Virus record (IMG/VR): IMGVR_UViG_3300034072_002247 | DNA: 64,000 nucleotides | DNA from: an uncultured virus (IMG/VR IMGVR_UViG_3300034072_002247) | Taxonomy: Duplodnaviria > Heunggongvirae > Uroviricota > Caudoviricetes | Reading direction: 5' to 3' (one strand) | Shown: positions 1 to 64,000 of the stretch, piece after piece | How the letters are laid out: every line of letters begins with the position of its first letter | Position numbering within the stretch: position 1 is the first letter of the stretch | Notes under the pieces: generated by a model | Seen by the model: only the letters and a program-made list of their open reading frames with translations | What the model was told of the DNA's origin: nothing | The model's database searches: none | Translations under genes and position numbers: made by a program

Positions 1-471
1 TTATTTTATATAATTTTTAATACTTATATCTATTATTTTATCTAAATTAAAAGATTTAACAGCATCTTGATTTTTAAAAAATTTATTTGCAACTAACATT
101 TCTTCAGTTAATATGTGCTTAGCTACAGTTTTTTTGTATTTAGCTTTTAATAGTCTTTCTCTTTTTAAGTTTATTTGCAATATCCAATCAACTAACTTGC
201 AATAACATTTCAAAAAATCTGGCATTGTTTTTAATTTGTTAGCATATTTTTTAAAAAAGTCACCTTCAACTTCCATAAGTTGATCTTTTATTATTTTTTT
301 TGCATAATTTATATTTTTTACATTTATATCATTTTTGAAAATAGTTGACATCCCAAATATTAAACTTTCCCACTCTGATTCATTTAATTTTAAATCATGT
401 ATTATTTTTGCAGTCATTAATATCATTACATCATATGGTTTTTCAATTATTTTAGACATATATTTTTCCAT
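1..471 (-). CDS. hypothetical protein
   Basis: 156-aa ORF, no recognisable motif. Confidence 0.6.
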   Translation of the reverse strand: MEKYMSKIIEKPYDVMILMTAKIIHDLKLNESEWESLIFGMSTIFKNDINVKNINYAKKIIKDQLMEVEGDFFKKYANKLKTMPDFLKCYCKLVDWILQINLKRERLLKAKYKKTVAKHILTEEMLVANKFFKNQDAVKSFNLDKIIDISIKNYIK

Positions 472-492
472 TTAATAAATTCATTTTAAAAT

Positions 493-777
493 CTAAATTG
501 TTAAATTATCATTAACAGCAATTATAAACTCTTCAATATTTTTTATTATATCTCTAACATACTCTTTATTTTCAGCAATAAATGATTTATTTTCTTCCAT
601 TACTAATTCTAAAATTGTAGCAATATAAAAATCTATTAAATTCATTATTCTATAATATTCTATTTTTTCGTCATCTTTTAAAAAATCAACTGCAACATTA
701 TCAAGTTTTTCTTTTAAATTTAATAAATTTTCTGAAATTTCATTTATCTTTTCATAAAATCCTATCTTTTTTGACAT
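493..777 (-). CDS. hypothetical protein
   Basis: 94-aa ORF with AAGGA SD upstream. Confidence 0.6.
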   Translation of the reverse strand: MSKKIGFYEKINEISENLLNLKEKLDNVAVDFLKDDEKIEYYRIMNLIDFYIATILELVMEENKSFIAENKEYVRDIIKNIEEFIIAVNDNLTI

Positions 778-891
778 TTAATAAATCCTTTTTTTATTTG
801 TTTATTTATAATTTAGCATTAAATATCATTAAGTAAAATACTTATTAAAAAATATTAAGTCAAAAAAAACACGTCATTTTTAGAACACCAC

Positions 892-919
892 TTGACAACT
901 AAAAAAAAGTTGCTAATAT
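892..919 (+). promoter_or_regulatory. sigma70-type promoter for the GGA-repeat RNA
   Basis: TTGACA 892-897, 16-nt spacer, TGn-TAATAT 911-919. Confidence 0.65.
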
Positions 920-924
920 GAGAT

Positions 925-1176
925 TGTCAGCAACAATAATAACAAAATTTATTTTATAGGAATTTAAAATAAAATGCTGTCTTAAGGTAAGGATGCTTTA
1001 ATATAGAAAAAGGATAATCTAGGATTTTTTATCAGGAAGATAAAAAGATTGAATGGATGTCTGAAATTAAAGGACTTTATAGGAACCGAAATTAGATTAA
1101 GCAGGATGTTACTCTAGTTTTTCTACAAGGATAGTTAAAAAATTTAAAAGAGTCTTAGCAATAAGGCTCTTTTTTT
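925..1176 (+). ncRNA. CsrB/RsmY/RsmZ-like CsrA-sequestering sRNA
   Basis: ORF-free; ten GGA motifs (959, 991, 1012, 1022, 1035, 1055, 1072, 1082, 1104, 1129), several in hairpin loops (e.g. TTTTTATC-AGGAA-GATAAAAA); own promoter and terminator; 5' end approximate. Confidence 0.75.
1146..1176 (+). terminator. intrinsic terminator
   Basis: AAAAGAGTCTTA-GCAA-TAAGGCTCTTTT followed by T-tract. Confidence 0.85.
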
Positions 1177-1219
1177 ATTCTTTAAAAATGTTAAAATATA
1201 AAAAACAATAAAAATCAAA

Positions 1220-1855
1220 ATGTATATTCAAAAAATAATAGAAAAATATAATCCAGAAGCAGCATTTAATTATGGTTCGTTTCTTTATAAAAATAAAAAA
1301 CCTAGTGATTATGATTTTATTATTGTTACTGATAAAGATTATTTTCAAGAATCATTTGAGTTAGAAGGTGTTAAATTTGAAGTTACTAATTATAAAAAAG
1401 AACAATTTTTAGATCTTTTGAAAAAACATGAAATAGCAATTCTTGAGTGTATATTTATAGAGTCTGATAAACATATGTCAGCAGAAATTAAAAATTACTT
1501 TGATAATTTTAAAATAGAAAAAGAACAACTAAGAGAAAGCTTATCTTCAAAAAGCTCTAATAGTTATGTAAAAGCTAAAAAAAAGTTGATAATTGAAGAA
1601 GATTTTGACTTAAATGTTTCATTAAAATCATTATGGCATTCTTTTAGAATTTTAAAATTTGGAATAGATATCGCCAAAAATGGCAATATAAATCCTGAAT
1701 CTTGTAATAATCTTTATGAACAAATTAAAATGGATTATATTGTTTTTGGTAATGATTGGGATAAAATACATAAAAAATATAAACCAATATATAATGATCT
1801 AGCATCAGAATTTAAATTAATATGTCCAAAGAAAAATAAAATTATTCTTCAATAA
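1220..1855 (+). CDS. Pol-beta-superfamily nucleotidyltransferase
   Basis: N-terminal GS...SDYD motif (YGSFLY...SDYDFIIV). Confidence 0.75.
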   Translation: MYIQKIIEKYNPEAAFNYGSFLYKNKKPSDYDFIIVTDKDYFQESFELEGVKFEVTNYKKEQFLDLLKKHEIAILECIFIESDKHMSAEIKNYFDNFKIEKEQLRESLSSKSSNSYVKAKKKLIIEEDFDLNVSLKSLWHSFRILKFGIDIAKNGNINPESCNNLYEQIKMDYIVFGNDWDKIHKKYKPIYNDLASEFKLICPKKNKIILQ

Positions 1856-2555
1856 ATTTAAATATATATTCTGATCTTATTGCTAATATTGCAATCAAAA
1901 TTAAATAAACTTCAAAATCATAATGTGAATATTTTTCTATAAAATAGTCTACAAAATTATAAAAATTATTTAAAATTAATTCTTTTTGCTTTTCTGATTC
2001 ATTTCCATATAATACTAATGATTCTATATATTCCATTTTTTCGAAGTTATTCATATGAGCTAAACAGCCAAGTAAAAAAGTTATTCTATATTTATCTTGA
2101 GGTGCAAAATCTCCAATTTCATATAATACACTGTCACAATGTTCATTATTATATTCTTTTACTTGAATATTTCTTTTATTTAGAAGATAAATATGAGATC
2201 TAATTAATGCGGTGCAAAATTCTCCTAAATAAGAAAATTCAATATCACTTTTCTTTACAGGAACTTTAATATGATCTAAAAGTTCATCAATTTCAAATAA
2301 TACTAAATTTCTGTAATTGTTTTCTTTATTTTTTAAAATTGAATTAATATAATCATAAAAATATTTTGTTGGATTTCCATTAATTTGTTTTCTTAAAATT
2401 TTTTCATTAAAGTATAAAAACATACGAGTATTAATTATACCACCAGCGATAGGAGCCATAAATTCTATTGGAGTAATTCCAGCAACATTTTTAATTACTT
2501 GTTCTTGTATTCCAATTTGTTTAACTATCTCATTTATATTAATAGAATTTTCCAT
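1842..2555 (-). CDS. hypothetical protein
   Basis: 237-aa ORF with AAGGAG SD. Confidence 0.65.
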   Translation of the reverse strand: MENSININEIVKQIGIQEQVIKNVAGITPIEFMAPIAGGIINTRMFLYFNEKILRKQINGNPTKYFYDYINSILKNKENNYRNLVLFEIDELLDHIKVPVKKSDIEFSYLGEFCTALIRSHIYLLNKRNIQVKEYNNEHCDSVLYEIGDFAPQDKYRITFLLGCLAHMNNFEKMEYIESLVLYGNESEKQKELILNNFYNFVDYFIEKYSHYDFEVYLILIAILAIRSEYIFKFIEE

Positions 2556-2677
2556 ACATACTCCTTTTTAGTGGAATTATATTTCATAAAAAAAAAACTG
2601 TCAATTTATATTTAATCTACCATAAAATTTTTTTTATGTTATAATTATATTATATATAAATTAGAGGATATTAAAAG

Positions 2678-5035
2678 ATGAGAGTTGTTTATTTTTTATC
2701 AGGAATGCCAGGAACTGGAAAAAGTACATTTATTAACAAGAATGAATTAGAAGCATTAACTATTTCATTAGACACACTTAGAAATATTTATTCAGGTTTA
2801 CAAACTGATTATATAGGAAATATTGTTTTATCCCAAGATAAAAATGATTATGTATATGCTAAATTTTTAGAAGCACTTAAATTTAGATTACAATTAGGTG
2901 GTAAAATTATTATAGATAATTTAAACCCAAAAAATAAAGACATTAAAGAAGTTGTTGAAATCTTAAATCAATATGACTATGATTATAAAGTTGTTCAATT
3001 TAAATTGGAAGATTTAAATTTTTATTTAGAAAGAAATAAGCAAAGAAGTAAATATAAAAGTATTCCAGAAGAAACTATAAAAAATATTTATAAACTATTT
3101 CAAGAAAGAGATTTTCCAAAAGATAAAATAATAACTCCTGAAGAAGCTATTAAAGAAATAAATGCCTCTCCTGAAGATTTACTTGAAGATGTTAGTCATT
3201 ATAAGAAAATTCACTTTATAGGTGATTTACAGGGTTGTTTTTATCCAATCTATAATTACTTAAAAACAAATGGAATAAAAGATGATGAACTTTATGTATT
3301 CTTAGGCGATTATATTGATAGAGGTATTGAAAATGATAAATGTTTAGAATTTGTTTTAAGCAATATACATAAGAAAAATTTTATATTTATAATGGGTAAC
3401 CATGAAAAACATTTATATAATTATAGCAATAATTTATTAAAGCCGCCAACTGAATTTATGTTGCAAACTTTGCCACAGTTGAAGCAGGCTAACTTCTCAA
3501 ATGATAAAATGAAAGAAGTTTATAGAAATCTTCATTTATTCAAATTTTTAAAACATAATGATAAAAAAATATTTGTATCACATGCGGGATTAATTACTAT
3601 TCCAGATAGACCTAATATATTAAATTTTGATGAATATATGAAAGGGCATGGTAGTTATGCATTTAATGTTGATGCTGCATTCCAAGAAAAAAATCAAACT
3701 AATGAATGGTATCAAGTTCACGGACATAGAAATAAATATAAATTAGATTTTAATAGTTATACAAAAAGCTTTGCGTTAGAAGCTGATGTAGAAAATGGTG
3801 GTAACTTACCTATTTTAAGACTTGATTCTAATGGTTTTGATGGGGTTTATATACATAATAAAATATTTAATAGAGAGTTAATAATGAAAAGAGAAAAAGA
3901 ACAAAATATGTTTTTAACAAAAGTTATAAATAGTAGTGTAGGTGAATTTTTAACAAGTAGAATTAATTATGATAAAAATGGATTAGAAATTATTAATGAA
4001 CTAAGAAAAAATGATCTTATTAGAGAAAAAACATTTGAAGATCTTCCTCATATATCTTCATTCAATTTCAAAAAACAAGCATTTTTTGATAAGAGATTTG
4101 ATGATGAATTAGTTATCCATGCAAGAGGATTATTCTTTAATAATTTAACAGGTGAAATTGTTGCTCGTGGTTTTGAAAAATTCTTTAATATTAATGAAAG
4201 AGGAATAGAGTCAGCTAAAATTGAGAATATTGAAAGAACATTCAAAATGCCAGTAACACTTTATGAGAAAGAAAATGGATTTTTAGGTTTAATTGGTTAT
4301 GATTCAAGTAATCATTCATTATTATATGCATCTAAAAGTGATATTGGTGGCGAATTTTCTCAATATCTTGAAAATATTGCTAAAACACAATTTAGTTCTG
4401 GAGAATTAGAATATTTAAAAATATTTGCTAACAAACATAATGTCAACTTTATATTTGAGGTTAATGATCCTATAAATGATCCACATATTATAAAATATGA
4501 AAAACCACATTTAGTTTTATTAAGTGTAGTAAAAAGAGAATTAAGATATTCTGAAATGTCTTATGACCACTTATTAGAATTTGCGAAAGAGTTCAAAGAC
4601 TTACCAGTTAAGAAAAAATTAGTACAAATTAACAATTTTAAATCTTTTATGGGCTTCTATAATTCAGTAAGTAAAGAAAGTGCATTAACTACAAAGAGAC
4701 AATTAGAAGGTTATGTTGTTCAAGATAATGATCTAAATATGGTTAAAATAAAACTACCTTTCTATAACTTCTGGAAATGTATGCGTGGTTTTATAGATCA
4801 GATGAATAATGCTGAAGATAAAAACAAAACATTTGAAATTACAAATACGGTTAACAACCATTTCTTAATTAATGATTCAGATAAAGAATCTGCTATTAAG
4901 TTTTTAGAATATGTTAAATCAATTCCAAGAGAAAACAGAGAAAGAGATATCATATCTTTAAGAGATGATTTCTTAAATAAAAATGATAATCAAAATAAGG
5001 TTGTTTTAGAAAAGAAAAATAAATTAAAAATATAA
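2678..5035 (+). CDS. Pnkp-like RNA repair fusion: P-loop kinase + calcineurin-like phosphoesterase + Rnl1-like RNA ligase
   Basis: GMPGTGKS Walker A; GDLQG, GDYIDRG, GNHE, HGH phosphoesterase motifs; ARGFEKFFN, EKENG, FIFE, EGYV, KIK ligase motifs. Confidence 0.85.
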   Translation: MRVVYFLSGMPGTGKSTFINKNELEALTISLDTLRNIYSGLQTDYIGNIVLSQDKNDYVYAKFLEALKFRLQLGGKIIIDNLNPKNKDIKEVVEILNQYDYDYKVVQFKLEDLNFYLERNKQRSKYKSIPEETIKNIYKLFQERDFPKDKIITPEEAIKEINASPEDLLEDVSHYKKIHFIGDLQGCFYPIYNYLKTNGIKDDELYVFLGDYIDRGIENDKCLEFVLSNIHKKNFIFIMGNHEKHLYNYSNNLLKPPTEFMLQTLPQLKQANFSNDKMKEVYRNLHLFKFLKHNDKKIFVSHAGLITIPDRPNILNFDEYMKGHGSYAFNVDAAFQEKNQTNEWYQVHGHRNKYKLDFNSYTKSFALEADVENGGNLPILRLDSNGFDGVYIHNKIFNRELIMKREKEQNMFLTKVINSSVGEFLTSRINYDKNGLEIINELRKNDLIREKTFEDLPHISSFNFKKQAFFDKRFDDELVIHARGLFFNNLTGEIVARGFEKFFNINERGIESAKIENIERTFKMPVTLYEKENGFLGLIGYDSSNHSLLYASKSDIGGEFSQYLENIAKTQFSSGELEYLKIFANKHNVNFIFEVNDPINDPHIIKYEKPHLVLLSVVKRELRYSEMSYDHLLEFAKEFKDLPVKKKLVQINNFKSFMGFYNSVSKESALTTKRQLEGYVVQDNDLNMVKIKLPFYNFWKCMRGFIDQMNNAEDKNKTFEITNTVNNHFLINDSDKESAIKFLEYVKSIPRENRERDIISLRDDFLNKNDNQNKVVLEKKNKLKI

Positions 5036-5114
5036 AAAAAAACTCATAAGCCTTTGGGGGGATAACTTATGAGTCTAGTGTATGGGGTATATCTTATTAT
5101 AGTTATTTGGGGGA
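5033..5114 (-). ncRNA. candidate ~80-nt sRNA with C-rich motifs
   Basis: minus-strand TTGATT-17-TATAAT promoter (5148-5120); terminator ACTCATAAG/CTTATGAGT plus U-tract; UCCCCCAAA at the 5' end and in the terminator loop. Confidence 0.5.
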
Positions 5115-5253
5115 CTTAGATTATATTCCATACATAAAAAAAAATCAATAGAATTTTTAAACTTTTATTTTATTTATATTTTTAATAATATTTTATTGAC
5201 TTAATAAACCTGTCTAGATATAATGAAACAGAGTATAGTATAAGGAGATTTTT

Positions 5254-5835
5254 ATGCAACAAATGATTAGTGATAATCAAGATATTTATGTTCAAAATTT
5301 AAAGATTCAACTTTCAAATGCAATTATAAAATTAATAAAAAATAAAAAAATGAAACAAAAAGAAATCCAATCTATTTTAGATATTAAACAACCTAGAGTT
5401 AGTAATTTAATGAATCGTAAAATTGATAAATTTTCTATTGACTCATTATTAGAGTATTTAAATAAAATTGGTTATGTAATTGTTGAATATCATGAGAAAT
5501 CACAGGAAGAATATTTGAATAACATAAAAAGAAAACTTATTTCTTCAATTGTTAATATAATAAAAGATAATAAACTTAAACAAAAAGAAATTCAATCTAT
5601 CTTAGATATTAAACAACCTAGAGTTAGTGATTTAGTTAATTATAAAATTGACAAATTTTCTATTGATTCTCTTTTAGATTATTTAAATAAAATTGGCTAT
5701 AAAGTTAATCTTGGAGTACATGAATCAAGTAAATCTCCAATATCTATTCAATTTATCAATGTTAATAAAAATCTTAAAAAACCAACATTTGGTAAAAAGT
5801 ATATTAGAGAACAATCAACTAAAGAAGCAGCTTAA
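5254..5835 (+). CDS. tandem XRE-family HTH transcriptional regulator
   Basis: two near-identical KQKEIQSILDIKQPRVS.L...KIDKFSIDSLL.YLNKIGY units. Confidence 0.85.
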   Translation: MQQMISDNQDIYVQNLKIQLSNAIIKLIKNKKMKQKEIQSILDIKQPRVSNLMNRKIDKFSIDSLLEYLNKIGYVIVEYHEKSQEEYLNNIKRKLISSIVNIIKDNKLKQKEIQSILDIKQPRVSDLVNYKIDKFSIDSLLDYLNKIGYKVNLGVHESSKSPISIQFINVNKNLKKPTFGKKYIREQSTKEAA

Positions 5836-5847
5836 ATAAAAAGGCTC

Positions 5848-6483
5848 TTATGAGCCTTTTTTATTTTCTAACATCTCTAATCTTTTTTCTAAATAATTTA
5901 TCTTTTCAGTTAACATTCTATACACATAATCTGATTCAACTCCAAGTGACACTTTATAATGACCATATATTTTTTCTATGTTATAGTTTTTATCTAACTT
6001 AATAACTTGAACACCAGATTTAAAATCAGTTAATAACTCTAAGCCTTCTGTTAATCTATAATCATCTAAATAAAAAACTCTTTTAATTCCACTTTGAATT
6101 ATTCTTTTTGCACATTCTATACAAGGTATATTAGTAACAAATAATGTTCCATTTTTTATACTAAGAGTGCTTTGTTCAGCCTTTGACATTCCATTAGCTT
6201 CTCCATGAAGAGTTTTTGGATCAGTCACATCTTGTCCCGGTAATTCACAAACATTATCAAATCCAGATGGTGTTCCATTGTAGCCCATTAACATTTCATT
6301 ATTTGCGGTTAATATTATAGATCCAACTTTTAATCTTAAGCAATAAGACATTTCACTTACAACTTCTTTTGCCATTTTCATATACATTTTTATAAACTTT
6401 TGATCTAAATGTTTTTCAAATTGATTTATTTCTTTTTCTATATCATCTTTTTCTAGTAACTGGTTAAATTTACCATATCTCAT
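5848..6483 (-). CDS. dCMP deaminase
   Basis: C.RLKVG, GYNGTPSG, HGE and PCIEC zinc motifs. Confidence 0.9.
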   Translation of the reverse strand: MRYGKFNQLLEKDDIEKEINQFEKHLDQKFIKMYMKMAKEVVSEMSYCLRLKVGSIILTANNEMLMGYNGTPSGFDNVCELPGQDVTDPKTLHGEANGMSKAEQSTLSIKNGTLFVTNIPCIECAKRIIQSGIKRVFYLDDYRLTEGLELLTDFKSGVQVIKLDKNYNIEKIYGHYKVSLGVESDYVYRMLTEKINYLEKRLEMLENKKGS

Positions 6484-6597
6484 ACTAATTCTCCTATATC
6501 GAAAAAAATAATAACATTAAATAAATAATGATCAATAGATTTTGACATTTTTATTTTAAATGTTAATTTATTTAGATATGATTAAAAAGGAGATTTT

Positions 6598-7353
6598 ATG
6601 CAAAAACCATATAAAAATATAAGTGATACCAATACTGCATTTGGAAATTTACATTCAAGTTGCATGGAAAAAGGGGTTATAAAAAACTATACTAAATTAT
6701 ACAATCAGGCTATGAATTTATACGATGAACTTGAAGAACTTTATGATGATGGATTTTCTATTTTAAAAAAAGAGCCATTGAGTAAAGAGGGAAGAAAAGG
6801 AATGGTTGACGCAATTGCTGATTTAATTGTATTTCTTTATGGTATTCCACATTTCTTAGGTTATGTTTATACAGAAAAAAAATCAAATCCTGTATTAAAA
6901 GATATTTTAATAGATTATAAAGATAAAGATGACAACTCTTTCTATTCTCATGTAATGGAAGATATAAAACAATTAATTGATGATATAATTAATTCTATTC
7001 ATAATAAAAATAATCATACAGTAATAATGAAATATGTAGAAGAATTAGATTCATATTTAATGACTGTTTCTGATTTATATAATGTGAACATAGATAAATT
7101 AATACAAAAAGTTACAGAAAGTAATTTCAGTAAACTTTGTAAAAATCAAACTGAATTAGAATCTACTTTAAAATCTTATAGAGATCAAGGTGTTGAAGTT
7201 TATTCTGGAGAGTCACCTTTATCTCAACCAGATGGAACTCCTTATTATGTAGTTTACTCTGCAAAAGATCAAACTGTTAATGGTAAAGTATATAGAGAAG
7301 ATAAATTCTTAAAAAATGTTAATTGGTTTGAACCTGACATTAGTGATATTTAA
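6598..7353 (+). CDS. MazG-like/all-alpha NTP pyrophosphohydrolase
   Basis: DELEEL, DAIADLIV, ESNFSK motifs. Confidence 0.7.
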   Translation: MQKPYKNISDTNTAFGNLHSSCMEKGVIKNYTKLYNQAMNLYDELEELYDDGFSILKKEPLSKEGRKGMVDAIADLIVFLYGIPHFLGYVYTEKKSNPVLKDILIDYKDKDDNSFYSHVMEDIKQLIDDIINSIHNKNNHTVIMKYVEELDSYLMTVSDLYNVNIDKLIQKVTESNFSKLCKNQTELESTLKSYRDQGVEVYSGESPLSQPDGTPYYVVYSAKDQTVNGKVYREDKFLKNVNWFEPDISDI

Positions 7354-7360
7354 AATAATA

Positions 7361-7386
7361 AAAAAGTCCTTTATGGGACTTTTTTT
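7361..7386. terminator. bidirectional intrinsic terminator
   Basis: AAAAGTCC-TTTAT-GGGACTTTT between convergent genes. Confidence 0.75.
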
Positions 7387-7546
7387 ATATATCTTGTTTT
7401 CTAAGTTTCGCTGGATTAAATGAATCTTTTCCTTCTCCACGTTTCATCTTAGCTTTTTTATCTTCTACTACTTTTGTTGTGCAGCCTACTTCATTCATAT
7501 ATTTAGCAACAAAATTTCTAATGCTATTGTCTGTTTTATTTTTCAT
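7385..7546 (-). CDS. small basic protein, possibly ArfA-like
   Basis: AGAGGA SD before ATG at 7546 (53 aa); DNSIRNFVAK...KVVEDKK...KRGEGK pattern. Confidence 0.5.
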   Translation of the reverse strand: MKNKTDNSIRNFVAKYMNEVGCTTKVVEDKKAKMKRGEGKDSFNPAKLRKQDI

Positions 7547-7646
7547 GATTAATTCCTCTATTTTTATAAATTTTATCATAAAAATAGTATCTTTACAAAT
7601 ATTTTAATAAATGTTATAATCATTCTTTAACAAAAAGGAGAGTATC

Positions 7647-8084
7647 ATGACATTGAAACAAACAATTCAAGCAGAAAAAATTAAAGCAATGAAAGATAAA
7701 AACAAAGAACGTAATGAGGTTCTTTCTTTAATTATGGCTGAAATTAAACAAATTGAAGTTGACACAAGAAATACGGAATTATCTCAGGAGCAAGTTGAAT
7801 CTATTCTTAAAAAAATGGTAAAGACTAGAGAAGAGTCTTCAAAGATTTTTAAAGTAAACGGTAGAGAAGATCTTGCAGCAAAAGAAGAATTCCAATTATC
7901 AATTATTTTTGAATTCTTACCAAAACAACTTACTTCTGAGGAAGTTGATGCCATTATTAATAAAGTAATGTCTCAAGTAGAAGAAAAAACTATTAAAACT
8001 CTTATGCCTTTACTAAAGAAAGAGTTAGATGGTAAAGCTAATATGAGAGAAGTTCAAGAAAAAATTAAAAAGCTATTAAATTAA
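7647..8084 (+). CDS. yqeY: GatB/YqeY domain protein
   Basis: KAMKDK...IKQIEVD...R.ES...GREDLA.KE...FLPKQL signature. Confidence 0.9.
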   Translation: MTLKQTIQAEKIKAMKDKNKERNEVLSLIMAEIKQIEVDTRNTELSQEQVESILKKMVKTREESSKIFKVNGREDLAAKEEFQLSIIFEFLPKQLTSEEVDAIINKVMSQVEEKTIKTLMPLLKKELDGKANMREVQEKIKKLLN

Positions 8085-8114
8085 TAGCTTTTTTAATTAA
8101 ACAAATTAAGTAAT

Positions 8115-8145
8115 AAAAAAGCACGCTTAGCGTGCTTTCTTTTTT
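8115..8145. terminator. bidirectional intrinsic terminator
   Basis: AAAGCACG-CTTAG-CGTGCTTT with flanking A/T tracts. Confidence 0.8.
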
Positions 8146-10438
8146 ATGCTACTAAATTTTTAGGCTTTCTAGTTCTTTTATTACCTTCCTTTTCAACATT
8201 ACAAGATATTTTGAATTCTATCTTGTCTGATATAAGTTCAGCAATAATTAAACTTTTTTCAGGCAAATCGTTGAAAGTAATTAATTTTGATAATGGCATA
8301 GCAATCATATCTTTAACTACTTTAGCAACTGGACGAGCACCCATTTCTGGTACATATCCTTTTTTCGCCAACATGTCTAATACTGGTTGTTCAATTTCAA
8401 GTTTAAATCCACGTTTTTCAACTTCTTTATAGATAGGATTCAAATTCTTGTTGACAATATTAGAAATCATAACTTTACTAATTGCCTTAAATTCAACTAT
8501 ACCATCTAGTCTATTTCTAAATTCAGGTTTAAAAATGTTATTTACAATATCCCAATTGATAAGTGATTTTTCTTCAACTTTTTCAACTACAAGACCAATA
8601 CCATTTTTTTCCTGATTACTTAGTTTAATACCAGCATTTGAAGTCATAATAATAATTGTATTTCTAAAATCAACTTTACGACCTTCTGAATCTGTTAAGA
8701 AACCATAATCCAATACTTGTAAGAAAGCATTATAAACATCAGGATGCGCCTTCTCAAATTCATCAAGTAATACTATTGAATAAGGATTTTTGTTAACTTG
8801 TTCAGTTAATAAACCACCTTTACCATATCCAACATATCCAGCAGGAGCACCAAATAATTTAGATACAGAATGAGATTCTTTATATTCAGACATATCAAAT
8901 CTCAACATTTCCATACTCATTTCTTTTGCAAGTTGTTTAACTAGCTCAGTTTTACCAACACCAGTAGGCCCAATGAACAAATAAGAACCAATTGGTTTAT
9001 TTGGATTAGCAAAACCACTCTTAGAAAGAACAATTGCATCAACTATTTTTTGAACAGCTTCATCTTGTCCAAAGATTTCTTTTTTAAGATTATCTTCAAG
9101 ATTTTTAAGAATTTCTTTTTCAACACCAGTTGATTCTTTTACTGGTTGTTTAGCCATTCTTGAAACTACATCTTCTATAGTAGATACTGTTACTACTTTT
9201 TCTTCATTACGAAGTTTAACAAAAGCACCAGCTTCATCAAGAATGTCAATTGCTTTATCTGGAAACTTTTTATTGTGCAAGAATCTAGAACCTAAGTTTA
9301 CAATAGATTTAATTGCTGAATCTTCATATTTTACTTTGTGAGTATCTTCATAGAGTCCTTTGATTCTACCAAGAACCATTAATGTAGCTTCTGGAGATAA
9401 TTCATCAACGTCTACTTTGTTAAATCTTCTTGATAATGCTGAATTTTTTTCAAAGACTTGACGATATTCTTCTACTGTAGTTGCACCAATGCAACGGATC
9501 TTACCAGAACTTAGGTATGGTTTAAGAGTATTTCCAATGTCTGAACCATTTTCAGATTTTCCTGAGTTAACAATTGTATGAATTTCATCAATAAATAGAA
9601 TTACATCATTGTTAGAAACATGATCAATAATTTTCTTTAATCTATCTTCTAGATCACCACGGAACTTAGTTCCTGCAATCATACCATTAACGTCTAAAGA
9701 TAGAAGTTTGTAATTCTTTAGAGAAGGATGAATAGTTCCATTTGCAATTTTTTGAGCAAGACCTTCTACAATAGCAGTCTTACCAACACCAGCATCACCT
9801 ACAATAATAGGGTTATTCTTTTTTCTTCTTCCTAAGATTTCTTCAACTCTTTCAACTTCTTCAACACGACCAATCATAGCGTCTAGTTTTCCTTGACGAG
9901 CTTGTTCTGTTAAGTCTGAAACAAAGTTCTTTAATAGGCTGTTTAAATTACTGGTAGAACCATTATTTTCTGTTTCTTCCATAACTTGTTCTCTTCCAGT
10001 TGAAGCTAATTCGTGAGACATAACAGCTTCAATTTCAAGTTTGTTATCAGTTAAAATTTCTGTTACTTTTAAATGTGCTTGCTCTAGAATTGTAATTAAA
10101 AGATCAATTTCGTTAAATTCAACATTTTTACTGTCTTTAACTTCAATTGCTTTCATAATTGTTCTACTAATAATTTTTTCTAGAGTAACAGTTTTTGAAA
10201 TATTCTCTTGGTTTGATTGTTTTGATTTGTTTTTTTCGATATAATCAATAAGATCATTTTTTAACTTTTTAGCATTAACTTTTAAATCAGTTAAAATAAC
10301 TTTGAATGAATCGCTATGATCAATCATACCCAATACTAAACATTCTGGAGAAAGTACACCATTATTTAATTCTTTAATTGAGTCTTTAATATTATGAATT
10401 ATGTTATCCAAACTTTTAGACATTTTAGCTGCGCTCAT
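8144..10438 (-). CDS. clpA: ATP-dependent Clp protease ATP-binding subunit ClpA-like
   Basis: two AAA+ modules (GDAGVGKT/FIDEIH; GPTGVGKT/LLDEFEKAH), RRKKNNP, PDKAIDILDEA, GYVGY; no ClpB middle domain. Confidence 0.9.
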   Translation of the reverse strand: MSAAKMSKSLDNIIHNIKDSIKELNNGVLSPECLVLGMIDHSDSFKVILTDLKVNAKKLKNDLIDYIEKNKSKQSNQENISKTVTLEKIISRTIMKAIEVKDSKNVEFNEIDLLITILEQAHLKVTEILTDNKLEIEAVMSHELASTGREQVMEETENNGSTSNLNSLLKNFVSDLTEQARQGKLDAMIGRVEEVERVEEILGRRKKNNPIIVGDAGVGKTAIVEGLAQKIANGTIHPSLKNYKLLSLDVNGMIAGTKFRGDLEDRLKKIIDHVSNNDVILFIDEIHTIVNSGKSENGSDIGNTLKPYLSSGKIRCIGATTVEEYRQVFEKNSALSRRFNKVDVDELSPEATLMVLGRIKGLYEDTHKVKYEDSAIKSIVNLGSRFLHNKKFPDKAIDILDEAGAFVKLRNEEKVVTVSTIEDVVSRMAKQPVKESTGVEKEILKNLEDNLKKEIFGQDEAVQKIVDAIVLSKSGFANPNKPIGSYLFIGPTGVGKTELVKQLAKEMSMEMLRFDMSEYKESHSVSKLFGAPAGYVGYGKGGLLTEQVNKNPYSIVLLDEFEKAHPDVYNAFLQVLDYGFLTDSEGRKVDFRNTIIIMTSNAGIKLSNQEKNGIGLVVEKVEEKSLINWDIVNNIFKPEFRNRLDGIVEFKAISKVMISNIVNKNLNPIYKEVEKRGFKLEIEQPVLDMLAKKGYVPEMGARPVAKVVKDMIAMPLSKLITFNDLPEKSLIIAELISDKIEFKISCNVEKEGNKRTRKPKNLVA

Positions 10439-10662
10439 AATTTCTCCTTATTTTTAAAATCTTTGCTCATTATAATTCATTTAAATATTAAAAGTCAATT
10501 AAATTTTTAAATAAACTATTCCATTACACTTATTATAACATTTTTTATATAAATGCAAGTTTAAAAAAAATTTATTATTTATTTATTTTTTTATTAAAAA
10601 GCTGTTGCAAGCATTAAAATATTTTGATATAATGCAGACATTAAATCGAAGGAGATAAAAAA

Positions 10663-10992
10663 ATGACTAAAGAATTAGAACTAGAACTAGAAACTGAAGT
10701 TTCATTAGAAGTAGAAGAAAAAGGCCCAACTAAAAAAGATTTGGCTGTTATGGAAAAAGTATACGCTGACATTCTTAAGCCTGAGTCTGTTGACTTTTCT
10801 GGTTTAGAAGGTCTTTCAAAAGAAGATAAAATTGGTGTTGTTAGAATCTCTAAGTACATTGATGAATGTAGAGAAGCTAATAGAATCAACTCAAAAGAGT
10901 ATGTAAGAGTTGAAGAAGATGAAGAAGTTAAAGAAATCAGCGAAATGGATTTAGAAGATTTCAGTAATGTTAGAGAAGGTATGTTTGACTAA
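10663..10992 (+). CDS. small acidic hypothetical protein
   Basis: TTGCAA..TATAAT promoter, AAGGAG SD, own terminator; Glu/Asp-rich. Confidence 0.75.
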   Translation: MTKELELELETEVSLEVEEKGPTKKDLAVMEKVYADILKPESVDFSGLEGLSKEDKIGVVRISKYIDECREANRINSKEYVRVEEDEEVKEISEMDLEDFSNVREGMFD

Positions 10993-11076
10993 TCTAACAG
11001 AAACTAAATAAAGAGAGCATTGCTCTCTTTTTTTTTATTTAAAAAATGTTACAATAATATAAACAAGGACTTTTTT

Positions 11077-11292
11077 ATGATTGTAATAAATGTTTATAAA
11101 GATTTTTTAGTAGATTCAAAATTTTCAAATTATTTAGAAGAAATAAAAACAAAAATTCCACACATTCAACTACAATATACTAAAGCTTTCACTACTGACT
11201 TGGCAGTTCATTTTCAAATAACAATGTCTGATAATACTAAAAATTCTATAGATTTTGATTATCTAATAAGAAAAATGTACTCTTTTAATTGA
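11077..11292 (+). CDS. hypothetical protein
   Basis: ATG at 11077 after AAGGA; the longer TTG start overlaps a terminator. Confidence 0.5.
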   Translation: MIVINVYKDFLVDSKFSNYLEEIKTKIPHIQLQYTKAFTTDLAVHFQITMSDNTKNSIDFDYLIRKMYSFN

Positions 11293-11348
11293 CTTTTATA
11301 AGCCTATATTTTAAACTGAAAATAATGTTTTTATATTCGGAGAACTTG

Positions 11349-12350
11349 ATGAAAAAGAAAATTTTAGCAATATCTATATTAACCGCAATTATGTCTGGTA
11401 ATGTTTTTGCTATTTCAAATGAAGATCTTTTAGACATAGATAATCTATTCAATAAAGATAAAAAAGAAAAAGAAGTAAAAGAAAATAATGTTAAGGATAC
11501 TAAAGTAGAATCTAAAGAAAAAAATAAAGTAGAAAAAAAATCTTTAGTAAAAGAAGAACCTAAAACAAAAGAAGAAACAGTTAGTGAAGAAATTAAAGAA
11601 GAAAATACATTAATTTCACAACCTTTAAAACCTTTAATTCCAGTGCCTATTACTGGTGATAATATAAACTTTAAAATATCATTACTTAAATCAAAATTAA
11701 TTAAAGAAAAGATTGCTAATACAGAAGTTATTTTGTCTAATTTGAATCCTATAGAAGAAAAATTTAAAAATGAACCTGAAATTTTAGATATTTTAAAAAA
11801 TAAGAAATCTAGCGATTCATTTTCTAACTATACTGTTGATACTGATGTTTTAGTAGGTATTAAAAGAGAGGTAGTAAAAGGAAAATTAGTTGAAACTCCT
11901 ACTTTTAATAATATAAAAACAGGCCAAACTTTGTTTATTGAATTAGTTCAATTTGATAAAGAAAGAAATAGAGCTAAAGTTAAATTATCAATAAATATAT
12001 CAGATGTTACTTATTATAATGAATTTCAATATAAAATGGCAGATGGAACAACTCAAAAAATTAGGCTTCCAAACATTGTTCAAAGCAATAATTCAAAAGA
12101 ATTTTGGATCAATTTAGATTCTGGTTCTATTTTTGAATATAAAGTAGACGATTTCAATTTAGTTAAAGTTGAAGTTCAAAGAGTTATACCTTTTGTTCAA
12201 CAAGTTTTTGTAGTAGACCATGAAAAAATTAAAAAAATGGAAGAAGAAAAAAAACAACAAGAAATTCAAAAAATTGAAGATGAAAAATTAAAGAAAATAA
12301 ATGAAGAAAATGATTTATTTGATTCTTTAGAAGAAAATCTAAAAAAATAA
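11349..12350 (+). CDS. secreted protein with Sec signal peptide
   Basis: GGAG SD; MKKKILAISILTAIMSGNVFA signal; charged linker; beta-rich middle region. Confidence 0.7.
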   Translation: MKKKILAISILTAIMSGNVFAISNEDLLDIDNLFNKDKKEKEVKENNVKDTKVESKEKNKVEKKSLVKEEPKTKEETVSEEIKEENTLISQPLKPLIPVPITGDNINFKISLLKSKLIKEKIANTEVILSNLNPIEEKFKNEPEILDILKNKKSSDSFSNYTVDTDVLVGIKREVVKGKLVETPTFNNIKTGQTLFIELVQFDKERNRAKVKLSINISDVTYYNEFQYKMADGTTQKIRLPNIVQSNNSKEFWINLDSGSIFEYKVDDFNLVKVEVQRVIPFVQQVFVVDHEKIKKMEEEKKQQEIQKIEDEKLKKINEENDLFDSLEENLKK

Positions 12351-12393
12351 AAACCACTTAAAGTGGTTTTTTTTATAGTTTTTTATTTTAAAA

Positions 12394-13113
12394 TTAGTAA
12401 ACATATTTTAATTGTAAATTTAATCCTTCAGAATCTATTGCTTTTCCACTATAATCATTAGAAAAAAATGAAACACTTGAAGTTGAATAAGATATTACGC
12501 TTGATAAATTATCAACATATCCTATATTACTTTTTAAATAAACTCCATAATCTTTTATATTTTCATTAGCAAATTCTGACTCTTTTATGAATGTTCCTAC
12601 ATATGACTTCTTTTCTTTTAATTCATAAAATAAATCCATATAAGTTAATGGAATTGTAGAAGTAATATCTTGCTCTATATCAACTTCATTTTGATTATAT
12701 TCAATATTGCCTACATATTGTCTTAATCCAAAACCAAAATTAACGCCTAAATTATTTTCATCTTTTATTGTATAATAACTTACTATATCACCATATTGTA
12801 AATTCATATCTATAAATGAAATATTATCATTTATATAACTATCACTATTTAAAGATCTCTTACTATTATAATAACCATCATTATATTCAAGTTTTAAATT
12901 AGGTAAAAATTTATTAACAGTAATATCAAAATAAAATGATTTATTTTCAAGATAAGATTGACTAAATAAATCAGAGTTTACATCAGAAACTTTTGATAAA
13001 CTTCCAGAATCAATTTTCTCTATAAAATTTTCTTTTTCTTCAAGATTTTCTTCGGCCATTACACTCAATGGTAATAGCAATAATATTAAATTTAGTTTAT
13101 TTTTTAAGTGCAT
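12394..13113 (-). CDS. putative outer-membrane beta-barrel protein
   Basis: signal peptide (LLLLPLSVMA), amphipathic strands, aromatic C-terminus LQLKYVY. Confidence 0.55.
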   Translation of the reverse strand: MHLKNKLNLILLLLPLSVMAEENLEEKENFIEKIDSGSLSKVSDVNSDLFSQSYLENKSFYFDITVNKFLPNLKLEYNDGYYNSKRSLNSDSYINDNISFIDMNLQYGDIVSYYTIKDENNLGVNFGFGLRQYVGNIEYNQNEVDIEQDITSTIPLTYMDLFYELKEKKSYVGTFIKESEFANENIKDYGVYLKSNIGYVDNLSSVISYSTSSVSFFSNDYSGKAIDSEGLNLQLKYVY

Positions 13114-13162
13114 ATCTGTCTCAATATCTTATTTTTACAGAATATACCATTATATTATTAAA

Positions 13163-13771
13163 TCAATATTTTAATCTTACTTTATTTGAACTTTTAGGTT
13201 TTAATTCACTTTCTTTCATTTCATTTATCCAGTTTACTATTCTTAATTTATGTTCTTCTAATGCTAAATTAAATATAGGAACATTAAAATGACATGCCAA
13301 TCTTAAAGCAGTTCTTGTTCCACCTGTATCTTGCGTCATTTCTTCTAATTTTGTTGCTCCATCTCTAGTATAACAGACTAAAAATTTAGAAGGATTATTT
13401 AGATTTTCTCCCAATACTTGGAATACATTTCTAGTGTGCATTTGTAATGAAGTTAAACCACCTTTGGAATTTATTAGTTCATCCCATCTTTCATGAAGAT
13501 TGAATTTACTTACTATATACATTGCTTCTCTTATTTTTTCGGTATCACTTATATGAACACCTTTAATACCTTCATTTTTTCTAAAATAATTATTTGGTAA
13601 AAATATATTAGAATAATTTTGAGTACCTTTTTGAAAGGCTTCATCTGCTCCCCAAGAGCCACCACTTCTTAATATCCAACCTTGCCTATCTAATTGAATG
13701 GCTAGTTCAGTCATTATTTTTAGATATTCTTCTGGTGTTTCTCTGGAGCCTACTCCTGTATAAAATTTCAT
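13163..13771 (-). CDS. DprA/SLOG-family protein
   Basis: YTGVGSRETP, LRSGG..GADEAF, GGTRTA, PIFNL. Confidence 0.8.
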   Translation of the reverse strand: MKFYTGVGSRETPEEYLKIMTELAIQLDRQGWILRSGGSWGADEAFQKGTQNYSNIFLPNNYFRKNEGIKGVHISDTEKIREAMYIVSKFNLHERWDELINSKGGLTSLQMHTRNVFQVLGENLNNPSKFLVCYTRDGATKLEEMTQDTGGTRTALRLACHFNVPIFNLALEEHKLRIVNWINEMKESELKPKSSNKVRLKY

Positions 13772-13823
13772 TTTTTGACTCTTTTTTATTTATTATAGCA
13801 TAAAAAAAAAGTCTTTCGACTTT

Positions 13824-14321
13824 TTATTTTAATTTCACATAATAATCTGGTACTAACAGATACATTATTTCTTTGGGATTTAAAATTTCTACAGGATACT
13901 TTTCTGAATTAACTTCAACATATAATTTATTTTTTTCTTTATTTATTTCTGTCACTCTTCCTATTTTTAAATCACCATTATAGTTTAAAATAACTTTATC
14001 ACCCGGCAATACCTTGTCACCAGCAATATCAACAATATCAGATAACTCTCTTTCAAAAGCTCTTTTATTTACAACAATATCTTCATTATCTACTTTTTTA
14101 AATCCTAATTCTTCTGATAGATCTATAAATTCAGGATATGCATAAACATTTTTTAAGTTTGATATAATTTCACTTTTTTTAGTTAATTCATCTTCAACTT
14201 TTATTTGTTTTTCTTTGTTAATTCCAGCGACATAACCACGAACTAAAGAAGAGTTTTTTATATAAACTACTCTTGTACCTTTTTTAAACTCTTTTCCTAA
14301 AAAATCTTTAATTTCGATCAT
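13824..14321 (-). CDS. tandem SH3/KOW-like domain protein
   Basis: two D..G......G..V.......L..G.V..I units. Confidence 0.6.
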   Translation of the reverse strand: MIEIKDFLGKEFKKGTRVVYIKNSSLVRGYVAGINKEKQIKVEDELTKKSEIISNLKNVYAYPEFIDLSEELGFKKVDNEDIVVNKRAFERELSDIVDIAGDKVLPGDKVILNYNGDLKIGRVTEINKEKNKLYVEVNSEKYPVEILNPKEIMYLLVPDYYVKLK

Positions 14322-14403
14322 TTTTTTCTCCGTTTTTATACTTTAATATTATTTCAATTTTAAATAAAGTCAAATAAGAAAAACCGGCAGTGCCGGTTTA
14401 ATT

Positions 14404-14652
14404 TTAAGCTTTTCTAAGCTTTCTAGTTATATAATAACCTTTTGCTTTTAAAGCTACTTGATTTTGTGGATTTGCAATTTTTAGCTCTCTTTTATTACCT
14501 TTACCGATAACTTTTATAGAGCCATCTTCCATAACTTCAATAACTCTTCCTATTTGAAGATTTCCATGTGTAGTTGCATAAAAAATTTGGTCATCAACTC
14601 CAACTTCTTTTTGTGAAATATCTAGTACTACTCTATTCATAATGTTATTCAT
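14404..14652 (-). CDS. SH3/KOW-like small protein, paralog of neighbour
   Basis: DISQKEVGVDDQIFYA....LQIGRVIEV; start after GAGG SD. Confidence 0.6.
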   Translation of the reverse strand: MNNIMNRVVLDISQKEVGVDDQIFYATTHGNLQIGRVIEVMEDGSIKVIGKGNKRELKIANPQNQVALKAKGYYITRKLRKA

Positions 14653-14789
14653 AATAATTACCTCTAATTCTATTATTTGATACAATATTAACATCTAACT
14701 ATAATTTTGTCAATATATAAAAATATATATATTAAAATAAGAAAAGTCTTTTATTTTATATAAAAGACTCTTATTTTATTTACTGATTT

Positions 14790-15665
14790 TTATCTTTTTT
14801 CAATAAACATTCCGCAAGAAGCTTTAACGTCAAAACCGACTTTAGGAACAATTCTAATATTTTCTGGTTTCAATAATTCAGTTAAAATTTCAGTATTTCT
14901 ATTAATAGTTATTTCATCAGATTCTTCACCATATTTTAAAGAGTATGGATTATATCTTACAATATTTATATTAACTTTTAAGCCTATTTCATTAATTGCA
15001 TTTGCAATATTTACCATATCTTCTTCTTTATCGTTTTCACCTTTTATAAAAGCAAAATGAATTTTAGGAATCTTTCCATTGTAATCTTGCCATTCTTTTA
15101 ATAGTTCTAAACTTCTTTGATACGGCAATGCTTTAGCAAGCCATTTCTTTCTAAACTTTTCGTCGGTACTGTAAATTGAATAATAAATTTCAGGATATGT
15201 TCTTGGGAATATATTAATTAAACTTTTATTTCCCAAACTATTTGGCATAATTGTTGAAATTAAATATTTAGCATTTAAATTTCTTTCATAAGCTAATTTT
15301 TTTAAATTAGAAAATAACTCTTCATTATTGTTTAATACAATAGGATTATTTAATGGTTCTCCACGAGCCATAAAATTATAGTGTACTAATTTTGCTGGAT
15401 TATTTAATTGATCGTAATAATCATACACTGATTTTGCTTGATTTATAAAATCTTCTAAAGTAGCATTTTCAAGATTGTTTTGACCTGTCGCTGTTAAATG
15501 ACACATTCTACAAGCTTGATCACAACCAGATTGAGAAGAAACATAAATAATAAAATAATCATCTTCTCTTCTTACAAATCTAGATTCAAAATAACCTATT
15601 TTATTTGCATCGTATACAAAATTAACTGATTGATCTATCTTGCTTTTCATAATTAAATTGTTCAT
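14790..15665 (-). CDS. short RlmN/Cfr-like radical SAM RNA methyltransferase
   Basis: SSQSGCDQACRMC (CxxxCxxC), FMARGEP, C-terminal ASCG; lacks the RlmN N-terminal helical domain. Confidence 0.8.
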   Translation of the reverse strand: MNNLIMKSKIDQSVNFVYDANKIGYFESRFVRREDDYFIIYVSSQSGCDQACRMCHLTATGQNNLENATLEDFINQAKSVYDYYDQLNNPAKLVHYNFMARGEPLNNPIVLNNNEELFSNLKKLAYERNLNAKYLISTIMPNSLGNKSLINIFPRTYPEIYYSIYSTDEKFRKKWLAKALPYQRSLELLKEWQDYNGKIPKIHFAFIKGENDKEEDMVNIANAINEIGLKVNINIVRYNPYSLKYGEESDEITINRNTEILTELLKPENIRIVPKVGFDVKASCGMFIEKR

Positions 15666-16234
15666 TTTAAATTCCTCTTTTTATTATTTTCATATTTTTC
15701 TCCAAAGTAAGAATATTTAACTAATTTTAAAATGTTTTTTACATCATCTATTCCACGATGTGGAGTTCCTGTAAAAACTTGATTAGTTATATTTAATGCC
15801 TTACCTACTCCAGCTTCTTTGCTTAATCCTTGTGTTATTGCAAATAATTTTTTAAGATTGCAAGTTTTATCAAATTTAAAATCAATTTTATTAATGTTAC
15901 AATGCCTTGTAAGTTCATTTTTATCATAGTCTCCCCAAGAGCAAAACTCTGGAGCACTATATTGAAATGCCCAATCTTTAAAATTTGTATAAACTGTTTT
16001 GAAATCTAGAGCATTATCTACATCAGATTGCTTTATTGTTGTTAAATTTTTACAAAAATCACTTAATATTGGAAATCTTTTAGGTTTTATAAAAGCATTA
16101 AACTCTGAAATTATCTCTAATTTATCATTTACTGCAATTGCACCAATTTCTATTGGTTCCATATAATCTCTTCGCCAATTTACGTTACTTCTTTCATCAC
16201 AAGTTGCTTCTATATCTACTATAACCAATGTCAT
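15662..16234 (-). CDS. DEDDh 3'-5' exonuclease (ERI-1/KapD-like)
   Basis: DIEATC, IEIGA, SWGDYD, HRGIDD. Confidence 0.9.
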   Translation of the reverse strand: MTLVIVDIEATCDERSNVNWRRDYMEPIEIGAIAVNDKLEIISEFNAFIKPKRFPILSDFCKNLTTIKQSDVDNALDFKTVYTNFKDWAFQYSAPEFCSWGDYDKNELTRHCNINKIDFKFDKTCNLKKLFAITQGLSKEAGVGKALNITNQVFTGTPHRGIDDVKNILKLVKYSYFGEKYENNKKRNLK

Positions 16235-16366
16235 ATTATATTATCCTTTTAATTTATTTAAATTTATTTTTTATTATTTATCATTATACTATTATTAGTA
16301 TTTTTTTTCAATTTGTTTTTGTAAAATTTATGCTATAATATAAATATACAATAAAAATGGATTAAT

Positions 16367-17038
16367 ATGGAACTTAAACTAACAGATAATCAAATTATAT
16401 CTTTAAAAAATGCCATAGAAAACATATTACTTTTTGAAGACTTAAAAATAAAAGAAGCCTTTGATTATCATTTAAAACATATCAAAACTACACCTGAAAA
16501 TTTACAAGAAATAGAATCTTTAATAATAGAAGGACAAAAAGAAGCAGAAGACTTATTTGACTGGAGTGATACTCCTGAATATTTTTTAGGTTTAAAAAAC
16601 TTATTGAATAAACTAAATAATAATGATTTCACTTTTGATGAAAACCAAATGTATAATTTAAGAAATGTAACTGATATATATTCAAGATTAGGTCAAGGAC
16701 ATATAAAAGCATTTAGAGATGTTTATTCAAATATTAAGAATGTTCATATTGGTGGATTTGTTTCTGTAACAAATATATTTGATAAAGCAAGTAAAATTAC
16801 ACCAAAAATAGCAATTCAAAATCTAGAAGAAGAATATAAAGTTAATTATGATATTTATCAAGTTATAAGAAACCATCTTGCTTGGAAAAGAAAGCCTGAA
16901 GGTGGTGTACATGTTGATTTTGATAAACCTTTAAAATATTCTAAAGAACCATTACCTTATATTAATGTTGAAATTCCAGAAGAAATACAATATAAATCTA
17001 AAAGAAGTAATAAAAATAAAGGTAAAATAAAGATATAA
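16367..17038 (+). CDS. hypothetical protein
   Basis: 223-aa ORF, basic C-terminal tail. Confidence 0.7.
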   Translation: MELKLTDNQIISLKNAIENILLFEDLKIKEAFDYHLKHIKTTPENLQEIESLIIEGQKEAEDLFDWSDTPEYFLGLKNLLNKLNNNDFTFDENQMYNLRNVTDIYSRLGQGHIKAFRDVYSNIKNVHIGGFVSVTNIFDKASKITPKIAIQNLEEEYKVNYDIYQVIRNHLAWKRKPEGGVHVDFDKPLKYSKEPLPYINVEIPEEIQYKSKRSNKNKGKIKI

Positions 17039-17055
17039 AAGAGCTAAAAGCTCTT

Positions 17056-18183
17056 TTATATTTTATATTCTTCTACTAATTTAAAATATAATTCTTTAAT
17101 ATCTTCTTCAGTTGATTCAGTATTATCAAACTTTTGAATTCTACCAAAATGAGATTCAGATATTGCATTCTTAATAGAACTAATTTTTGAAGAATTAGAT
17201 TTCATATGTTTTATTCTATTGTCAGCATCATTTGTTTCTATATTTCTAAATGATTTTAATCTTAAATTTCTAACAGCAGAATCAGCATCTACAACAATTA
17301 CATGATTATTACAAATATTTAATAGATTTGCTTCAACTAACAATGCAGCATTAATTAAAATTATTCCTTTTTTATCTCTAAGTTCCTGTCTTAACAATAC
17401 CATTACAGGATCTTTAAAAATGTTATTCAAAAATTCTACATGCTCTTTAGAGTTTTCACTACCAAAAGCAATCTCAGCAATCTTTTTCTTATCAAGAGTA
17501 CCAAAATGTGAATTAATTTTTTCTCTAATAGATGCGTATGCTGGCTTTTCTTCTGTATATACTCTTTGTGCTAGTTTATCAAGTTCTATATTATGTACTA
17601 ATGGCATACTATCATTTTTTAGATTTTCTTCTTTGCTTATTCTAACTAGTTGTTCAGCAACATATGACTTACCAGAACCCATAATTCCAGTTATTCCATA
17701 AATTAATTGACTAGAAATTTTTCTTTCAAGTAATTTTTTAACTGGTAGAGGTACATATTCATGAATAAGTCCATTTTCTAATTGAATAGCTTTAACACTA
17801 CTTGAGCTTACATGAGAAAATTGAGACTTTGAGAATAAGAAAAATGTATCAATATTCATTTGAGAACTATTTATTTGATCTAAACTTTTTTCGAATTCAA
17901 AATCTGAAGCATTTCTTATGCCTCTAATGATAACATTTGCATTTTGCTCAAAAGCAAAATCAACAAGAAGTCCATCAAAAAACATTACTTCAACATTATG
18001 AAGAAATGCTAATGATTCTTTTGCAACTTTATATTTTTCTTCAGTTGTTAGTAAGTATTTTTTACTAGAATTAATACCTAATGCAACAATTAATTTATCA
18101 AATGATTGTGCAGCCCTTTTAATAATGTCGATATGACCGTAAGTGATTGGGTCACCAGATAATGCGTAAACTGCTATGCTCAT
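17056..18183 (-). CDS. coaD: fused phosphopantetheine adenylyltransferase (CoaD) and dephospho-CoA kinase (CoaE)
   Basis: DPITYGHIDII, IIRGIR...DFEFE, VSSSSVK; then YGITGIMGSGKS Walker A and ALLVE. Confidence 0.85.
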   Translation of the reverse strand: MSIAVYALSGDPITYGHIDIIKRAAQSFDKLIVALGINSSKKYLLTTEEKYKVAKESLAFLHNVEVMFFDGLLVDFAFEQNANVIIRGIRNASDFEFEKSLDQINSSQMNIDTFFLFSKSQFSHVSSSSVKAIQLENGLIHEYVPLPVKKLLERKISSQLIYGITGIMGSGKSYVAEQLVRISKEENLKNDSMPLVHNIELDKLAQRVYTEEKPAYASIREKINSHFGTLDKKKIAEIAFGSENSKEHVEFLNNIFKDPVMVLLRQELRDKKGIILINAALLVEANLLNICNNHVIVVDADSAVRNLRLKSFRNIETNDADNRIKHMKSNSSKISSIKNAISESHFGRIQKFDNTESTEEDIKELYFKLVEEYKI

Positions 18184-18255
18184 TTTGAACTCCTATGTGT
18201 TTTAGAAATTAAAAAATGCTCTTTAAAAGAGCATAATAAAAATAAAAGTTATAAA

Positions 18256-18429
18256 TTAGTGTGGTTTTTGAATTCTTTTAGTTGCTTTTTTATGACCATG
18301 ATTATCTTTTGATTCTTCTGGACTTTTCAAAGCTTTTGTTATTTTTTCTTTATTTTCAAAAAACTCATCATCCTCAAGTTCATCTAGATGGTCTAGATCA
18401 ATATCTTTTGGACTAATCTTATTACTCAT
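18256..18429 (-). CDS. small hypothetical protein (57 aa), not in ORF track
   Basis: AGAGGA SD; MSNKISPKDIDLDHLDELEDDEFF...KKATKRIQKPH. Confidence 0.6.
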   Translation of the reverse strand: MSNKISPKDIDLDHLDELEDDEFFENKEKITKALKSPEESKDNHGHKKATKRIQKPH

Positions 18430-18518
18430 ATAATTTTCCTCTTTTAATTTCTTATATAAACAAATATTTTGTTTATGTAATTATATTAACATGATTAAAA
18501 AAAATTTTCAATATAATA

Positions 18519-19604
18519 TTAAAATAGTTTTTTCATAAAACTTTTTATTATAGACACTTCTTTAGGTGTTTCTTTAGATGATAAATTCATATTTTTATTT
18601 AGTTTTTCATCTATTAATATTTTTATTTTTTCTCGTTCTTTTAAATTATCTTCATTTATAAGCTTTATTATTTCAAAAGCTTTATTCCAGTCTTCTACTT
18701 TGTTAATAACTGTATTTATAATATTTCTATTTTCAAATTTTGATCCTTTCATAAGGAGGGTATCTGCAAAAATATCATTATTTAAATCTATATTTGGAAT
18801 TCTTCTTACACTATCAATTTCTATTATATTATTATTTAATTTGGCTTTATTTTTGATTTCTTTAAATATTCTTGTTGCTACATTTTGTTTTCTAAAATCT
18901 TCTCTAACTTTAATATAATTGATTGATTTTATTTTTGAAGAGTTTATATAGTTGCTATTTTGAATAGTAGCAAAACCTATTATTTCTTTTTCACTATGAG
19001 CAACTGTTATATAGTCAGATTCTTTTGCTAATGGTAATAATAAATCTAAATCTATCTCTGCCAAATGATTTTCAAGGTCTTTTTCATTTTTTAACCCTAT
19101 TAAACTTATTATTTTATCTGGATTTTTTTTATAATTTATAGTTTCTATATTTATTATATTTTTTTCTTTTAAATTTAAAGATCTTTTTATTATATCTTTT
19201 TCAAATATTATTTTATATTCTTTTATTTCTTTTAATTTTGAAATTATTAAATTATATTCATCTGAAACTTTATATCCGTTTATAGTTTGAAATTTATTGT
19301 TTTCATCTAAATTTTCTTTAAATATACCATCTAACTTATTTCTTCCATTTATATTTATTTGAATTAAATTTAAAAAACCATTTTCGTTTTTTGTCCTTAT
19401 TAATTCTACTTTATATTTATTTTCAAAATAATATGAATTTAAAATATCTTTTATTAATCCATTTAATATATAACTATACTTACTTACTTCTTCTTTTTTT
19501 ATTTCATAAACAGACTTAATTTCAGAATCAAAAACTTCTAAAACATCTTTTTTTATTTTTTCTAAATTCATTATTTTTTTTATTGTTATAATATTATTAT
19601 ACAT
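18519..19604 (-). CDS. GNAT-fold protein
   Basis: IIGFA...YIKVREDFRKQNVATRIF (motif A); start probably at the second Met. Confidence 0.65.
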   Translation of the reverse strand: MYNNIITIKKIMNLEKIKKDVLEVFDSEIKSVYEIKKEEVSKYSYILNGLIKDILNSYYFENKYKVELIRTKNENGFLNLIQININGRNKLDGIFKENLDENNKFQTINGYKVSDEYNLIISKLKEIKEYKIIFEKDIIKRSLNLKEKNIINIETINYKKNPDKIISLIGLKNEKDLENHLAEIDLDLLLPLAKESDYITVAHSEKEIIGFATIQNSNYINSSKIKSINYIKVREDFRKQNVATRIFKEIKNKAKLNNNIIEIDSVRRIPNIDLNNDIFADTLLMKGSKFENRNIINTVINKVEDWNKAFEIIKLINEDNLKEREKIKILIDEKLNKNMNLSSKETPKEVSIIKSFMKKLF

Positions 19605-19939
19605 TAAATTAAAATAAATAAAATATTATTATGCTATTTTTTATCATTAAAAAAACTTAACTTATTGATTTATATATATTTTTATATTTAAATACATAAA
19701 AAAAAGACCATTATATGGTCTTTTATTAAAGTTTTCTAAAATTTTAATATTTTTCTTCTTTCTTTGTTTCGTATTCCGTATAATTAAATGGAATCATTGA
19801 ATTAATAATCATTATTAAAAAATCCAACAAAACGTTATTTTCTATTACTTTTTTCATAAAAACTCCTAATGCTAAGTATTTAAATATTATCATTGTATAA
19901 TAATATTGTCAAGTATTTTAAACATAATAATAATTTTTA

Positions 19940-20521
19940 CTATTTATATGCAAAAGAATAAAAGAAACTGTTAAAAATACTATACACTTCTACATCGCAT
20001 TCACTAACAACAATTTCTTTTTCTACTTTAGACGGAGTTACTATTTCATAAACTAAATTTCCAGTTTTCTCTTCAAAAACCTGTTCATATTCATATCCTG
20101 AATCAGTAAAAACATTCCATATATATTCGCTTTTGAAATTTTTAGTTATTTTCTTATTATTGTAAGCTTTTAGAAAGTTTTTATTATAAATTTTTTTATC
20201 AACCATCTTAAAATTTATATATCTATTTTTTTCATTATCATAAATATATATTTTTTTAAAATCATGTTGTTTACAAAGAAATTGATTACATATTTTACAA
20301 GGATAAGTGTCGCATTTTTCAAATAATTCTTTATTATTTTTTATAAAATAAGCAGTTTTGTTTTCATTTCTTTTAAAATTTTCTATTTTTTCTTTGTCAT
20401 ATTTTAAATATTTTACATATCCACTTTCACAAGAATATGTATCTATAGATCCATTATTATTAATGAAAGTAGTACAGCCTGAAATTATTGTTAAACTTAT
20501 TATTAATATTAAATTTTTCAT
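19940..20521 (-). CDS. lipoprotein
   Basis: MKNLILIISLTIISGC lipobox. Confidence 0.7.
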   Translation of the reverse strand: MKNLILIISLTIISGCTTFINNNGSIDTYSCESGYVKYLKYDKEKIENFKRNENKTAYFIKNNKELFEKCDTYPCKICNQFLCKQHDFKKIYIYDNEKNRYINFKMVDKKIYNKNFLKAYNNKKITKNFKSEYIWNVFTDSGYEYEQVFEEKTGNLVYEIVTPSKVEKEIVVSECDVEVYSIFNSFFYSFAYK

Positions 20522-20584
20522 TTTTGTTTATTATTATTATAGTTATTATTTTATATTAAAAAACAAAAAACTCAATTTAAAAAA

Positions 20585-21046
20585 TTAATAAATTATATCA
20601 ATTATTGAAATTTCACTTTTTTTAATTTCTTTTTCATGTTCTATTTTTTTCAAAGACTTAACAACTTTTAAATTTTCTTCTTGAATTTTTAAATATACAT
20701 ATTCATTTCCATTATTAGCATCTAATTCATATGGAAAATAGGTTTCTTTTTCTATTTTAAAATTATTTTCAATTAATTTATCTTTATATTTTTTTATTAT
20801 TTCATTTGAAAATTTTTCTTTATATTCGCTAGTTCCTTTAATTGAATAATCAATTGATACTTTTGAAATTATAGTTTTATCTAATTCTAAAGATACTTTA
20901 AATGATTCATTGTCAATTAACTTTTCTGTTACTAATCCAAATCCTATATCTATAAACTCAGAACCTAACTTATACTCTTCGAATATACTTTTAGCATGAG
21001 CATTATTAATTAAAAAAAACAATATAAATACAATAAATTTTTTCAT
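20585..21046 (-). CDS. secreted hypothetical protein
   Basis: MKKFIVFILFFLINNAHA signal peptide. Confidence 0.7.
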   Translation of the reverse strand: MKKFIVFILFFLINNAHAKSIFEEYKLGSEFIDIGFGLVTEKLIDNESFKVSLELDKTIISKVSIDYSIKGTSEYKEKFSNEIIKKYKDKLIENNFKIEKETYFPYELDANNGNEYVYLKIQEENLKVVKSLKKIEHEKEIKKSEISIIDIIY

Positions 21047-21149
21047 TTTTCACCTTTAAATTAAAATCATAATATTAAACTTTAAATTAAAAAAAGTCAA
21101 TTTGTGTTTTAATATTTTTTAATATATAATAACCTTCAAGGAGATATAT

Positions 21150-21917
21150 ATGATAAAAAAAATTTACAAAAGAAAGGCTGACAAAGTTCAAGAAGATTAT
21201 TTAAATAAAAACAATATTGAAAAAATAACTTTTTTTACTGGTGCTGGAATATCTAAAGAAAGTGGTTTATCAACTTTTAGAGATGAAGATGGTTTATGGA
21301 ATAATTATTCAATTAATGAAATAGCAACAGCAGATGCTTTAAAACATAATTTCGAAGTTGTTAATAAGTTTTATAATGAAAGAAGACAAGAAATTATAAA
21401 AGCTAATCCAAATAATGCTCATTTAGCTATAAAAGATTTTTCAAATAAATATAATGTATCAATTATAACTCAAAATGTTGATGATTTACACGAACGTGCT
21501 GGTTCTGAAAACATTATTCATCTTCATGGCGAAATAATGAAGTCAAGACCGATAGCAAATTCAAAAATATTTTATCCACAAAAAAATGATATTAAAATTG
21601 GAGATAGATGTATAGTAACTAACTCTCAATTAAGACCACATATAGTATTATTTGGAGAAAATCTTGATGAAGAACTTTATAATAAAGCAAAAAAAGAAAT
21701 TAGACAATCTTCTATTGTTGTAGTTATAGGTACATCATTACAAGTTAATCCAGCAAACTATCTTGTTACTGAAGCAAGCTTTAAATCTAAATTATTTATT
21801 ATAGATCCTAATCATATTGAATTAAGCTATATTCAAAAGTTTTACTCTGAAGTAGTTCATATAAAAGAAGTTGCTAGTAAAGGTATTGAGCAATTAAAAT
21901 CAATTATATTATTTTAA
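21150..21917 (+). CDS. cobB: Sir2/CobB-family NAD-dependent deacylase
   Basis: GAGISKESG.STFR, TQNVDDLHERAG, HGE, RPHIVLFGE, GTSLQV. Confidence 0.9.
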   Translation: MIKKIYKRKADKVQEDYLNKNNIEKITFFTGAGISKESGLSTFRDEDGLWNNYSINEIATADALKHNFEVVNKFYNERRQEIIKANPNNAHLAIKDFSNKYNVSIITQNVDDLHERAGSENIIHLHGEIMKSRPIANSKIFYPQKNDIKIGDRCIVTNSQLRPHIVLFGENLDEELYNKAKKEIRQSSIVVVIGTSLQVNPANYLVTEASFKSKLFIIDPNHIELSYIQKFYSEVVHIKEVASKGIEQLKSIILF

Positions 21918-21984
21918 TATTTTGACAAATTTGCTTTATTTAATATATTGTTTAATATTAATTAATAAAGAGTAATATACAACT

Positions 21985-22707
21985 ATGAAATATAAATTGT
22001 TTTTAGCAGCTTTAATTTTATATTCAAATTTTTCATTTGCTGAAGGTAGACATTATGACATATATAATAATCAAGAGTTATCAAAAGAAATTATATATCT
22101 TATTACAAAAGCTAATTTAAATGACGAATCTGAGTTTAATAGACTTATTAAATATGTTCAAAAAAATTCAGAAAGAAAAAACAATATTTTAAATAGTCTT
22201 ATTTTATTTAAAACGGATGATAAAGAAGAAAAAAGAAAAATTCAAATTTTAATTTCTAAAATTGATTCTTCAGTTATAGATCTAAAAACTGATAAAGTTC
22301 CTAAAAATGGTGAATGGAGTGGTCAATCTGGACATTCAATTTTCTTTATTAATGATCATACAAGAGAATATAGTAGAGATGAAATAAAAGAAGTAGCACC
22401 AAATGGTATTCCATTTGAATATGGTTATCCTAATTTTTCTAGTTTTAGAATAGGAGAAGTTTTTAAATTAGAAAATCCAAGTGGAAGCATTGAACTTGAT
22501 TATGAAAAAATGGTTGATATTTTAATTACTAGAAAAATACTTTTTAATAACACTTTATTTACAAGTAGAGAACAAATGAGTGAATATTTATTTTTTTATA
22601 ATGCAAGATTTCATTATTCATTAAATGAAGATGGTTTAGAACTTATCCCAAATACAGTTTATTCAATTATAGATTATGAAATACCACATATATCAAAAAG
22701 AAAATAA
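21985..22707 (+). CDS. secreted protein with degenerate WHH-type HNH nuclease-like domain
   Basis: signal peptide; PKNGEWSG..G.S, GIPFEYGYPNFS, FHY....GLELIP resemble the WHH scaffold with catalytic His altered. Confidence 0.5.
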   Translation: MKYKLFLAALILYSNFSFAEGRHYDIYNNQELSKEIIYLITKANLNDESEFNRLIKYVQKNSERKNNILNSLILFKTDDKEEKRKIQILISKIDSSVIDLKTDKVPKNGEWSGQSGHSIFFINDHTREYSRDEIKEVAPNGIPFEYGYPNFSSFRIGEVFKLENPSGSIELDYEKMVDILITRKILFNNTLFTSREQMSEYLFFYNARFHYSLNEDGLELIPNTVYSIIDYEIPHISKRK

Positions 22708-22710
22708 GCG

Positions 22711-23115
22711 TTAAACGCTTATTTTTCTTAAATAGTTTTCAATAACTAATTTTATTTCTTCTTCATCTAAATCAAATAAGTATTTTATTCTATTATTTAA
22801 ATTTGTTTTTAACATTGTTACATATCTTTCAGAACCAAAATAACCATTAAAGATATTATATTCTTTTAATAAATAATCTTTCATTTCTTCAGATAAAAGA
22901 TATAATTCAAAGTAACTACTTCTATATTTTAAATTGTATTTTATAGGATTTTTACCTTCTTCATAATTACTATCAATAACTGTTGATATTGGATCTTTTC
23001 CACGAATTATTGCGTATATTATAAAATCTCTAAGATTTAAATCATTTAATGTTTTATATTTTTTTCTAAAATTAGTTGCTGCTTTTAGACCGATATTTGA
23101 TATTTTATTTTCCAT
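22711..23115 (-). CDS. hypothetical protein
   Basis: 134-aa ORF directly downstream of the HD gene. Confidence 0.6.
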   Translation of the reverse strand: MENKISNIGLKAATNFRKKYKTLNDLNLRDFIIYAIIRGKDPISTVIDSNYEEGKNPIKYNLKYRSSYFELYLLSEEMKDYLLKEYNIFNGYFGSERYVTMLKTNLNNRIKYLFDLDEEEIKLVIENYLRKISV

Positions 23116-23116
23116 T

Positions 23117-23701
23117 TTATTCTCCTTTATTTTCGTTTATTTTTTTACCAATTTTATTTATTTTCTTCCATTTAATTTTAAAACTATCGGAAGATATTCC
23201 ACCAAACATACTAGCATTACTATGTATTTCACACAGTCCAGTGATTAGTAATGTAATGTGATATGGTAATTTTTGAAATTCTTCAAGTTGATCTAATTTT
23301 AACAAATGAATATCCATATCATGAGCAATTAAATCACTCTGAAGTTTATTATTTGTAAGATTAAACCAAATTTTTGAAGAAATTTCTGCATGATTAGGAA
23401 AGTGTCTTTTACCTTCAGAATCAATTTCTAGACAGAATGGTTTTCCACAATCATGAAATATTTGATATATATTTATATCTTTTATATTTTCAAGATTTTC
23501 CCAAAGATTTTTATTATAAATCCAATCAGGAAGTTTCCATTCAAATTTTAGTGGTTGATTATTTAAGATGTGATTTCTTAAATCATGAAAATATTTATTT
23601 ACAGATATGCCATGATTTAAAATGCTTAAACCTTTAGTTTGTTCGCATTCTTTCATAGAATTTATTAAGTTTTTAAATTTTTCTTTATCAATTTACAACA
23701 T
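23117..23701 (-). CDS. HD-domain phosphohydrolase with in-frame TAA at codon 3
   Basis: HG, FHDCGKP, HFPNHA, HDM motifs; strong-SD ATG at 23701 is in frame with the track ORF (23656) but followed by TTG-TAA (23695-23693). Confidence 0.75.
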
Positions 23702-23714
23702 ATTATAATCTCCT
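23685..23714 (-). promoter_or_regulatory. start cassette AGGAGATTATAAtATG-TTG-TAA-ATT-GAT-AA, copy 1
   Basis: 29/30 nt identical to 25693-25722. Confidence 0.8.
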
Positions 23715-23744
23715 CTATTGGTTATTTATTATATCAAAGAATCA

Positions 23745-24491
23745 TTAATTTTTCAAAACTTTTTTTATTGAATTTATCAATTTATTTTTTTCTATAAAAT
23801 CATTTAAAGATATTTTATCAGAGCGCATATATTCTTCATAATTAAATTTTGCAAATTTTATTTCTAAAGTTTTAACACCATCTATTTCAACCATTTCTGA
23901 ATTATTAATTGAAATTTCATCTCCTTTAAAATGAATTTCAGATTCGTCGCAATTAAAAAAAGAATAAAGTTGAATTCTTCCTATAATTGAACCATAATCT
24001 TCAAATAATTTAATTTTTAAATCTTGGTCATTTACATATTTTAAAAATTTAACAACTTTTTCAATATCTTCAAAATTAATTTCATAGGTAGGATAAAAAT
24101 ATTTAGCTGATTCACTTTCAGTGTCCGTTTCAACGATAGATATATAAAATAAATCTTCCAATATTTCTGAATTTAAATTTACTCTTTCATTGTATATATG
24201 GTTAAGTTTTTTTATTTCTCTATTATTAAAATTAACCTTGCTATTAATTATATCTTTTATAACACTTTCGTTTATTATTATATATTTGTTTATTTCTCTA
24301 TTTTTATAACCTATACAATATTTATCTATAATAAATGAATGATCATTTATTTTTAATTCTAAATTATTTTTATGATAACTATAAGAATTAATTGTATTAG
24401 AATCAACATTTCTAAAAAAAACTACTGTTTTTGTTAATAATTCTAAATTTAAATTTTTAATAATTTCATTTTTCATAATTAATCTCTTCAA
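23745..24491 (-). CDS. hypothetical protein, partial paralog of 24466-25251
   Basis: YPTYEINF..IEKVVKFL vs YASTYEVNF..LENLVKFL. Confidence 0.65.
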   Translation of the reverse strand: MKRLIMKNEIIKNLNLELLTKTVVFFRNVDSNTINSYSYHKNNLELKINDHSFIIDKYCIGYKNREINKYIIINESVIKDIINSKVNFNNREIKKLNHIYNERVNLNSEILEDLFYISIVETDTESESAKYFYPTYEINFEDIEKVVKFLKYVNDQDLKIKLFEDYGSIIGRIQLYSFFNCDESEIHFKGDEISINNSEMVEIDGVKTLEIKFAKFNYEEYMRSDKISLNDFIEKNKLINSIKKVLKN

Positions 24492-25251
24492 TTATTTCAT
24501 TTATATTTTTAAATTTATAAATGTTTGATATTTCAATTACAATAGTGTTTTCATCAGAAAATGGAGTTTTATAAATAGCTATTTTTTCTAAATCAATGTC
24601 CAATTCAATATCTATATCTTCTTTTTTATAATAGCCTTCTATATTTCCATCTGGAACAACCGTGAAATATACATCTTCCAAATATATTTGGTTTAAAAAC
24701 TTAACTAAATTTTCTAAAACTTTAAAATTAACTTCATATGTTGAAGCATAAATGTCATAATCATTTTCAGATAATGCAACTTCTATTAAACTATCTATTG
24801 TTCTTTTTGAACAATATTTTAAATCATATAATAAACTTAATTTATGAAGTTCTTTATCATTATAAAATTCAAATTTATTATTAAATCTTATTTTAGATAA
24901 AACATAATCAGATATTACTATATCATAAGAAATAAAATCATTATAATAAGTAGTCATATTTTTTTCAAAAATTAATATATTAGTTATATTTATATCTTTC
25001 CATTCTAATATTAATTCACCTTCATATCCAAAAAATATATACAAATTTCTTTCAATATTTTTATTTTGCTTTATGAAAATTAAAGCTTTTTCTAATGATT
25101 TATAATTCATAGGATCTGCATTTTTACCATCCCAATTTTTTTCTATTTCTGATAATTCCACTAATCTATTATATTCTCTTTCATTTAAGTATTCATTGTA
25201 ATTACTAATTAAATCTAAAATTTCTTTATTCATTTTTTCACCTATATACAT
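24466..25251 (-). CDS. hypothetical protein
   Basis: 261-aa ORF with NWDGKNADP motif. Confidence 0.65.
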   Translation of the reverse strand: MYIGEKMNKEILDLISNYNEYLNEREYNRLVELSEIEKNWDGKNADPMNYKSLEKALIFIKQNKNIERNLYIFFGYEGELILEWKDINITNILIFEKNMTTYYNDFISYDIVISDYVLSKIRFNNKFEFYNDKELHKLSLLYDLKYCSKRTIDSLIEVALSENDYDIYASTYEVNFKVLENLVKFLNQIYLEDVYFTVVPDGNIEGYYKKEDIDIELDIDLEKIAIYKTPFSDENTIVIEISNIYKFKNINEIIEEINYEK

Positions 25252-25709
25252 TGAAATTTTTTGGTTATATGTTTTATATCTTCTTTTTTACAAGGACCGA
25301 TTCCTAAAGCAGTAATGATAGGTTTTCCATCAAAGTGTGGTGGTAATATATGACCTTGATCAACAATTAAAGCACAAGGAATGCCTTCAGATTTAGCCTG
25401 AATATATGCTTTTATTAAATGATCTTCATTTTTTGCTTTTAATGTAACTTTAGAACCACCAGATTGAGAATTTCTATAATTAGCAACATTTTCTGGATGT
25501 GTGTTTAAAGCATTCATTAATGAATCAGTGTATGCATGACCAGCCTGAGCAGATAGTTTTCCAGAAGGCATTTCTAGATCTGAACGAATGATTGCATATA
25601 TGTAATAGTGAGAGTCTTTAGAGTAATCTAAAGGTATTTTTTGAGTGTGAAGACGTATTAATTCTTCTTTTGATATTTTGCTTAAATCTATATTATCAAT
25701 TTACAACAT
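25242..25709 (-). CDS. pth2: peptidyl-tRNA hydrolase Pth2 with in-frame TAA at codon 3
   Basis: YIYAIIRSDLEMPSGKLSAQAGHA, KVTL, IVD, TALGIGP; the conserved first strand lies upstream of the track's Met (25571); the only upstream SD-ATG is 25709, followed by TTG-TAA. Confidence 0.85.
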
Positions 25710-25722
25710 TTTATAATCTCCT
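25693..25722 (-). promoter_or_regulatory. start cassette AGGAGATTATAAaATG-TTG-TAA-ATT-GAT-AA, copy 2
   Basis: 29/30 nt identical to 23685-23714. Confidence 0.8.
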
Positions 25723-25783
25723 TTTAGTTTTATGATTATTTACACTTCTATAATATAACAATACAAAATTATTTTGTCAACAA

Positions 25784-26446
25784 TTATTTAAATTCTTTAA
25801 AATCTTTACTATTAAATAACAATGAATATTTACATATATTCTTATATTTACTACAAAATTCATAACTTCTATTTCTACCTTGTCTATCAACAAGAATCCA
25901 GTCATAATCTAATAATGAATCATCACCATCATTGAAATCAATAAAGAAATAATATGTAGAATATTTTGAATAAGTATTACTAAATATTTCTGTATTATTT
26001 TCTTTAGGAACATACAATGTTATGTTTTTAGCCATATCATCATTTTTTATAAAATCTATAAACTCACAACTGATAAAATCTAAATTATTTTCTTCAGGTT
26101 TCAAAATTAATTGTGATTCTTTTCCACATTCTTTATTATTTGGATTTATAATATAATTTTTTGCATAATCTACTATATTTATATCTATTTTTTGTTCTGG
26201 ATGTTTATAACCATATGCTGTCTTTAACTCTAAAGATTCTATATATTTATTTATAAATATTCTGTTTATATTTTGACTATAATTTATATATCTCACTGTT
26301 AAATAAACTGAAATCAATGATACAGTTAAAATAAATAGACATATTATTATTATCCAAACTATTTTTGGTATTCTTTGATAAAAAGGTTCTTTTTGAACTT
26401 CTTCTTCATCATCTTCTCTTTCATCTACTCTAGCATTCCTTGCCAT
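25784..26446 (-). CDS. single-pass membrane protein
   Basis: hydrophobic IVWIIIICLFILTVSLISVYL. Confidence 0.7.
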   Translation of the reverse strand: MARNARVDEREDDEEEVQKEPFYQRIPKIVWIIIICLFILTVSLISVYLTVRYINYSQNINRIFINKYIESLELKTAYGYKHPEQKIDINIVDYAKNYIINPNNKECGKESQLILKPEENNLDFISCEFIDFIKNDDMAKNITLYVPKENNTEIFSNTYSKYSTYYFFIDFNDGDDSLLDYDWILVDRQGRNRSYEFCSKYKNICKYSLLFNSKDFKEFK

Positions 26447-26511
26447 ATTATAATAAATTTGTTGTTACTTAAAAATTACATTAAATAAAAGATATTTCAA
26501 CTCCATCTATC

Positions 26512-27288
26512 TTAAAATAAATATATTTTTAATAATTCCCTTGCTGAATCTGATTTTATTACTGATTCTAAATCAAAATGATTTTCTTTAAATAATTTAT
26601 AATCTTTTGCAAAAAAATAAAATATTTTATCTTCATTTGTTGCACAATAATCAGGAAAAACTATATTTTCAAATTTTGATATATATTTTTCTAATCTACT
26701 ATAGTTATATAATTTTAAATTATTTTTATGTTTAAATATCTCTATTTCAATATAACTCTTACTGTTTTTTAAATAATTTTTATTATATATTGATTGTAAA
26801 ATGTTTAATTCTTCTACTTTAAATATATTGTAAACTTTAAAACTTATTGAATTTATTTCATTAAAAAGAACATCTTTAAATTTTATGTTTAAAGATAATT
26901 TAAAATTAAATTTATTTTCATTTATAAATTCTGTAATATAATCTTTTATTACCCCATCTTTTAAATTACTTTTTTCAATATCAATAATTATTTTATTGTC
27001 AGTAAATAAAACCTTTTGTTCTAAACTACTTAAAAAATTATCATTAAATATTTTTTTTAATTCTTTATTGCTTAAAAAATTAGATCTAACATTTTTTAAG
27101 TAATCATCATATTCTTCATATTCTTCATCGCTTAAATCATTTTCAAATGAATAATCATAACATTTATAGCAACTATAGTCACAACAAGAATTATACTCTT
27201 CATCAAAATCATTTATTAAATTTTTTGTTGTATTTAAATTTCTTTTTTGAAATTTTTTATTTTTTATTTGACTTGATAACATTTTCAT
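26512..27288 (-). CDS. hypothetical protein, paralog of 27292-28032
   Basis: acidic Tyr/Asp N-terminus; FPDYCATNEDKIF vs YPEYCESNEEIF. Confidence 0.7.
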   Translation of the reverse strand: MKMLSSQIKNKKFQKRNLNTTKNLINDFDEEYNSCCDYSCYKCYDYSFENDLSDEEYEEYDDYLKNVRSNFLSNKELKKIFNDNFLSSLEQKVLFTDNKIIIDIEKSNLKDGVIKDYITEFINENKFNFKLSLNIKFKDVLFNEINSISFKVYNIFKVEELNILQSIYNKNYLKNSKSYIEIEIFKHKNNLKLYNYSRLEKYISKFENIVFPDYCATNEDKIFYFFAKDYKLFKENHFDLESVIKSDSARELLKIYLF

Positions 27289-27291
27289 ATT

Positions 27292-28032
27292 TTATCCAAA
27301 ATTATATAATTTAAATAAGCTATATATTTCACTATTTTTTATAATATCTTTAACGTAAAAATTATCTAATATTATTTCTTCATTGTTTATTTTTTTTATA
27401 TCAAAGGAAGTTTGTAAAAAATCATACATAAATATTTCTTCGTTACTTTCACAATATTCTGGATACTTATTAAATTTTCCAAATCTTCTTGTTAAAAAAT
27501 CTGTTGTACAATAATCTAAATTTCTATTTTTATTATATCTTTTATTAAAACTATAAAAATCTCTTATGTTCATTTTTTCTAAATGTAAAAATGGATTAAC
27601 CAATATTAAAGAAATTTTGCTTATTTTATTAAAATAAGAATTAGCATATACAAGTTTTAAACCTACATCTAAATTATATTTATTATTTTCTTCAAATGTG
27701 TTTAATATAAAATCTTCTTTATTGTTTATAAAGTCTTCTAATTTTATATCTAAATAGACATCTAATGTATCAATAGACACATCTCTATTATTTCTAATTC
27801 TTTCAATTGCTGAAGGTTTTAATATATTACTTAATATATTTAATGAATTGTAGAACTTTTCTACTATTTCTTTTTGATTGCAATATTCAAATAAATATTG
27901 ATAGGCATAATCACTATAATAATCATCATCATCGTAAAAATCATTATAATAATCATTATTTATATAATCATTATACTCTTTTAATATTTCATTTTTTAAC
28001 TTTCTTTTATTTACTTTATTTTTTTCAAACAT
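27292..28032 (-). CDS. hypothetical protein
   Basis: AGAGGA SD before MFEKNK (28032). Confidence 0.7.
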   Translation of the reverse strand: MFEKNKVNKRKLKNEILKEYNDYINNDYYNDFYDDDDYYSDYAYQYLFEYCNQKEIVEKFYNSLNILSNILKPSAIERIRNNRDVSIDTLDVYLDIKLEDFINNKEDFILNTFEENNKYNLDVGLKLVYANSYFNKISKISLILVNPFLHLEKMNIRDFYSFNKRYNKNRNLDYCTTDFLTRRFGKFNKYPEYCESNEEIFMYDFLQTSFDIKKINNEEIILDNFYVKDIIKNSEIYSLFKLYNFG

Positions 28033-28188
28033 AAAAAATCCTCTATTATATCCAAATAGATTATTATACATAATTAAAAATAAATTTTATTAAAATATGT
28101 ATTTTTTATTGGACTATTGGCTGAAAATTTTTTACATTTTTTTATTTCCTCTTTATTCGTAGTATAATATTTTAATTTTTTCTTTTTG

Positions 28189-29220
28189 TCAAATCTTTAA
28201 CATTGAAATCAAGCTAAAAAATCCACTTGGGTTTTCTTCTAACTCTTCATGATTTAATTCTAAACCATATTTATCAAAATATCTTTTAAATAAATAATGA
28301 TAAGATATTTTTTTAATGAAATTAATTGAATATTCTTTTTTTAATCTTAAATATCCATGTGGAGTCATACATATTACATAGTAATTTGGATTTTTTAAAA
28401 AATCCAAATATCTGAATTCTATTTGAAAATAAAACTTTGGTTTAACTTTCCATATTGATTCATAATCTTTTTCTTTATTTCTTTTTTCTTTAAACTCTGG
28501 CTCTCCTTCATGTAGTGAAACATGGTATTTAACATTTTTTATTAACTCATATTTTCCGTCTATCTTTTTCACTTTAAAATCATCAATTGTTTCAATTAAT
28601 ACATAAAAATTTATAACATTTTTTATTATTAATAAATGACCACAGTTTTTTAATTTTATATATTCCACTTCACCATACAATGAAAAAACTTCTTTTATTT
28701 CTTCTAATATATAAGACATCATACTTTCTAAATTTTCATTCTTATATTTTTCAGATATAGCATTCTTATATAAATAAGGATTTGAACTTTTCATTTTTAT
28801 ATACATATCTGTTGCTGTAAAATTTAATGAATACATATAATCTGGAATCATTGTAGACTTGTAAGTCTTTTTAAATTCTTCTTTTGATAATAAAATATTT
28901 GGACATTCATCTAGTTTTTCTTTTAATCCATAAATCCTAGATGTTTCATAACTGTTTCTAAGTGGTCTAACTTCAAGATTATAATTTATAAATTTTCTAT
29001 CATTTATGCCAGACTTATTTTTTATAGTTCTATAAAATCCAGATTTAATTATTGCAGTTGCATCGGGGTCATCTTTAAGACCTTTCTTTCCAGAAAAAGC
29101 TAAAGTTACATTTTTTTTCAAATGTTCTTTATCATTAGGATTAAACTCACTAAAAGTTCTATAAAATAAATCGTTTAATAAATTATCCTGTGATATAGTA
29201 TCAAAATTAAATTTATACAT
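28189..29220 (-). CDS. hypothetical protein
   Basis: 343-aa ORF. Confidence 0.7.
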   Translation of the reverse strand: MYKFNFDTISQDNLLNDLFYRTFSEFNPNDKEHLKKNVTLAFSGKKGLKDDPDATAIIKSGFYRTIKNKSGINDRKFINYNLEVRPLRNSYETSRIYGLKEKLDECPNILLSKEEFKKTYKSTMIPDYMYSLNFTATDMYIKMKSSNPYLYKNAISEKYKNENLESMMSYILEEIKEVFSLYGEVEYIKLKNCGHLLIIKNVINFYVLIETIDDFKVKKIDGKYELIKNVKYHVSLHEGEPEFKEKRNKEKDYESIWKVKPKFYFQIEFRYLDFLKNPNYYVICMTPHGYLRLKKEYSINFIKKISYHYLFKRYFDKYGLELNHEELEENPSGFFSLISMLKI

Positions 29221-29373
29221 ATTAAAATACCTTAAGTTATTTGATTTTTTTTTTTAAAATCAATTTATAAATATTTTTTTATTATACCGAACTTTATATT
29301 AAATTTCAACATATTATTGACAATTAAAAAGATAAGTATAGAATAAAAAACATTGAATAAATGGTGAAAAATA

Positions 29374-29970
29374 ATGAAAAACATTGAAGAGTATATAATT
29401 CAGTCTTATCAAAATTCAGTTTCTAAGGGATGGTACGAAGAAAAAAGAAGTTTTTTAGAAAGAGCAGCACTAATGAATACTGAAATTGCAGAAGCCACAG
29501 AAGAGGTAAGAAATTCTACAGAAGATTACTATTTAATAGGTGATAAACCAGAAGGTCAAGCAGTAGAATTAGCAGATTTATTAATAAGAATTTTTGATTA
29601 TTTAGGATATAGTCAAATAGATATTCAGCCTTATATAAAAGCACAGTTTAAATTTTTAGATAAAGACTTAATTACAATATCAGATATAATTAATGAAATA
29701 AAAACAAATTATAATTTAAAAATTTTATCTAATCTTAAATCTATAAATACAGACTTAGAGTTTCATGCTTTTATTTCAATATCTATTTCAGATGCTGTAA
29801 GAACATTCCTTAAACAAGATTTTGATACTCATTATTATTTTTTAGTTGAAGCAATTATTAAAGTTTTATATTTTTCTAACTTGAAATGTTGGAATATAGA
29901 AAGTATTATTGAAAAGAAACACTTATATAACATTAATAGACCACATAAACATGGTGGAAAAAAGTGTTAA
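29374..29970 (+). CDS. MazG-like NTP pyrophosphohydrolase with internal duplication
   Basis: KGW, EIAEATEE, ELADLLIRIFD, K..YN..R.HKHGGK. Confidence 0.8.
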   Translation: MKNIEEYIIQSYQNSVSKGWYEEKRSFLERAALMNTEIAEATEEVRNSTEDYYLIGDKPEGQAVELADLLIRIFDYLGYSQIDIQPYIKAQFKFLDKDLITISDIINEIKTNYNLKILSNLKSINTDLEFHAFISISISDAVRTFLKQDFDTHYYFLVEAIIKVLYFSNLKCWNIESIIEKKHLYNINRPHKHGGKKC

Positions 29971-30129
29971 AGACTTTTTATTAAAAGGTTTCATTATGAA
30001 AAATAAAGAAAACAATAAAAAAAATTCTTTTAATTTAATAAATAATCTTTTAAATCTAAAAGAAACAAAAGAACACTTAAAAAAAATAAAATATTAAACT
30101 ACACTAACAAACTAAAAATAGGAGATAAA

Positions 30130-30777
30130 ATGAAAAAATTAACAATTACAACTTTAATGTCAGCCATCATTTTGGCAGGTTGCACAACAAATCCACATAC
30201 AGGTGAATCACAAGTATCTAAAGGTGCAATGTATGGTGGTATTGGGGCTGTAGGTGGTGCCGTTGTAGGAGCTTTAGCTGGTGGTAAAAAAGGGGCTATT
30301 ATTGGTGCAGGTGTTGGCGCTGTTGCTGGTGGTGGTTATGGTGTCTATGTTGATGTTCAAGAAAAAAAATTAAGAGAGCAATTAAAAAATACAGGTGTTG
30401 AAGTTCAACGTAATGGAAATAGCATTCTTTTAACTATGCCGGGCAATATTACTTTTGATACTGGCAGTGCAAATATGTCTTCTTCTTTTTATTCTACTTT
30501 AAACTCCATTGCTGCATCTTTAAAAGAGTATAAAGATACTCAGATAACAGTAACTGGTCACACTGATAATTCTGGAAGTTTTGAAAAAAATCAAATTTTA
30601 TCAGAACAAAGAGCAAAAACAGTAGCAGATTATTTATCAGCACAAGGTGTTGAGCAACATAGAATTCAAGCTTATGGATTAGGATCTAGACAACCAATTG
30701 CAGATAATGATACTGATTCTGGTAGACAAAAAAATCGTAGAGTGGAAATAAAAATTAATGAAATTCAACAACAATAA
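30130..30777 (+). CDS. OmpA-family lipoprotein (YiaD-like)
   Basis: LAGC lipobox, glycine zipper, GHTD..G....N..LS..RA, NRRVEI. Confidence 0.9.
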   Translation: MKKLTITTLMSAIILAGCTTNPHTGESQVSKGAMYGGIGAVGGAVVGALAGGKKGAIIGAGVGAVAGGGYGVYVDVQEKKLREQLKNTGVEVQRNGNSILLTMPGNITFDTGSANMSSSFYSTLNSIAASLKEYKDTQITVTGHTDNSGSFEKNQILSEQRAKTVADYLSAQGVEQHRIQAYGLGSRQPIADNDTDSGRQKNRRVEIKINEIQQQ

Positions 30778-30851
30778 GCCTTTTAGGCTTATTGCTTATT
30801 GACTTAAATATTTTTAAATATAAAATTTTATTTATAACTTGGAGTTTTTAT

Positions 30852-31364
30852 ATGAAAAAAATTGCTACTTTAACTTTTATTGGAATTACTAGCATAATTG
30901 CTGGTTGTTCAACTGTTCATGTAGAAAAAGAACCTACTTTAAATAGTATTAAATGGTCTTTAGAAGATAAAAAAGTTTATTTAAGAACTATGTATGTTCA
31001 AGCAGACTTTAAAGAAAATGGTGATAGAAGAACTTTTAATGATTATGATTTTAGAAAAGAAACTGCACCTTGTACAGTAATTAAACAATATAGTCCAAGA
31101 ACATATGTTTATACAATTGAAAAAGATAAACAAACTTTAAACTTTGAATGTCGTCCTTATTTTGGTTATGAAAAACCAGACTTAAGAAGACTTTATTTAA
31201 TAGGTTCTATCAAAGATTGTGAAGATAGAACATGGGATTATAAAGCACCAGTTGTAAACTTTGACAAAAATGGATTTGTTGATGTTAAATCTATGTGCAA
31301 ACTACCAAAGAGAACACATTATAACGATTCTATAGAAAAACGTTATGTTGAATGGTTTAAATAA
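30852..31364 (+). CDS. lipoprotein
   Basis: GGAG SD; MKKIATL...IIAGC lipobox. Confidence 0.7.
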   Translation: MKKIATLTFIGITSIIAGCSTVHVEKEPTLNSIKWSLEDKKVYLRTMYVQADFKENGDRRTFNDYDFRKETAPCTVIKQYSPRTYVYTIEKDKQTLNFECRPYFGYEKPDLRRLYLIGSIKDCEDRTWDYKAPVVNFDKNGFVDVKSMCKLPKRTHYNDSIEKRYVEWFK

Positions 31365-31385
31365 AAGCTCCTTCGGGAGTTTTTT
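31365..31385 (+). terminator. intrinsic terminator
   Basis: GCTCC-TTCG-GGAGT followed by T-tract. Confidence 0.85.
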
Positions 31386-31386
31386 A

Positions 31387-31415
31387 TTTACATTTAAAAA
31401 AAAATAGTTTATAAT
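31387..31415 (+). promoter_or_regulatory. sigma70 promoter of the argS leader
   Basis: TTTACA-17-TATAAT. Confidence 0.75.
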
Positions 31416-31437
31416 CGCATTTTTAAAAGAGGAAAAA

Positions 31438-31509
31438 TCATGAAGCTCAGACGATTCTAAAATATTTATAAAATTTAAACATATAAACTATTTTAGGAGA
31501 GCATCATGA
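31438..31509 (+). promoter_or_regulatory. translational attenuator hairpin sequestering the argS SD and AUG
   Basis: TCATGA-a-GCTC-[AGACGA bulge]-TTCTAAAATA-TTTATA pairs with TATAAA-c-TATTTTAGGA-GAGC-a-TCATGA. Confidence 0.8.
31440..31460 (+). CDS. argS leader peptide MKLRRF
   Basis: AGAGGA SD; ATG AAG CTC AGA CGA TTC TAA; tandem Arg codons in front of ArgRS. Confidence 0.8.
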   Translation: MKLRRF

Positions 31510-33134
31510 AAAACAACATTATTAAAGATATTAATACTTATCTTTTATCTAAAAATATTAATCAAAATTTTAAACTTATTTATTCAAGTTATGAAGACTT
31601 TCATTATCAAACATCTTTATTATTTAGTTTAAAAAATAATAAAAATTTTGATACTACAGATTTTTTAAATTACTTAAAAAATACAAAAAACTATGATAAA
31701 GTTGAAATTACTGGAAATGGATTTCTTTCATTTAAACTATCAAATTTTTCTTATGAAAATGAAAGCATTAAAAAACAAGAAAAAATAATTGTAGACTATT
31801 GTGGCATAAATATAGCAAAAAAAATGCACATAGGCCATATTCGGTCTATGTTTACTGGTGATTTCTTAGTTCGGTTACACCAATATTTAGGAAATGAAGT
31901 TTTTATTTTTAATCATATTGGTGATTGTGGCAATCAATTTGGTTATCTAATAAATTATATTATTTCCAATGATATTAAAGAATTTAATAGTCAAGAACTA
32001 ACTGAACTTTATAAAAAAGCTTTTGTTAAATATAGTGAAGATGAAAATTTCAAGGAAAATTCTGATTTAATTGCCACTTCTTTACAAAAAAAATCCAATC
32101 TTAAAGTTTTGGAAATTTGGAATAAATGTGTAGAGACTAGTTTAAAAGATCTAGAAAAATTTATTAATCTTTTCTCCTTAAAAATGAATTTAAAAAATGT
32201 TCAAGGTGAAAGTTTTTACTATGACATGTGCAATGATATTGTTGAAGATTTAATATTTAAAAAAATTGTTAAGGTTGATATTGATAATTCAGTTTATTTT
32301 GAATACAAAAATTCTAAAATTGTTTTAAAGAAATCAAATGGTAATTTTTTATATTCAACTTATGATTTAGCAGCAATAAAATGGCGGAAAGACAATATTA
32401 ATCCAGATAAAATATTCTATGTTGTTGATAAACGGCAATCTAAACATTTTGACTTAATTTTTGAAATATCAAAACAAGCTGGGTACTCAAAAAACGTTGA
32501 ATTAATACATGTTCCTTTTGGAACTATAATTGATAAATCAGGAAAGCCACTTAAAACGAAATCAGGAGAGTCTTTATATCTTGAAGATATGTTAAATGAT
32601 GGATATGATGAAATATCTAAATTTGAGTATATACAAAAAATTCCAGAACAGATAAAAAATAAAATGATAAATACCGCATTAATATCAGCATTGAAATTTT
32701 ATGATTTAAAATTTTCTAAGGATAGTGATTATTTTTTTGATTGGAATAATATATTTGATATAAAAGGTGGAACTTCTGGATATATTCAGCAAACTTATGT
32801 TCGGATTGAATCATTAATCTTAAAATCAAACATTGAGTTAGATAATATTGAATTCAATTCTTTAAATTTAAATGACGAAGAAAATTATATTTTATTTAAT
32901 TCTTACAAATTAAAAGAAATAATTGATAATTTTGAAGGATTTCAGAGCAATTTAATAATTAATCAACTTATATATTTATGTGCCATTTTTAATAAATATT
33001 ATGAAAACAACAATATTAATTCAGCAAGTGATAAAATTAATAAATTAAAATTAATTATGAATATTAAAAATAATATAAAATTATCTGGTGATATATTAGG
33101 TCTGACTTTTTATAAACCTTTTAAAACACAATAA
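31506..33134 (+). CDS. argS: arginine--tRNA ligase
   Basis: VDY...NIAKKMHIGHIRS (HIGH), NHIGD.G.QFG, GESFY, Y.TYDLAA, YVVD.RQ..HF, FG......KPLKTKSG. Confidence 0.95.
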   Translation: MKNNIIKDINTYLLSKNINQNFKLIYSSYEDFHYQTSLLFSLKNNKNFDTTDFLNYLKNTKNYDKVEITGNGFLSFKLSNFSYENESIKKQEKIIVDYCGINIAKKMHIGHIRSMFTGDFLVRLHQYLGNEVFIFNHIGDCGNQFGYLINYIISNDIKEFNSQELTELYKKAFVKYSEDENFKENSDLIATSLQKKSNLKVLEIWNKCVETSLKDLEKFINLFSLKMNLKNVQGESFYYDMCNDIVEDLIFKKIVKVDIDNSVYFEYKNSKIVLKKSNGNFLYSTYDLAAIKWRKDNINPDKIFYVVDKRQSKHFDLIFEISKQAGYSKNVELIHVPFGTIIDKSGKPLKTKSGESLYLEDMLNDGYDEISKFEYIQKIPEQIKNKMINTALISALKFYDLKFSKDSDYFFDWNNIFDIKGGTSGYIQQTYVRIESLILKSNIELDNIEFNSLNLNDEENYILFNSYKLKEIIDNFEGFQSNLIINQLIYLCAIFNKYYENNNINSASDKINKLKLIMNIKNNIKLSGDILGLTFYKPFKTQ

Positions 33135-33195
33135 AATTCTATTTTGACTTATTAATATGTAAATGTATTATAATATAAAAACAACACTAAATTTT

Positions 33196-33852
33196 ATGAA
33201 AAATAAATACAGTGGTTTAAGTCTTATAGAGTCAATGTTATCTTTAACAATATTGACTATTATTTCATTATCTTTGATTCAATGGTATTCAACTATTAAA
33301 GAAAAAGAATTAAATAAAAAATTTTCTGACGAAATAAGTCTTATTTTGTATGCCACTGATAGGAGACTTTTTATTGATCAATTTAAAGATAACGATTTTT
33401 CTTACCAAATTTATAATGGTGAAAAAATAAATTTAAATAAAACATTCATTTCTTTTGATAATAATTGTGGTGAAAGTGATGGGTGGAAACCTAAAGGATA
33501 TTCTGATATTTCTTTGATTTCTTGTGGAATGTGGAAAAATAAGATCCCTTATAATCTAAATATTGAGGTAAAAATAAAAAAGAAAAAAGATTATATAACT
33601 AAAGTTTATTATGATTACTCTTTTAAAGAAGAACAACAATATGAAAAATTTAAAGGATTGCTAATAGAACTTAATAAAAACATTAAAAATAATATGGTTC
33701 CATTACATGCTGGTAGCATTAGTTCTTATTTTATAGATGATGAAAACAATAAGATAAACTTAATTGAATGTTCAAAATTAAAAGTTAATTGTAAATTAAG
33801 AACTGAATTTAAATCTTCTCCAGCATTATTATTAGAAGATGAGCTTTTGTAA
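33196..33852 (+). CDS. type IV prepilin-like protein
   Basis: MKNKYSG|LSLIESMLSLTIL class III signal (G at -1, E at +5). Confidence 0.7.
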   Translation: MKNKYSGLSLIESMLSLTILTIISLSLIQWYSTIKEKELNKKFSDEISLILYATDRRLFIDQFKDNDFSYQIYNGEKINLNKTFISFDNNCGESDGWKPKGYSDISLISCGMWKNKIPYNLNIEVKIKKKKDYITKVYYDYSFKEEQQYEKFKGLLIELNKNIKNNMVPLHAGSISSYFIDDENNKINLIECSKLKVNCKLRTEFKSSPALLLEDELL

Positions 33853-33881
33853 TTGACATTTAAAATTAATTAGTTTAAAAT
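33853..33881 (+). promoter_or_regulatory. sigma70 promoter of the tRNA-array leader
   Basis: TTGACA-17-TAAAAT. Confidence 0.8.
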
Positions 33882-33908
33882 ATTCATATATTAAAAAGGA
33901 AAACAGTT

Positions 33909-33956
33909 ATGAAAGACGTAAAACCATTTATAATAGCGAGAGCAAGAATATCTTAA
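33909..33956 (+). CDS. tRNA-array leader peptide MKDVKPFIIARARIS
   Basis: AAGGA SD; codon run ATA ATA GCG AGA GCA AGA ATA before TCT TAA. Confidence 0.8.
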   Translation: MKDVKPFIIARARIS

Positions 33957-34041
33957 TGAGCTAACTCATTGAGAGGGGTTAGCGTGTCTAATCCCTAACT
34001 GCTAGTACAAAGCCTTTGGGGAAATCTCAAAGGCTTTTTTT
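33954..34041 (+). promoter_or_regulatory. transcription attenuator with alternative hairpins
   Basis: 1:2 = 33954-60/33965-71; 3:4 = 33974-82/33988-96; terminator 34009-21/34025-37 + U-tract; alternatives 33960-67/33976-83 and antiterminator 33992-98/34016-22. Confidence 0.75.
34009..34041 (+). terminator. attenuator terminator
   Basis: AAAGCCTTTGGGG-AAA-TCTCAAAGGCTTT followed by TTTT. Confidence 0.9.
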
Positions 34042-34133
34042 ATGCACTAAATGTGCAGGGTATTGTTCAACCCTAAACAATGTAAGTTATTGATTTTAAA
34101 AGAAAAAAAGTTAAAAAATATTTAAAAAAAGTA

Positions 34134-34162
34134 TTGACAAGTGAAAAAAGTTTAGGTAGAAT
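34134..34162 (+). promoter_or_regulatory. second, array-proximal sigma70 promoter with upstream IHF-consensus site
   Basis: TTGACA-17-TAGAAT; reverse-strand AATCAA-TAAC-TTA (WATCAANNNNTTR) at 34083-34095. Confidence 0.7.
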
Positions 34163-34221
34163 ATGTAGTATGAAGAGTTGAGAAAGAAATTAAAAAAATC
34201 AACTTTGAATATTTAATAAAT

Positions 34222-34300
34222 GGGGGCACATGTACCAATGGGCCGGCGAGGAAGGTTTGCACCTTTCCTGTGAAGAGTTCGATTCTCTTTGTCTCCACCA
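34222..34300 (+). tRNA. tRNA-Ala(TGC), atypical D-arm
   Basis: GGGGGCA/TGTCTCC with G3:U70, loop TT-TGC-AC, TTCGATT T-loop, ACCA. Confidence 0.8.
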
Positions 34301-34303
34301 AAT

Positions 34304-34449
34304 TTGTGCTATAGTTATATGTTGGTAAAATAGTTTTTATAGGTTAAAGTTTACAGTTCAATTCTGTATCACTTTATTATAAAGGATAGTTTAATTAGGT
34401 AAAACATTAACCATAGAAAAAGTATGTAGTTCGATTCTACATAGCACAA
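34304..34449 (+). ncRNA. anticodon-less double tRNA-like RNA (two tRNA bodies fused through the anticodon stems)
   Basis: acceptor TTGTGCTA/TAGCACAA; two D-arms with GG loops; two T-arms (TTCAATT, TTCGATT); internal closed acceptor hairpin; 13-bp connector 34334-47/34407-19; no CCA. Confidence 0.75.
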
Positions 34450-34455
34450 TAAAAC

Positions 34456-34531
34456 GGGGTGATAGCTCAGTTGGGAGAGCGTCTGAATGGCATTCAGAAG
34501 GTCGTGGGTTCGAACCCCATTCATTCCACCA
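34456..34531 (+). tRNA. tRNA-Ala(GGC)
   Basis: canonical cloverleaf, G3:U70, TCTGA-AT-GGC-AT-TCAGA, ACCA. Confidence 0.95.
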
Positions 34532-34543
34532 GATTTAAGATAT

Positions 34544-34618
34544 GGGCTTATAGTTTAATTGGGAAAATATCTGCCTTGCACGCAGAAGTTCAGAGTTCGA
34601 TTCTCTGTAGGTCCACCA
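34544..34618 (+). tRNA. tRNA-Ala(TGC)
   Basis: G3:U70, TCTGC-CT-TGC-AC-GCAGA, ACCA. Confidence 0.95.
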
Positions 34619-34623
34619 AATAT

Positions 34624-34700
34624 GTTCGCGTAGCTCAGTTGGATAGAGCAGCCGCCTTCTAAGCGGCTGGTCGTGGGTTCGAATCCCTCCGTGAACGCCA
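34624..34700 (+). tRNA. tRNA-Arg(TCT)
   Basis: GCCGC-CT-TCT-AA-GCGGC, GCCA end. Confidence 0.95.
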
Positions 34701-34702
34701 AG

Positions 34703-34787
34703 TTAAGTTAAAAATATAGGGTCAGAACCTATCTGCTGAATTTTATTAAATTTGGTGGTAATGTAACGGTAAACATATTTAACTTAA
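34703..34787 (+). ncRNA. circularly permuted tRNA-like RNA (T-arm, closed acceptor stem, D-arm order; YrlA-like module)
   Basis: closing stem TTAAGTTAAA/TTTAACTTAA; ATAGG-GTCAGAA-CCTAT; CTGCTGAATTT-TATT-AAATTTGGTGG; TA; ATGT-AACGGTAA-ACAT. Confidence 0.7.
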
Positions 34788-34792
34788 ATTAT

Positions 34793-34869
34793 GGGTCTGT
34801 AGTTCAGTTGGGAGAACGCTTCGCTTGCACCGAAGATGTCATGGGTTCGAATCCCATCAGTATCCACCA
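34793..34869 (+). tRNA. tRNA-Ala(TGC) with a bulged base in the acceptor stem
   Basis: GGGTCTG/CAG-T-ATCC, CTTCG-CT-TGC-AC-CGAAG, ACCA. Confidence 0.9.
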
Positions 34870-34874
34870 GTTAT

Positions 34875-34950
34875 GGGGTTTTAGTTTAATATTGATAAAA
34901 CGCCGGGGTTAAACTCGGAAATGCAAGGTAAACACTTGTAGACTCCACCA
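34875..34950 (+). tRNA. Ala-identity tRNA-like RNA with 6-nt anticodon loop
   Basis: GGGGTTT/AGACTCC with G3:U70 and ACCA; CCGGG-GTTAAA-CTCGG; non-canonical T-loop GTAAACA. Confidence 0.7.
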
Positions 34951-34960
34951 ATTTATATAT

Positions 34961-35035
34961 GGGCTGATAGTTTAATTGGGAAAATCCCTGCCTTGCACGC
35001 AGGAGTTCAGGGTTCGATTCCCTGTTGGTCCACCA
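34961..35035 (+). tRNA. tRNA-Ala(TGC)
   Basis: G3:U70, CCTGC-CT-TGC-AC-GCAGG, ACCA. Confidence 0.95.
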
Positions 35036-35047
35036 GATTTTTTATAT

Positions 35048-35123
35048 GTCCTCTTAGCTCAACTGGAAGAGCAATGACCTTCTAAGTCATAGGTTGTAGG
35101 TTCGAATCCTACAGGGGATGCCA
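35048..35123 (+). tRNA. tRNA-Arg(TCT)
   Basis: ATGAC-CT-TCT-AA-GTCAT, GCCA end. Confidence 0.95.
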
Positions 35124-35128
35124 AATAT

Positions 35129-35203
35129 GGGGATTTTAGTTTAACCGGGAAAACGGCTTGCAAGAGTGAGCAGTCTGTAGTTCAAGTCTACATATCTCCA
35201 CCA
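35129..35203 (+). tRNA. Ala-identity tRNA-like RNA with collapsed anticodon loop
   Basis: GGGGAT/ATCTCC with G3:U70 and ACCA; GCTTGC-AAGA-GTGAGC in place of the anticodon arm; intact D and T arms. Confidence 0.7.
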
Positions 35204-35209
35204 TATAAA

Positions 35210-35284
35210 GGTTCTCTAGCATAATGGTTAATGCACTCCGCTCATAACGGAATGATTCAGGTTCGATTCCTGGGAGAACCACCA
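35210..35284 (+). tRNA. tRNA with CAT anticodon (probably Ile2, possibly Met)
   Basis: GGTTCTC/GAGAACC, TCCG-CT-CAT-AA-CGGA, ACCA; no initiator features. Confidence 0.85.
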
Positions 35285-35290
35285 AATTAC

Positions 35291-35367
35291 GGGACTTTAG
35301 CTCAGTTGGTTAGAGCATCCGACTCATAATCGGCAGGTCGTAGGTTCAAGTCCTACAAGTCCCACCA
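35291..35367 (+). tRNA. tRNA-Ile2(CAT), reads ATA after lysidine modification
   Basis: CCGA-CT-CAT-AA-TCGG anticodon arm as in enterobacterial tRNA-Ile2, GGGACTT/AAGTCCC, ACCA. Confidence 0.9.
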
Positions 35368-35385
35368 TATTTTTTGGAGATATTT

Positions 35386-35919
35386 ATGAAATTTCCTTAT
35401 ATTCCACCACTTTCAATAGATGAATTCTTAAAGTTAGATTCTGATAATATAACTATTCTTGAAAATAAAGAATTAATTTTAAAAATAGAAAAAAGATCTT
35501 TATATATTTTTGAAAGAATATCTCAAATTTTAAATTTAAATTTTAGTTGGGTAACTTTTGATACTATTGATTTAGAAAGACATAAAAATGAAAATAATGG
35601 AACTTTTTCTTATAATAAATATAAAGATTATATTTCTTTCTATAGTGATCTTGAAGAATTAGAGCACTTAAACAAAATTATTGATGTTTATTACAATAAA
35701 TTTCCTACTAAATTTATATATGAAAATTTTGAGAATGAAGTTTTAGAAACTATATCTAAAATTAAAAAATCAATTGAAGAAAAAAAAGAAAGAAACAAAA
35801 AAAAGAGAATAAAAGAAAAACAAAATAAAATTGAAAGAGATAAAATTAGACCAGAAGTTATTGCTTCTATAAAATCCAAATTAACAGAACTTGAACTTTC
35901 TTTTATTGATTTTAAATAA
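35386..35919 (+). CDS. hypothetical protein inside the tRNA array
   Basis: GGAG SD before ATG at 35386; C-terminal coiled coil. Confidence 0.7.
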   Translation: MKFPYIPPLSIDEFLKLDSDNITILENKELILKIEKRSLYIFERISQILNLNFSWVTFDTIDLERHKNENNGTFSYNKYKDYISFYSDLEELEHLNKIIDVYYNKFPTKFIYENFENEVLETISKIKKSIEEKKERNKKKRIKEKQNKIERDKIRPEVIASIKSKLTELELSFIDFK

Positions 35920-35928
35920 ATACGTTAT

Positions 35929-36004
35929 GTCCATATAGCTCAACAGGAAAGAGCAACTGCCTCCTAAGCGGAAGATATAGGTTCGAGTCCTATTATGGAT
36001 GCCA
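35929..36004 (+). tRNA. tRNA-Arg(CCT)
   Basis: CTGC-CT-CCT-AA-GCGG, GTCCATA/TATGGAT, GCCA end. Confidence 0.9.
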
Positions 36005-36068
36005 TTTAAATTAATTGACTAAATTATTCTTTTACCATATAATACTTTTTATAAAAATGGAGAATTAT

Positions 36069-36515
36069 ATGGCAGAAAGAAATTATGTAAATCCAAAAAG
36101 AGTATATTTTGATATGGATGGTGTTTTAGCTGATTTTGAATTAGAAGCTGAACAACGTAATGTCACCTTTAAAGAACTTAAAAATATGATAGATGCTTAT
36201 AGACATCTACCCATTATGGATGGGGCTAAAGATGCTGTTAAGCGATTTATTGATTCAGGTTATGAAGTATTTATTCTAACTAAAATTCCTAGCAAAAACC
36301 CTTATGCAGCAACTGAAAAAATATTTTGGCTACAGGATAATTTTCCAGAAGTAGGAGATCATATAATTATTTCTCCAGATAAAGGTGCTTTAGGTCAACC
36401 CGGTCATATTTTAATTGATGATCACCCTGAATGGGCTAATGCTCATAATTTTAAGGGGCAAGTTATAAAGTTTGAAAGAAACTGGAATAAAGTTTTTGAA
36501 TTAGCTGGAATTTAA
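36069..36515 (+). CDS. HAD-family 5'(3')-deoxyribonucleotidase (NT5C-like)
   Basis: YFDMDGVLADF, EK..WL, ILIDD; GGAG SD before ATG 36069. Confidence 0.85.
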   Translation: MAERNYVNPKRVYFDMDGVLADFELEAEQRNVTFKELKNMIDAYRHLPIMDGAKDAVKRFIDSGYEVFILTKIPSKNPYAATEKIFWLQDNFPEVGDHIIISPDKGALGQPGHILIDDHPEWANAHNFKGQVIKFERNWNKVFELAGI

Positions 36516-36520
36516 TTACA

Positions 36521-36545
36521 TAAACCACATTAAAATGTGGTTTTT
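36521..36545 (+). terminator. intrinsic terminator
   Basis: AAACCACAT-TAAA-ATGTGGTTT followed by T-tract. Confidence 0.75.
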
Positions 36546-36558
36546 ATTTGGAGAAAAA

Positions 36559-37386
36559 ATGAAAAGATTAGAACATGATAGTAATACTTTAGAAGAAGTA
36601 ATACAATATTTTCAAACACGAGCTAGGCAACTCATTTCTGAAGGATTTGTTTGGCAAAAGGTTGTTTTACCATTTGAAAATTCTTATTATACTTATTTTA
36701 AAAAAAATAATATAAAATATCTTTCAATATATATTACAGTTCAAGATAGAGGTAAAGGACTCTATAAAAAAATATTATCACAGTTTAATTATCCTATAAT
36801 TACAGTAAATGATTGTAATATTGTAAATTATTTAGAAAACAACAATATTGAACACATCGTATGTTGTGAATTCTTGGATACTTTAGAATATAAAATGATT
36901 CAGAACTTTTATGCAGACCAAAAAGCAGAACGTAGTAAATGTTTCTTAATGAATCATATTGATGAAGGTTTGTTTATTTTAAATGCTATTAATGCAAGTA
37001 TTGAAGCAAAAAAAGCATTCTGTATTCATCCTTTAGTACAAGATGATACAGCTTTAAAATTAAATTGGGATATTGTTAAAAATAAAATTGACCCTGAAGT
37101 CCTTTCTCTTGCTATGGAATATAGAAATATAGCTAATGCTTATCTATCTCACAGAGAAATAAAATCTATTTCAGATATTAAACTAAGTCCTATAGAAGAT
37201 GTAAATGATATGTTAATTGCAGATAAAGTTCAAAATTATAAAGATTTCTTAATTTATCATGCTAATACACATCCTAGAAAAGAAATATTAGATCAATATT
37301 TTAAAAATTGGCTACAAGTATTAAATATATCTAATGATTTTTTCTATTCTCTATCTAAAGAATTAGAATCAATAGAAATATTATAA
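36559..37386 (+). CDS. GNAT-like remnant fused to divergent HD-like (RelA/Mesh1-type) domain
   Basis: RGKGLY; AERS....NHI, CIHP..QDD, IADKVQN. Confidence 0.5.
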   Translation: MKRLEHDSNTLEEVIQYFQTRARQLISEGFVWQKVVLPFENSYYTYFKKNNIKYLSIYITVQDRGKGLYKKILSQFNYPIITVNDCNIVNYLENNNIEHIVCCEFLDTLEYKMIQNFYADQKAERSKCFLMNHIDEGLFILNAINASIEAKKAFCIHPLVQDDTALKLNWDIVKNKIDPEVLSLAMEYRNIANAYLSHREIKSISDIKLSPIEDVNDMLIADKVQNYKDFLIYHANTHPRKEILDQYFKNWLQVLNISNDFFYSLSKELESIEIL

Positions 37387-37444
37387 ATTATATTTAAATT
37401 TTAATTTGGCATGTTATAATATTATTATCAATTAAGAATTAATA

Positions 37445-38425
37445 ATGAAATTATACAAGCTAAATTTAGTTAAATTAAAAGTCATACAAAATAGTATAGA
37501 TAAAGAAGAACAATCTATTCAAAATTTAAAATTTCAAATTAAAAAATATTATCATATTGATGTATTAGAAAAATTAGGCATTAATAAAATTTATATGTCT
37601 ACTGAAGATTTGGATTTCAACTTTTATTTAACTGAAGACCAAATTAAAAAAATAAATTTATTTGCAAAATTAAATAGTGGATTTAATTTATCATTTGATG
37701 ATTTACCATTTAAAGAAATTAATAACTTCAAAGAATTTGAATATTCAAATAAAAATGATTTACCAAAAATAACTACTTTATATAAAGAATTAGATCAAAT
37801 TAAAGATTTATACTTTGATTCTGAAAGAAATCAACGTAAAACTATAAATAAAGAACGTGTAGAAAAATTTGGTAAACTAAATAATTCAATTGAAGGAAAA
37901 AAAATAATTTCAATAGATTTTGAATTTAATCCTAATAACATTGTAGATAAATATGATTTAAGTTTTATATCAGAAGTAGGTATTACAACTAATTTTAATG
38001 GTAATATAGAATCAAAACATTTTATAATTGATGAAAATAAAAAATCAAAATCAAAAGAATTAGGTTTTTTATATGGAGAAACAGAAAGTATTAATACAAA
38101 TGATATTAAAAAAATTCTTAATAACGAACTTAAAAATGCAGATATATTAATTTTACATAGTTTCCATGCTGAATTAAACTTTCTTATTGATAACTCAATT
38201 GAACATTCACATTTAGATATTTTAGATGTTCAAATATTATATAAAAATTATATTGATAATGGAAATGAAGATCTTAAAAAGCTATCAAAAATACTTCAGG
38301 GATTAAATATTGATTACGGTTTCTTACATAATGCTGGTAATGATGCTTATTACACTCACGAAGCATTTGTAAAAATATTAGATAAAATTAATTTCAAGAA
38401 AAAAAACACATTCAAAATCAAATAA
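37445..38425 (+). CDS. DEDDh exonuclease-domain protein
   Basis: SIDFEF, SEVG, HNAGNDAYYT. Confidence 0.8.
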   Translation: MKLYKLNLVKLKVIQNSIDKEEQSIQNLKFQIKKYYHIDVLEKLGINKIYMSTEDLDFNFYLTEDQIKKINLFAKLNSGFNLSFDDLPFKEINNFKEFEYSNKNDLPKITTLYKELDQIKDLYFDSERNQRKTINKERVEKFGKLNNSIEGKKIISIDFEFNPNNIVDKYDLSFISEVGITTNFNGNIESKHFIIDENKKSKSKELGFLYGETESINTNDIKKILNNELKNADILILHSFHAELNFLIDNSIEHSHLDILDVQILYKNYIDNGNEDLKKLSKILQGLNIDYGFLHNAGNDAYYTHEAFVKILDKINFKKKNTFKIK

Positions 38426-38491
38426 TAACCTTTATTTTATATAAAATTAATGATATAATCATTATTATAATGAAAAAAAATGGAGTTTTAA

Positions 38492-38929
38492 ATGAAAAAG
38501 TTATCTTGTGGAACTTTAATTGTAAGGAACAATAATGGTTCTAAAGAGTTATTTATGGCTCATGTAACAAATAAACCTTTTTGGGATATTCCTAAAGGTG
38601 GAAAAACTAAAGAAGAATCATATATTGATGGCGCTATAAGAGAGTTATTAGAAGAAGCAGGTTTTAAATGTTCAAAAGATGAACTATTAGATTTAGGCTT
38701 GTTTGATTATACAGAGAGAAAAGATTTATATTTATTTAAATATGTAGGCAATAAAGAATTTAAAGTAGAAGATGCTCAATGTACAAGTACATTTTTTAGC
38801 CAAATGTATCAAAAAAGACTTCCAGAAGTAGATGCTTTTAAATATATACCATTTGAAGAAGTTTTAAGTTATTGTAGTGAAGGTTTTAAAAATGTATTTC
38901 CACGATTAATTAAAGAAGGTATTATATGA
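38492..38929 (+). CDS. NUDIX hydrolase
   Basis: WDIPKGG....ES....AIRELLEEAG Nudix box. Confidence 0.9.
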   Translation: MKKLSCGTLIVRNNNGSKELFMAHVTNKPFWDIPKGGKTKEESYIDGAIRELLEEAGFKCSKDELLDLGLFDYTERKDLYLFKYVGNKEFKVEDAQCTSTFFSQMYQKRLPEVDAFKYIPFEEVLSYCSEGFKNVFPRLIKEGII

Positions 38930-39510
38930 TTTATATAGGATTAGATATTGATGAAACTATTATTAAAGCCGTGGAATATCACGGCTTATCTGATCGTCCT
39001 GATGATGCTGAATTTTACTTTGAACTTTTTCAACCTAACTATACCGAAAAATTTGCTGTTTATAAAAGAAATCATTTAAATGAATTTATTGAAAATATAA
39101 ATAAAAATTTTAAAATTTTCTTTTATACTAGAGCGGATAGAACTTATGCTGAAATTATACTTAATAACTTAAATCTAGCTCACTATCCACTTTTTGCAAG
39201 AGAAAACACTATTAAAAAAGAAGAGTTAATAGATCCTATTAAGGGAACTATTATTACTTATTATCAAAAAGACTTACAAATTGTAGCAGATAATCTTAAA
39301 ATTGATAAAGAAGACATTATTTTCATTGACGATGTTGTTAATGAAAATGAGTTAAAACAAACAAATTTAGCTATTGAAATTCCAGAATTTGATATTGAAA
39401 TTGAAGATTTTGATTTAAAAATTATAATAAATCATATTGAAAGTGCTTTTTTAAAATATGAAAATGATAGTTATTTTAAAGATTATATAAGAAGTCTTAA
39501 TTTTTATTAA
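38926..39510 (+). CDS. HAD-superfamily NIF/FCP1-like phosphatase
   Basis: LDIDETII, YKR, KDL, FIDD. Confidence 0.8.
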   Translation: MIYIGLDIDETIIKAVEYHGLSDRPDDAEFYFELFQPNYTEKFAVYKRNHLNEFIENINKNFKIFFYTRADRTYAEIILNNLNLAHYPLFARENTIKKEELIDPIKGTIITYYQKDLQIVADNLKIDKEDIIFIDDVVNENELKQTNLAIEIPEFDIEIEDFDLKIIINHIESAFLKYENDSYFKDYIRSLNFY

Positions 39511-39570
39511 TAATTATTTATTTATTTTTTTATTTTGCTATAATATAATTAAATAACTAAATAATAAAAA

Positions 39571-41499
39571 ATGAAAGATAACAATATTGTTTCTAAATTA
39601 CAAAAAGAACAAGCAGTAGAAAATTTTAAAAAATGGTTTGGAAATAGTCAAATAATAAATAGTTCTGGAGAACCAGAAATTGTTTATACAGGTACTTTAT
39701 CCGATTTCACTGTTTTTGATTACTCAAAATCTAACAATCAAAATTTTTTCGGTAAAGGTTTTTATTTTAGTAGTTCTATTGAAGATGTTAACTCAAATTA
39801 CGCAACGGTAAAAGGGCCAGATTTTGAAATAAAATATGATAAAATTAAAGAAAACTTTTTCAGAATCATGGAAGGATATGATGAATTCAATAAAGAAGAT
39901 ATAGATTATTTTATATCTTTATCTAACAACAAATCTATTGAACAACCAATTTTGTCTGCTGTTCAAAAACTTTTAAGTTGTATAGATGAAGTTGAAGATT
40001 ACAGTGAGATGACAGAAGAAGAAATGGACTTAATAAGTACTAAATACATAAATGATAAACTATCAGTTGATAACCAAGGATTTATTATACCAGCATATAT
40101 AAAGATGGAAAACCCTTTAAGAGTTGATCATGACTTTTTAGAGAAAGAAGAAAAAATATCTGGTCAAGAATTTGAAAGAATTCTTTCTAAGTTTGAATCT
40201 TTATTTAATTTTGATAAATCAGCTTTATATAACGAGTTCTATCACCTTTTTTCAGATATAAATGAAGAATATTCTATTGAGTTTGATGAATTTGAAGAAA
40301 TAGCAGAAAATTTCAGACATTATATATTTGAAGAAGATGAAGATACATATGAAGAAAAATATTTAGAATTTATAAATTTTGCGAGAGATGTATTTGACTC
40401 AGATTACATTAATATAACATATGAACTAAATGGCTCTCTTATTGAATTTAAAGACAGATTTAAAAGAAAACTACAAGATTTGGGATTCTTTAATGAAGCA
40501 GACAATTTCGAATCTTTATTTTCTGAGAAATATTTAATTGAAGAAACTGTTTATGTTAGAGATATATTAAAAAATGAAGATATAGATATGTTAATAATGG
40601 ATCTATTTCCTATGGATAATCAATTTGATAATGATTGTTTCATATATAAAGGATTATGTGCAGCTATATTTCAAGAAATGGGTTATGATGGAATTATTCA
40701 AGAAGCATTTAAAGAGTTTAAAACAATGAAAAACATTTCAGAGGCTTATCATTATATTGTTTTTAACAGTAATAACATAAAAAGTGCTATAGGAAATAAT
40801 GGTGAATATTCTTTAACTGATAATGATATTAGATATAGAATTAATTATAGAATGCAAGAAGATTATCGTAAGAAAATTTCCGTCAATACTAAAGATTGCG
40901 AAAAAATAATTAAAGATATAAAAGAACAATATTCAAGTTCTCCAAATATTATTTTAATAAAAAATAAATTAGAAATTGATAAAGAACTTTTAAACCAGCA
41001 TAAAGATATTTTAAATAGCTCTGGATATTATTTAAAAGAAAAAAATTCTGTCTATATAATGCTAGAGAATATAACTGGAAGAAAAGACTTTATTAAGACT
41101 ATAGCTCATGAAATTTTTGGGCATATGAGTTTACAAGAAATTTTAAAAAATAACTATACACCATTTTTAAATAAAGTTTATGATTTTTATGATAAAAAAG
41201 GATTACTAGAAGAAGAGAAAAAACATTACTCTTCTATATATGGAAATAATTTTAACGACATAAATATTAAATCTAAAATTGCTGAAGAAAAAATGGCTAA
41301 TGTAATTGAAGAACAAGGTTTTAAAAATTTTCCACTTAAAAATGTAATTATAGGAGCAATAAAAAACTCTTTAAGAAAATTATTACCTAATATTCCATTT
41401 GGTAATAGTGATATAATTTATATTGCTCAACAAACTCATAATAATTTAAAGAAGAAAAATAAAAAGGAAAATAAAATAAAAAATAAAAACCGCTTTTAA
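39571..41499 (+). CDS. polyvalent protein: ART-PolyVal-like domain with acidic insert + zincin-like metallopeptidase
   Basis: NFKKWFG.S....GEP.IVY.GT, GKGFYFS, GYDGII, YIVF....IKSA.GNNG; AHEIFGH...EE. Confidence 0.7.
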   Translation: MKDNNIVSKLQKEQAVENFKKWFGNSQIINSSGEPEIVYTGTLSDFTVFDYSKSNNQNFFGKGFYFSSSIEDVNSNYATVKGPDFEIKYDKIKENFFRIMEGYDEFNKEDIDYFISLSNNKSIEQPILSAVQKLLSCIDEVEDYSEMTEEEMDLISTKYINDKLSVDNQGFIIPAYIKMENPLRVDHDFLEKEEKISGQEFERILSKFESLFNFDKSALYNEFYHLFSDINEEYSIEFDEFEEIAENFRHYIFEEDEDTYEEKYLEFINFARDVFDSDYINITYELNGSLIEFKDRFKRKLQDLGFFNEADNFESLFSEKYLIEETVYVRDILKNEDIDMLIMDLFPMDNQFDNDCFIYKGLCAAIFQEMGYDGIIQEAFKEFKTMKNISEAYHYIVFNSNNIKSAIGNNGEYSLTDNDIRYRINYRMQEDYRKKISVNTKDCEKIIKDIKEQYSSSPNIILIKNKLEIDKELLNQHKDILNSSGYYLKEKNSVYIMLENITGRKDFIKTIAHEIFGHMSLQEILKNNYTPFLNKVYDFYDKKGLLEEEKKHYSSIYGNNFNDINIKSKIAEEKMANVIEEQGFKNFPLKNVIIGAIKNSLRKLLPNIPFGNSDIIYIAQQTHNNLKKKNKKENKIKNKNRF

Positions 41500-41504
41500 A
41501 GCGG

Positions 41505-41999
41505 TTATTTTTTAAATTCAAATTTTATAAACAATCTTTCAATTGGTACTTTAATTTCTCCATTTTCATCAAAATTGCTATTTTTTTCATTTGATAAGTA
41601 GTTTATATCTATATCTTTTTTATTAATATCATTAGAAGTATTAATATCTTTTAAATCTATTACAGATTTTTCTACTGCAATTTTAAAGTTTAATTCAGCT
41701 TCTAATCTAGCTCTTATAATAGGATTTTCTATTTCAGTTGCTTTTAATTCTTTTCCTGAAAAATACTCTTTTGCTTCTCTCATAAATACGAGAAATCTTT
41801 GGTCTTTTACATTATCTATAAACTTTTCTGTTCTATTACTTGCTGTTCTTGTGTCTACTGGTATTGAAGGTTCTTCTTCAAAAGGACTTCTTACACTTAA
41901 ATCTAGTATAATATTATTGTCTTTTTCTTTGTAATGATAATTAACTCCTTTATGGAAAGGAGTAGCAAAATCTTTACTAGTTTGCTCAACTATATTCAT
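41505..41999 (-). CDS. hypothetical protein
   Basis: 164-aa ORF with AAGGTG SD. Confidence 0.65.
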   Translation of the reverse strand: MNIVEQTSKDFATPFHKGVNYHYKEKDNNIILDLSVRSPFEEEPSIPVDTRTASNRTEKFIDNVKDQRFLVFMREAKEYFSGKELKATEIENPIIRARLEAELNFKIAVEKSVIDLKDINTSNDINKKDIDINYLSNEKNSNFDENGEIKVPIERLFIKFEFKK

Positions 42000-42180
42000 A
42001 TAGTCACCTTTATCTATTACTACTTAAAAATATACCATATTTTGGTTAAAAATCAACCATTAAATATAAATATTTATATATTATTTACGATTAGTTAACA
42101 CTTTTTTTAAAATTTATTGACATTAAAGAAATGCAAATGTTATAATGGATTAAGCAAATTCTATTTTAAAGGATAAATTA

Positions 42181-42789
42181 ATGAATATAAAACCATTATC
42201 ATATGACGTTGAATTAACACTAAAAGATGGTGCTTTAAGTCATATTACACATGAATCTAAAAATTTTGGAGTATATATCGATGAAAATCGAAAAGTAAAT
42301 ATTCTTTTATTATCTGACATTTCAATGTTAGGCACTAATAATAAAGTTTTAAACTTTTTTGAAGAAAATGGTTTTGGAGTAAGATTTTTAGATAATAATT
42401 TAGATCTTAAAAAAATAATAGAAGAGTACAACTCTCAATCATTAACTGATATTTTAGAAGAAAAGGAAGTATCTATTCAGGTTTACGATTACAAACTTGA
42501 TAAAGACAACTTTCAATTATTAGATAGCTTAATCAATGATAATGAAGAAATACAAGTTTATTTTTATTTAGTTGAAGATCTTGAAAAGTTTAATAATTCA
42601 TTTTCAATTGCTTTTACATCTTTGTTAGAAAATAATTCTGACATAGAACTTGATGTTTTATTTGATATTAGCAATCTTACATATTTTGATGTTTACCCTT
42701 TCATGGATAAGTTTAAAAACAAATCTCAAGATATGAATATTATTGACGGTTGTTCACTTAAAAAGTTTAAAATAACTGTTAAAAAATAA
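42181..42789 (+). CDS. hypothetical protein
   Basis: TTGACA..TATAAT promoter, AAGGA SD, terminator at 42791-42814. Confidence 0.7.
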   Translation: MNIKPLSYDVELTLKDGALSHITHESKNFGVYIDENRKVNILLLSDISMLGTNNKVLNFFEENGFGVRFLDNNLDLKKIIEEYNSQSLTDILEEKEVSIQVYDYKLDKDNFQLLDSLINDNEEIQVYFYLVEDLEKFNNSFSIAFTSLLENNSDIELDVLFDISNLTYFDVYPFMDKFKNKSQDMNIIDGCSLKKFKITVKK

Positions 42790-42982
42790 AAAAGCGTCAA
42801 TATTAAGACGCTTTTATCCACTTTTTATTTAAAATATGCTACTTAAGTCTAAAAAATAATCATTTTTTATATATTTTCTTGACGCTTAATATTTTTTATG
42901 TATACTGGTATTAATAAAATAATTATCATTTATATATTTTTTTTGTTATAAATGAATTTTTATTAACACATATGGAGTTAAC

Positions 42983-43909
42983 ATGGAAAGGTTAGTGCAG
43001 TCATATTCTATAAGAGACATTAGAACAAAAATTTTCAATAAACTTTCTTTAAAAAATAGAAATGATATTGCTAATTATATTTCCATTAAAAACTTATACA
43101 GTGAACTTCAGATAGATGAATATTTAATAGAACCTGAGTTAAATGATTGTTTTATCAATGTCATTGATTTTGTAAAGTTAATTACTTTTATTAATTTAAA
43201 ACATAATTCAAATATTAGATTAACAGATTTTAAAAGTCATGAAAATAATCACAATTCTTTTACTAAAATAAAAAATATAGATGAAGCTTTATATCTTGAT
43301 GTGACTTTTAACTATATATTTTCAAGACCTAACTTAAACTCAACAATTAATAACATATTTAAAGAAGATATAAAAATAGGTAAAACTGTAGTTTCTTTCG
43401 ATTTTTCTTTTAATCAGTGTTATGATATAGTAGATTTGGGTATATCATATTACAATGGCAAAATAAGAAAAGACTATCATTACTTAGTAAAAGAGAACTT
43501 ACCAAATAAATTTTCAGATAACAGTAATTATTTATCATTTCATTTTGGAAAAACTGAAATAAAATCCTATGATAAATTAATAAATATACTTTCAGCTTTT
43601 ATTCAACAAGCTGACATTATACTTTTACATGACACTTCCAATGATTTAAAAGCTTTACATAAAGTTAATCTAGATACTTTATTAGAAAACAAAAAAGTAA
43701 TAGACACTTCTCTTATTTTTAAAATTGAAGACAATCATTTAATAGTAAAAGACACCTCTAAAAGAACGAGTTTAAAAGATCTATTAAAGTTTAGTAATAT
43801 TCCTTATAGCAAACTTCATAATAGTGGAAATGATGCTACTTATACTTTAAAATTATTTATTAAAAACTTTAATAAAATAAAAAAATACTCAAAAGTCTTT
43901 TCTAATTGA
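42983..43909 (+). CDS. DEDDh exonuclease-like paralog, motif I Glu replaced
   Basis: SFDFSF, DLG, HNSGNDATYT; paralog of 37445-38425. Confidence 0.75.
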   Translation: MERLVQSYSIRDIRTKIFNKLSLKNRNDIANYISIKNLYSELQIDEYLIEPELNDCFINVIDFVKLITFINLKHNSNIRLTDFKSHENNHNSFTKIKNIDEALYLDVTFNYIFSRPNLNSTINNIFKEDIKIGKTVVSFDFSFNQCYDIVDLGISYYNGKIRKDYHYLVKENLPNKFSDNSNYLSFHFGKTEIKSYDKLINILSAFIQQADIILLHDTSNDLKALHKVNLDTLLENKKVIDTSLIFKIEDNHLIVKDTSKRTSLKDLLKFSNIPYSKLHNSGNDATYTLKLFIKNFNKIKKYSKVFSN

Positions 43910-43956
43910 CATATTAATTATTTTAATTTATAATTTGCGTTAAAAAGGTATAATCT

Positions 43957-44709
43957 ATGGCGCAAATTTCAACTAATGTAAGCAAAGAAACTCTTTCTAA
44001 AATTATTGATTCATTAAAAAGCTCAAAAATAAGTTTTTATAATCTAACTGAAAAAGATTCACATAAATGTTCTTATTTTGATTTTGAAGAAGATGTTTAT
44101 TTTATTCACTCATATAATGGTGAAATAGATGTTATAAACAAAGTAAAAAAACAAATATTAAATAATAAAGAAGAGTTCAAAAAAGACAGCACAGATACTT
44201 TTAATAATCTTATTATATATTCTGATGGTGGATGTGTTCCTAATCCCGGTGAATCAGGCTCAGGAATTGCTGTTTTTTACAATGATGAAATTATCTCTGC
44301 TTTTTATGGCTTATATGAAAGAGAGTCTACTAATAATATTGCAGAATTAAAAGCATTACATAATGCTTTAATTATTTCTAAAAAATATATTGAAAATGGG
44401 ACTTCTAGCATAACAATAAAAACTGATTCTCAGTATTCAATGAATTGTTTAACATTATGGATTGATGGCTGGATTAAAAATAATTGGCGTAATGCAAAGA
44501 AAGAACCTATTAAAAATAAAGAATTGATTAAAGAATCATATCAAATCTATTTAACTATTAAAGATAAAGTTAAAATAGACTATGTAAAAGGTCATGCTGG
44601 AATTCTTGGTAATGAAATTTGTGATTATCTTGCTACTTTTTCAATTGAAAACAAAGAAAAAGATTTAAAAGAATTTAAAGAACTTGATAAATTAAAGGAT
44701 TTAGTATGA
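43957..44709 (+). CDS. rnhA: ribonuclease HI with N-terminal extension
   Basis: YSDGG..PNPG, TNNIAEL, TDSQY, W...W, VKGHAG..GNE..D. Confidence 0.9.
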   Translation: MAQISTNVSKETLSKIIDSLKSSKISFYNLTEKDSHKCSYFDFEEDVYFIHSYNGEIDVINKVKKQILNNKEEFKKDSTDTFNNLIIYSDGGCVPNPGESGSGIAVFYNDEIISAFYGLYERESTNNIAELKALHNALIISKKYIENGTSSITIKTDSQYSMNCLTLWIDGWIKNNWRNAKKEPIKNKELIKESYQIYLTIKDKVKIDYVKGHAGILGNEICDYLATFSIENKEKDLKEFKELDKLKDLV

Positions 44710-45278
44710 AAAATAAAATATTAATTTTTTTATCACTATTAATTTTTGCATCTACATTACAAGCAAAAGAAATAGAAGGGGCTTTTGGTTTGAAGTTTAA
44801 TTCACATAAAGAAAGTGAAGATAAAAAAACAAAAAAAGTAAAATTTATTCCAGAAGAAGGATTTGAATTCTTAATGTTTCAAAATTATTACTATTCAACA
44901 ACTCCTAAAACTAATAAAATCTATTCAATATCAGCAGAAGGTAGTATTATAAATGGTTGCAATAAAGATCTAGCATTTATTAATAAAATAATTAAAGATA
45001 AGTATGATATTGAATCAAATAGAAAAGAAATACCTGTAAAATTTGAGAAAGATGGTGATATTATAAAAGATTCTATAGTTACTTATTTATTTAAAGACAA
45101 TTCAAAACAAATAATGTTAAGTTGTGATCCTGAAGAAGAAATTATAATAATAACATATATCGAATTAGAAACAGCAGCTAAAGCATTTAAAGAAGCTGAA
45201 AAATTAACTAATAAAGAATTAACAAAAGAAATTAAAAAATTAAAAGAAGAAGATAAATTAAACACTAAAGGTCTTTGA
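44706..45278 (+). CDS. secreted hypothetical protein
   Basis: signal peptide ending TLQA; EGAFGLKF. Confidence 0.7.
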   Translation: MKNKILIFLSLLIFASTLQAKEIEGAFGLKFNSHKESEDKKTKKVKFIPEEGFEFLMFQNYYYSTTPKTNKIYSISAEGSIINGCNKDLAFINKIIKDKYDIESNRKEIPVKFEKDGDIIKDSIVTYLFKDNSKQIMLSCDPEEEIIIITYIELETAAKAFKEAEKLTNKELTKEIKKLKEEDKLNTKGL

Positions 45279-45728
45279 GCTTTTTATTGAAAAATTTAGA
45301 GTATTAATATTCAAAATATTACTATTTATTAAATTTTTTAAAGATAAATCATTATAACTTGATTCAAAATTATAAATTAAAATATTAGTTGAATGTTTAC
45401 TGAAAGGTTGGCTCCAGTAATACATTAACTCACCTTCTCCACCATATTTTACAAAAAGTTCTTTTTCTTTATATTTCATTTTTTTTATTTTTGGATCTTC
45501 TTCATTACTTATATAAAAATACAAAGTAGTTACATCTAAAAGATTTATATAATCTTTAACATGAAGATCTTCTATTACTTTTTTTAATACAGATATACAT
45601 ATTTTCTCTTGAATAAAATCAAAATCATCTTTTAAATTGTTCTTAACATCAAATTCTATTTTACAAGAATTATCTAAATCTATATATTTTGTTTTAATTT
45701 CTATATAATTTTCACTCATTATATTCAT
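45258..45728 (-). CDS. hypothetical protein
   Basis: ORF coupled to the phosphatase gene. Confidence 0.6.
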   Translation of the reverse strand: MNIMSENYIEIKTKYIDLDNSCKIEFDVKNNLKDDFDFIQEKICISVLKKVIEDLHVKDYINLLDVTTLYFYISNEEDPKIKKMKYKEKELFVKYGGEGELMYYWSQPFSKHSTNILIYNFESSYNDLSLKNLINSNILNINTLNFSIKSSKTFSV

Positions 45729-46410
45729 ATCTCTTTATTGTCATAGTATTAAGATTTATTAAAGATAAAGCATTTCCAGAATAATAGCCAGTATCTAAAA
45801 ATACAATATTTTCGACTATTTTAGCTTCTTTTTGAATCTGGTGGCCAACAATTACATAATCTATATTCTTAATTTTTCTTACAAGCGAATTATTTCCTTT
45901 GCTTACAAGTTTTGAAATTGATCTATTCCACATATAACTTGAAATTTTTAATTGATCGTTATATTTAATTGAATCTAATGTCTTTTTCCAACAGTTATCT
46001 GGATATGCATGTATAATACCTACATTTCCTACTTGAATTGCGAAAGGTAGCTCTTTAAACTTATTAATAATTTCAAGTCTTGTTTCTATACTCTCTTTAA
46101 AAAACCAATCATTTCCATTTCTATTTTCTTTATTTCTATAGAATTCTTCATAACTTTTAAGTTTAATATCAATTATTATATCTTCATGATTTCCTCTTAT
46201 TGCAAAAAACCAATCTTCGTCAAGTAATTTAATTACTTTTTTATTTTCTAAACCTCTATCTGTTAAGTCTCCAACACAAAAAAGTCTATCTTTTTTAAAG
46301 TCAAAGTTAACTGATTTAAGTAAATTCATTAATGCTGTGTAGTGACCATGTATGTCTCCTACTACATAATCATTTCCTTTATTATTTTTATTGAAAATTT
46401 TATATAACAC
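45712..46410 (-). CDS. Ser/Thr metallophosphoesterase (PphA/lambda NinI-like)
   Basis: GDIHG, GDLTDRG, RGNHE, GH, LDTG. Confidence 0.9.
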   Translation of the reverse strand: MLYKIFNKNNKGNDYVVGDIHGHYTALMNLLKSVNFDFKKDRLFCVGDLTDRGLENKKVIKLLDEDWFFAIRGNHEDIIIDIKLKSYEEFYRNKENRNGNDWFFKESIETRLEIINKFKELPFAIQVGNVGIIHAYPDNCWKKTLDSIKYNDQLKISSYMWNRSISKLVSKGNNSLVRKIKNIDYVIVGHQIQKEAKIVENIVFLDTGYYSGNALSLINLNTMTIKRYEYNE

Positions 46411-46515
46411 TTTTATTTTACCTATTTTATAAAAGAGTATTATAGCAGCCTTTTAAATCTATTTCAATATTTTATTTATATGATATAATAATTTCATAAA
46501 CAAAAAAAATAAAAT

Positions 46516-47781
46516 ATGATATTCACTGGTTATTTAAAAGATATAGAAGAAGCATTTGAAAATAAATTTCATAAAAAACCATCAACTAAAGATGATTTTA
46601 ATGTTATAAATATATCACTTTATTCAATTTTAAAATCTTATTATTTTCAAGACAATTATAAGTATTTGCAAATTGGATTTAACAATAACGGAGAAACTGC
46701 ACTTTCATATGCAGATAATAATAAATTTGAGACAATTAAAATTGATGGGATGGAACCATTAAAATATGCTAAAAATATAGGTAAAAAAACTTTAAAAGAA
46801 TTAAAATCAGAAGATATTAATATCAATCATTTTCCTAAAAGATTTAGCTCACAAAAAGATTTTGATAATAAATCAAATTTAACAACTTTAAAGATAGATC
46901 ATCTTCCTTTAGAATGCCAAGAATTACTTAGCGAATTAAAAAATAAAAAATTTTATAAAGCATTATTGGAAGATTCCGATATAAAAAAAGAATTAGTAAT
47001 TAAATTAAAAGAAGATTATGTAATATCTGTTGTACCACAACTTGAAATAGAAAAATTTTTAGAATCTAAGTTTAAAGAACAAAATTTAAAAATTAATGAA
47101 ATATATGACTTTTTGAAATTAAATTATGATTTTAGATTTTTTGCTCAAGAATTAATTTCAAAAAATGAAAGAGCATTATTAAATTCAGTAGATATAGATA
47201 AATATAGTTTCAGCAAAATCAATAAAAATTTAAATAATAACTTTTTTATAATAGCTCATACAGCATATGAAATTGCAGGGATAGCTCCTGTAAATAAAAA
47301 TATTAACTTTTCTACAATTGTAAGATCACAAGATTTTTTTAATGTGACTAGTGTAATGGTTGCTTCTAATGCTAGAGGTAAAGGAATTGGAGTTAAAATG
47401 TTTGAAAAAGCTATTGAAGAAGCAATTAATAGAAACATATTTTTAGTAAGGACACAATCTACAGAACAAGGACAAAACTATTTGAAAACAAATATTGATA
47501 AATTAATTAAAGAAAAGAAAGCTCCTGTAATTGATGCTGAAGACGTTAATTATCTATATTCTCCTATTTTAAATATAATAAATGAACATAAAGATAAAAA
47601 TAAAATACATAAATCTATTTGTAATTTATTATCTGAAATTTCTGATTTTAAAACAGAAATTCAAGAAAGTAAAAAACACACAAAATCAATTGATGAGATT
47701 TATGTTTTGGAAGACAACTTAAAAAAATACATGGAAAATTTAGGCTCTAAAAAATCTAATAAATTTAAATTATTTAGTTGA
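46516..47781 (+). CDS. GNAT acetyltransferase-domain protein
   Basis: VMVASNARGKGIGVKMF motif A; STEQG. Confidence 0.75.
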   Translation: MIFTGYLKDIEEAFENKFHKKPSTKDDFNVINISLYSILKSYYFQDNYKYLQIGFNNNGETALSYADNNKFETIKIDGMEPLKYAKNIGKKTLKELKSEDININHFPKRFSSQKDFDNKSNLTTLKIDHLPLECQELLSELKNKKFYKALLEDSDIKKELVIKLKEDYVISVVPQLEIEKFLESKFKEQNLKINEIYDFLKLNYDFRFFAQELISKNERALLNSVDIDKYSFSKINKNLNNNFFIIAHTAYEIAGIAPVNKNINFSTIVRSQDFFNVTSVMVASNARGKGIGVKMFEKAIEEAINRNIFLVRTQSTEQGQNYLKTNIDKLIKEKKAPVIDAEDVNYLYSPILNIINEHKDKNKIHKSICNLLSEISDFKTEIQESKKHTKSIDEIYVLEDNLKKYMENLGSKKSNKFKLFS

Positions 47782-47891
47782 CAAAAAAAATAAAAAAATA
47801 GTTAGATGATCATATTTGATCATTAATTTAAAAGCGGTTATCCTTTATTAAAGAAAAAGTAATAAAAAAAGACCAATAATGGTCTTTTTTA

Positions 47892-48497
47892 TTAACTTAA
47901 AAGTTCAAACATTTTTAGATCATCTCCACATTTATTTTTTAGTCTATCTATCCAGGCTTGATTTTTAACTTTGCAGCGAATAATTTTATTTTTTAAAAAT
48001 GCTTTACCAATTACACCTTCAAATGTCATTCCAGAAAAATTACCTTCTTTTATTTCTTTCATAACAATTTGATTTAATCTAAATATGCCTAAAAATTCTG
48101 CCATATCTATATTATCAAAAGCCTTAATGTAATCTTTGGGTGGTAAATATCCTATTTTACCTATATGTGCATCTATTAATTTTACTTTAAAATTATCATT
48201 TTCTTCATGAAATCCTGCAAATGATTTATCTCCATAAAATTCAAAAAATAATGTACCATCCTGCCATTTATTTTTTTTAAAAATATCATATACTGCTTTT
48301 TCATTTTGCATTATTAAGTCTTTTGATAAATTTAAAATACCTGAATCATCAGACATCAACTTTTTTCTGGTTCCAAATTTATCAAATCCTTTTTTTAATG
48401 AGAATTCAACTCTTATATTGGAGCCATCTAATTTATCAAATAGATAATAATCTAAATCTTTTATAACTTCTTTATTAATACTTGGATACTGTTGCAT
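47892..48497 (-). CDS. small RNA-ligase-family nucleotidyltransferase (Rnl2-like)
   Basis: YPSI, DKLDGSN (motif I), FGTR, FFEFYG, FEGVI, KVKN. Confidence 0.75.
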   Translation of the reverse strand: MQQYPSINKEVIKDLDYYLFDKLDGSNIRVEFSLKKGFDKFGTRKKLMSDDSGILNLSKDLIMQNEKAVYDIFKKNKWQDGTLFFEFYGDKSFAGFHEENDNFKVKLIDAHIGKIGYLPPKDYIKAFDNIDMAEFLGIFRLNQIVMKEIKEGNFSGMTFEGVIGKAFLKNKIIRCKVKNQAWIDRLKNKCGDDLKMFELLS

Positions 48498-48539
48498 ATA
48501 AACCTCTCTAATTTATTAAGGCTTAATGCTTATTAAACC

Positions 48540-48623
48540 TTAAATTGATATTTTAACTTTTTGTTTATTAAATTTTTTAAGTTCTTTTTTAAAACATTTT
48601 TCAACAATTTTTTGGACTTTCAT
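48540..48623 (-). CDS. 27-aa Lys-rich uORF upstream of the RNA ligase
   Basis: AGGAGA SD; MKVQKIVEKCFKKELKKFNKQKVKISI. Confidence 0.55.
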   Translation of the reverse strand: MKVQKIVEKCFKKELKKFNKQKVKISI

Positions 48624-48648
48624 TTTTTAGTTCTCCTGTAATAAATTA

Positions 48649-49335
48649 TTATACATTTAAAATATCTAAGATAGATATATATTTTGTCATTTCTTCAATT
48701 TTTGGTACGTTCTCATTAAATTTTTTCTTTATTTCATTTTTAAAGATAGCAAAAACACCAGTTTTTATCATAAACTTTAAATTATCAATATTTTTAACAT
48801 TGTATTCAAATTTTTTACCTTTAAATATATAGTAATTATTAAAAATATCAACTTTAAAATTATAATTTTTTTCAAAAGTGTAAACTTGAAGAATAAATGA
48901 AGATCCTACATTTAAATTTAATTCTTCTTCTAGAAAAAGAAAATCTTTTTCTTTTAAATTAATCTTTAAAAAATTACTATTTTTATTCTCATATCCATTA
49001 AAAATTTCATTTAAATAACATTTCATTTCTTCTTTGAATTTATTTGATTCTTTTGAATTTAAATTATTAAAATTTACATCATTTTTTAAAAAAAATTTTT
49101 CTAAATCATCTAAACAATTTTCTGGATCAATTTTTATAGGCCCATAACCATTGGTTGCAATAGAGACTTCTTTCTTTTTTTCTTTGATTTTCAATTTTAC
49201 AATATCATTTAAATCTATATTTTCTTTTAAATATTTTGTTGATTTTAATACAATCTCAACTCCATCTTTATTAGATAATTTTTGAGATAGTTTATGAATT
49301 AAAATTTTACTTTCATTTATTTGATTATTAGACAT
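48649..49335 (-). CDS. hypothetical protein
   Basis: 228-aa ORF. Confidence 0.65.
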   Translation of the reverse strand: MSNNQINESKILIHKLSQKLSNKDGVEIVLKSTKYLKENIDLNDIVKLKIKEKKKEVSIATNGYGPIKIDPENCLDDLEKFFLKNDVNFNNLNSKESNKFKEEMKCYLNEIFNGYENKNSNFLKINLKEKDFLFLEEELNLNVGSSFILQVYTFEKNYNFKVDIFNNYYIFKGKKFEYNVKNIDNLKFMIKTGVFAIFKNEIKKKFNENVPKIEEMTKYISILDILNV

Positions 49336-49386
49336 TTTAAATACTGCCCTCTATATAAATAAAAATACAGTCTTAAACTGTATTCT

Positions 49387-49518
49387 TTACTTTTTTATAT
49401 TTCCATCTTGATCGCAATCAAGACATTCTTTTGAACAAATTTCTTTATAAACAGCTTTACAAACAATTCCAAATAGCAAAATTAAAATTCCGGTTCCAAT
49501 ATAAACTTCTATACCCAT
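49387..49518 (-). CDS. small membrane protein (43 aa), not in ORF track
   Basis: AAGGAGA SD; MGIEVYIGTGILILLFGIVCKAVYKEICSKECLDCDQDGNIKK. Confidence 0.6.
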   Translation of the reverse strand: MGIEVYIGTGILILLFGIVCKAVYKEICSKECLDCDQDGNIKK

Positions 49519-49628
49519 ATATTTCTCCTTCTTTTTCTTATTATATAGCATTGAAGTTTAAAAATCAATAAGTTTGACATTTTTTTAAGATTTGATAGTA
49601 TATTCATAATTACAATAGGAGCAATAAA

Positions 49629-50342
49629 ATGCAAAAAAACTTTAGTATAAAATATCCAGTGATAACATTTTTATCTTTATGTTTGCTATTTGTAAACTCA
49701 TATTTCTTTTTTGCAGTTTTCAAATATAATCAAAACATAAAATCTATTATCGAACCACTAAGTTCAGATACACAATTTTTTACTTTTTTGTCAAATTTTG
49801 GAAATTCCACAATATTATATAGCTCATTAACTTTATATGCAATTGTAATATTTCTTTCAGTATTTTCTTTTTTAGTTTTTCAAGAATTTAGAAATAAAAT
49901 TGCTTTAAATATTTTAATGATATTATTAGCTATTCCAACAGTGTTTTTTTCATATGACATTTATAAAAACCAAAACCTTCCAGAAGTAAGTTATACTATT
50001 TTACAAGAGGCTTTAAAAGATAAAGAGCTAATGAATAGTGATCCAATGACTAAAGCATTCTTAAATAACACTGATAAATATTATAAAGAATATACTGAAT
50101 CAAAAAACTTAGAAAATAGAATTAAATATTTAACATCATTTGAAGTATTTATGTATGACTTAAAAGGTGTTAAATCTATAAATAAAGATAATGCTGAAGA
50201 TTTTGTTATTGTTGTTCAAAATCATATTAAATATTTGTTAAATTATGAATATCTAAATAGAACTTTTATTTTATCTTTAATTTTTATGATATTATTTGAC
50301 CTATTTGTAATCTACACCGTAAGAAAAGAATTAAAACAGTAG
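49629..50342 (+). CDS. multi-pass membrane protein
   Basis: about four hydrophobic segments; AGGAG SD. Confidence 0.75.
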   Translation: MQKNFSIKYPVITFLSLCLLFVNSYFFFAVFKYNQNIKSIIEPLSSDTQFFTFLSNFGNSTILYSSLTLYAIVIFLSVFSFLVFQEFRNKIALNILMILLAIPTVFFSYDIYKNQNLPEVSYTILQEALKDKELMNSDPMTKAFLNNTDKYYKEYTESKNLENRIKYLTSFEVFMYDLKGVKSINKDNAEDFVIVVQNHIKYLLNYEYLNRTFILSLIFMILFDLFVIYTVRKELKQ

Positions 50343-50347
50343 TTAAT

Positions 50348-50695
50348 CTACTGTTTTTTATTTTTTAGCTTATTCTCATAATTTATTTTAAAACTAACCA
50401 AATCTTTTCTCTTTTCCTGATTAATTAATATTGATAATAAATTTGAATTATAAAAATCTATTATTTCATTTAATGTATTTTCATTAAAATTTTTATTATT
50501 TATAAAAACTTCATCTGAACCATTTATTATTGCTAATGTGCAAACTTTGACTTGATTTACAAAAGATAAATCATTTCCAGCTATTAATATATATTTTTCT
50601 TTTATGTTTAAAACACTATTGTTAATTTTTATTTTTAATAATTCATTTTTAAAATTTTCTAAATCAAAATTTTTACTATTACTAATTTTTATCAT
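50348..50695 (-). CDS. hypothetical protein
   Basis: ORF overlapping the upstream stop (ATGA coupling). Confidence 0.6.
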   Translation of the reverse strand: MIKISNSKNFDLENFKNELLKIKINNSVLNIKEKYILIAGNDLSFVNQVKVCTLAIINGSDEVFINNKNFNENTLNEIIDFYNSNLLSILINQEKRKDLVSFKINYENKLKNKKQ

Positions 50696-51750
50696 TTTAA
50701 TTCCATTTTATTTTTATTTTTTTTAACTAATAAACTTTGTGGCTCTTTTTTATTGAAAAAGTCTTCTGCTGTTTCATAGTATCTTACACCTTTAAATCCA
50801 TTGTCTTTTAAAGTTTTCAATAAGCTTTCCAAGCTTTCTTTAAGGTTTATTTTATCTACTTCTGTATGAAATTTATATTGTTCTTCATTTATTATATTGT
50901 TGTCTTTTAAATATTTAAATAATTTACATTTTTCTTTTTCATCTTTATATATAATTCCTAAATTTACTATATCTGTATTTTTATATTCTCTATTTAAAAA
51001 TTCTATTGGCTGATATAGTTCTAACTCTTCTTTAGCATATTCTATTAAAATATCTTTTAATCCTTTAGTTTCTACTCTTAACTCATCATTTCTTTTTCTA
51101 ACTTCCTCTAACATATCAGAAAAATCAGAAGCTTGATTGAAAAAGCTTATTTCAGCATATCTAAAATCATTTTTCATATCTTCTATTAAAGATTTTAATT
51201 TATCAATATCTTTCTTTTTATCCTTAATTTCTTCTAAAATGTTTTCATATTTTTCTTCTTCATCTTCAGGATCAGTTGAGTCTAATAATCTTTCAAGTTC
51301 ATCTAATTCTTTTTCTTCATCTTCTAAATGTTCATTTTTTTCTATATAATTATTTATTATTGATTCTACTTCTGAAGCTGCTCTATTTACATTTTTTACT
51401 TCATGAGTTAATTTATATTCAGCATTATTTTCAATGCCATTATTTATTTCAGTAATTATATTATTTATATCATTTCCATAATCTTCAAAAATCAATTCCA
51501 AAGTTTTTTCTGATAAATTTTCATATGTTGATACAATATCACTAGCCCAGCTTTCTAATTTGTCCATAGTTTTTATTAAATCACTTAATTCAGAAGCATT
51601 TATATAAGCATTATCATCAAATTCATCTATACGAAATCTGATTATTCTAGATCTTTGACTACCATCAAATAATAATGCATTAATTAAAGGACAGGTTATT
51701 CCGGGTTGACTAGTTATATTTAAAAGTTTATCATAAGATACTTGTTTCAT
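50692..51750 (-). CDS. acidic coiled-coil protein
   Basis: QPGITCPLI N-terminal motif; long E/K heptad region. Confidence 0.7.
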   Translation of the reverse strand: MKQVSYDKLLNITSQPGITCPLINALLFDGSQRSRIIRFRIDEFDDNAYINASELSDLIKTMDKLESWASDIVSTYENLSEKTLELIFEDYGNDINNIITEINNGIENNAEYKLTHEVKNVNRAASEVESIINNYIEKNEHLEDEEKELDELERLLDSTDPEDEEEKYENILEEIKDKKKDIDKLKSLIEDMKNDFRYAEISFFNQASDFSDMLEEVRKRNDELRVETKGLKDILIEYAKEELELYQPIEFLNREYKNTDIVNLGIIYKDEKEKCKLFKYLKDNNIINEEQYKFHTEVDKINLKESLESLLKTLKDNGFKGVRYYETAEDFFNKKEPQSLLVKKNKNKMELK

Positions 51751-51812
51751 TTTATAAATTTTATGTTTTTATTCATTATATCATATTTAAAAAAAATATT
51801 AAGGAGTATTTT

Positions 51813-52178
51813 TTGAATTTATTTAACAACTTAGACTCACATTTTTTTCCAACAATAATAAATGAAATCTTTGATTTTAAAATAGGCATAATTGCAAGAG
51901 ATAATTATGAAATTATACCTGATTTTATAATGTTTTTTTGCTTCTTAGATGAGTTCAATGAATTTGTTATTGATTTAAATGGAGTTCATGAATTTAAAAA
52001 ATACAAAGATGAAATATTAAATAATAACAAAGATTATTATATTATTAGTTGTAATGGAGAAATGATTAGAAACTTGCAAAAAAATAACATTCTTTCTAAC
52101 ATACCAAAAAATATTAAAAAAGATCTTATAGAAGAAGCAAAAAAAATTTTATTATCTTATGAAAACATTTTAAAATAA
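51813..52178 (+). CDS. hypothetical protein
   Basis: AAGGAG SD, TTG start. Confidence 0.6.
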   Translation: MNLFNNLDSHFFPTIINEIFDFKIGIIARDNYEIIPDFIMFFCFLDEFNEFVIDLNGVHEFKKYKDEILNNNKDYYIISCNGEMIRNLQKNNILSNIPKNIKKDLIEEAKKILLSYENILK

Positions 52179-52248
52179 CTATTGACATTTTATTTTTTTT
52201 ATTATATTATTTAATGTTAAATTTTAAAAATATCTAGGAGATAAAAAA

Positions 52249-54468
52249 ATGAATTATCAAGAAAATGTAATCTTATTGAATCGCAAGCAATCTATAGTAG
52301 TAAGCAATAATGGTAATGAAAATAACCATAATGCTGTTATGGCTATTATAGCAGAAATTGCTCAATTTGGTTATACACTTGATAAAAGTTTAATAGAAGC
52401 ATTGTCAAAACTTTCTTTGGAAGACTTAAAAGTTTATAAAGAATTCTTAGTTAAAGAACTTTCTTTTATTGTAGGTTCACATGTAAAATATGTGCCTTTA
52501 TTTATAAACTTTCCTAATAATCTTTTGGATACTGAATTTTTATATCAGAAAAAAATATTAGGTATAATTCAAAATCTTTTTAATTTAAATGATTCTGGTT
52601 CTGTATTAGCTTGTGGTCATTTTATTGATACTAGATTATTTAATTTAGATAATTACTCTTGCTGTCCTATATGTGAACAACAAGATGAAGAACTTTATTC
52701 AAAAGCTCTAGAATCTTTAGAACCTAAAGCTAAAACTTCTTTTGATGCTATTAGATTAAAAGTTATAAAATTAACTTCAGAAGATAGTTTATTTTCTATA
52801 TTTAAAAATCTATTGTCAGCTAATACTTCTATATCTGAAAATGATAAAGAAGTTATTTCTTATGTTGTTAAAAATTATAAAAATAGAATAGAAGAACTAT
52901 TACCAGAAAAAATTTCACAAAAAGAAATTATTGCATATTTATCTGGTTTATTAATGGTTCATGTTGATAATTATTTAGAGTTAATAAATAAATACAATAA
53001 AACAGCAGTTGATATCCTTAGATTAGCAGTTTCATTTTCTAATGGTGATATTTCATTAGCTGAAAAAACTAAATTTAAGCTATCAAACAAACAAAGAAAA
53101 CTAATTATGTCATTATTAAACAATGTTAATAATGCTGAAGTTGACATGTTAAGATATCGTGAAGAATTTTTAAGATTAGGTGAAGTTTTACATATAGGTT
53201 CATTTAAAAACAAATATAAAAACACTTATAAATCATTTCAGTTAATTAGAAATAATTCTAAAGATATAGAGACATTTTCTAAAAAAGTAGAATCTTTAAT
53301 AAAATCTTTAAAAGATTCTAAAAATAAAGATTTTATTGTACAACAACTTGTTAATATTTTATCTACAAGAGAAGGTGAATTTGCTCGTAAATTAGATTTA
53401 TTATTAAGAAATTCAAATAATAAATTTGATGTTGTTTCATCTTTTATTACTGTTATATCAAAAGTTAAGACTCCTATGTTATTAACTCTATTAAAGCATT
53501 TCCAGCATAGAAGTTTTAAAAAAGAATATCGTTCTTTCTTACCAAAAGGTAGCTTTGCTAAAATAAAATATTTAGAAGGAGATGATAGAGAAACTATTGA
53601 TATATTAGTTTGTAATGAAATAGTATCTAAAATAAGAGAAGAATTAATCACAAGATTTTCTAAGAAAGAATCTTTAGGTAATGTTTTATTATCAAAAGAA
53701 TTAATGGATATCATTATACCTAGCAGCCAAAGAAGTGCTACTAAGTCCTTATTGAATATACCTAGAGGTTCAAGAATTAAACTTGATAACAAACCATTTA
53801 TAAGACTTTATACTTATTGGAAACATCCTTCTGATGTCGATCTAACAGCTTGCTGCTATGATAAAGATCTTAAAAAAATAATGGATATATCTTATTATAA
53901 CTTAAGTGGTTTTGGTAAGAGTATTCATTCTGGAGATATCAGAAATGGTCGCCTTGGTGCTACTGAATTTATTGATCTAGATATAGAAGAGTTTAAGAGA
54001 AGAAAAATTAAATATGTTGGAGTATTAGTTTATTCTTATAGTGGAGAGAAATTCTCTGATATGGAATGCTTTGCTGGATTTATGGAAAAAGACTCCCCTG
54101 ATAGCAATCAATTTGATGCAACTCAGTTAGTTCATAAATTCAATATTAGTTCTCCTACAACTCAATGTATTCCTATGATGTTTGATATTGAAAACAATGA
54201 GTTTATATGGATGGATATTAGTGTTAAATGTGGTAATATTTACGCTAATGGTGTAAATACTAATAAACATGTTGTAGAAAAAATGAAATCAGTTTTAGAT
54301 TTTAAAAATCAAAAGTCTTCAATGTTTGACCTTTTAGAATTACATTCTTTAGGTAGAGCAACTAGAGTTGATTATGAAAAAGTAAAAGATGTTGAATACG
54401 ATACTGTATTTGATATTGAAATACTAAAAGATATAGATGTTATAATGTCAAAATACTTAGAATCTTGA
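52249..54468 (+). CDS. prokaryotic RING finger + helical (ROT/TROVE-like) repeats + C-terminal TerD-like domain
   Basis: CGH...YSCCPIC finger; TAVDILRLA...S.GD.SL, GEFARKLD.LLR; TerD-like DVDL, HSGDI, ATEFIDLD. Confidence 0.75.
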   Translation: MNYQENVILLNRKQSIVVSNNGNENNHNAVMAIIAEIAQFGYTLDKSLIEALSKLSLEDLKVYKEFLVKELSFIVGSHVKYVPLFINFPNNLLDTEFLYQKKILGIIQNLFNLNDSGSVLACGHFIDTRLFNLDNYSCCPICEQQDEELYSKALESLEPKAKTSFDAIRLKVIKLTSEDSLFSIFKNLLSANTSISENDKEVISYVVKNYKNRIEELLPEKISQKEIIAYLSGLLMVHVDNYLELINKYNKTAVDILRLAVSFSNGDISLAEKTKFKLSNKQRKLIMSLLNNVNNAEVDMLRYREEFLRLGEVLHIGSFKNKYKNTYKSFQLIRNNSKDIETFSKKVESLIKSLKDSKNKDFIVQQLVNILSTREGEFARKLDLLLRNSNNKFDVVSSFITVISKVKTPMLLTLLKHFQHRSFKKEYRSFLPKGSFAKIKYLEGDDRETIDILVCNEIVSKIREELITRFSKKESLGNVLLSKELMDIIIPSSQRSATKSLLNIPRGSRIKLDNKPFIRLYTYWKHPSDVDLTACCYDKDLKKIMDISYYNLSGFGKSIHSGDIRNGRLGATEFIDLDIEEFKRRKIKYVGVLVYSYSGEKFSDMECFAGFMEKDSPDSNQFDATQLVHKFNISSPTTQCIPMMFDIENNEFIWMDISVKCGNIYANGVNTNKHVVEKMKSVLDFKNQKSSMFDLLELHSLGRATRVDYEKVKDVEYDTVFDIEILKDIDVIMSKYLES

Positions 54469-54470
54469 TT

Positions 54471-55211
54471 CTAAGTATTTTTTAATTTATTTTTATTTTT
54501 AATATTATCTTTAAAAAAATCGCTCAATAATTCAGGAGATATTTTTAAATCTTCAAGCATATTTCTTCCTTTATGCTCTACTCTAAGTTCAGTTAACTCG
54601 TATATTTCATCTTCATCAGTTATACCTTCGTATTCTTCAAAATAATCTGGTAGTCCATATCCTGTTTGGCAAGAATAATTATCATAATCAAAAACTCCAT
54701 CATCAAAAAGATTTTCAACTTCTAATGGCGTTAATCCTCCAGAATTTTCAATAAACTCTAATGCATGCTGAATTTCATGAGTTAACGTTACTAGATATCT
54801 ATTTAAACAATCTTCTTTATTTAAAAAATACGCTTTATGATTAGTATAAAATTTATTAAAATCATTTATGCTTGCGTTTACTAGAACTATGAATTCATCT
54901 GCTATATAACTTTCTCCAAGTACACCATCACCATTTGATATATTGAACAAGCCATAAGTCTTTTCAGCAATTTCTTCCTCAAAAAAATGTTTAAAAATTT
55001 CATTACTATCTACTAATAATATTCTTATTTTAATTTCTTCTGGAAAATCTATTTCTTTATAATTTTCTTTATGTTTATTTTCTATAAATATATTTTTTTC
55101 GTTTAATCTATCTGTTATATGTTCAAATAAATTAACTAACTTAGATTCTTCTTTAAAATTATAATCCGTTAATTCAGATTTAAACTTTTCTATTTCAAAT
55201 TTTATTTTCAT
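54471..55211 (-). CDS. zincin-like metallopeptidase-motif protein
   Basis: TLTHEIQHALE plus downstream E; start at MKIKF avoids overlap with the upstream gene. Confidence 0.65.
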   Translation of the reverse strand: MKIKFEIEKFKSELTDYNFKEESKLVNLFEHITDRLNEKNIFIENKHKENYKEIDFPEEIKIRILLVDSNEIFKHFFEEEIAEKTYGLFNISNGDGVLGESYIADEFIVLVNASINDFNKFYTNHKAYFLNKEDCLNRYLVTLTHEIQHALEFIENSGGLTPLEVENLFDDGVFDYDNYSCQTGYGLPDYFEEYEGITDEDEIYELTELRVEHKGRNMLEDLKISPELLSDFFKDNIKNKNKLKNT

Positions 55212-55213
55212 AG

Positions 55214-58200
55214 TTAATCCATATAAACTCTTAATGTTTGACCAGCTCTTGTACTTAAACCTGTAACACAATTATCATACTGATATGAATCACCATATAT
55301 ATCAAAAATACTTCCTGTTTGGTTACATCTTACACCATTAATATATATTTGTTTATTTGAATAAAGACCATCTGGAGTCCCTGTTGGGAATACTAAATTA
55401 GTATTGTAAACTACTTCATATAAGCTTACTATTTCATATCCACTATAAATATAACTAGATAAAGCGCCTGCTAGTTGTGCAGACCAACTACTTCCACCCG
55501 GAGCATCTTTGATATATCCAAAAGCGTAAAGATTATAATAGCTAGTATAGTATTGTCCTATATATAAATTTCTTAAGTTTCCTACACCTACTATCATATT
55601 TTGAGCAGCAGATGTTCTTGTAACTCCATTTAAAGTTTTAGTTGCACTAAAAGAATATGTATATTCACCTATTAATGATGGTGCATTATTTGGAACATTC
55701 TCTACTAGTGTTGCGCCACTTGATAATGTAGCTGATGGATTTAAAACAGCCGATTTAGAAACATTTATAAATGAACTTGTAGAATTTATAGTTGGATTTG
55801 ATATAGTAGGATCAGATTCAACTATTACATTTCTTGTTGTTGTTGAAGTTACACCAACAGAGTTTGTTGCAGTTATTGTATAAGTGTAAGTTCCTGCTGC
55901 TGTCGGTGTAATATTAACGGATGTCGCAGTTCCTAAATCAACGTCAGTAGTTGAAATTCCTGAAGCAGCAGAGTTGGATCTTATTTTATAATTAACTGCA
56001 TCTGAAGCACTATAACTCATTGTAAATGCAGCATTAGCGAATACGTTACTTGGCGCTGTTGTTGCTCCAAATACTGGTGCTGCTATAACATTTACAACAA
56101 CACTTCTTAATGTGCTAAATCTTGAAACAGAGTTTAAAGATTTAGTAGCAGCAGCATAATAAGTGTAAGTACCAGCAGTTGCTGGTGCTGCACTTGGTAA
56201 TGTTGCATTTGTAGTGTTTCCACTGTCTCTGCCTTGTAATGTTGCACCAGTGCTAAAACCTGAACCAGCAAATGTTAATGCAGCACTTGGTGAAACATTA
56301 ATATTAGTTCCAGCATTTACTGTAAATCCAGTAAATGTTGGATTTGCTTCTACTGTTACGTTTCTTGTTGTAGTTGTAGTTACTCCAACGTTGTTAGTTG
56401 CAGTTATAGTATAGGTATAAGTTCCTGCGGCTGTTGGTGTTATATTAGTTGAAGTAGCAGTTCCTAAATCAACATCTGTTGTAGCTACACCAGAAGCTGC
56501 TATATTTCCACGAATCTTATAATTAATAGCATCACTAGCACTATAAGATAAAGTAAATGCCGCATTAGCAAATACATTGCTTGGTGCTGTAATAGTACCA
56601 AATACTGGAGCATCGATTACATTTACAACAACGTTTCTTAATGCACTATATCTTGAAACGGAGTTTAAAGATTTAGTTGCAGCAGCATAATAAGTGTAAG
56701 TACCAGCAGTTGCTGGTGCTGCACTTGGTAATGTAGCATTTGTTGTATTTCCACTGTCTCTACCTTGCAATGTTGAACCAGAACTGAAACCAGTACCGGC
56801 AAATGTTAATGCTGCGCTTGGTGAAACATTAATATTAGTTCCAGCATTTACTGTAAAACCAGTAAATGTTGGATTTGCTTCGACTGTTACGTTTCTTGTT
56901 GTAGTTGTAGTAACTCCAGCAGAATTAGTTGCTGTTATTGTGTAAGTGTAAGTACCTGCTGCTGTTGGAGTGATGTTAGTTGAAGTAGCAGTTCCTAAAT
57001 CAACATCAGTAGTAGCTACACCAGAAGCTGCTAAGTTACCACGAATTTTATAATTTACTGCATTACTTGCACTATAGCTCATTGTAAATGCAGAATTAGC
57101 AAATACATTGCTTGGTGCTGTAATTGTTCCAAATACTGGAGAAGCAATCACATTTACTACAACGTTTCTTAAGGCGCTATATCTTGATATAGAGTTTAAA
57201 GATTTAGTTGCAGCAGCGTAGTAAGTATAAGTACCAGCAGTTGATGGTGCTGTCGCTGGTAGTGTAGCATTTGTAGTATTACCACTGTCTCTACCTTGTA
57301 ATGTAGCACCAGAACTGAAACCACTTCCAGCAAATGTTAATGCTGCGCTTGGTGAAACATTAATATTAGTTCCACTATTTACTGTAAATCCAGTAAATGT
57401 TGGATTTGCTTCTACAATCACTGTTTTAGTTGAATCAACTTTAGCATTTGCAGTGTTATATCCACTTAAAGTGTAAATGTAAGTTCCAGAATTTGTTGGA
57501 GTTGTGTTAGTGTTTAAAGAACTTCCTAAATCAACGGCTGTAGTTGGTATTCCAGAATCTGCATTATTAGATTTTATTTCATACTTTGAAACACCAGTAC
57601 CAATCCAAGATAATGTTAATGGAGAATTCGCAAAAACAATATTAGGGCCTGTAAATGAATCAATAACTGGTAATCCTACAACATTAACAGATAATGACTG
57701 ACTTACAGAATCACCGGCACCATTAAATGCTTCTAAAGTATATTGTGTAGTACCAGTAGTTGAAGATGCAACTAAATTTGTTGTTGTTTCGTTTATAATA
57801 TTTCCATTTAACTTGTAAGATACTGCATCTGAAACATCCCAAACGAAATTTAATGGGTCGTTTGGTGAAGCATCAATAGTAGTAGAACTTCCATTAATAG
57901 TGTATGAGTTAATAACAGCCTGATTATATACATTTATATTAATTGGACTAGAAGAAACAATTGTTCCATTTAAACTTGTTGATTCCAAAGTGAAATCAAA
58001 ACTTCCTGAATTATTAAACGTAATGTTTTGAGAGCCAGTAGGAATACCAGAAACAGAACCATATGGATTTAAATTTAATCCTTCAGAATCAGTCACATCC
58101 CAGCTAAAAGAAATTGAATCACCTTTGGTTATATTTAATTCAGATGCATTAAATGAATTTATAACAGAGTTATTTACAACATCAATAGTTAAATATTCAG

Positions 58201-58762
58201 TTGCATCTGCAATTCCTTCATAACCTTTTGCATTCAATCTAAATGTTGTATCAATTGTAGGATATACATCTAAATTTCCTGATAATGGTAATCCTGTACC
58301 GACTCCATTATCTATGTCAACATATTCAGCATTTTCAACATTCCAAGATAAATTAACTGGCTGACCTATGCCAATTCTTAATTTATCCGCATTAAAGGTA
58401 ATATTTTGGTTTGGTTGTATAACAGTTAAAAATAAATTTTCAATTTTCTTTTGAGAACCTTTTGTTACTTCTATTTCATAGTTTCTTGATGCTAAAGGAG
58501 ATAATGTAATAGAGCCAACTTTTCCATATTTACCTAGACCTTTTATATCAACTTCATTGGCATAATCATAATTCCAAGATAAAGTGGAAGAACCACCACG
58601 ATTTATAGAGTTAGGTGATAGAGAAATATTCCCATTGATGGGAGTTTCTTCCATTATAATTCCTTTTGGATCTAATGGAATAATTATTTGATAATCAGCA
58701 TAAGCAAAGTTAGCAAAAAAAATTGCTATATATAACTTTTTTATTTTTATATTAACTTTCAT
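55214..58762 (-). CDS. large secreted Ig-like repeat adhesin/fibre protein
   Basis: signal peptide ending FAYA; Thr/Ser/Ala/Gly-rich beta repeats (GTYTYT.TA.N); distinct aromatic C-terminal tip with two Cys. Confidence 0.8.
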   Translation of the reverse strand: MKVNIKIKKLYIAIFFANFAYADYQIIIPLDPKGIIMEETPINGNISLSPNSINRGGSSTLSWNYDYANEVDIKGLGKYGKVGSITLSPLASRNYEIEVTKGSQKKIENLFLTVIQPNQNITFNADKLRIGIGQPVNLSWNVENAEYVDIDNGVGTGLPLSGNLDVYPTIDTTFRLNAKGYEGIADATEYLTIDVVNNSVINSFNASELNITKGDSISFSWDVTDSEGLNLNPYGSVSGIPTGSQNITFNNSGSFDFTLESTSLNGTIVSSSPININVYNQAVINSYTINGSSTTIDASPNDPLNFVWDVSDAVSYKLNGNIINETTTNLVASSTTGTTQYTLEAFNGAGDSVSQSLSVNVVGLPVIDSFTGPNIVFANSPLTLSWIGTGVSKYEIKSNNADSGIPTTAVDLGSSLNTNTTPTNSGTYIYTLSGYNTANAKVDSTKTVIVEANPTFTGFTVNSGTNINVSPSAALTFAGSGFSSGATLQGRDSGNTTNATLPATAPSTAGTYTYYAAATKSLNSISRYSALRNVVVNVIASPVFGTITAPSNVFANSAFTMSYSASNAVNYKIRGNLAASGVATTDVDLGTATSTNITPTAAGTYTYTITATNSAGVTTTTTRNVTVEANPTFTGFTVNAGTNINVSPSAALTFAGTGFSSGSTLQGRDSGNTTNATLPSAAPATAGTYTYYAAATKSLNSVSRYSALRNVVVNVIDAPVFGTITAPSNVFANAAFTLSYSASDAINYKIRGNIAASGVATTDVDLGTATSTNITPTAAGTYTYTITATNNVGVTTTTTRNVTVEANPTFTGFTVNAGTNINVSPSAALTFAGSGFSTGATLQGRDSGNTTNATLPSAAPATAGTYTYYAAATKSLNSVSRFSTLRSVVVNVIAAPVFGATTAPSNVFANAAFTMSYSASDAVNYKIRSNSAASGISTTDVDLGTATSVNITPTAAGTYTYTITATNSVGVTSTTTRNVIVESDPTISNPTINSTSSFINVSKSAVLNPSATLSSGATLVENVPNNAPSLIGEYTYSFSATKTLNGVTRTSAAQNMIVGVGNLRNLYIGQYYTSYYNLYAFGYIKDAPGGSSWSAQLAGALSSYIYSGYEIVSLYEVVYNTNLVFPTGTPDGLYSNKQIYINGVRCNQTGSIFDIYGDSYQYDNCVTGLSTRAGQTLRVYMD
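55826..57418 (-). repeat. three tandem 531-bp (177-aa) coding repeats
   Basis: GATTTGCTTC anchor recurs at 56341, 56872 and 57403; boundaries approximate. Confidence 0.9.
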
Positions 58763-58880
58763 AAAAAATCCTTTTTCTTGTATTATAGTGTTTTTATTAA
58801 AATTTTCAATACTATATACTATTTTATATTTTTCATGATATAATAATATTATATAAACAAATTCAAATAAGAGGATAATA

Positions 58881-60068
58881 ATGAATCATTTAAGTTTAAA
58901 TTATAATGAAGTTCAAAAATTATTAATAGATAATGAAAATCAAAATATCTATTATGATAAAATAAAAGTTCAAGTTCAATATTCTGTTCTAGATAATAAA
59001 GGAAATGATTTTAAACAAATAGCAGAAGAAAATGGCTATGGTATAAAAATAAATGGAGTTGAACATATTATATTTTCAAATTCGTATGATGACTCTTCCA
59101 CACCATATATTTTAGTAGAAAAAAATTCAGAAAATATAAAATCTGTTAAAGTAATAGAGCAAGGTTTATTTTCATATGAAAGAGAGTTATCTATAGTAAA
59201 TAAATATATAACAAAAAAAATGGGTATTAATGGTAAGCCTTTTGGTAATAATGATGAATTAAATAATAAGTTATCAGAGCACTTAGAAACTCATAAAAAT
59301 AGATATTTAAAATCATTTAAAGAAGGTTTAATAGAAAATTTAAATTCTGTTATTGCTAGTGATAAAAACATTAAGTTTATAAATTTAAAAGATGATCATA
59401 TTCATGAAATGAATGATTTATTTATACAACATACTGATGAAATATTTTCTTTGTATAGTCAAGAATATAAATTTATAATGGAACAAGAAAGAAAAGACTA
59501 TTTAAGAAAACAAGAGTTAGAAAGAGAACTAAAGAAAAAATTAATGGAAGAAAAAGAAAAAGAAGCTGTTAAAGAACAAAATGAATTTTCTTTGTCTAAA
59601 TTTGGTTATTACACAGAGATTGAAACAGATTTAAAAAATAAATCAGTTGAATTAAATATATTCAATAAAGATAACTTAAAAACTTTTAATTATAAATTTC
59701 CTTTAACATTAAAAGAAGTAGAGTATTTTGATCAATCTACTGGATTAGATGAAGTTTTTTCATTTTATATTGTAGATAAAAAATTTGAAAACAATATAAA
59801 TAAATCAGATTATAAGAAATTTTATCATGCTATATTTGAATTGAAAGATAGTATATTAGTAGAAAAAAATCAATTAGAAGGATTAGATATTGTAGCTAAT
59901 AGAGATCTTTCTGATTTTGAAGGCACTGATAATGTTCTTTCTGTTGAAAAGAAAAATTCTTTATCTAAAACTATATACGAAAATCACTCTACAACTGATA
60001 ATAGACTAGTATATATAAATGAAGAAATGAAAGAAAAATTTAACAACAATAAATTAAAGATTAAATAA
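58881..60068 (+). CDS. hypothetical protein with central coiled coil
   Basis: AGAGGA SD; 395 aa; basic C-terminal tail. Confidence 0.7.
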   Translation: MNHLSLNYNEVQKLLIDNENQNIYYDKIKVQVQYSVLDNKGNDFKQIAEENGYGIKINGVEHIIFSNSYDDSSTPYILVEKNSENIKSVKVIEQGLFSYERELSIVNKYITKKMGINGKPFGNNDELNNKLSEHLETHKNRYLKSFKEGLIENLNSVIASDKNIKFINLKDDHIHEMNDLFIQHTDEIFSLYSQEYKFIMEQERKDYLRKQELERELKKKLMEEKEKEAVKEQNEFSLSKFGYYTEIETDLKNKSVELNIFNKDNLKTFNYKFPLTLKEVEYFDQSTGLDEVFSFYIVDKKFENNINKSDYKKFYHAIFELKDSILVEKNQLEGLDIVANRDLSDFEGTDNVLSVEKKNSLSKTIYENHSTTDNRLVYINEEMKEKFNNNKLKIK

Positions 60069-60106
60069 ATTTAATGATTAAAAAAATCCTCCATTTGGAG
60101 GTTTTT

Positions 60107-60400
60107 TTATTTAGCTAAACTTTTTATCTGATTGACTTCAGATATATATGCAACTATAGAGTTGCGACTTTTATTAATTAATATTTGGAATCTATCTAAT
60201 TCAATTTTTTGTTCTTCAAGTTTTTTAATTCCTTCAATAACAGAAAAATGATCTTTTCCTATATTAATTGCTTTATCTAAATAACTGAATAAACCTTTAT
60301 TATCTTCGTTTATTCTGCAACTTTTAAGAAAGTCGATTGATTGCTTCAATTGCAAACTCAATATATCAAAATCACTAACTAATTTACTCATACATATCAC
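60107..60400 (-). CDS. hypothetical protein
   Basis: 97-aa ORF followed by terminator 60083-60107. Confidence 0.55.
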   Translation of the reverse strand: MICMSKLVSDFDILSLQLKQSIDFLKSCRINEDNKGLFSYLDKAINIGKDHFSVIEGIKKLEEQKIELDRFQILINKSRNSIVAYISEVNQIKSLAK

Positions 60401-60536
60401 CTAATATAATATTCACTAACAATTTTAGTATACCTCATTTTTAAACAAATTCAACCTTTTGACAAAAAAATTAAAACTTTTAAAAATAAAAAAAGCCTTA
60501 TTTATCAAGGCTTTTTTAAATGCTGTTAAAAATAAA

Positions 60537-60776
60537 TTAAACTATTTTTATACCTTTTGTTGTATTAAAACTAGCCTTAATATCAGTGTTATCAACTATG
60601 TTTAATTTTTCAAAAATATTTTTTGGAAATATTTCTTCTAATGAAAAATTTTCTGTCTCTCCTAAAGATTTTAACTCTTTCAATAAATCTGGCATGAATA
60701 AATTTTCTTGTGTCTCTATAATATTTTTAAGAATTTTTGCGCCAGTTTCGGTGATGATTTGTCCTATCTTTTCCAT
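60537..60776 (-). CDS. hypothetical protein
   Basis: AAGGA SD; terminator 60490-60516. Confidence 0.6.
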   Translation of the reverse strand: MEKIGQIITETGAKILKNIIETQENLFMPDLLKELKSLGETENFSLEEIFPKNIFEKLNIVDNTDIKASFNTTKGIKIV

Positions 60777-60875
60777 TTTAAATTCCTTTTATTATTGTGC
60801 TATTTTTTTCATTCTATCATTAAAAATAATAAAAAAAAGATATTATTTTAAAAAAAAGTTAAATATATCAACAAT

Positions 60876-61121
60876 TTATTTATTTTTATGATTTTGAATA
60901 ATTATTTCTCTTAAATTTTTTATATTATTTATTATTAAATTTTCAATATTCTTGTCGTATTTATTATTTTTAAGAATGTTAAAATCATTTTTTATTTTTT
61001 CTATATGGTAGGCATATTTAATTAATCTTTTATGATTTATAGAATCTTTATTTGTTTTATTTATATTATTTTTTATAAAAGTTTCTATTTTATTTATTTC
61101 AGTGTTTATAACTTCTATCAT
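60876..61121 (-). CDS. hypothetical protein
   Basis: AAGGA SD; 81 aa. Confidence 0.5.
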   Translation of the reverse strand: MIEVINTEINKIETFIKNNINKTNKDSINHKRLIKYAYHIEKIKNDFNILKNNKYDKNIENLIINNIKNLREIIIQNHKNK

Positions 61122-61147
61122 TATTTTTTTATTCCTTTTTGATAATT

Positions 61148-61636
61148 TTAACTCATTTTTATAGGATAAACAAATACAATATAATTTTTGCCATCAATAG
61201 AATTTCTATAACAACTTATATTAGCAGTTGTATTTTCCGAATATTCTAAAACTGTTTCAGTCTTTGTAATATTTCCTATATTTAAAGACTTATTATTTAT
61301 TCTATTTTTTTCATAATCTAAACATTCACCATCACTTAAATTTGAATTAAAAAACACTCTTTCTGCTTTATTATTTTTTGTAAAATCATACTCTACATTA
61401 TTCAAACTCGGAATTGCTCCATTAAAATTTTTAATATTATTTATAGAATTAAAATCTTCATTTTGACTATCTGCTGAGTCAAGTATAATTCCAAAATCAA
61501 CATAATTTTGATTTATTTGAACTATTATTGATTTTCTGTTTAGCTCATAAAATGGCGTGTCTAAATAAGATACAGTTGATAATAACATAGCAACTGTCAA
61601 TGACAGTGCTATTATAGAAGTTAATAAAGCGTACAT
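61148..61636 (-). CDS. N-terminally anchored membrane/pilus-accessory-like protein
   Basis: hydrophobic MYALLTSIIALSLTVAMLL; C-terminal Cys pair. Confidence 0.6.
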   Translation of the reverse strand: MYALLTSIIALSLTVAMLLSTVSYLDTPFYELNRKSIIVQINQNYVDFGIILDSADSQNEDFNSINNIKNFNGAIPSLNNVEYDFTKNNKAERVFFNSNLSDGECLDYEKNRINNKSLNIGNITKTETVLEYSENTTANISCYRNSIDGKNYIVFVYPIKMS

Positions 61637-61691
61637 ATTTTTATTTTATTGTTTTTATTATTCTATTTCTTATATATTATTTTGTCAAAGT

Positions 61692-62120
61692 TTAATCTTC
61701 TGTAGAACTTAAAATATCACAAAGATCTATTAGTTCTTCAAAAAACTCTTCTAGTGAAAATCTTACATCTATATTTCTATAAATTACTTCAATTATTGAA
61801 ACTAAAAATGGATCATATTGATAATAAGAATTTAATTCATCAATTCTCTTTACTCTAAATATATGCTCTACTTCATCTTCAGCAACTTCTTCAAAAGGCT
61901 TTAATAACTCAAGAATATCTCCTAAAGTTTCTGGCACATCTGGATTGTCATTTAAAATTGTTTCAATAAAATAAGCATTATCTTCCCAATTTTCAGATGT
62001 ATCTTCTCCTTTTTCTAAAAGTAAATTATGATAATCAAAGAAACCATTCTTTATAATTTCTGAGTCACTGTTGCTTATAGAATCAAACTCAAAATTATTA
62101 ATTTCTTTCTTAATAGACAT
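61692..62120 (-). CDS. acidic hypothetical protein
   Basis: GGAGG SD; Glu/Asp-rich. Confidence 0.7.
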   Translation of the reverse strand: MSIKKEINNFEFDSISNSDSEIIKNGFFDYHNLLLEKGEDTSENWEDNAYFIETILNDNPDVPETLGDILELLKPFEEVAEDEVEHIFRVKRIDELNSYYQYDPFLVSIIEVIYRNIDVRFSLEEFFEELIDLCDILSSTED

Positions 62121-62276
62121 ACTTCCTCCATATATTTAAGACTATTATATTATTTATTTTTTTTATTTGTCAATATTTTTGAATAATTTTGCTTATACTT
62201 GTTTTTTAAAAACTAAATATAATTGTTTTTTTGTTTAAAATTTGATATAATTATCTTACTAAAATTGGAGTAGATT

Positions 62277-62831
62277 ATGAATGATGTCTTAAAACTTGAA
62301 AATTATTTAAAAAATAATGGTTATGATATTATTTCATCTTTTAAAAGTCCTTCTTCAATAATATTTAAATACAATAAAAAACAATTTATTAAATTTAATA
62401 AAAATTTAAAGAATATACCATTAAATAAATTTAAATTAAGAAATGGATATTGTTCAAATATTCAAGAAAAATCAATCGTATCTCATAAAAATTATGAATT
62501 TATAAAAAATGTTTATAATTATATTTCTAATTTTAACTATTTAATATTAGGTGCTGCTTTTTGTAATACATATATTGATATTGAAAGTTTAGATAAGTAT
62601 GCTTATTTAAAATTAGATACTGGTAATGAAATCTATTATTTATCTAATATAAATGAATTTCCAGAAAGGTTTGTGTTTAACAAAAAAGGAATTGTTAACT
62701 TTAATATTATTAGAATCGAAGAAAACAATTATAAAGAAATAATTGAAAACATATTTTTTTCAGAATTCAAAAGATATAATGAAAAAGCAACTCTTGAAGA
62801 TTTTAAATTAGAATTGATTAAAAACTATTAA
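62277..62831 (+). CDS. hypothetical protein (paralog-array member)
   Basis: ends LEDFKLELIKNY, like its neighbour. Confidence 0.7.
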   Translation: MNDVLKLENYLKNNGYDIISSFKSPSSIIFKYNKKQFIKFNKNLKNIPLNKFKLRNGYCSNIQEKSIVSHKNYEFIKNVYNYISNFNYLILGAAFCNTYIDIESLDKYAYLKLDTGNEIYYLSNINEFPERFVFNKKGIVNFNIIRIEENNYKEIIENIFFSEFKRYNEKATLEDFKLELIKNY

Positions 62832-62841
62832 GGATTAAAAA

Positions 62842-63477
62842 ATGTATAATGAAACTTTAAAAAAGTATTTAGATTATTTGATTTCAAATTTAAATAAAAA
62901 TAATGACATCTTTTTAGTTGAAAAGAAGTCTTCTGATTCTTTTGTTAAATATGAAGATGAAGAAAATGATATATTAGCAACTTTAACCACCTCAACTTTA
63001 AGATTTAGACATCAAAATAAAACTTTTCTTATTGAAGATAAAAGTTCTATTTTTGGAAAAATAAATAATACTGTATTTACAAGTCAAGAACTTCATTCTG
63101 ATCCTTTTAAAAACTTTCCAAACTTTTTCAATGATTTCTTGAGTTTGTATAACATAACTAAAAAACTATTTAGTTCACAATCTCTTATTACATATAATAT
63201 TATTTCTGGTGAAATCTATCATATTATTAGTTATATGTATCCTGATGAAATTGATAGATACTTAACAATAACTAATCATCCTGAATTATTAAGTTTTCAC
63301 AATACAAATATTAAACATATTATTCAAGATGATATTTTTGACATGCATTTTGTTTTAAATACTAACCATGAAAATTTTAAAAAAGATTTTAATGATTTTA
63401 AATTTAATGTATATAAAGAAGAGTTTCCAGAAAAAAATATCGATGATTTTAATTTAGATTTAATAAAAGAATATTAA
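62842..63477 (+). CDS. hypothetical protein (paralog-array member)
   Basis: ends IDDFNLDLIKEY; NTVFTS, YLTITNHPELL. Confidence 0.7.
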   Translation: MYNETLKKYLDYLISNLNKNNDIFLVEKKSSDSFVKYEDEENDILATLTTSTLRFRHQNKTFLIEDKSSIFGKINNTVFTSQELHSDPFKNFPNFFNDFLSLYNITKKLFSSQSLITYNIISGEIYHIISYMYPDEIDRYLTITNHPELLSFHNTNIKHIIQDDIFDMHFVLNTNHENFKKDFNDFKFNVYKEEFPEKNIDDFNLDLIKEY

Positions 63478-63488
63478 GGATTTTTATA

Positions 63489-64000
63489 TTGAATAGAAAT
63501 TTAAATAAATATTTTTCAGTTATACAAAAAAAATTAGAATACTCTAGTATAATTAAAAAATCTGATCTTTTATTTATAAAAGAAAAAAATTCATTAAAAT
63601 ATAAAGACGAAAGCAGAAATTTTTCTGTTACTATTACTAAAGAATGTTTATTCTTGACAGTTAAATTTAAATCTTTTTTTATAAAAACTAAATGTAGTGT
63701 CTTTGGAGATCTAAAAAATACAGTATTTACTTCTCCTGAATTTCATTTGGACGATTCATACTATTCTTTAGACTTTTCAACTTATTTTTCAAATTTATAT
63801 AATCTAACAGGAGATAAATTTATACCTGTAAAAACAATAACATATAACTTAAAATCATCTAAAATATATAATATAATACATTACCAATATCCAAATAAAC
63901 TTAATAGCTATTTAACGATTACTGATCATCCTGAATTACTTAAATTTCATAGCAAATACTTAATAAATTCAGAATTTAATAATGAACATTATATTTTAAA
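63489..64000 (+). CDS. hypothetical protein, paralog of 62842-63477, runs off the window
   Basis: AAGGA SD + TTG; NTVFTSPEFH and YLTITDHPELLKFH match the upstream paralog. Confidence 0.7.
   Translation, partial: MNRNLNKYFSVIQKKLEYSSIIKKSDLLFIKEKNSLKYKDESRNFSVTITKECLFLTVKFKSFFIKTKCSVFGDLKNTVFTSPEFHLDDSYYSLDFSTYFSNLYNLTGDKFIPVKTITYNLKSSKIYNIIHYQYPNKLNSYLTITDHPELLKFHSKYLINSEFNNEHYIL

Follow-up and report, generated by a model that had tools for sequence, protein, structure and literature searches.

The window, by which we mean the whole 64-kb stretch of DNA that was analyzed, forms an accessory arm of an element that resembles a huge phage and has 22% GC, and its arginyl-tRNA synthetase (ArgRS) is carried on a contig of ~1.04 Mb. 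The repair and modification enzymes in the window are listed below.

1220-1855, + strand: minimal Pol-beta-type nucleotidyltransferase (Polbeta, PF01909, phrog_388)
2678-5035, + strand: Pnkp-Rnl1 fusion of polynucleotide kinase, phosphoesterase and Rnl1-type RNA ligase, predicted to repair tRNA breaks (three Pfam domains)
7647-8084, + strand: YqeY/GatB-like protein (PF09424, 8.8e-33; phrog_1460)
14790-15665, - strand: radical-SAM enzyme distantly similar to the RlmN/Cfr RNA methylases (TIGR00048, Radical_SAM, phrog_27142)
47892-48497, - strand: second RNA ligase, a small RNA_ligase (PF09414)-like protein (PF09414, phrog_548)
52249-54468, + strand: protein with RING, helical TROVE-like and TerD-like parts, of the MXAN_6230/SCO0854 family (NF041916, AF2 model)

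The Pnkp-Rnl1 fusion matched AAA_33 (1.1e-10), Metallophos (4.4e-15) and RNA_lig_T4_1 (3e-36) in Pfam, and phrog_8238 over the full profile length (1.2e-157). This architecture was also present in SPbeta-like and Twort-like phages, and 101 of 232 matching records covered at least 80% of the protein. Pnkp and Rnl1 of phage T4 repair tRNA that has been cut by the anticodon nuclease PrrC. The window is predicted to supply the kinase, phosphoesterase and Rnl1-type ligase of such a pathway, here joined in a single 785-residue fusion whose phosphoesterase is of the calcineurin type.

Four of the other proteins scored below the curated cut-offs of their families. The nucleotidyltransferase reached 26.2 bits with PF18765 (Polbeta; cut-off 26.9) and 20.5 bits with PF01909 (cut-off 21); it matched viral NTP_transf_2/Polbeta/RlaP clusters of the Atlas at 0.97 and has orthologs in two related contigs, G001 (60% identity) and G003 (34%). 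The second RNA ligase scored 20.6 bits with PF09414 against a cut-off of 27, matched phrog_548 (6.8e-6) and the Atlas PF09414 clusters (0.98), and is 72% identical to its G001 ortholog; a PDB sequence search gave no match. For the RlmN-like enzyme, TIGR00048 gave 53.6 bits (cut-off 290) with profile positions 77-344 of 355 aligned, Radical_SAM gave 28.2 bits (cut-off 29.5) and phrog_27142 gave 9.8e-109, and at least 80% of the protein was covered in all 30 of the 30 matching phage records. The RING/TROVE-like/TerD protein reached 376.8 bits with NF041916 (cut-off 600). Its AF2 model (pLDDT 89) resembled TerD structures (E 1.4e-4 to 4.8e-4), a phage Ro60 (E 2.4e-3) and a Trove domain (E 1.3e-2), and two homologs carry the NCBI name TerD family.

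The window also contains tRNA genes and tRNA-like elements.

34224-36004, + strand: array of 10 tRNAs called by ARAGORN
34875-34947, + strand: tRNA-like element whose acceptor stem is of the Ala type (G3:U70, encoded CCA) and whose anticodon arm is closed
35130-35199, + strand: another tRNA-like element, degenerate and belonging to the tRNA-Ala family (focused search with the Rfam tRNA model, 31.4 bits; alignment)

The array encodes Ala(UGC) four times, Ala(GGC), Arg(UCU) twice, Met(CAU) twice and Arg(CCU), and has a syntenic counterpart in G001. The first tRNA-like element matched the Rfam tRNA model at 36.2 bits and received no ARAGORN call. In its G001 ortholog, the anticodon stem differs by compensatory changes, and the stem is closed by a GAAA tetraloop.

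The gene kit itself is already known from jumbo phages and is not new. Passages of the study by Iyer, Anantharaman, Krishnan, Burroughs and Aravind (2021; PMC7824862) interpret jumbo-phage tRNAs, Rnl1/Rnl2, kinase-phosphatase, ribosome rescue by the peptidyl-tRNA hydrolase PTH2, and TROVE proteins as counter-defence. The sets in these passages include the same tRNA arrays, Rnl1- and Rnl2-type ligases with kinase-phosphatase, nucleotidyltransferases, archaeo-eukaryotic PTH2 and TROVE proteins with tRNA-like partners, with Sir2, NUDIX and ART nearby; the window adds ArgRS with its own leader. The paper nowhere uses the term "stop codon", and it describes neither in-frame stops nor a pairing of PTH2 with HD nor any connection to suppressor tRNAs.

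An earlier note on this DNA had read these genes as a single distributed regulon. All genes that it named were found except the ArfA-like peptide: among 13 small ORFs tested, taken from 34 listed small ORFs and short annotated ones, there was no ArfA match at E up to 5-10. What the genes have in common, namely repairing and replacing tRNAs and rescuing ribosomes, is a genuine theme of such elements. The translation, tRNA-repair and tRNA-supply genes are, however, a loose collection and not one regulon. They are spread over 53 kb and both strands among unrelated genes (dCMP deaminase, MazG-like, ClpB-like, CoaD-CoaE, Sir2, OmpA, NUDIX, ART, RNase H and others). Their co-occurrence across three related contigs (G001-G003) was patchy: PTH2 was the only kit gene in every one of the three, Pnkp-Rnl1, YqeY and the Rnl2-like gene were in G001 only, and ArgRS and the RING protein were absent from all three. 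The supposed lack of a protein regulator is not supported either, given a conserved tandem HTH_37 protein directly after Pnkp-Rnl1. Where at least four units with three types of switch had been claimed, we found three units with a ribosome-read feature (PTH2, the HD gene and ArgRS) of two types, and neither a fourth unit nor a third type. These translational cis features are conserved elsewhere too. Seven other leaders had no uORF in common with the syntenic relative G001, and no Rfam cis-regulatory family was detected in the window at E up to 1, except for sub-threshold matches over tRNA genes. In the window, 48 ORFs with an SD-ATG start are no longer than 25 codons.

Two of the three units, PTH2 and an HD-fold protein, have an in-frame stop near the start.

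25242-25700, - strand: PTH2 peptidyl-tRNA hydrolase (PF01981, 5.1e-19)
25701-25709, - strand: PTH2 mini-ORF, ATG TTG TAA, in frame with PTH2, SD AAGGAG
23117-23692, - strand: HD-fold protein P0001 (AF2 model, pLDDT 96.5), its frame running on directly past the mini-ORF stop
23693-23701, - strand: HD mini-ORF, ATG TTG TAA, strong SD, same frame as the HD gene

Both genes read SD-ATG TTG TAA ATT GAT in one frame, and they are the only two cases in the window of an SD, mini-ORF and stop followed by ATT. G001 also has exactly two such cases, at the same two genes, with SD-ATG ACT ATG TAG ATT at its HD ortholog. The true PTH2 coding frame follows the mini-ORF stop directly: the ATG at 25571 falls within the conserved domain, homology begins 10 residues upstream of it, and 43 open codons contain no ATG, GTG or TTG. 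At 13 of 30 PTH2 loci, the stretch from the stop to the conserved core likewise had none of these three start codons.

The PTH2 layout was also observed in L001-L003, Atu_ph07 and Phosso. In a frame test on distinct loci, the mini-ORF and stop were in frame 0 at 20 of 30 PTH2 loci (2 and 5 in the other frames) and at 26 of 49 HD loci (6 and 11), and PTH2-HD fusions gave six further distinct loci with a frame-0 mini-ORF and stop. The stop in the 46 IMG/VR frame-0 cases was TAG in 44, TGA in 2 and TAA in none. It was followed by A in 25, G in 17, C in 4 and T in none, and the next codon was ATT in 15 of the 46 as well as in both window genes. The cultured phages fHe-Yen9-04, GAP32, CBB and XbC2 have an ordinary start but keep a TAG as codon 47, and the protein is conserved both before and after it. 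Ordinary starts were also found in E. coli phage A4, XacN1 ORF295, ME3, Arash and the HD gene of G002. There was no general recoding, and code 11 open frames cover 87-91% of the DNA.

Pfam and PDB sequence searches with the HD protein gave no match. Its best structural match was a tRNA nucleotidyltransferase (3WFR/3WFO residues 248-446; Z 15.2, rmsd 3.0, 158 residues aligned), in the HD domain of the class II CCA-adding enzymes (PDB 3WFO-3WFS), compared with Z 8-11 for other HD proteins; the match is to an all-helical domain, for which Z ~13 is possible without kinship. In contrast to these enzymes, the phage protein stands alone without a nucleotidyltransferase head, and sequence identity is only 15%. 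The His/Asp columns were invariant across 27 homologs. PTH2 and HD are fused elsewhere in both orders and are adjacent in one operon in G002. We read PTH2 and the CCA-enzyme-type HD protein as a functional pair, whose probable role, judging from the folds, is to clean up tRNA 3' ends through deacylation and dephosphorylation.

The in-frame stop matches the anticodon of a suppressor tRNA in three genomes. It is TGA in the Atu_ph07 PTH2 gene, and an excerpt of PMC6102473 gives this phage a single suppressor tRNA with anticodon UCA. It is TAG in the XacN1 HD-PTH2 gene, and an excerpt of PMC5852040 describes two suppressor tRNAs, both CUA, for which the authors found no target. In the metagenomic contig G002 it is TAG, with a CTA tRNA 0.9 kb upstream. 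Of the flanking sequences retrieved, those of 25 of 60 HD loci and of 4 of 30 PTH2 loci contained a CTA tRNA, which are raw counts from tRNA-rich phages. Neither the 64-kb window nor G001, which is 58% complete, yielded a tRNA with a UUA, CUA or UCA anticodon. The complete G003 has a TAG stop, yet only an aberrant tRNA with a loop containing CUUAA, and the TAA of the window contrasts with its absence from the IMG/VR cases.

These matches suggest that expression of PTH2 and HD may be gated by a phage-encoded suppressor tRNA. Ribosomes would load at the strong SD-ATG and reach the in-frame stop within a few codons, and the enzyme would be made only when that stop is decoded. The decoder would be a suppressor tRNA of the phage itself with an anticodon complementary to the stop, and would thus act as a tRNA-dependent gate or timer on PTH2 and HD. 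For the two TAA codons of the window, a UUA tRNA is predicted elsewhere in the genome. We found no precedent for such gating in the literature.

The third unit is ArgRS.

31440-31460, + strand: ArgRS uORF (MKLRRF, six codons) in which the Arg codons AGA CGA stand side by side
31506-33134, + strand: ArgRS, arginyl-tRNA synthetase (PF00750, tRNA-synt_1d, 2.6e-66; PF05746, DALR, 1.4e-11)

In the predicted leader fold, the end of the uORF and its stop are paired to the ArgRS SD (z -4.38; 0 of 200 shuffles as good). One of six relatives (44-47% identity) has this layout: the leader of L150 holds a uORF of nine codons that also contains AGA CGA and is paired in the same way (z -3.43; reached by 0 of 200 shuffles). 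A ribosome stalled on the uORF for lack of Arg-tRNA would open the ribosome-binding site, a translational attenuation predicted from these two sequences only. Leader-peptide translational attenuation is known from the ermC/cat-type and pheST leaders, where a short uORF rich in the relevant codons and a pairing that hides the RBS until stalling are likewise present. No argS leader of the uORF/attenuation type is in Rfam, and none was found in a limited literature search.

We regard as very unlikely a single counter-defence regulon in which every gene has its own cis sensor for precisely the lesion it repairs. Short ORFs are a classical source of peptidyl-tRNA drop-off, and the two-codon ORF before PTH2 could sense such drop-off like the lambda bar minigene; the common theme of the genes, the strong-SD two-codon ORFs ahead of both PTH2 and HD, and the Arg-codon uORF as a fitting matched sensor before ArgRS agree with this. 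The patchy co-occurrence, the seven leaders without a conserved uORF, the HTH protein beside Pnkp-Rnl1 and the missing ArfA-like gene argue against it, as does a stop that may lie at codon 47 instead of behind a mini-ORF. The stop, nearly always TAG, follows the anticodon of the phage suppressor tRNA instead of a lesion, and does not look like a peptidyl-tRNA sensor. Decay or error is still less credible, with PTH2 and HD as pseudogenes or mis-assemblies, the ArgRS uORF as chance in AT-rich DNA, and the region as an ordinary accessory arm without special regulation. Short ORFs are indeed common in the window, annotators of cultured phages took an internal ATG as start or split the gene in two, and five of six relatives lack the ArgRS uORF. 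However, the stop position is kept among proteins only 30-70% identical with intact, conserved downstream frames, and it occurs in independently sequenced cultured phages as well as metagenomes. The strong frame-0 bias also argues against chance, and AGA CGA is common to both ArgRS leaders, whose folds no shuffle reached.

Termination and reinitiation is a better but still unlikely explanation of the PTH2 and HD starts. The mini-ORF would be translated and terminated, and ribosomes would restart at the adjacent weak start AUU without a suppressor tRNA, giving a low output dependent on IF3 or ribosome recycling. The stop is directly followed by ATT in the two window genes, the two G001 genes and about a third of the IMG/VR cases; ATA, ATC, ATG, GTT, CTG, CTT and GTG are also seen there, L106 has ATG, and neither the window nor G001 showed a matching suppressor tRNA. 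At many loci, however, the next codon is not a start (GAA in 8, and AAC, AAT, AAA, GAC, GAT, CAA, ACT, AGT and GCT), and in four phages the TAG lies within the protein. Reinitiation also leaves the TAG preference and the stop-anticodon matches without a reason. We therefore consider it moderately probable that the window holds a loose kit, suppressor-gated PTH2 and HD genes, and an ArgRS gene with leader attenuation.

Suppressor tRNAs read in-frame stops in genes of stop-recoded phages (codes 4 and 15), possibly for timing, and the Lak megaphage paper reportedly belongs to this work. Those phages have hundreds of in-frame stops over late genes, whereas the window and its relatives use the standard code with a single stop in one or two genes, at codon 2-12 or 47. 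In Streptomyces, the bldA tRNA-Leu(UUA) controls TTA-containing genes. The logic is the same, in that few genes have one codon needing a dedicated tRNA whose supply gates translation, but bldA reads a rare sense codon, whereas release factors would compete for the PTH2/HD stop. RF2 (prfB) is autoregulated via an early in-frame UGA, likewise in a translation-factor gene with expression tied to the termination state. That gene uses a +1 frameshift and senses RF2 itself, whereas PTH2 and HD keep their frame, and each of the three stop codons is used in one phage or another. If the gating is true, PTH2 and HD would be a target for the hitherto puzzling suppressor tRNAs of phages.

The stretch is densely coding and AT-rich, with a G+C content of 18-36% across the 64 kb and approximately 22% overall, and the window leaders that were inspected contained sigma-70-like promoters, Shine-Dalgarno (SD) sites, and hairpin terminators. 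Many window products matched phage families, including a ClpB-like ATPase (phrog_4871, 1.8e-236), DprA-like, Sir2, and NUDIX proteins, and others; no cultured phage nearly identical to the window was found. Three related contigs, G001, G002 (65% complete), and G003 (complete, 543 kb), were used for comparison. G001 is an IMG/VR contig of 181 kb with 31% G+C, classed as a provirus and 58% complete, and shows synteny to the window over positions 1-50 kb, with protein identities of roughly 30-70%. It carries an array of 13 tRNA genes (L012 17614-19500), 11 of which are tRNA-Leu genes with five anticodons; there is one four-base anticodon call. G002 carries a phage-borne tmRNA gene (L021 10682-11024; tag peptide ANDNFFATAIAA) on the same contig as a suppressor tRNA and a PTH2-HD operon. 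A contig record of 1,042,066 bp includes an arginyl-tRNA synthetase (ArgRS) identical to that of the window (P0003, 31506-33134), and the window therefore belongs to a sequence of about 1 Mb with approximately 22% G+C. The element is either an exceptionally large phage, beyond any cultured one, or a small AT-rich chromosome with a huge prophage-like region. General stop-codon recoding was ruled out, as open frames under code 11 covered 87-91% of the DNA in the window and in G001-G003.

Features of the window, with one pair of relatives' elements
7385-7579, minus strand: DUF7230 protein of 64 residues (28.4 bits against a cut-off of 27), kept in G001 (66%)
17056-18183, minus strand: fusion of CoaD (pantetheine-phosphate adenylyltransferase, 154.6 bits) and CoaE (dephospho-CoA kinase), kept in G001 (68%) and G003 (32%)
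23117-23692, minus strand: HD protein (P0001), the earlier note's 'HD hydrolase', with an HD fold in the predicted model
25242-25700, minus strand: PTH2
34875-34947 and 35130-35199: tRNA-like elements with an Ala-type acceptor stem (G3:U70), an encoded CCA, and a closed hairpin where the anticodon loop would be; likewise 16509-16583 and 16693-16767 of the relative locus L016
39571-41499, plus strand: protein of 642 residues with an N-terminal ART-PolyVal ADP-ribosyltransferase domain (6.6e-17), kept in G001 (34%)
55214-58762: virion structural or tail protein, by phage-family match

Divergently oriented to YqeY, the DUF7230 gene has a bidirectional terminator in common with its upstream neighbour.

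The ORF finder placed the start of PTH2 at ATG 25571, and homologs align from ten residues further upstream. Upstream of this point, the PTH2 frame is open for 43 codons without an ATG, GTG, or TTG and then reaches a TAA, ahead of which stand ATG TTG and a strong ribosome-binding site. The 5' end of the HD gene is nearly base-for-base the same. When we scanned for an SD, an ATG, up to 8 codons, a stop, and then at least 60 open codons, the motif occurred three times in the window, including once each at PTH2 and HD, and exactly twice in G001, at their orthologs. ATG-initiated ORFs of up to 12 codons ending just ahead of the homology were also counted per frame among relatives. They lay in frame 0 in 20 of 30 PTH2-clade IMG/VR loci (other two frames, 2 and 5) and in 26 of 49 distinct HD loci (other frames, 6 and 11), and six more distinct loci carried the device ahead of a fused PTH2 and HD. 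Of the 30 PTH2 loci, 13 lacked any canonical start codon between the stop and the conserved core. TAG made up 44 of 46 stops and TGA the other 2; the base following the stop was most often A (25 cases), then G (17) or C (4), and T never occurred there. An A/G-rich, T-free 3' context after the stop is classical for efficient nonsense suppression in E. coli.

The device was also present in cultured phages, ahead of PTH2 in Atu_ph07 and Phosso and ahead of HD in XacN1, Xoo-sp13, and RsoM2USA; in all five, the annotated start falls at a later ATG. The annotated starts of Atu_ph07, Phosso, XacN1, and Xoo-sp13 sit downstream of the conserved N-terminus. The HD genes of fHe-Yen9-04, GAP32, CBB, and XbC2 (L168, L170-L172) start normally, but their codon 47 is a conserved TAG flanked on either side by conserved protein, and they have been published as two 'hypothetical proteins' split at the TAG. 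The in-frame stop was conserved across relatives, with conserved coding sequence on both sides of it or directly after it. Some family members have plain starts (A4, XacN1 ORF295, ME3, Arash, and the G002 HD gene); the separate PTH2 of XacN1 (ORF295) and the PTH2 of Xoo-sp13 were rejected as stop-bearing on this ground.

We considered how the coding sequence beyond the stop might be translated. A hop or frameshift at the mini-ORF was ruled out by reading the sequence in the window and its relatives, because the conserved protein lies in the frame of the mini-ORF. The two-codon ORF and SD of the window recall a lambda bar-type minigene; however, the ORF varies from 1 to 11 codons among relatives, and the stop stands at codon 47 in four phages. 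Restart after the mini-ORF stop is a rival to read-through, as the stop is followed by ATT in 15 of 46 cases and in all four window and G001 genes. The TAG conserved at codon 47, the many non-start codons that follow the stop (GAA, AAC, GAC, and others), and the bias toward TAG all argue for read-through, which is favoured over restart.

Read-through would call for a matching suppressor tRNA. According to the genome reports, Atu_ph07 has a single suppressor tRNA with anticodon UCA (PMC6102473) and XacN1 has two CUA suppressors (PMC5852040); their stops are TGA and TAG, respectively. G002 has a TAG stop and a CTA tRNA 0.9 kb upstream. The stop thus corresponds to the genome's own suppressor anticodon in these three genomes, in which both are known. 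According to the same reports, the XacN1 authors looked for targets of the suppressor tRNAs and found none (PMC5852040), and the Atu_ph07 authors could point only to many UGA codons in phage and host (PMC6102473). In raw counts, uncorrected for any background rate, 25 of 60 HD loci had a CTA tRNA no more than 2.5 kb from the gene; for PTH2 the figure was 4 of 30 loci at up to 1.5 kb, and a frame-0 TAG and a CTA tRNA occurred together in 13 distinct loci. The window is the odd one out, with TAA in both PTH2 and HD where G001 has TAG in both. No tRNA with anticodon UUA, CUA, or UCA was present in the window's 64 kb, and no matching suppressor tRNA was found in G001 (58% complete). The TAA in both window genes suggests a coordinated shift together with an unseen UUA tRNA, which is a prediction from the sequence. 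The tRNA-like element at 34875 was rejected as an ochre suppressor, with its 6-nt loop and a GAAA tetraloop in the G001 ortholog. These findings suggest a conserved, apparently undescribed stop-codon gate on the putative PTH2/HD tRNA-repair pair, tied to phage suppressor tRNAs; a literature search covering few subscription journals found no published description of the in-frame stop or of the suppressor link.

To characterize the partners of this pair, we examined their domains and folds. PTH2 scored 69 bits with the PF01981 profile (E 5.1e-19; the cut-off is 23) and is a predicted peptidyl- or N-acyl-aminoacyl-tRNA hydrolase. The HD protein had no Pfam HD family at E up to 5 and no PDB sequence match. 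Its predicted model (pLDDT 96.5) is an HD fold with Z scores of 8-15 to many HD proteins. The best structural match was the C-terminal half of a class II tRNA nucleotidyltransferase (residues 248-446; Z 15.2, rmsd 3.0 Å, 158 residues), and other HD enzymes trailed at Z 8-11. Invariant residues in an alignment of 27 HD sequences were H27, H80-D81, H97, H101, D125, and H129. Whereas the class II CCA-adding enzyme has a nucleotidyltransferase head, the window HD protein spans only enzyme residues 248-446; the nucleotidyltransferase (NTase) of the window (1220-1855) is a separate gene, 21 kb from HD, and had no CCA-enzyme match. PTH2-HD fusions were found in six distinct IMG/VR loci, including the Tenacibaculum phage pT24 record, and the reverse-order fusion HD-PTH2 in XacN1 and Xoo-sp13. 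The two genes adjoin in one operon with a single mini-ORF in G002; in the window and in G001 they stand apart, and a stop device precedes each of them. Judging from the two folds, PTH2 and HD would form a tRNA 3'-end cleaning pair, in which PTH2 would strip acyl or peptidyl groups and HD would strip phosphate groups.

A second candidate control element precedes ArgRS. Its leader consists of a promoter-like TTTACA-17-TATAAT, then an SD followed by the upstream ORF (uORF) ATG AAG CTC AGA CGA TTC TAA, and then the ArgRS ribosome-binding site. In the folded leader, the last part of the uORF and the bases beyond it are paired to the SD and start of ArgRS (-22 kcal/mol; z -4.38; none of 200 shuffles as good). 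In L150, a locus on a 1.86-Mb metagenome contig with an ArgRS 47% identical to that of the window, a nine-codon uORF ends in Leu-Arg-Arg-Leu with the same AGA CGA pair, and pairing of the same kind was predicted (z -3.43, 0 of 200 shuffles as good). A cognate-codon uORF and a structure hiding the downstream ribosome-binding site are thus present in both. Among the six nearer relatives (44-47% identity; ten further loci were more distant), the Arg uORF was kept in one and absent in five; single-protein scans of viral and metagenome contigs gave no close ArgRS relatives, and the loci came only from alignment-based scans. Shortage of Arg-tRNA would stall the ribosome on the uORF and unmask the ArgRS ribosome-binding site. 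The leader is a candidate translational attenuator, on thin comparative evidence. No published argS leader peptide was found in a literature search covering few subscription journals. Known RNA families were likewise absent from the window's leaders: Rfam gave only tRNA matches at gathering score and no relevant T-box, riboswitch, or leader at E up to 1.

The tRNA mimics described in the earlier note proved real. Both (34875-34947 and 35130-35199) resemble the adjacent tRNA-Ala genes in their acceptor and D arms, down to G3:U70 and a CCA encoded in the gene, and have closed or aberrant anticodon arms; in the G001 ortholog of 34875-34947, the hairpin is retained through compensatory changes and capped by GAAA. 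The RING protein (739 residues, MXAN_6230/SCO0854 family) gave a model of pLDDT 89. This model matched TerD beta-sandwich structures (3ibz, 2qz7, and 2kxt; E 1.4e-4 to 4.8e-4, target TM-score 0.67-0.72); its matches to phage Ro60 (9l5y_B; E 2.4e-3, 365 columns, target TM-score 0.35) and to a Trove domain (9kop, E 1.3e-2) were weaker. On this basis its assignment as a RING/TROVE-like/TerD protein holds, with the TROVE-like part tentative. The protein itself had no Pfam TerD or TROVE match; among its homologs, PF02342 is present in three, and two bear the name TerD family. The tRNA-like elements may be partners of the TROVE-like protein, or decoys.

Identities were firm for the kinase-phosphoesterase-Rnl1 fusion, PTH2, YqeY, ArgRS, and ten tRNAs. 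The fusion (Pnkp-Rnl1) is a single chain with AAA_33 (residues 6-141), Metallophos (177-359), and RNA_lig_T4_1 (482-696), aligned to phrog_8238 at positions 1-771 of 785; this architecture is common to SPbeta-like and Twort-like phages, and the chain did not reach the bacterial Pnkp equivalog TIGR04075 (60.7 bits against 750). Resemblances below curated cut-offs were found for a minimal Pol-beta NTase, a 201-residue PF09414-like ligase, and an RlmN/Cfr-like radical-SAM enzyme. The last is 46-50% identical to phiKZ-like phage proteins and failed RlmN/Cfr membership (TIGR00048, 53.6 against 290; Cfr models, 44-48 against 468-550). The Rnl2-like ligase scored 20.6 bits against the PF09414 cut-off of 27, with phrog_548 (6.8e-6) and Atlas (0.98) as supportive leads only. 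The HD, NTase, Rnl2-like, and RING proteins had no useful sequence match among solved structures. The earlier note gave no coordinates for its ArfA-like peptide; of 34 listed small ORFs and the short annotated ones, 13 were compared with the ArfA family, and none matched at E up to 5-10. A lysine-rich 27-codon ORF with an SD (48540-48623, minus strand) lies ahead of the Rnl2-like gene and has a 28-codon counterpart at the equivalent place in G001. A conserved hairpin over its stop was rejected, since the 11-bp hairpin of the window had z -2.45 and that of G001 z -1.19, which was not significant.

The earlier note had combined these genes into one distributed counter-defence regulon. They lie on both strands, interspersed with genes of nucleotide, NAD, and CoA metabolism and with those for a chaperone, OmpA, an ADP-ribosyltransferase, and RNase H, and they occur together only patchily in the three related contigs. 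In G001, the NTase, Pnkp-Rnl1, YqeY, radical-SAM, PTH2, HD, and Rnl2-like genes and a tRNA array are present, and ArgRS and the RING protein are missing; G002 has only PTH2 and HD; in G003, PTH2, the NTase, and a remote homolog of the radical-SAM enzyme are present. ArgRS was absent from all three. Scattering and patchiness both speak against a single regulon. A tandem HTH_37 protein lies 3' of Pnkp-Rnl1 in the window and in G001, and the claim that the system works without a protein regulator is therefore not established. As for each remedy being wired to the lesion it fixes, the ArgRS leader is the only case that supports it, on thin comparative evidence, and no uORF was common to the window and G001 in seven other leaders (NTase, Pnkp-Rnl1, YqeY, ClpB, radical SAM, CoaDE, and Sir2). 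The listed observation was largely right and its grand interpretation mostly not. A published study (PMC7824862) already holds that phages of this kind withstand attacks on translation with the help of tRNAs, ligases, end-healing enzymes, PTH2, and TROVE proteins, and the broad repair-regulon idea adds little to it. The valuable remainder is the proposed stop-codon gate on PTH2/HD and the candidate ArgRS attenuator.

A more extended model can be proposed, which we consider rather doubtful as one joint claim. Jumbo and huge phages would possess a tRNA-based circuit of their own, in which the otherwise orphan suppressor tRNA would mainly decode one early stop in the PTH2/HD module for tRNA 3'-end repair, and the output of the repair enzymes would report the balance between functional phage tRNA and host release factors, acting as a translation-state sensor or infection timer. 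The window would have shifted to UAA with an unseen UUA tRNA, and the Ala-type mimics and the RING/TROVE-like/TerD protein would form a Ro60/Y-RNA-like particle in the same repair pathway.

The finding corrects mis-annotated starts and split genes in several published genomes, and the stop-bearing pair joins PTH2 to a hitherto uncharacterised HD protein in one putative unit for tRNA-end repair. If real, the Arg-codon leader would be a previously unlisted aminoacyl-tRNA-synthetase attenuator. Suppressor tRNAs are present in many standard-code jumbo phages without a known purpose, and the PTH2/HD stop, corresponding to the suppressor anticodon, offers a concrete target that is testable in cultured phages. 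A tRNA-gated switch would join the known phage modes of translation control.

What the first reader, a model, noticed from the sequence alone, without database searches (positions are those of the whole stretch)
25242..25722. Pth2 gene begins ATG-TTG-TAA: programmed in-frame stop (minigene) at codon 3
Seen: minus strand AGGAGA-TTATAAA-ATG TTG TAA ATT GAT AAT...; the frame then stays open through YIYAIIRSDLE-MPSGKLSAQAGHA. The conserved first strand of Pth2 lies upstream of the first in-frame Met after the stop, so a complete enzyme needs UAA readthrough or reinitiation at the adjacent ATT. Established: two-codon minigenes (lambda bar) provoke peptidyl-tRNA drop-off and Pth dependence; prfB and infC autoregulate through an internal stop and an AUU start. 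Inference: a sensor that makes peptidyl-tRNA hydrolase when termination, recycling or initiation fidelity is impaired.
Basis: partly seen in the sequence, partly recalled or inferred. Interest (0 to 1): 0.85.

Follow-up and report, generated by a model that had tools for sequence, protein, structure and literature searches.

The report
Stop-gated Pth2 gene needing suppressor tRNA
A huge-phage gene for a tRNA-recycling enzyme carries a deliberate stop codon two codons after its start, and related genomes encode a matching special tRNA beside the gene, which points to a tRNA-operated translation switch.

Summary
On the minus strand AGGAGA-7 nt-ATG TTG TAA ATT opens a Pth2 frame whose first beta-strand lies before the first in-frame Met. 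Contigs from other studies show the same TAA.

The layout is conserved. 53 unique related loci from huge phages, megaplasmids and metagenomes have SD-ATG, 1-9 codons and a stop abutting a Pth2 frame. In 36 the leader is in frame; in 17 a +1 shift is needed. Other Pth2 paralogs in the same genomes start with a plain ATG.

The codon after the stop varies, and a tRNA gene whose anticodon matches the site lies beside or near the gene. The pairs are UAG/CUA, UGA/UCA, UAGC/GCU+A37, UAGA/8-nt loop UCUA and CAUU/AAUG.

A second window gene, an HD protein like the C-terminal part of a tRNA-processing enzyme, carries the same 27-nt leader.

Best reading: translation of two tRNA-3'-end enzymes is gated by a dedicated phage decoder tRNA. 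For this window the decoder is inferred. No standard UUA tRNA lies in the 64 kb, only an odd tRNA-like gene.

The parts
25752..25780 (-). sigma-70-like promoter TTGACA-17-TATATT with TG before the -10 box, about 40 nt upstream of the leader ATG
   Evidence: 11 of 12 matches. The total number of promoter-like hits in the region is not above the shuffles (25 against 31.9), so this is a consensus match only.
25717..25722 (-). Shine-Dalgarno AGGAGA, 7 nt before the leader ATG
   Evidence: An SD at 3-12 nt precedes the leader ATG in 45 of 50 unique loci.
25704..25709 (-). leader mini-ORF ATG TTG (Met-Leu)
   Evidence: The same ML leader occurs in L008, L001, L009, L011-L014 and L020. The last sense codon is Leu in 28 of 50.
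25701..25703 (-). in-frame TAA followed by A: the recoding site
   Evidence: The base after the leader stop is never T, in 0 of 36 leader types, against 81 of 271 ordinary ORF ends.
25245..25700 (-). Pth2 reading frame (152 codons from ATT; stop TAG 25242-25244)
   Evidence: PF01981 E 2.3e-23. Model pLDDT 90.9. The stretch from the stop to beta1 shows a coding signature in relatives: substitutions by codon position 95/57/247.
25584..25607 (-). first beta-strand (residues 32-39), upstream of the first in-frame Met
   Evidence: DSSP on the model gives E32-39 with pLDDT about 97. Y35, I37, R39, D41 are nearly invariant in 37 sequences.
25569..25571 (-). first in-frame ATG (Met44). Gene callers start here and lose beta1.
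   Evidence: 29 of the best 120 database proteins start at this Met.
23687..23713 (-). second copy of the leader: GGAGATTATAAT ATG(23701-23699) TTG TAA(23695-23693) ATT GAT
   Evidence: (1 mismatch in 27). It is in frame with the ORF below.
23120..23692 (-). HD-domain protein (HDCGKP motif) gated by the same leader; own Met at 23656
   Evidence: phrog_14850 E 3.7e-55. Model pLDDT 93.8. Best structural match is residues about 259-445 of PDB 3wfr/3wfq/3wfs/3wfo/3wfp 'tRNA processing enzyme', Z 13.2-14.2. Homologs beside Pth2 carry the same type of leader.
23728..23756 (-). sigma-70-like promoter TTGAAA-17-TATAAT with TG, upstream of the second leader
   Evidence: 11 of 12. Consensus match only.
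34875..34950 (+). candidate decoder, unproven: a tRNA-like gene in the tRNA array with a cloverleaf, encoded CCA, and a 6-nt anticodon loop GUUAAA that contains UUA
   Evidence: Infernal tRNA 36.2 bits, E 6.4e-4. ARAGORN does not call it. Sequence and fold. The T-loop is non-canonical.

Best explanation
The TAA at codon 3 is a programmed recoding site. Ribosomes load at the strong SD-ATG, read Met-Leu and meet UAA-A. Full-length Pth2, including its first beta-strand, is made only when the stop is decoded by a dedicated suppressor-type tRNA encoded by the phage, in competition with release factor. Otherwise a dipeptide is released. The same leader gates a second gene 2 kb downstream, an HD-domain protein resembling the C-terminal part of a tRNA-processing enzyme. 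The two enzymes, both likely to act at tRNA 3' ends, therefore form a small regulon switched by one tRNA.

Shown: the site is real, it is conserved, and the downstream stretch is coding. Relatives fall into two decoding classes, and the site co-varies with the anticodon of a neighbouring tRNA. The leader is shared by two genes.

Inferred: that the tRNA actually decodes the site; that this window's phage has an ochre-reading tRNA; and the purpose. My guess is timing by, or feedback through, the charged state of the decoder tRNA, so that output of the two enzymes follows the state of the phage tRNA pool.
For: (1) Conservation. 53 unique loci have SD-ATG, 1-9 sense codons and a stop abutting the Pth2 frame (50; L040; L163 and L164). 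36 are in frame and 17 need +1. One mis-picked leader, L026, was corrected by hand.

(2) Specificity. 9 of 9 other Pth2 paralogs in the same genomes, and also XacN1 and SCTP-2, have a plain ATG. In A4, PHA46, RsoM2USA and Sandalphon the annotated CDS starts upstream of the match.

(3) Stop usage. Leader stops are TAG in 29 of 36 leader types, against 34 of 271 ordinary ORF ends. The next base is never T, in 0 of 36 against 81 of 271. In-frame sites are followed by a purine in 22 of 24 types. From memory, that is the known favourable context for nonsense suppression.

(4) Cognate tRNA, in-frame class. One was found for 20 of 36 loci, and the type always matched (17 UAG/CUA, 3 UGA/UCA).
- Within 23-928 nt upstream on the same strand: L002, L020, L037, L039, L060, L067, L069 and L054.
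- 2.5-5 kb away: Phosso, G003, G004, G005, G007, G011, G012, G013, G014, G016.
- Elsewhere in the genome: Atu_ph07 and G009.
The UCA prediction for G004 and G005 was made before it was looked up (note, result).

(5) Cognate tRNA, +1 class. 13 of 17 loci have a tRNA 16-269 nt upstream whose anticodon plus base 37 pairs with a 4-base site.
- GCU+A for UAGC: L017, L018, L021, L023, L025, L027, L029, L164.
- AAU+G or GAU+G for CAUU: L033, L040, L035.
- 8-nt loop CCUCUAAU for UAGA: L058.
- AUU+A for UAAC, 3 of 4 pairs: L163.
Several have 8-9-nt loops or a mismatched loop-closing pair.

(6) Window clade. L020 (tRNA-CUA 46 nt upstream) and L002 belong to the window's own ML/MKKL-TAR-ATT clade.

(7) Second gene. 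It carries the same leader in the window. In relatives its leader type matches that of the resident Pth2: TAA-A with TAA-A, TAG-A with TAG-A, TAG-C with TAG-C.

(8) Coding signature. The stretch right after the stop shows 148 synonymous against 138 non-synonymous changed codons, with position-3 excess.
Against: No tRNA with a standard UUA anticodon loop lies in the 64-kb window. There is only a weak tRNA-like gene with a 6-nt loop. Its look-alike in relative G001 has loop AUUUCU and does not co-vary with that genome's TAG leaders.

For 16 of 36 in-frame loci no cognate tRNA was found. Mostly only 1.5 kb of flank could be read. G002, judged complete, has no CUA tRNA among 66 ARAGORN calls. It has only an 84-nt tRNA with an 8-nt loop CGCUUAAC.

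In the window's clade ATT follows the stop in 10 of 10 Pth2 leaders and 7 of 7 HD-gene leaders. That also fits restart at AUU.

L008 has an in-frame ATG at codon 9 after the stop. The HD gene has an invariant Met 12-15 codons after its stop. Leader-independent products are therefore possible.

No protein or expression data exist. The amino acid carried by the decoder tRNAs is unknown. The loci are phylogenetically related, so the counts are not independent events. Roughly six site-to-anticodon associations are independent.
Confidence: 0.6

Rival explanations
1. Termination-reinitiation: ribosomes translate ATG TTG, terminate at TAA and restart at the adjacent AUU. The leader is then a coupling device that sets a low, IF3-sensitive level of Pth2.
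For: ATT directly follows the stop in all 10 unique Pth2 leaders and all 7 HD-gene leaders of the window's clade, and TAR-ATTGAT is conserved even where the leader codons differ. No decoder tRNA was found in the window.
Against: Outside this clade the following codon is GAA, GAC, GAT, CAA, GTT, AAG, ACT and others, which are not start codons. 17 of 53 loci need a +1 shift. Two members of this clade, L020 and L002, have a tRNA-CUA just upstream. Restart does not explain why the stop type tracks the tRNA anticodon.
Confidence: 0.13
2. A prfB-like sensor without a dedicated tRNA: readthrough or shifting by host tRNAs competes with release factor at a weak stop context. Pth2 then rises when termination is slow.
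For: T is absent after the stop, and C follows it in 16 of 17 +1 sites, as in prfB UGA-C (recalled). The site is early and follows a strong SD.
Against: There is no slippery P-site codon: TTG, CAC, AAC and CAT cannot re-pair at +1. No internal SD lies 3 nt before the site. The product is not a release factor. The matching tRNA genes beside the site are left unexplained.
Confidence: 0.12
3. A minigene or drop-off sensor, the first reader's main idea: the two-codon ORF makes fMet-Leu-tRNA that drops off, and Pth2 synthesis responds to peptidyl-tRNA load.
For: The leader is formally a two-codon minigene with a strong SD, and the product is a peptidyl-tRNA hydrolase.
Against: Leaders range from 1 to 9 sense codons. 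No step links drop-off to decoding of the next codon. The same leader gates an HD-domain protein. Other Pth2 paralogs lack the leader.
Confidence: 0.05
4. A decaying gene, or a short active product from Met44.
For: Gene callers start at Met44 (29 of 120 database entries).
Against: The stop is conserved in 53 loci. The stretch upstream of Met44 is under coding constraint and holds strand beta1. There are no other in-frame stops in any of the frames.
Confidence: 0.03
5. Genome-wide reassignment of the stop codon (alternative genetic code).
For: Huge phages with TAG or TGA reassignment and suppressor tRNAs are known (Borges et al. preprint, passages read).
Against: TAA ends 47 of 65 window ORFs of at least 100 aa. 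The flanks of relatives are 85-97% covered by ORFs under the standard code. The in-frame stop is single and always sits at the leader. The +1 class cannot be a reassignment.
Confidence: 0.01

Closest known systems
Phage stop-codon recoding with phage-encoded suppressor tRNAs (Borges et al. preprint 10.1101/2021.08.26.457843, passages read)
   Same: A phage suppressor tRNA is proposed to switch on genes that carry in-frame stops. A suppressor tRNA sits just upstream of the gated cassette.
   Different: There the in-frame stops are many and spread through late and lysis genes, amounting to a code change. Here there is one stop at a fixed place, 1-9 codons after the start, in genomes that otherwise use the standard code. 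The gated genes are Pth2 and an HD enzyme. A +1/quadruplet version also exists. 'Hydrolase' does not occur in that text.
prfB (RF2) programmed +1 frameshift at an early in-frame UGA-C (recalled)
   Same: An early in-frame stop followed by C, competition with termination, and a translation-factor gene.
   Different: There is no CUU-U slippery codon and no internal SD. The window's site needs no shift. The product does not read the stop. A cognate tRNA gene accompanies the site.
Streptomyces bldA tRNA-Leu(UAA) and TTA-codon gating (recalled; related paper PMC10732093 seen only in a search listing)
   Same: One specialised tRNA gates translation of a small set of genes through a codon placed in them.
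   Different: bldA reads a rare sense codon. Here the codon is a stop or a four-base site, and the tRNA gene is physically linked to its target.
Frameshift-suppressor and laboratory UAGN-decoding tRNAs (SufJ, PMC4238358; UAGN tRNAs, PMC4764823; abstracts seen in the search listing)
   Same: tRNAs with enlarged anticodon loops read four bases such as UAGA. L058's tRNA has loop CC-UCUA-AU beside a UAG-A site.
   Different: Those are mutants or engineered molecules. These are natural genes conserved beside a natural target. Decoding here is inferred from sequence only.
Lambda bar minigenes (recalled)
   Same: SD plus a two-codon ORF plus a stop in a phage, with a link to peptidyl-tRNA hydrolase.
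   Different: bar minigenes are not followed by an in-frame enzyme ORF and act by tRNA sequestration. Leaders here vary from 1 to 9 codons.
Orphan suppressor tRNAs of jumbo phages Atu_ph07 (PMC6102473) and XacN1 (PMC5852040); passages read
   Same: The Atu_ph07 paper reports one UCA suppressor tRNA and two Pth genes. The XacN1 paper reports CUA suppressors with no target found.
   Different: Neither paper links the tRNA to a Pth gene. Here the Atu_ph07 Pth2 homolog has the leader MIGEHF-TGA in frame. XacN1's annotated Pth has a plain ATG, so its suppressors stay unexplained.

Membership tests
Peptidyl-tRNA hydrolase PTH2 (PF01981) | Match to the Pfam profile above its gathering score over the whole domain | tested here: met
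   83 bits against cut-off 23; residues 34-150, profile positions 3-113 of 115.
Peptidyl-tRNA hydrolase PTH2 (PF01981) | Equivalog of archaeal/eukaryotic Pth2 (NCBIfam NF003314, TIGR00283) | tested here: not met
   79.1 bits against cut-off 126, and 71 against 82. It is a family member but a separate subfamily.
Peptidyl-tRNA hydrolase PTH2 (PF01981) | Hydrolysis of peptidyl-tRNA | not testable with these tools
   No assay was possible. The fold model is confident (pLDDT 90.9).
Suppressor-tRNA-dependent (nonsense-gated) gene | A tRNA able to read the in-frame stop is encoded in the same genome | tested here: inconclusive
   Window: no standard UUA tRNA in 64 kb, only the tRNA-like gene at 34875-34950 with loop GUUAAA. 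Relatives: met in 20 of 36 in-frame loci.
Suppressor-tRNA-dependent (nonsense-gated) gene | Stop identity co-varies with the suppressor anticodon | tested here: met
   17 UAG/CUA and 3 UGA/UCA pairs, with no mismatched pair found.
Suppressor-tRNA-dependent (nonsense-gated) gene | The full-length product contains the leader and an inserted residue | not testable with these tools
   This needs N-terminal mass spectrometry. Database proteins that start MLQ may be TAG read as Q by a gene caller.
prfB-type programmed +1 frameshift | Slippery P-site codon that re-pairs in the +1 frame (CUU U) | tested here: not met
   The last sense codons TTG, CAC, AAC, CAT and CTA cannot re-pair. The window's site is in frame.
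prfB-type programmed +1 frameshift | SD-like element about 3 nt upstream of the shift codon | tested here: not met
   The only SD is the initiation SD, 6-10 nt before the ATG.
Lambda bar-type minigene | SD plus a two-codon ORF plus a stop | tested here: met
   AGGAGA-7-ATG TTG TAA. Relatives have 1-9 sense codons.
Lambda bar-type minigene | Toxicity through peptidyl-tRNA drop-off in Pth-limited cells | not testable with these tools
   No experiment was possible.
infC-type AUU start codon control | AUU start placed at working distance from an SD | tested here: not met
   The SD-to-ATT distance is 16 nt. ATT is absent outside the window's clade.
Alternative genetic code (stop reassignment) | The codon is rare as a terminator and frequent inside conserved genes | tested here: not met
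   TAA ends 47 of 65 window ORFs. There is one in-frame stop per gated gene.
HD-domain phosphohydrolase, tRNA-nucleotidyltransferase C-terminal type (second gated gene) | HD fold with the conserved H...HD...H...D residues | tested here: met
   H68, D69, H89, D113 and H117 are invariant in 11 sequences. VIA Z 13.2-14.2 to 3wfr/3wfq/3wfs/3wfo/3wfp residues about 259-445; the next HD proteins score Z 10 or less. The tool notes that helical folds can reach Z 13-14 without kinship. There is no Pfam, NCBIfam or PDB sequence hit.

The most novel reading that the evidence does not exclude
Huge phages and megaplasmids carry a portable three-part translational switch. It consists of a dedicated decoder tRNA, a short leader ending in the site that only this tRNA reads, and the gated enzymes (Pth2 and an HD tRNA-end enzyme). 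The tRNA and its site co-evolve through at least six forms: UAG, UGA, probably UAA, and the four-base sites UAGC, UAGA and CAUU. The four-base forms would be the first natural, conserved pairs of a quadruplet-decoding or +1-shifting tRNA with a dedicated target. Because both enzymes act on tRNA 3' ends, the decoder may serve as a reporter substrate. Its charged state would feed back on synthesis of the enzymes that strip or repair tRNA ends, possibly as counter-defence against tRNA-targeting host toxins.
Probability: 0.35. Interest if true: 0.92.

Novelty: new variant of a known kind. Interest (0 to 1): 0.85.

Why it matters
It gives suppressor tRNAs in standard-code jumbo phages a concrete target. 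The Atu_ph07 paper named no specific target, and the XacN1 paper reported finding none (passages read).

It shows that one Pth2 subfamily is systematically mis-annotated. 535 protein clusters match at E 1e-10 or better. Of the best 120, 29 are truncated at the internal Met.

If the +1 class is read by the adjacent tRNAs, these are natural quadruplet-type decoder and target pairs. That would interest both recoding biology and genetic-code engineering.

The system can be tested in cultured material: Sinorhizobium phage Phosso, Agrobacterium phage Atu_ph07, and the 1.06-Mb plasmid of Pseudomonas serbica IT-P366.

Six full-text searches found no paper linking a Pth2 leader stop to a suppressor or frameshift tRNA. 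The library lacks most subscription journals.

Tried and rejected
- No RNA holder is listed for the stretch, so nothing can be said on expression.
- Pairwise comparison did not reveal the identity of the decoder tRNAs. The best similarity to any canonical tRNA of the same genome was 0.61-0.77.
- The conserved motif after UAG-C (CUCUUGCG.ACGG...GACCGCAC plus a variable hairpin) gave only 3 invariant pairs and no covariation in RNAalifold. Single folds scored z -1.2 to +1.1, so no structure is claimed.
- XacN1 was tested as a prediction and failed. Its annotated Pth has a plain ATG.
- Three database proteins start MLQ where relatives have ML-stop (P0003, P0006, P0058). They come from short Logan contigs and may be TAG read as Q by the gene caller. 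I could not see the DNA, so they are not used as evidence.
- The HD protein has no hit in Pfam, NCBIfam or PDB sequences.
- Promoter-like hits are not more frequent than in shuffles.
- Genome-wide reassignment was rejected.
- An initiator-tRNA reading of the decoders was considered and dropped. The SD-to-site distance reaches more than 30 nt, and the first acceptor pair is a normal C-G in the two examined.
- The G001 look-alike of the window's odd tRNA does not co-vary with its leader.
Full report
**What is there.** The window is 19-30% G+C. It is densely coded and phage-like. It holds ArgRS, ClpB, an RNA ligase/kinase/phosphatase, RNase H, OmpA and pilin-like genes, a virion structural protein and a tRNA array.

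On the minus strand the sequence reads AGGAGA (25722-25717), TTATAAA, ATG TTG TAA ATT GAT AAT.... The frame stays open from ATT (25700) to 25245. PF01981 (PTH2) matches residues 34-150 of that 152-residue translation. No ATG, GTG or TTG lies between the TAA and Met44 at 25571. In an AlphaFold model built on 37 sequences (pLDDT 90.9) the first strand of the sheet is residues 32-39. A product started at Met44 would therefore lack it.

The TAA is present in contigs of runs from other studies (X2/X3, X4, X5). These differ from the window only at 25503 and 25512. It is also present in an independent contig, L008, at 97% protein identity.

**Conservation.** I collected relatives as follows:
- 5 + 30 loci from IMG/VR;
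- 39 from metagenomes;
- 3 from species genomes;
- the cultured phages Phosso and Atu_ph07.

After I dropped exact duplicates, contig-edge cases (L036, L041) and outgroups, 53 unique loci share one layout. The layout is an SD, a start codon (ATG; GTG in L037), 1-9 sense codons, and a stop that abuts a Pth2 frame with no canonical start before the first strand. L034 belongs to the clade but has ordinary ATGs.

In 36 loci the leader is in frame with Pth2, as in the window. In 17 the leader lies one base upstream of the Pth2 frame, so a +1 shift is needed. My script picked the wrong leader for L026, and I corrected it by eye.

Stops by class:

| Class | TAG | TGA | TAA |
|---|---|---|---|
| In-frame (36) | 31 | 3 | 2 |
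| +1 (17) | 12 | 3 | 2 |

The stretch between the stop and the first strand is coding. In 29 pairwise comparisons within 7 groups (not independent), substitutions fall 95/57/247 on codon positions 1/2/3, and 148 of 286 changed codons are synonymous.

The feature is specific to one subfamily:
- 9 of 9 other Pth2 paralogs in the same genomes, and the Pth2 of XacN1 and SCTP-2, have a plain ATG just before the strand.
- In A4, PHA46, RsoM2USA and Sandalphon the annotated CDS starts upstream of the match.
- The archaeal-like loci L042-L045 have ordinary start codons.

**Context of the stop.** Collapsed to 36 distinct leader types, TAG is the stop in 29, against 34 of 271 ordinary ORF ends in the same loci. 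T never follows the stop (0 of 36, against 81 of 271). In-frame sites are followed by a purine in 22 of 24 types, and +1 sites by C in 11 of 12. From memory, a purine after the codon favours nonsense suppression, and stop-C is the weak terminator used in prfB.

**The tRNA link.** Testing the rival 'suppressor tRNA' idea changed the reading.
- Atu_ph07 (leader MIGEHF-TGA) encodes one tRNA with anticodon UCA.
- Phosso (MKY-TAG) encodes two with CUA, one about 4.5 kb from the gene.
- G003 (MKEL-TAG) encodes one with CUA, about 3 kb away.

I then predicted UCA for the two other TGA-type genomes (note). Both have a lone tRNA-UCA about 4 kb from Pth2, away from their main tRNA cluster.

ARAGORN and Infernal on all loci then showed a tRNA gene directly upstream, on the same strand:
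- tRNA-CUA 23-928 nt before the leader in L002, L020, L037, L039, L060, L067 and L069;
- the same in L054, where a tmRNA gene also sits.

Further CUA tRNAs lie 2.5-5 kb away in G007, G011, G012, G013, G014 and G016, and in the tRNA cluster of G009.

In all, 20 of 36 in-frame loci have a cognate suppressor in what I could read, and no pair is mismatched. For the other 16, mostly only 1.5 kb of flank was available. G002, judged complete, has no CUA tRNA among 66 calls. It has only an 84-nt tRNA with the 8-nt loop CGCUUAAC, which ARAGORN labels Lys|Stop.

**The +1 class.** 13 of 17 loci have a tRNA 16-269 nt upstream whose anticodon plus base 37 can pair with four bases at the site.
- 'Ser(GCU)'-called tRNAs with A37 sit beside UAG-C in L017, L018, L021, L023, L025, L027, L029 and L164. 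Most are 78-82 nt with no long variable arm, so they are not ordinary tRNA-Ser. The one on the Pseudomonas serbica plasmid is 90 nt with a long arm and an A·C pair closing the loop.
- AAU+G37 or GAU+G37 sits beside TCG CAU UGA C in L033, L040 and L035, matching the four-base site CAUU.
- An 8-nt loop CC-UCUA-AU sits beside UAG-A in L058.
- AUU+A37 sits beside UAA-C in L163, with 3 of 4 pairs.

Infernal aligns 9-nt loops in L033, L040 and L027 and an 8-nt loop in L058. L015, L016, L019 and L026 show no tRNA in 1.4-1.5 kb upstream.

Enlarged loops are the mark of frameshift-suppressor tRNAs (abstracts seen). That these tRNAs decode the sites is my inference.

**A second gated gene.** Laying contigs revealed a second copy of the leader. 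At 23687-23713 the same 27 nt, with 1 mismatch, precede and are in frame with ORF 23117-23656. This protein matches phrog_14850 and has invariant H, HD, H and D residues. Its model (pLDDT 93.8) best matches residues about 259-445 of PDB 3wfr/3wfq/3wfs/3wfo/3wfp 'tRNA processing enzyme' (Z 13.2-14.2, rmsd 2.4-3.0, 145-150 aligned). Other HD proteins score Z 10 or less. From memory, these entries are a class II tRNA nucleotidyltransferase whose HD part repairs tRNA 3' ends. That identification is recalled, not tested.

Homologs lie beside the recoded Pth2 in many loci, and many of them carry a leader of the same type as the resident Pth2:
- TAG-ATTGAT in L001, L009, L011, L012, L013 and L014;
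- UAG-C followed by the same CUCUUGCG.ACGG...GACCGC motif in L018 and L164;
- an ordinary ATG in L002, L033, L026, L029 and L069.

The switch therefore controls at least two enzymes that plausibly work on tRNA 3' ends.

**How it most likely works, and what stays open.** The common denominator is a site that ordinary decoding ends, plus a linked tRNA that can read it. I therefore read the window's TAA as a tRNA-gated stop.

The window itself does not show its decoder. Its 10 clear tRNAs are Ala, Arg and Met. One weak tRNA-like gene (34875-34950, 36.2 bits) has a good cloverleaf, an encoded CCA and a 6-nt loop GUUAAA containing UUA. However, its look-alike in G001 does not co-vary. In the window's clade ATT always follows the stop, so restart at AUU remains a live rival there. 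The purpose of the gating (timing, proportional control, or feedback through the decoder's charged state) is speculation.

**Literature.** The Atu_ph07 paper reports the UCA suppressor and two Pth genes without linking them (passages). The XacN1 paper could not find targets for its CUA suppressors (passages). Borges et al. describe suppressor-tRNA modules upstream of recoded lysis genes and do not mention a hydrolase (passages). Searches found nothing on a Pth2 leader stop.

**Verdict.** It is a new variant of suppressor-tRNA or recoding control. It may include natural four-base decoding.

Noticed in passing
window 34224-36004 (+): A tRNA array of 10 clear genes: Ala-UGC x4, Ala-GGC, Arg-UCU x2, Met x2 and Arg-CCU. 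An 11th, weak tRNA-like gene at 34875-34950 has a 6-nt anticodon loop GUUAAA. The relative G001 has a similar array with 8 Ala-UGC copies.
   Followed up: partly
L015-L029, L164: the 30-50 nt after the leader stop (e.g. L016:1464-1523): After UAG-C or UAA-C the nucleotides C UCU UGC G.A CGG N3-4 GAC CGC AC are conserved. A 1-nt indel changes the encoded peptide (ERIDRT against GRIGPH) while the nucleotides stay the same. A hairpin of varying sequence follows (CUGC/GCAG, CCUCA/UGAGG, CCGCCC/GGGCGG). The same motif follows the leader of the HD gene. It may be a cis recoding signal. RNAalifold and z-scores did not support a structure.
   Followed up: partly
L054:964-1316: A phage-encoded tmRNA gene (113 bits) lies between a tRNA-Thr and the tRNA-CUA that precedes the gated Pth2.
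   Followed up: no
G007, G008, G009, G012, G013, G014 (loci L144-L158): These huge phages carry 2-3 Pth2 paralogs each. Only one subfamily has the leader stop.
   Followed up: yes
L010, L012, L017, L033 (contigs of 0.78-1.86 Mb); L164 (1.06-Mb 'plasmid unnamed1' of Pseudomonas serbica IT-P366); P0087 (904-kb contig, Pseudomonas sp. Leaf58): The gated Pth2 also sits on very large contigs and megaplasmids. IMG/VR calls the 181-kb record G001, which holds locus L001, a provirus. L010, from a 1.86-Mb contig, is identical to L001 around the leader and the start of Pth2, so G001 may be cut from that contig. The carriers may be megaplasmid-like or phage-plasmid elements rather than only phages.
   Followed up: no
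L132 c[3232-3317] (G001); L127 c[422-505] (G002); L143:1944-2020 (G007): Further tRNAs with 8-nt anticodon loops (UUCGCUUA; CGCUUAAC; an ARAGORN '(ggaa)' call) have no assigned target.
   Followed up: no
window 2678-5035 (+), 1220-1855 (+), 47892-48497 (-): tRNA/RNA repair genes: a kinase-phosphatase-RNA ligase fusion, a Pol-beta-type nucleotidyltransferase and a second RNA-ligase-like ORF. These fit the tRNA-maintenance theme around the gated genes.
   Followed up: no
window 24466-25251 (-): The ORF downstream of Pth2 could start at an ATG overlapping the end of Pth2 (ATGTATATAGGTGAAAAAATG). It and the next ORF (23745-24491) have no family hit and separate the two gated genes.
   Followed up: no
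P0003, P0006, P0058 (database proteins): Proteins called as MLQ-IDN..., MLQ-NVTKEE... and MLQ-KENK..., where relatives have ML-stop. They are either sense-codon (Gln) variants or TAG translated as Q by the gene caller.
   Followed up: partly

Follow-up and report, generated by a model that had tools for sequence, protein, structure and literature searches.

A candidate leader-peptide translational attenuator upstream of argS in a phage-like replicon

Introduction

The genes for aminoacyl-tRNA synthetases are classically controlled by T-boxes, by autoregulation through the protein product, as at the thrS operator, or by transcription attenuation, as at pheST; some of the T-box and thrS-type controls sequester the Shine–Dalgarno (SD) sequence. 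In pheM-pheST and trpL, a leader peptide containing cognate codons governs transcription attenuation through a terminator and an antiterminator, and in trpL two sensor codons lie side by side. In translational attenuation of the erm/cat type (ermC, catA86, cmlA), the leader open reading frame (ORF) has its own ribosome-binding site (RBS) and the stalled ribosome serves as an anti-sequestor. The leader supplies the 5' arm of the hairpin, and within the 3' arm lie the SD and AUG of the gene under control, no terminator being involved. The arrest motif of the macrolide type is Lys-x-Arg.

Other leaders have been described in which codons, SD sequences or tRNAs are brought together. A translational T-box is described for ileS, and a candidate attenuator lies upstream of trpS2 in Streptomyces (PMC1262725). 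The same source presents the LEU element of actinobacterial leuA as a computational prediction, an upstream ORF in which the regulatory codons pair with the SD box of the downstream gene. The rbfL leader of Staphylococcus aureus, as set out in PMC13009471, is an upstream ORF with rare Arg codons (AGA, AGG) which senses arginine limitation via ribosome pausing; the pause leaves the neighbouring RBS covered, and the next gene is repressed. CreT, as portrayed in PMC8501985, is a free-standing RNA toxin with a pair of rare codons, partnered with CreA and CRISPR-Cas.

The subject of this study is a short leader upstream of argS, the gene for arginyl-tRNA synthetase (ArgRS), in a stretch of 64,000 nt of DNA from an uncultured virus, referred to throughout as the window. 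With the erm/cat systems the argS element has in common a leader ORF with an RBS, a hairpin that sequesters the SD and AUG, and the lack of a terminator. It differs in the proposed cause of the stall, lack of charged tRNA-Arg rather than an antibiotic together with the nascent peptide, and in having a leader of six codons, a single hairpin in place of a two-hairpin relay, and a synthetase as the product of the regulated gene. Like trpL and pheM, the argS leader contains cognate codons, two of them adjacent, in the window and in two related loci (L082 and L087), and feedback by ribosome stalling is proposed; unlike them, its hairpin is followed by no terminator and the output is exposure of the SD. 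As with T-boxes and thrS, synthetase expression would track cognate tRNA charging or enzyme level, but the proposed sensor here is the translating ribosome rather than direct binding of tRNA or protein. No T-box or other Rfam family was matched in the window at gathering thresholds, nor at E values up to 0.1 in L081-L084 and L087.

The direct pairing of the leader ORF with the downstream SD is also a feature of the LEU element as PMC1262725 describes it. There, a run of Leu codons lies within a pseudoknot and the gene is a biosynthetic one of Actinobacteria, whereas at argS, a synthetase gene, the hairpin is simple and the two Arg codons lie next to the segments that pair with the SD, not in them. 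A small upstream ORF with Arg codons, in which pausing is proposed to act on initiation of the next gene, is shared with rbfL (PMC13009471). Common to CreT, as PMC8501985 gives it, are a strong SD, an AUG, an ORF of 4-6 codons, two Arg codons in a row and a stable stem-loop; in the argS leader, however, the stem is formed by the argS RBS in cis. No report of a cognate-codon leader acting directly on an argS RBS was found in the full text of open-access papers and bioRxiv. On balance, the argS leader is best read, and rather probably so, as a new form of control of the erm/cat and LEU-element type.

Organisation of the argS locus

The features of the locus from the end of the upstream gene to the leader stop codon are as follows.

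31363..31384, + strand: intrinsic-terminator-like hairpin followed by a T-run (nine pairs, three of them GC)
31387..31415, + strand: sigma-70-like promoter, TTTACA-17-TATAAT (11/12 matches)
31428..31433, + strand: leader SD, AGAGGA, not part of the hairpin; spacing to the leader AUG 7 nt
31440..31460, + strand: leader mini-ORF, MKLRRF and stop (ATG AAG CTC AGA CGA TTC TAA)
31449..31454, + strand: Arg-Arg codons AGA CGA, the proposed sensor, forming a 6-nt bulge that faces the centre of the argS SD

The terminator-like hairpin probably marks the end of the upstream gene and may insulate the argS unit. In a scan of 30500-34500 the promoter shared the best score with two others, and the argS mRNA is predicted to start near 31422. 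Initiation led by an SD is usual in this DNA (31 of the 70 ORFs in the window, against a background of 4.4%). The leader ORF does not extend upstream, because an in-frame TAA lies at 31425-27. A leader with its own SD and promoter, as claimed in a preliminary description of this DNA, was recovered position for position. AGA is the commonest Arg codon of the element (395/464), while CGA provides 6 of the 464 Arg codons and CTC 5 of the 1619 Leu codons in window ORFs, which comprise 17,869 codons in total.

Three further candidates were set aside. A promoter inside the hairpin, in the style of T4 gene e, was sought with a scan blind to phage-specific promoters, which gave no promoter-like site on the + strand of 31416-31505. 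A mini-ORF at 10632 (CGA AGG AGA), considered as another leader, shares sequence with the -10 box of the promoter that would drive it and so is probably untranscribed. Arrest of the macrolide type was also discarded; K-L-R is present in two of the three leaders, without a rationale for ArgRS.

The synthetase gene and the nearby tRNA-Arg genes, the latter identified with ARAGORN and the Rfam tRNA model, are as follows.

31506..33134, + strand: argS, arginyl-tRNA synthetase, 542 aa (PF00750, E 2.6e-66; DALR_1, E 1.4e-11)
34624-34700, + strand: tRNA-Arg(UCU)
35048-35123, + strand: tRNA-Arg(UCU), second copy
35929-36004, + strand: tRNA-Arg(CCU)

The argS start codon is backed by nearly invariant residues M1, K2, D8, Y12 and L13 among 21 relatives. 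The three tRNA-Arg genes sit in a cluster of ten tRNA genes some 1.5-3 kb downstream of argS, to which they may be functionally linked; neither ARAGORN nor the Rfam tRNA model found a tRNA-Arg(ACG) within the window. The replicon, AT-rich and phage-like, also encodes a repair enzyme (kinase-phosphatase-RNA-ligase) and a peptidyl-tRNA hydrolase, and it makes use of bacterial expression signals. Searches with blastn gave no close DNA relatives among phages, and tblastn reached no more than 31% identity in phages and 33% in plasmids. Species genomes of GTDB yielded relatives of at most 33% identity. A single-protein scan of IMG/VR returned no relative, and a profile scan returned one, L081, which is leaderless. 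Some 119 related ArgRS proteins were found, of which P0002-P0010, at 48-97% identity, are closest to that of the window. Parts of the stretch recur in 20 rows of sequencing-run records; the contigs from four of these runs are short, give no useful coverage of 31458-31517 and yielded no variants.

Pairing of the leader with the argS start site

The leader ORF forms much of one arm of a hairpin whose other arm is the argS start region.

31438..31470, + strand: 5' arm, in which lie the leader start codon, its codon for Leu, the one after the Arg pair, the stop and another 10 nt
31471..31481, + strand: apical loop of 11 nt, containing no Arg anticodon triplet
31482..31509, + strand: 3' arm, holding the argS SD and start codon
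31494-31501, + strand: argS SD, TAGGAGAG, within the 3' arm

The fold contains 26 bp in total (31438-43 with 31504-09, 31445-48 with 31499-502, and 31455-70 with 31482-98), and its only bulge larger than 1 nt is AGACGA at 31449-54. The stem is AU-rich, UUCU pairing with AGGA. The minimum free energy is -20.0 kcal/mol (z -6.52), a stability equalled by 0/200 dinucleotide shuffles; in a context of 111 nt the fold reaches -20.7 kcal/mol (z -5.31). Both AGGAG (31495-99) and the argS ATG (31506-08) are fully paired with leader codons, and the unpaired probability of the argS RBS, 0.063 against a median of 0.41, is the lowest of the 70 ORF starts in the window. The leader-to-RBS duplex alone amounts to -13.0 kcal/mol and was matched by 6/2000 shuffled leaders and 1/405 nearby natural windows. 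Pairing of these two arms over some 26 bp to bury the SD and start codon of argS, with the two Arg codons as the sole large bulge, had been asserted beforehand and is what the fold returned.

From 31385 up to the argS coding sequence no terminator-like site was found, the 3' arm being followed by an A-rich stretch rather than a U-run. The absence of a terminator after the hairpin places control at the level of translation, as had been suggested.

A modelled ribosome on the leader

The effect of a ribosome on the leader was modelled by two measures, the free energy needed to open the argS RBS and the mean unpaired probability of the SD. With the modelled ribosome on the first or second Arg codon, opening the site costs 2.2 or 2.1 kcal/mol instead of 17.2 in the window, 5.7 or 8.5 instead of 19.7 in L082, and 4.2 or 4.1 instead of 9.2 in L087. 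By the second measure only the window is helped (0.01 to 0.53), the unpaired probability of the SD moving the wrong way in L082 (0.33 to 0.09) and L087 (0.61 to 0.15).

The Arg codons at 31449-54 lie at least 40 nt upstream of the argS SD at 31494-31501. In the model, the footprint of a ribosome stalled there would free the argS RBS without covering it, and occlusion of the RBS as in rbfL would not arise. With about 40 nt between the Arg codons and the SD, a paused ribosome should therefore unmask the site and activate argS. Any ribosome that crosses the six-codon leader would open the hairpin, and therefore only dwell time can be regulated.

Leaders upstream of related argS genes

Upstream DNA was compared for ten distant relatives of the ArgRS. 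Homologous mini-ORFs precede argS in two of them. In L082, whose ArgRS is 47% identical, the leader is MNTQLLRRL (...TTG AGA CGA CTT TAA), and in L087, at 38% identity, it is MMLKLRRID (...AAA CTC AGG CGA ATT GAT TAA). The three leaders each have AGR-CGA, then one or two codons, then the stop. Their L-R-R peptide core is unchanged across synonymous shifts in the Leu codon (CTC/TTG) and the first Arg codon (AGA/AGG), and the synonymous change of the Leu codon points to selection on the reading frame. The second Arg codon is CGA in all three, although CGA is scarce in the window and in L087 (2/22 Arg codons); in L082 it is not rare (7/36). A mini-ORF of the Arg-Arg leader type is absent from seven relatives (L081, L083, L084, L085, L086, L089 and L091). 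The tenth, L088, has a 21-codon ORF with Arg codons, which was not counted (fold z -0.46, no predicted switch). The three argS genes with leaders share one well-supported ArgRS clade (95/98 support).

The full module of terminator, promoter (11/12 matches), SD, leader, hairpin and argS is repeated in L082, where GGAG lies 8 nt before the leader ATG; in L087 neither an SD before the leader nor a promoter was found. Per-sequence folds and a per-codon pairing table indicate that the arm sequences differ among the three loci while complementarity to each locus's own argS SD is retained. The wiring is shared: the 5' half of the SD and its flank are taken up by the stop and the codon or codons that follow the Arg pair, the 3' half of the SD or the adjoining flank by the Leu codon, and the start regions of leader and argS pair with each other. 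Of the six Arg codon nucleotides, all are unpaired in the window, five in L087 and two in L082. The leader-to-RBS duplex of L082 (-13.4 kcal/mol) was matched by 4/2000 shuffles and 0/402 natural windows. The fold of L087 is weak (z -1.8, with 15/300 shuffles equally stable), its duplex being matched by 134/2000 shuffles and 29/311 natural windows. Covariation among homologous leaders had been put forward as a check, and in L082 and L087 pairing is kept with differing arms. MAFFT with RNAalifold misaligned the three leaders and predicted no pairs.

The rarity of such ORFs was gauged on both strands of the window and seven AT-rich loci. In these 186,648 nt there are 13 mini-ORFs of at most 12 codons with an adjacent Arg pair, 4 of the 13 being these leaders. 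With some 9 unrelated mini-ORFs of the Arg-Arg kind in 186.6 kb as background, the expectation is estimated at 0.005 or so per 100-nt upstream region, and the estimated probability of two further leaders among the seven AT-rich loci is about 5e-4. In a survey of argS loci (158 of 161 fetched) an Arg-Arg mini-ORF was present in 24, the L-R-R form occurring only in L082 and L087; a recurrent 'MRRII' mini-ORF in that survey was rejected, as it lies within the reading frame of the upstream gene. The leader-plus-SD pattern occurs at 120 or more IMG/VR loci, and among the matches listed three passed the mini-ORF filter. These three belong to one unrelated GC-rich family with no ArgRS after the pattern and were discarded.

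A model for attenuation and its alternatives

The explanation that we favour, with moderate confidence, is a leader-peptide translational attenuator that senses how much charged tRNA-Arg is available and adjusts the synthesis of ArgRS to it. In the off state, mRNA starting from about 31422 would fold into the 26-bp hairpin, with the SD and AUG of argS paired to the leader ORF. A ribosome would enter at the unpaired leader SD, make M-K-L and then require Arg-tRNA for AGA and again for CGA. Were Arg-tRNA plentiful, it would get to the UAA three codons on and depart, and the hairpin would re-form, pairing the leader AUG once more and locking the off state. Were charged tRNA-Arg scarce, whether because ArgRS or arginine is limiting or because tRNA-Arg is damaged, the ribosome would dwell on the Arg codons with its footprint over all of the 5' arm. 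Some 40 nt downstream, the SD and AUG of argS would stay single-stranded and ArgRS would be made. The outcome would be homeostatic negative feedback on ArgRS.

The argument for this attenuator draws on the anatomy of the element, its statistical strength, the conservation of mini-ORF and pairing in two relatives and the thermodynamic effect of the modelled ribosome. From these three loci we infer that the leader is translated, that ribosomes stall on it, that arginine matters and in which direction control runs. The proposal that a stalling attenuator senses Arg-tRNA, made before any relative had been compared, has gained support from the homologous LRR mini-ORFs of L082 and L087 and from the freeing of the site by a modelled ribosome at all three loci, with stalling and dependence on Arg still a matter of deduction. 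A ribosome stalled with a peptide of three or four residues may drop its peptidyl-tRNA rather than wait, which counts against stalling. Also weighing against the attenuator are the count of just three loci, the seven relatives without the mini-ORF, the weak fold of L087, the unpaired-probability measure in both relatives, the paired Arg codons of L082, the frequency of AGA in the element and of CGA in L082, and the opening of the hairpin by any passing ribosome.

Translation of the leader might melt the hairpin constitutively, or a pause might be programmed into it, arginine supply going unsensed. The output of argS would then follow leader translation or overall translation capacity, and Leu-Arg-Arg would represent intrinsically slow codons or sequence required by the fold. 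The footprint of any ribosome on the leader would extend over the 5' arm; CTC pairs with GAG of the SD, so that this rare codon is at least explained by structure; and the great rarity of CTC and CGA (5 and 6 of 17,869 codons) could give a pause independent of arginine. A generic pause, however, could employ any rare codon, whereas the regulated gene is that for ArgRS, both of the unpaired conserved codons are Arg codons in three lineages, and the first of them, AGA, is the commonest Arg codon here; this reading is judged rather unlikely. A trans-acting factor governing the hairpin in place of a stalled ribosome seems to us unlikely. In one version ArgRS binds the conserved AGRCGA bulge and represses its own translation, by the logic of the thrS operator; in others RNase III cleaves the long stem, as in the lambda N leader, or heat melts it. 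The CG followed by A in this conserved unpaired segment resembles, as we take it, positions 35-37 of the tRNA-Arg(ACG) anticodon loop, the stem of 26 bp is AU-rich with UUCU opposite AGGA, and such controls could coexist with leader translation. Yet although AGRCGA contains CGA, it is a one-sided bulge rather than a 7-nt hairpin loop, the apical loop in the window has no Arg anticodon, and no Rfam family is matched. A site that is not translated needs no in-frame AUG (given the base composition, one is estimated to arise ahead of a stop with a chance of about 0.15 for each locus), no SD 7-8 nt upstream, as in the window and L082, and no stop one or two codons past the Arg pair, as in all three loci; nor would it explain the CTC/TTG change, with its suggestion of reading-frame selection.

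A role resembling that of CreT, in which the six-codon ORF ties up a tRNA-Arg species and argS is not regulated, is scarcely credible. The parts are the same as those given in PMC8501985, but in the argS leader the SD and AUG of argS make up the stem, a feature conserved in relatives, AGA is not rare in window DNA, and an unsystematic look beside the leader revealed no CRISPR or CreA-like partner. It is very improbable that a chance hairpin and a chance mini-ORF have met in AT-rich intergenic DNA. Many weak hairpins form in such DNA, the loci number three and the structure of L087 alone is not significant; against this stand the z of -6.5, an RBS sequestration that ranks first of 70, and the recurrence of the AGR-CGA mini-ORF (estimated p about 5e-4) before ArgRS genes only 38-47% identical.

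Implications

If the attenuator reading is true, the argS leader would be among the smallest amino-acid sensors known, with six codons and one hairpin, and therefore easy to test and reusable as a genetic part. A speculative reading, unlikely in full, is that this giant, AT-rich, phage-like replicon has a minimal six-codon LRR sensor of its own, which turns on ArgRS when the Arg-tRNA of the host is drained or attacked. Such a sensor would be ancient, as it recurs before argS genes that share just 38-47% identity and sit on contigs as long as 1-2 Mb. The sensor would then act within a self-contained translation-rescue island, together with the three tRNA-Arg genes, the repair enzyme and the peptidyl-tRNA hydrolase, and starvation responses and tRNA-targeting defence nucleases would be example triggers. 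More broadly, were the attenuator real, large phage-like replicons would regulate translation genes through tRNA-charging feedback and not merely carry them, and this would offer a tangible way into the question of why synthetases and tRNAs are encoded by such elements at all.

The argS leader and its hairpin

The regulated ORF encodes a full-length class I arginyl-tRNA synthetase, ArgRS (PF00750, E 2.6e-66; DALR domain, E 1.4e-11), whose start codon is backed by N-terminal residues that are nearly invariant among 21 relatives. The preliminary description took the DNA at 31387-31509 for a translational attenuator of this gene, in which a leader with its own promoter and SD pairs over the argS start site. 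The sequence matches that description, with promoter, SD, leader and hairpin all present:

31363-84, terminator-like hairpin closing the gene upstream of the argS unit
31387-31415, promoter-like site TTTACA-17-TATAAT, 11/12 consensus positions
31428-33, leader SD AGAGGA, 7 nt 5' of the leader ATG
31440-60 (+), six-codon leader ORF ATG AAG CTC AGA CGA TTC TAA (MKLRRF), with no upstream extension possible
31506-33134 (+), argS, 542 aa

The promoter-like site holds the joint best score with two other sites in a scan of 30500-34500. ViennaRNA folds 31436-31511 into a single hairpin of 26 pairs (31438-43/31504-09, 31445-48/31499-502 and 31455-70/31482-98) with an apical loop of 11 nt, in agreement with the pairing of about 26 bp first proposed, and the Arg codons AGACGA (31449-54) are indeed its sole bulge of more than one base. 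The minimum free energy is -20.0 kcal/mol (z -6.52), with none of 200 dinucleotide shuffles equally stable, and the identical hairpin is recovered in a 111-nt context. Burial of the argS SD and AUG also holds, AGGAG (31495-99) and ATG (31506-08) being wholly paired with leader codons. The argS start region is the partner of the leader ATG and AAG, the GAG of the SD pairs with CTC, and AGGA, along with the two U's 5' of it, pairs with TTC and TAA; the middle of the SD lies exactly opposite the Arg codon pair.

Two further controls show that such strong sequestration is not the norm in the window. Of its 70 ORF starts, argS has the least accessible RBS, with a mean unpaired probability of 0.063 (median 0.41). 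The leader-to-RBS duplex (-13.0 kcal/mol) is matched by six shuffled leaders in 2000 and, among 405 natural windows taken from the surrounding 1.5 kb, by one. The next most sequestered RBSs, at 0.16-0.20, belong to the ORFs at 41505-41999 (-) and 30792-31364 (+); the start call at 30792 is doubtful because its TTG overlaps a terminator-like hairpin on the opposite strand (30770-96).

Leaders in ArgRS relatives

Upstream DNA was compared for ten relatives whose ArgRS is 35-47% identical; nine came from JGI and NCBI metagenomes and the tenth from IMG/VR. A mini-ORF of the same kind was found in two. At locus L082 (ArgRS 47% identical, on a 1.86-Mb contig) the leader is ATG AAC ACA CAA CTA TTG AGA CGA CTT TAA (MNTQLLRRL), with GGAG 8 nt upstream, and the full module is repeated: terminator (2263-82), 11/12 promoter (2351-80), SD, leader, hairpin and argS. 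At locus L087 (38% identical) it is ATG ATG TTA AAA CTC AGG CGA ATT GAT TAA (MMLKLRRID), without an SD, and the same kind of upstream inspection revealed no promoter. All three leaders share a Leu-Arg-Arg core in which the Arg pair is AGR CGA, with one or two further codons before UAA. Synonymous variation is seen in the Leu codon (CTC/TTG) and the first Arg codon (AGA/AGG), as selection on the reading frame would predict.

Arg-Arg mini-ORFs are rare in such DNA. A two-strand count over the window plus seven AT-rich loci (186,648 nt) gives 13 mini-ORFs of at most 12 codons with two adjacent Arg codons, four of them being these leaders. We estimate at about 5e-4 the chance that two more would fall in the 100 nt upstream of argS across seven loci. 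A maximum-likelihood tree built from 28 ArgRS rows places all three leader-bearing genes in one 19-row clade (support 95/98) and the leaderless L081, L083 and L084 in a separate 6-row clade (90/93). L085 is leaderless yet lies within the leader clade, on a long branch. L086 and L089, left out of the tree, are N-terminal ArgRS fragments only, whose N-termini resemble the leaderless group by eye.

The leaders are wired alike to the argS start. In each, the codon or codons after the Arg pair and the stop (TTC TAA in the window, CTT TAA in L082, ATT GAT TAA in L087) pair with the 5' half of the SD and its flank, and the leader start region pairs with the argS start region or first argS codons. The Leu codon pairs with the GAG of the SD in the window and L087; in L082 it pairs, together with AGA and C, with the 7 nt immediately 3' of the SD. 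A comparison of homologous leaders, proposed at the outset, thus finds the same parts paired despite differing arm sequences, although the fold of L087 is only marginal. By the fold and duplex statistics, leader structure reaches significance on its own in the window and L082, two of the three loci, and is marginal in L087.

Leader structure and modelled opening of the argS start site (columns: window; L082; L087)
Unpaired Arg codon bases: 6/6; 2/6; 5/6
Fold z: -6.0; -3.6; -1.8
Shuffles folding as stably, of 300: 0; 0; 15
Shuffled leaders matching duplex energy, of 2000: 6; 4; 134
Natural windows matching duplex energy: 1/405; 0/402; 29/311
Opening cost, free mRNA (kcal/mol): 17.2; 19.7; 9.2
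Opening cost, ribosome on Arg1/Arg2 (kcal/mol): 2.2/2.1; 5.7/8.5; 4.2/4.1

Proposed mechanism and alternatives

A ribosome was modelled with Arg1 or Arg2 in the A site, blocking -12 to +15 around the P site, and the switch was measured as the ensemble free-energy cost of opening argS from -15 to +12 (see table). A cruder measure, the mean unpaired probability of the SD, agrees in the window (0.01 rising to 0.53 with the ribosome) but disagrees in L082 (0.33 to 0.09) and L087 (0.61 to 0.15), owing to the appearance of weak alternative pairings rich in AU. Since the argS SD lies about 40 nt 3' of the Arg codons, a stalled ribosome would unmask rather than cover it. A terminator scan at the argS locus found no terminator-like site 3' of the hairpin, so the output would be translation.

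Homeostatic feedback on ArgRS is the most economical reading. Scarcity of charged tRNA-Arg would prolong ribosome dwell on AGA or CGA, and the dwelling ribosome would keep the argS start site open, so that more ArgRS is made; after its departure, the basal helix between the leader and argS AUGs would lock the off state by itself. The second sensor codon is CGA in all three leaders, and CGA makes up 6/464 Arg codons in the window, 2/22 in L087 and 7/36 in L082, so that a rare-codon argument is valid for the first two only.

A chance hairpin and mini-ORF are unlikely given the fold and accessibility statistics in the window and the recurrence of the mini-ORF in relatives. Constitutive unfolding dependent on the upstream ORF, or a programmed pause without arginine sensing, is disfavoured, as both conserved unpaired codons specify Arg and the gene encodes ArgRS. 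A trans-acting influence on the hairpin (RNase III, temperature, or binding of ArgRS to the AGRCGA bulge) is possible and could operate alongside leader translation. Conservation of start, frame, stop and SD favours translation of the mini-ORF. A tRNA-sequestering minigene of the CreT type has the same parts list as the argS leader (PMC8501985), but the stem here is the argS RBS itself. A ribosome-stalling translational attenuator, with two Arg codons in a six-codon leader controlling the ArgRS gene, is thus supported but not proven: the original interpretation gains comparative and thermodynamic support that stops short of proof, its main weaknesses being that only three leaders are available and that one, L087, is structurally weak.

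One further candidate Arg leader, ATG CAG ACA TTA AAT CGA AGG AGA TAA, in the region 10605-10665, was rejected. It carries three Arg codons (two rare) immediately 5' of the ORF at 10663. The start codon overlaps the -10 box of a promoter-like TTGCAA-17-TATAAT noted by eye, so the mini-ORF is probably absent from the mRNA, its Arg codons being the SD read in frame.

The replicon

Other features of the window are as follows:

2678-5035 (+), kinase/metallophosphatase/T4-Rnl1-type RNA ligase fusion, 785 aa
17056-18183 (-), cytidylyltransferase-like (PPAT-type) and dephospho-CoA kinase (CoaE) fusion, a single 375-aa ORF
25242-25571 (-), peptidyl-tRNA hydrolase PTH2, archaeal/eukaryotic type
47892-48497 (-), second RNA-ligase-like ORF, weak
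33853-81 and 34134-62, two 11/12 sigma-70-like promoters ahead of the tRNA cluster
34224-36004, dense tRNA cluster of unusual make-up (ARAGORN)
37445-38425 (326 aa) and 42983-43909 (308 aa), paralogous ORFs with a C-terminal DEDDh_C (DNA polymerase III epsilon-like) domain

The ten tRNA genes, 1-3 kb 3' of argS, comprise four tRNA-Ala(UGC), one tRNA-Ala(GGC), two tRNA-Arg(UCU), one tRNA-Arg(CCU) and two tRNA-Met; Rfam adds a weak eleventh (34875-34947, 36 bits), uncalled by ARAGORN. RNA-repair and translation-rescue genes (the fusion ligase, PTH2 and the weak RNA-ligase-like ORF) lie near ArgRS. NUDIX and NIF/CTD-phosphatase-like genes lie between the DEDDh_C paralogues, which are 4.5 kb apart, as does the gene of a 642-aa protein bearing an ART-PolyVal ADP-ribosyltransferase domain. 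The PPAT-type/CoaE fusion covers the final two steps of CoA synthesis, unusual cargo in a phage-like element.

GC content is 18-36% per 2-kb window, mostly 20-26%. The window uses bacterial expression signals: GGAG, GAGG or AGGA stands at -20 to -4 in 31 of 70 ORFs against a 4.4% background, and five terminator-like sites were seen where 0.7 were expected. Gene content is phage-like. The 785-aa fusion aligns over its full length with SPbeta- and Twort-type phage proteins at 32-33% identity, a radical-SAM protein is 49% identical to phiKZ-like jumbo phage homologues, and a 1182-aa ORF has weak 'virion structural protein' profile matches; a ClpA-like ATPase, Sir2, RNase H, a DprA-like protein, and MazG-type and other pyrophosphatases are also present. 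The 64 kb resembles jumbo-phage DNA in that some 60% of ORFs lack a Pfam match and strong PHROG matches are to jumbo-phage families. No ribosomal or other core cell genes were found in the 64-kb window.

A protein database places the window's ArgRS and ClpA-like proteins on a 1,042,066-bp contig. Their identity to named bacteria is at most 33% for ArgRS and 38-48% for ClpA, and related ArgRS genes lie on contigs of 1.3-2.3 Mb. The L081 record (180,807 bp) is classed as a provirus by IMG/VR; three ankyrin-repeat genes flank its ArgRS, an exact match to a protein on a 2,230,803-bp contig. From the bacterial signals, phage-like genes, 1,042,066-bp contig and low identity to named bacteria, the window may therefore be part of a giant phage-like replicon of a bacterium, phage or cell both being admitted. 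These contigs may represent either phages or elements far larger than described or an AT-rich cell lineage absent from GTDB species genomes.

Relation to known systems

An Rfam search matched no family to the leader region, and a full-text search of open-access papers and bioRxiv yielded no account of argS being controlled by a leader peptide or uORF. In bioRxiv 10.1101/2021.05.27.446073, the sole paper to combine 'argS' and 'leader peptide' in a relevant sense, the two terms occur in unrelated places. The synthetase gene pheST is preceded by a cognate-codon leader that acts by transcription attenuation. The closest systems by mechanism are erm/cat attenuation, which is translational, the LEU element and rbfL. 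Streptomyces trpS2 has a predicted cognate-codon leader, also with transcription attenuation (PMC1262725). The argS leader lacks the terminator that defines transcription attenuation. In the LEU element, predicted in Actinobacteria, an upstream ORF contributes Leu codons that base-pair with the SD of leuA (PMC1262725). The rbfL of S. aureus is an arginine-sensing uORF with rare Arg codons, shown by experiment, although it represses by occluding the adjacent RBS, the opposite sign to that proposed here (PMC13009471). What would be new relative to known translational attenuators is a six-codon, two-Arg leader on the ArgRS gene of a putative giant phage-like replicon.
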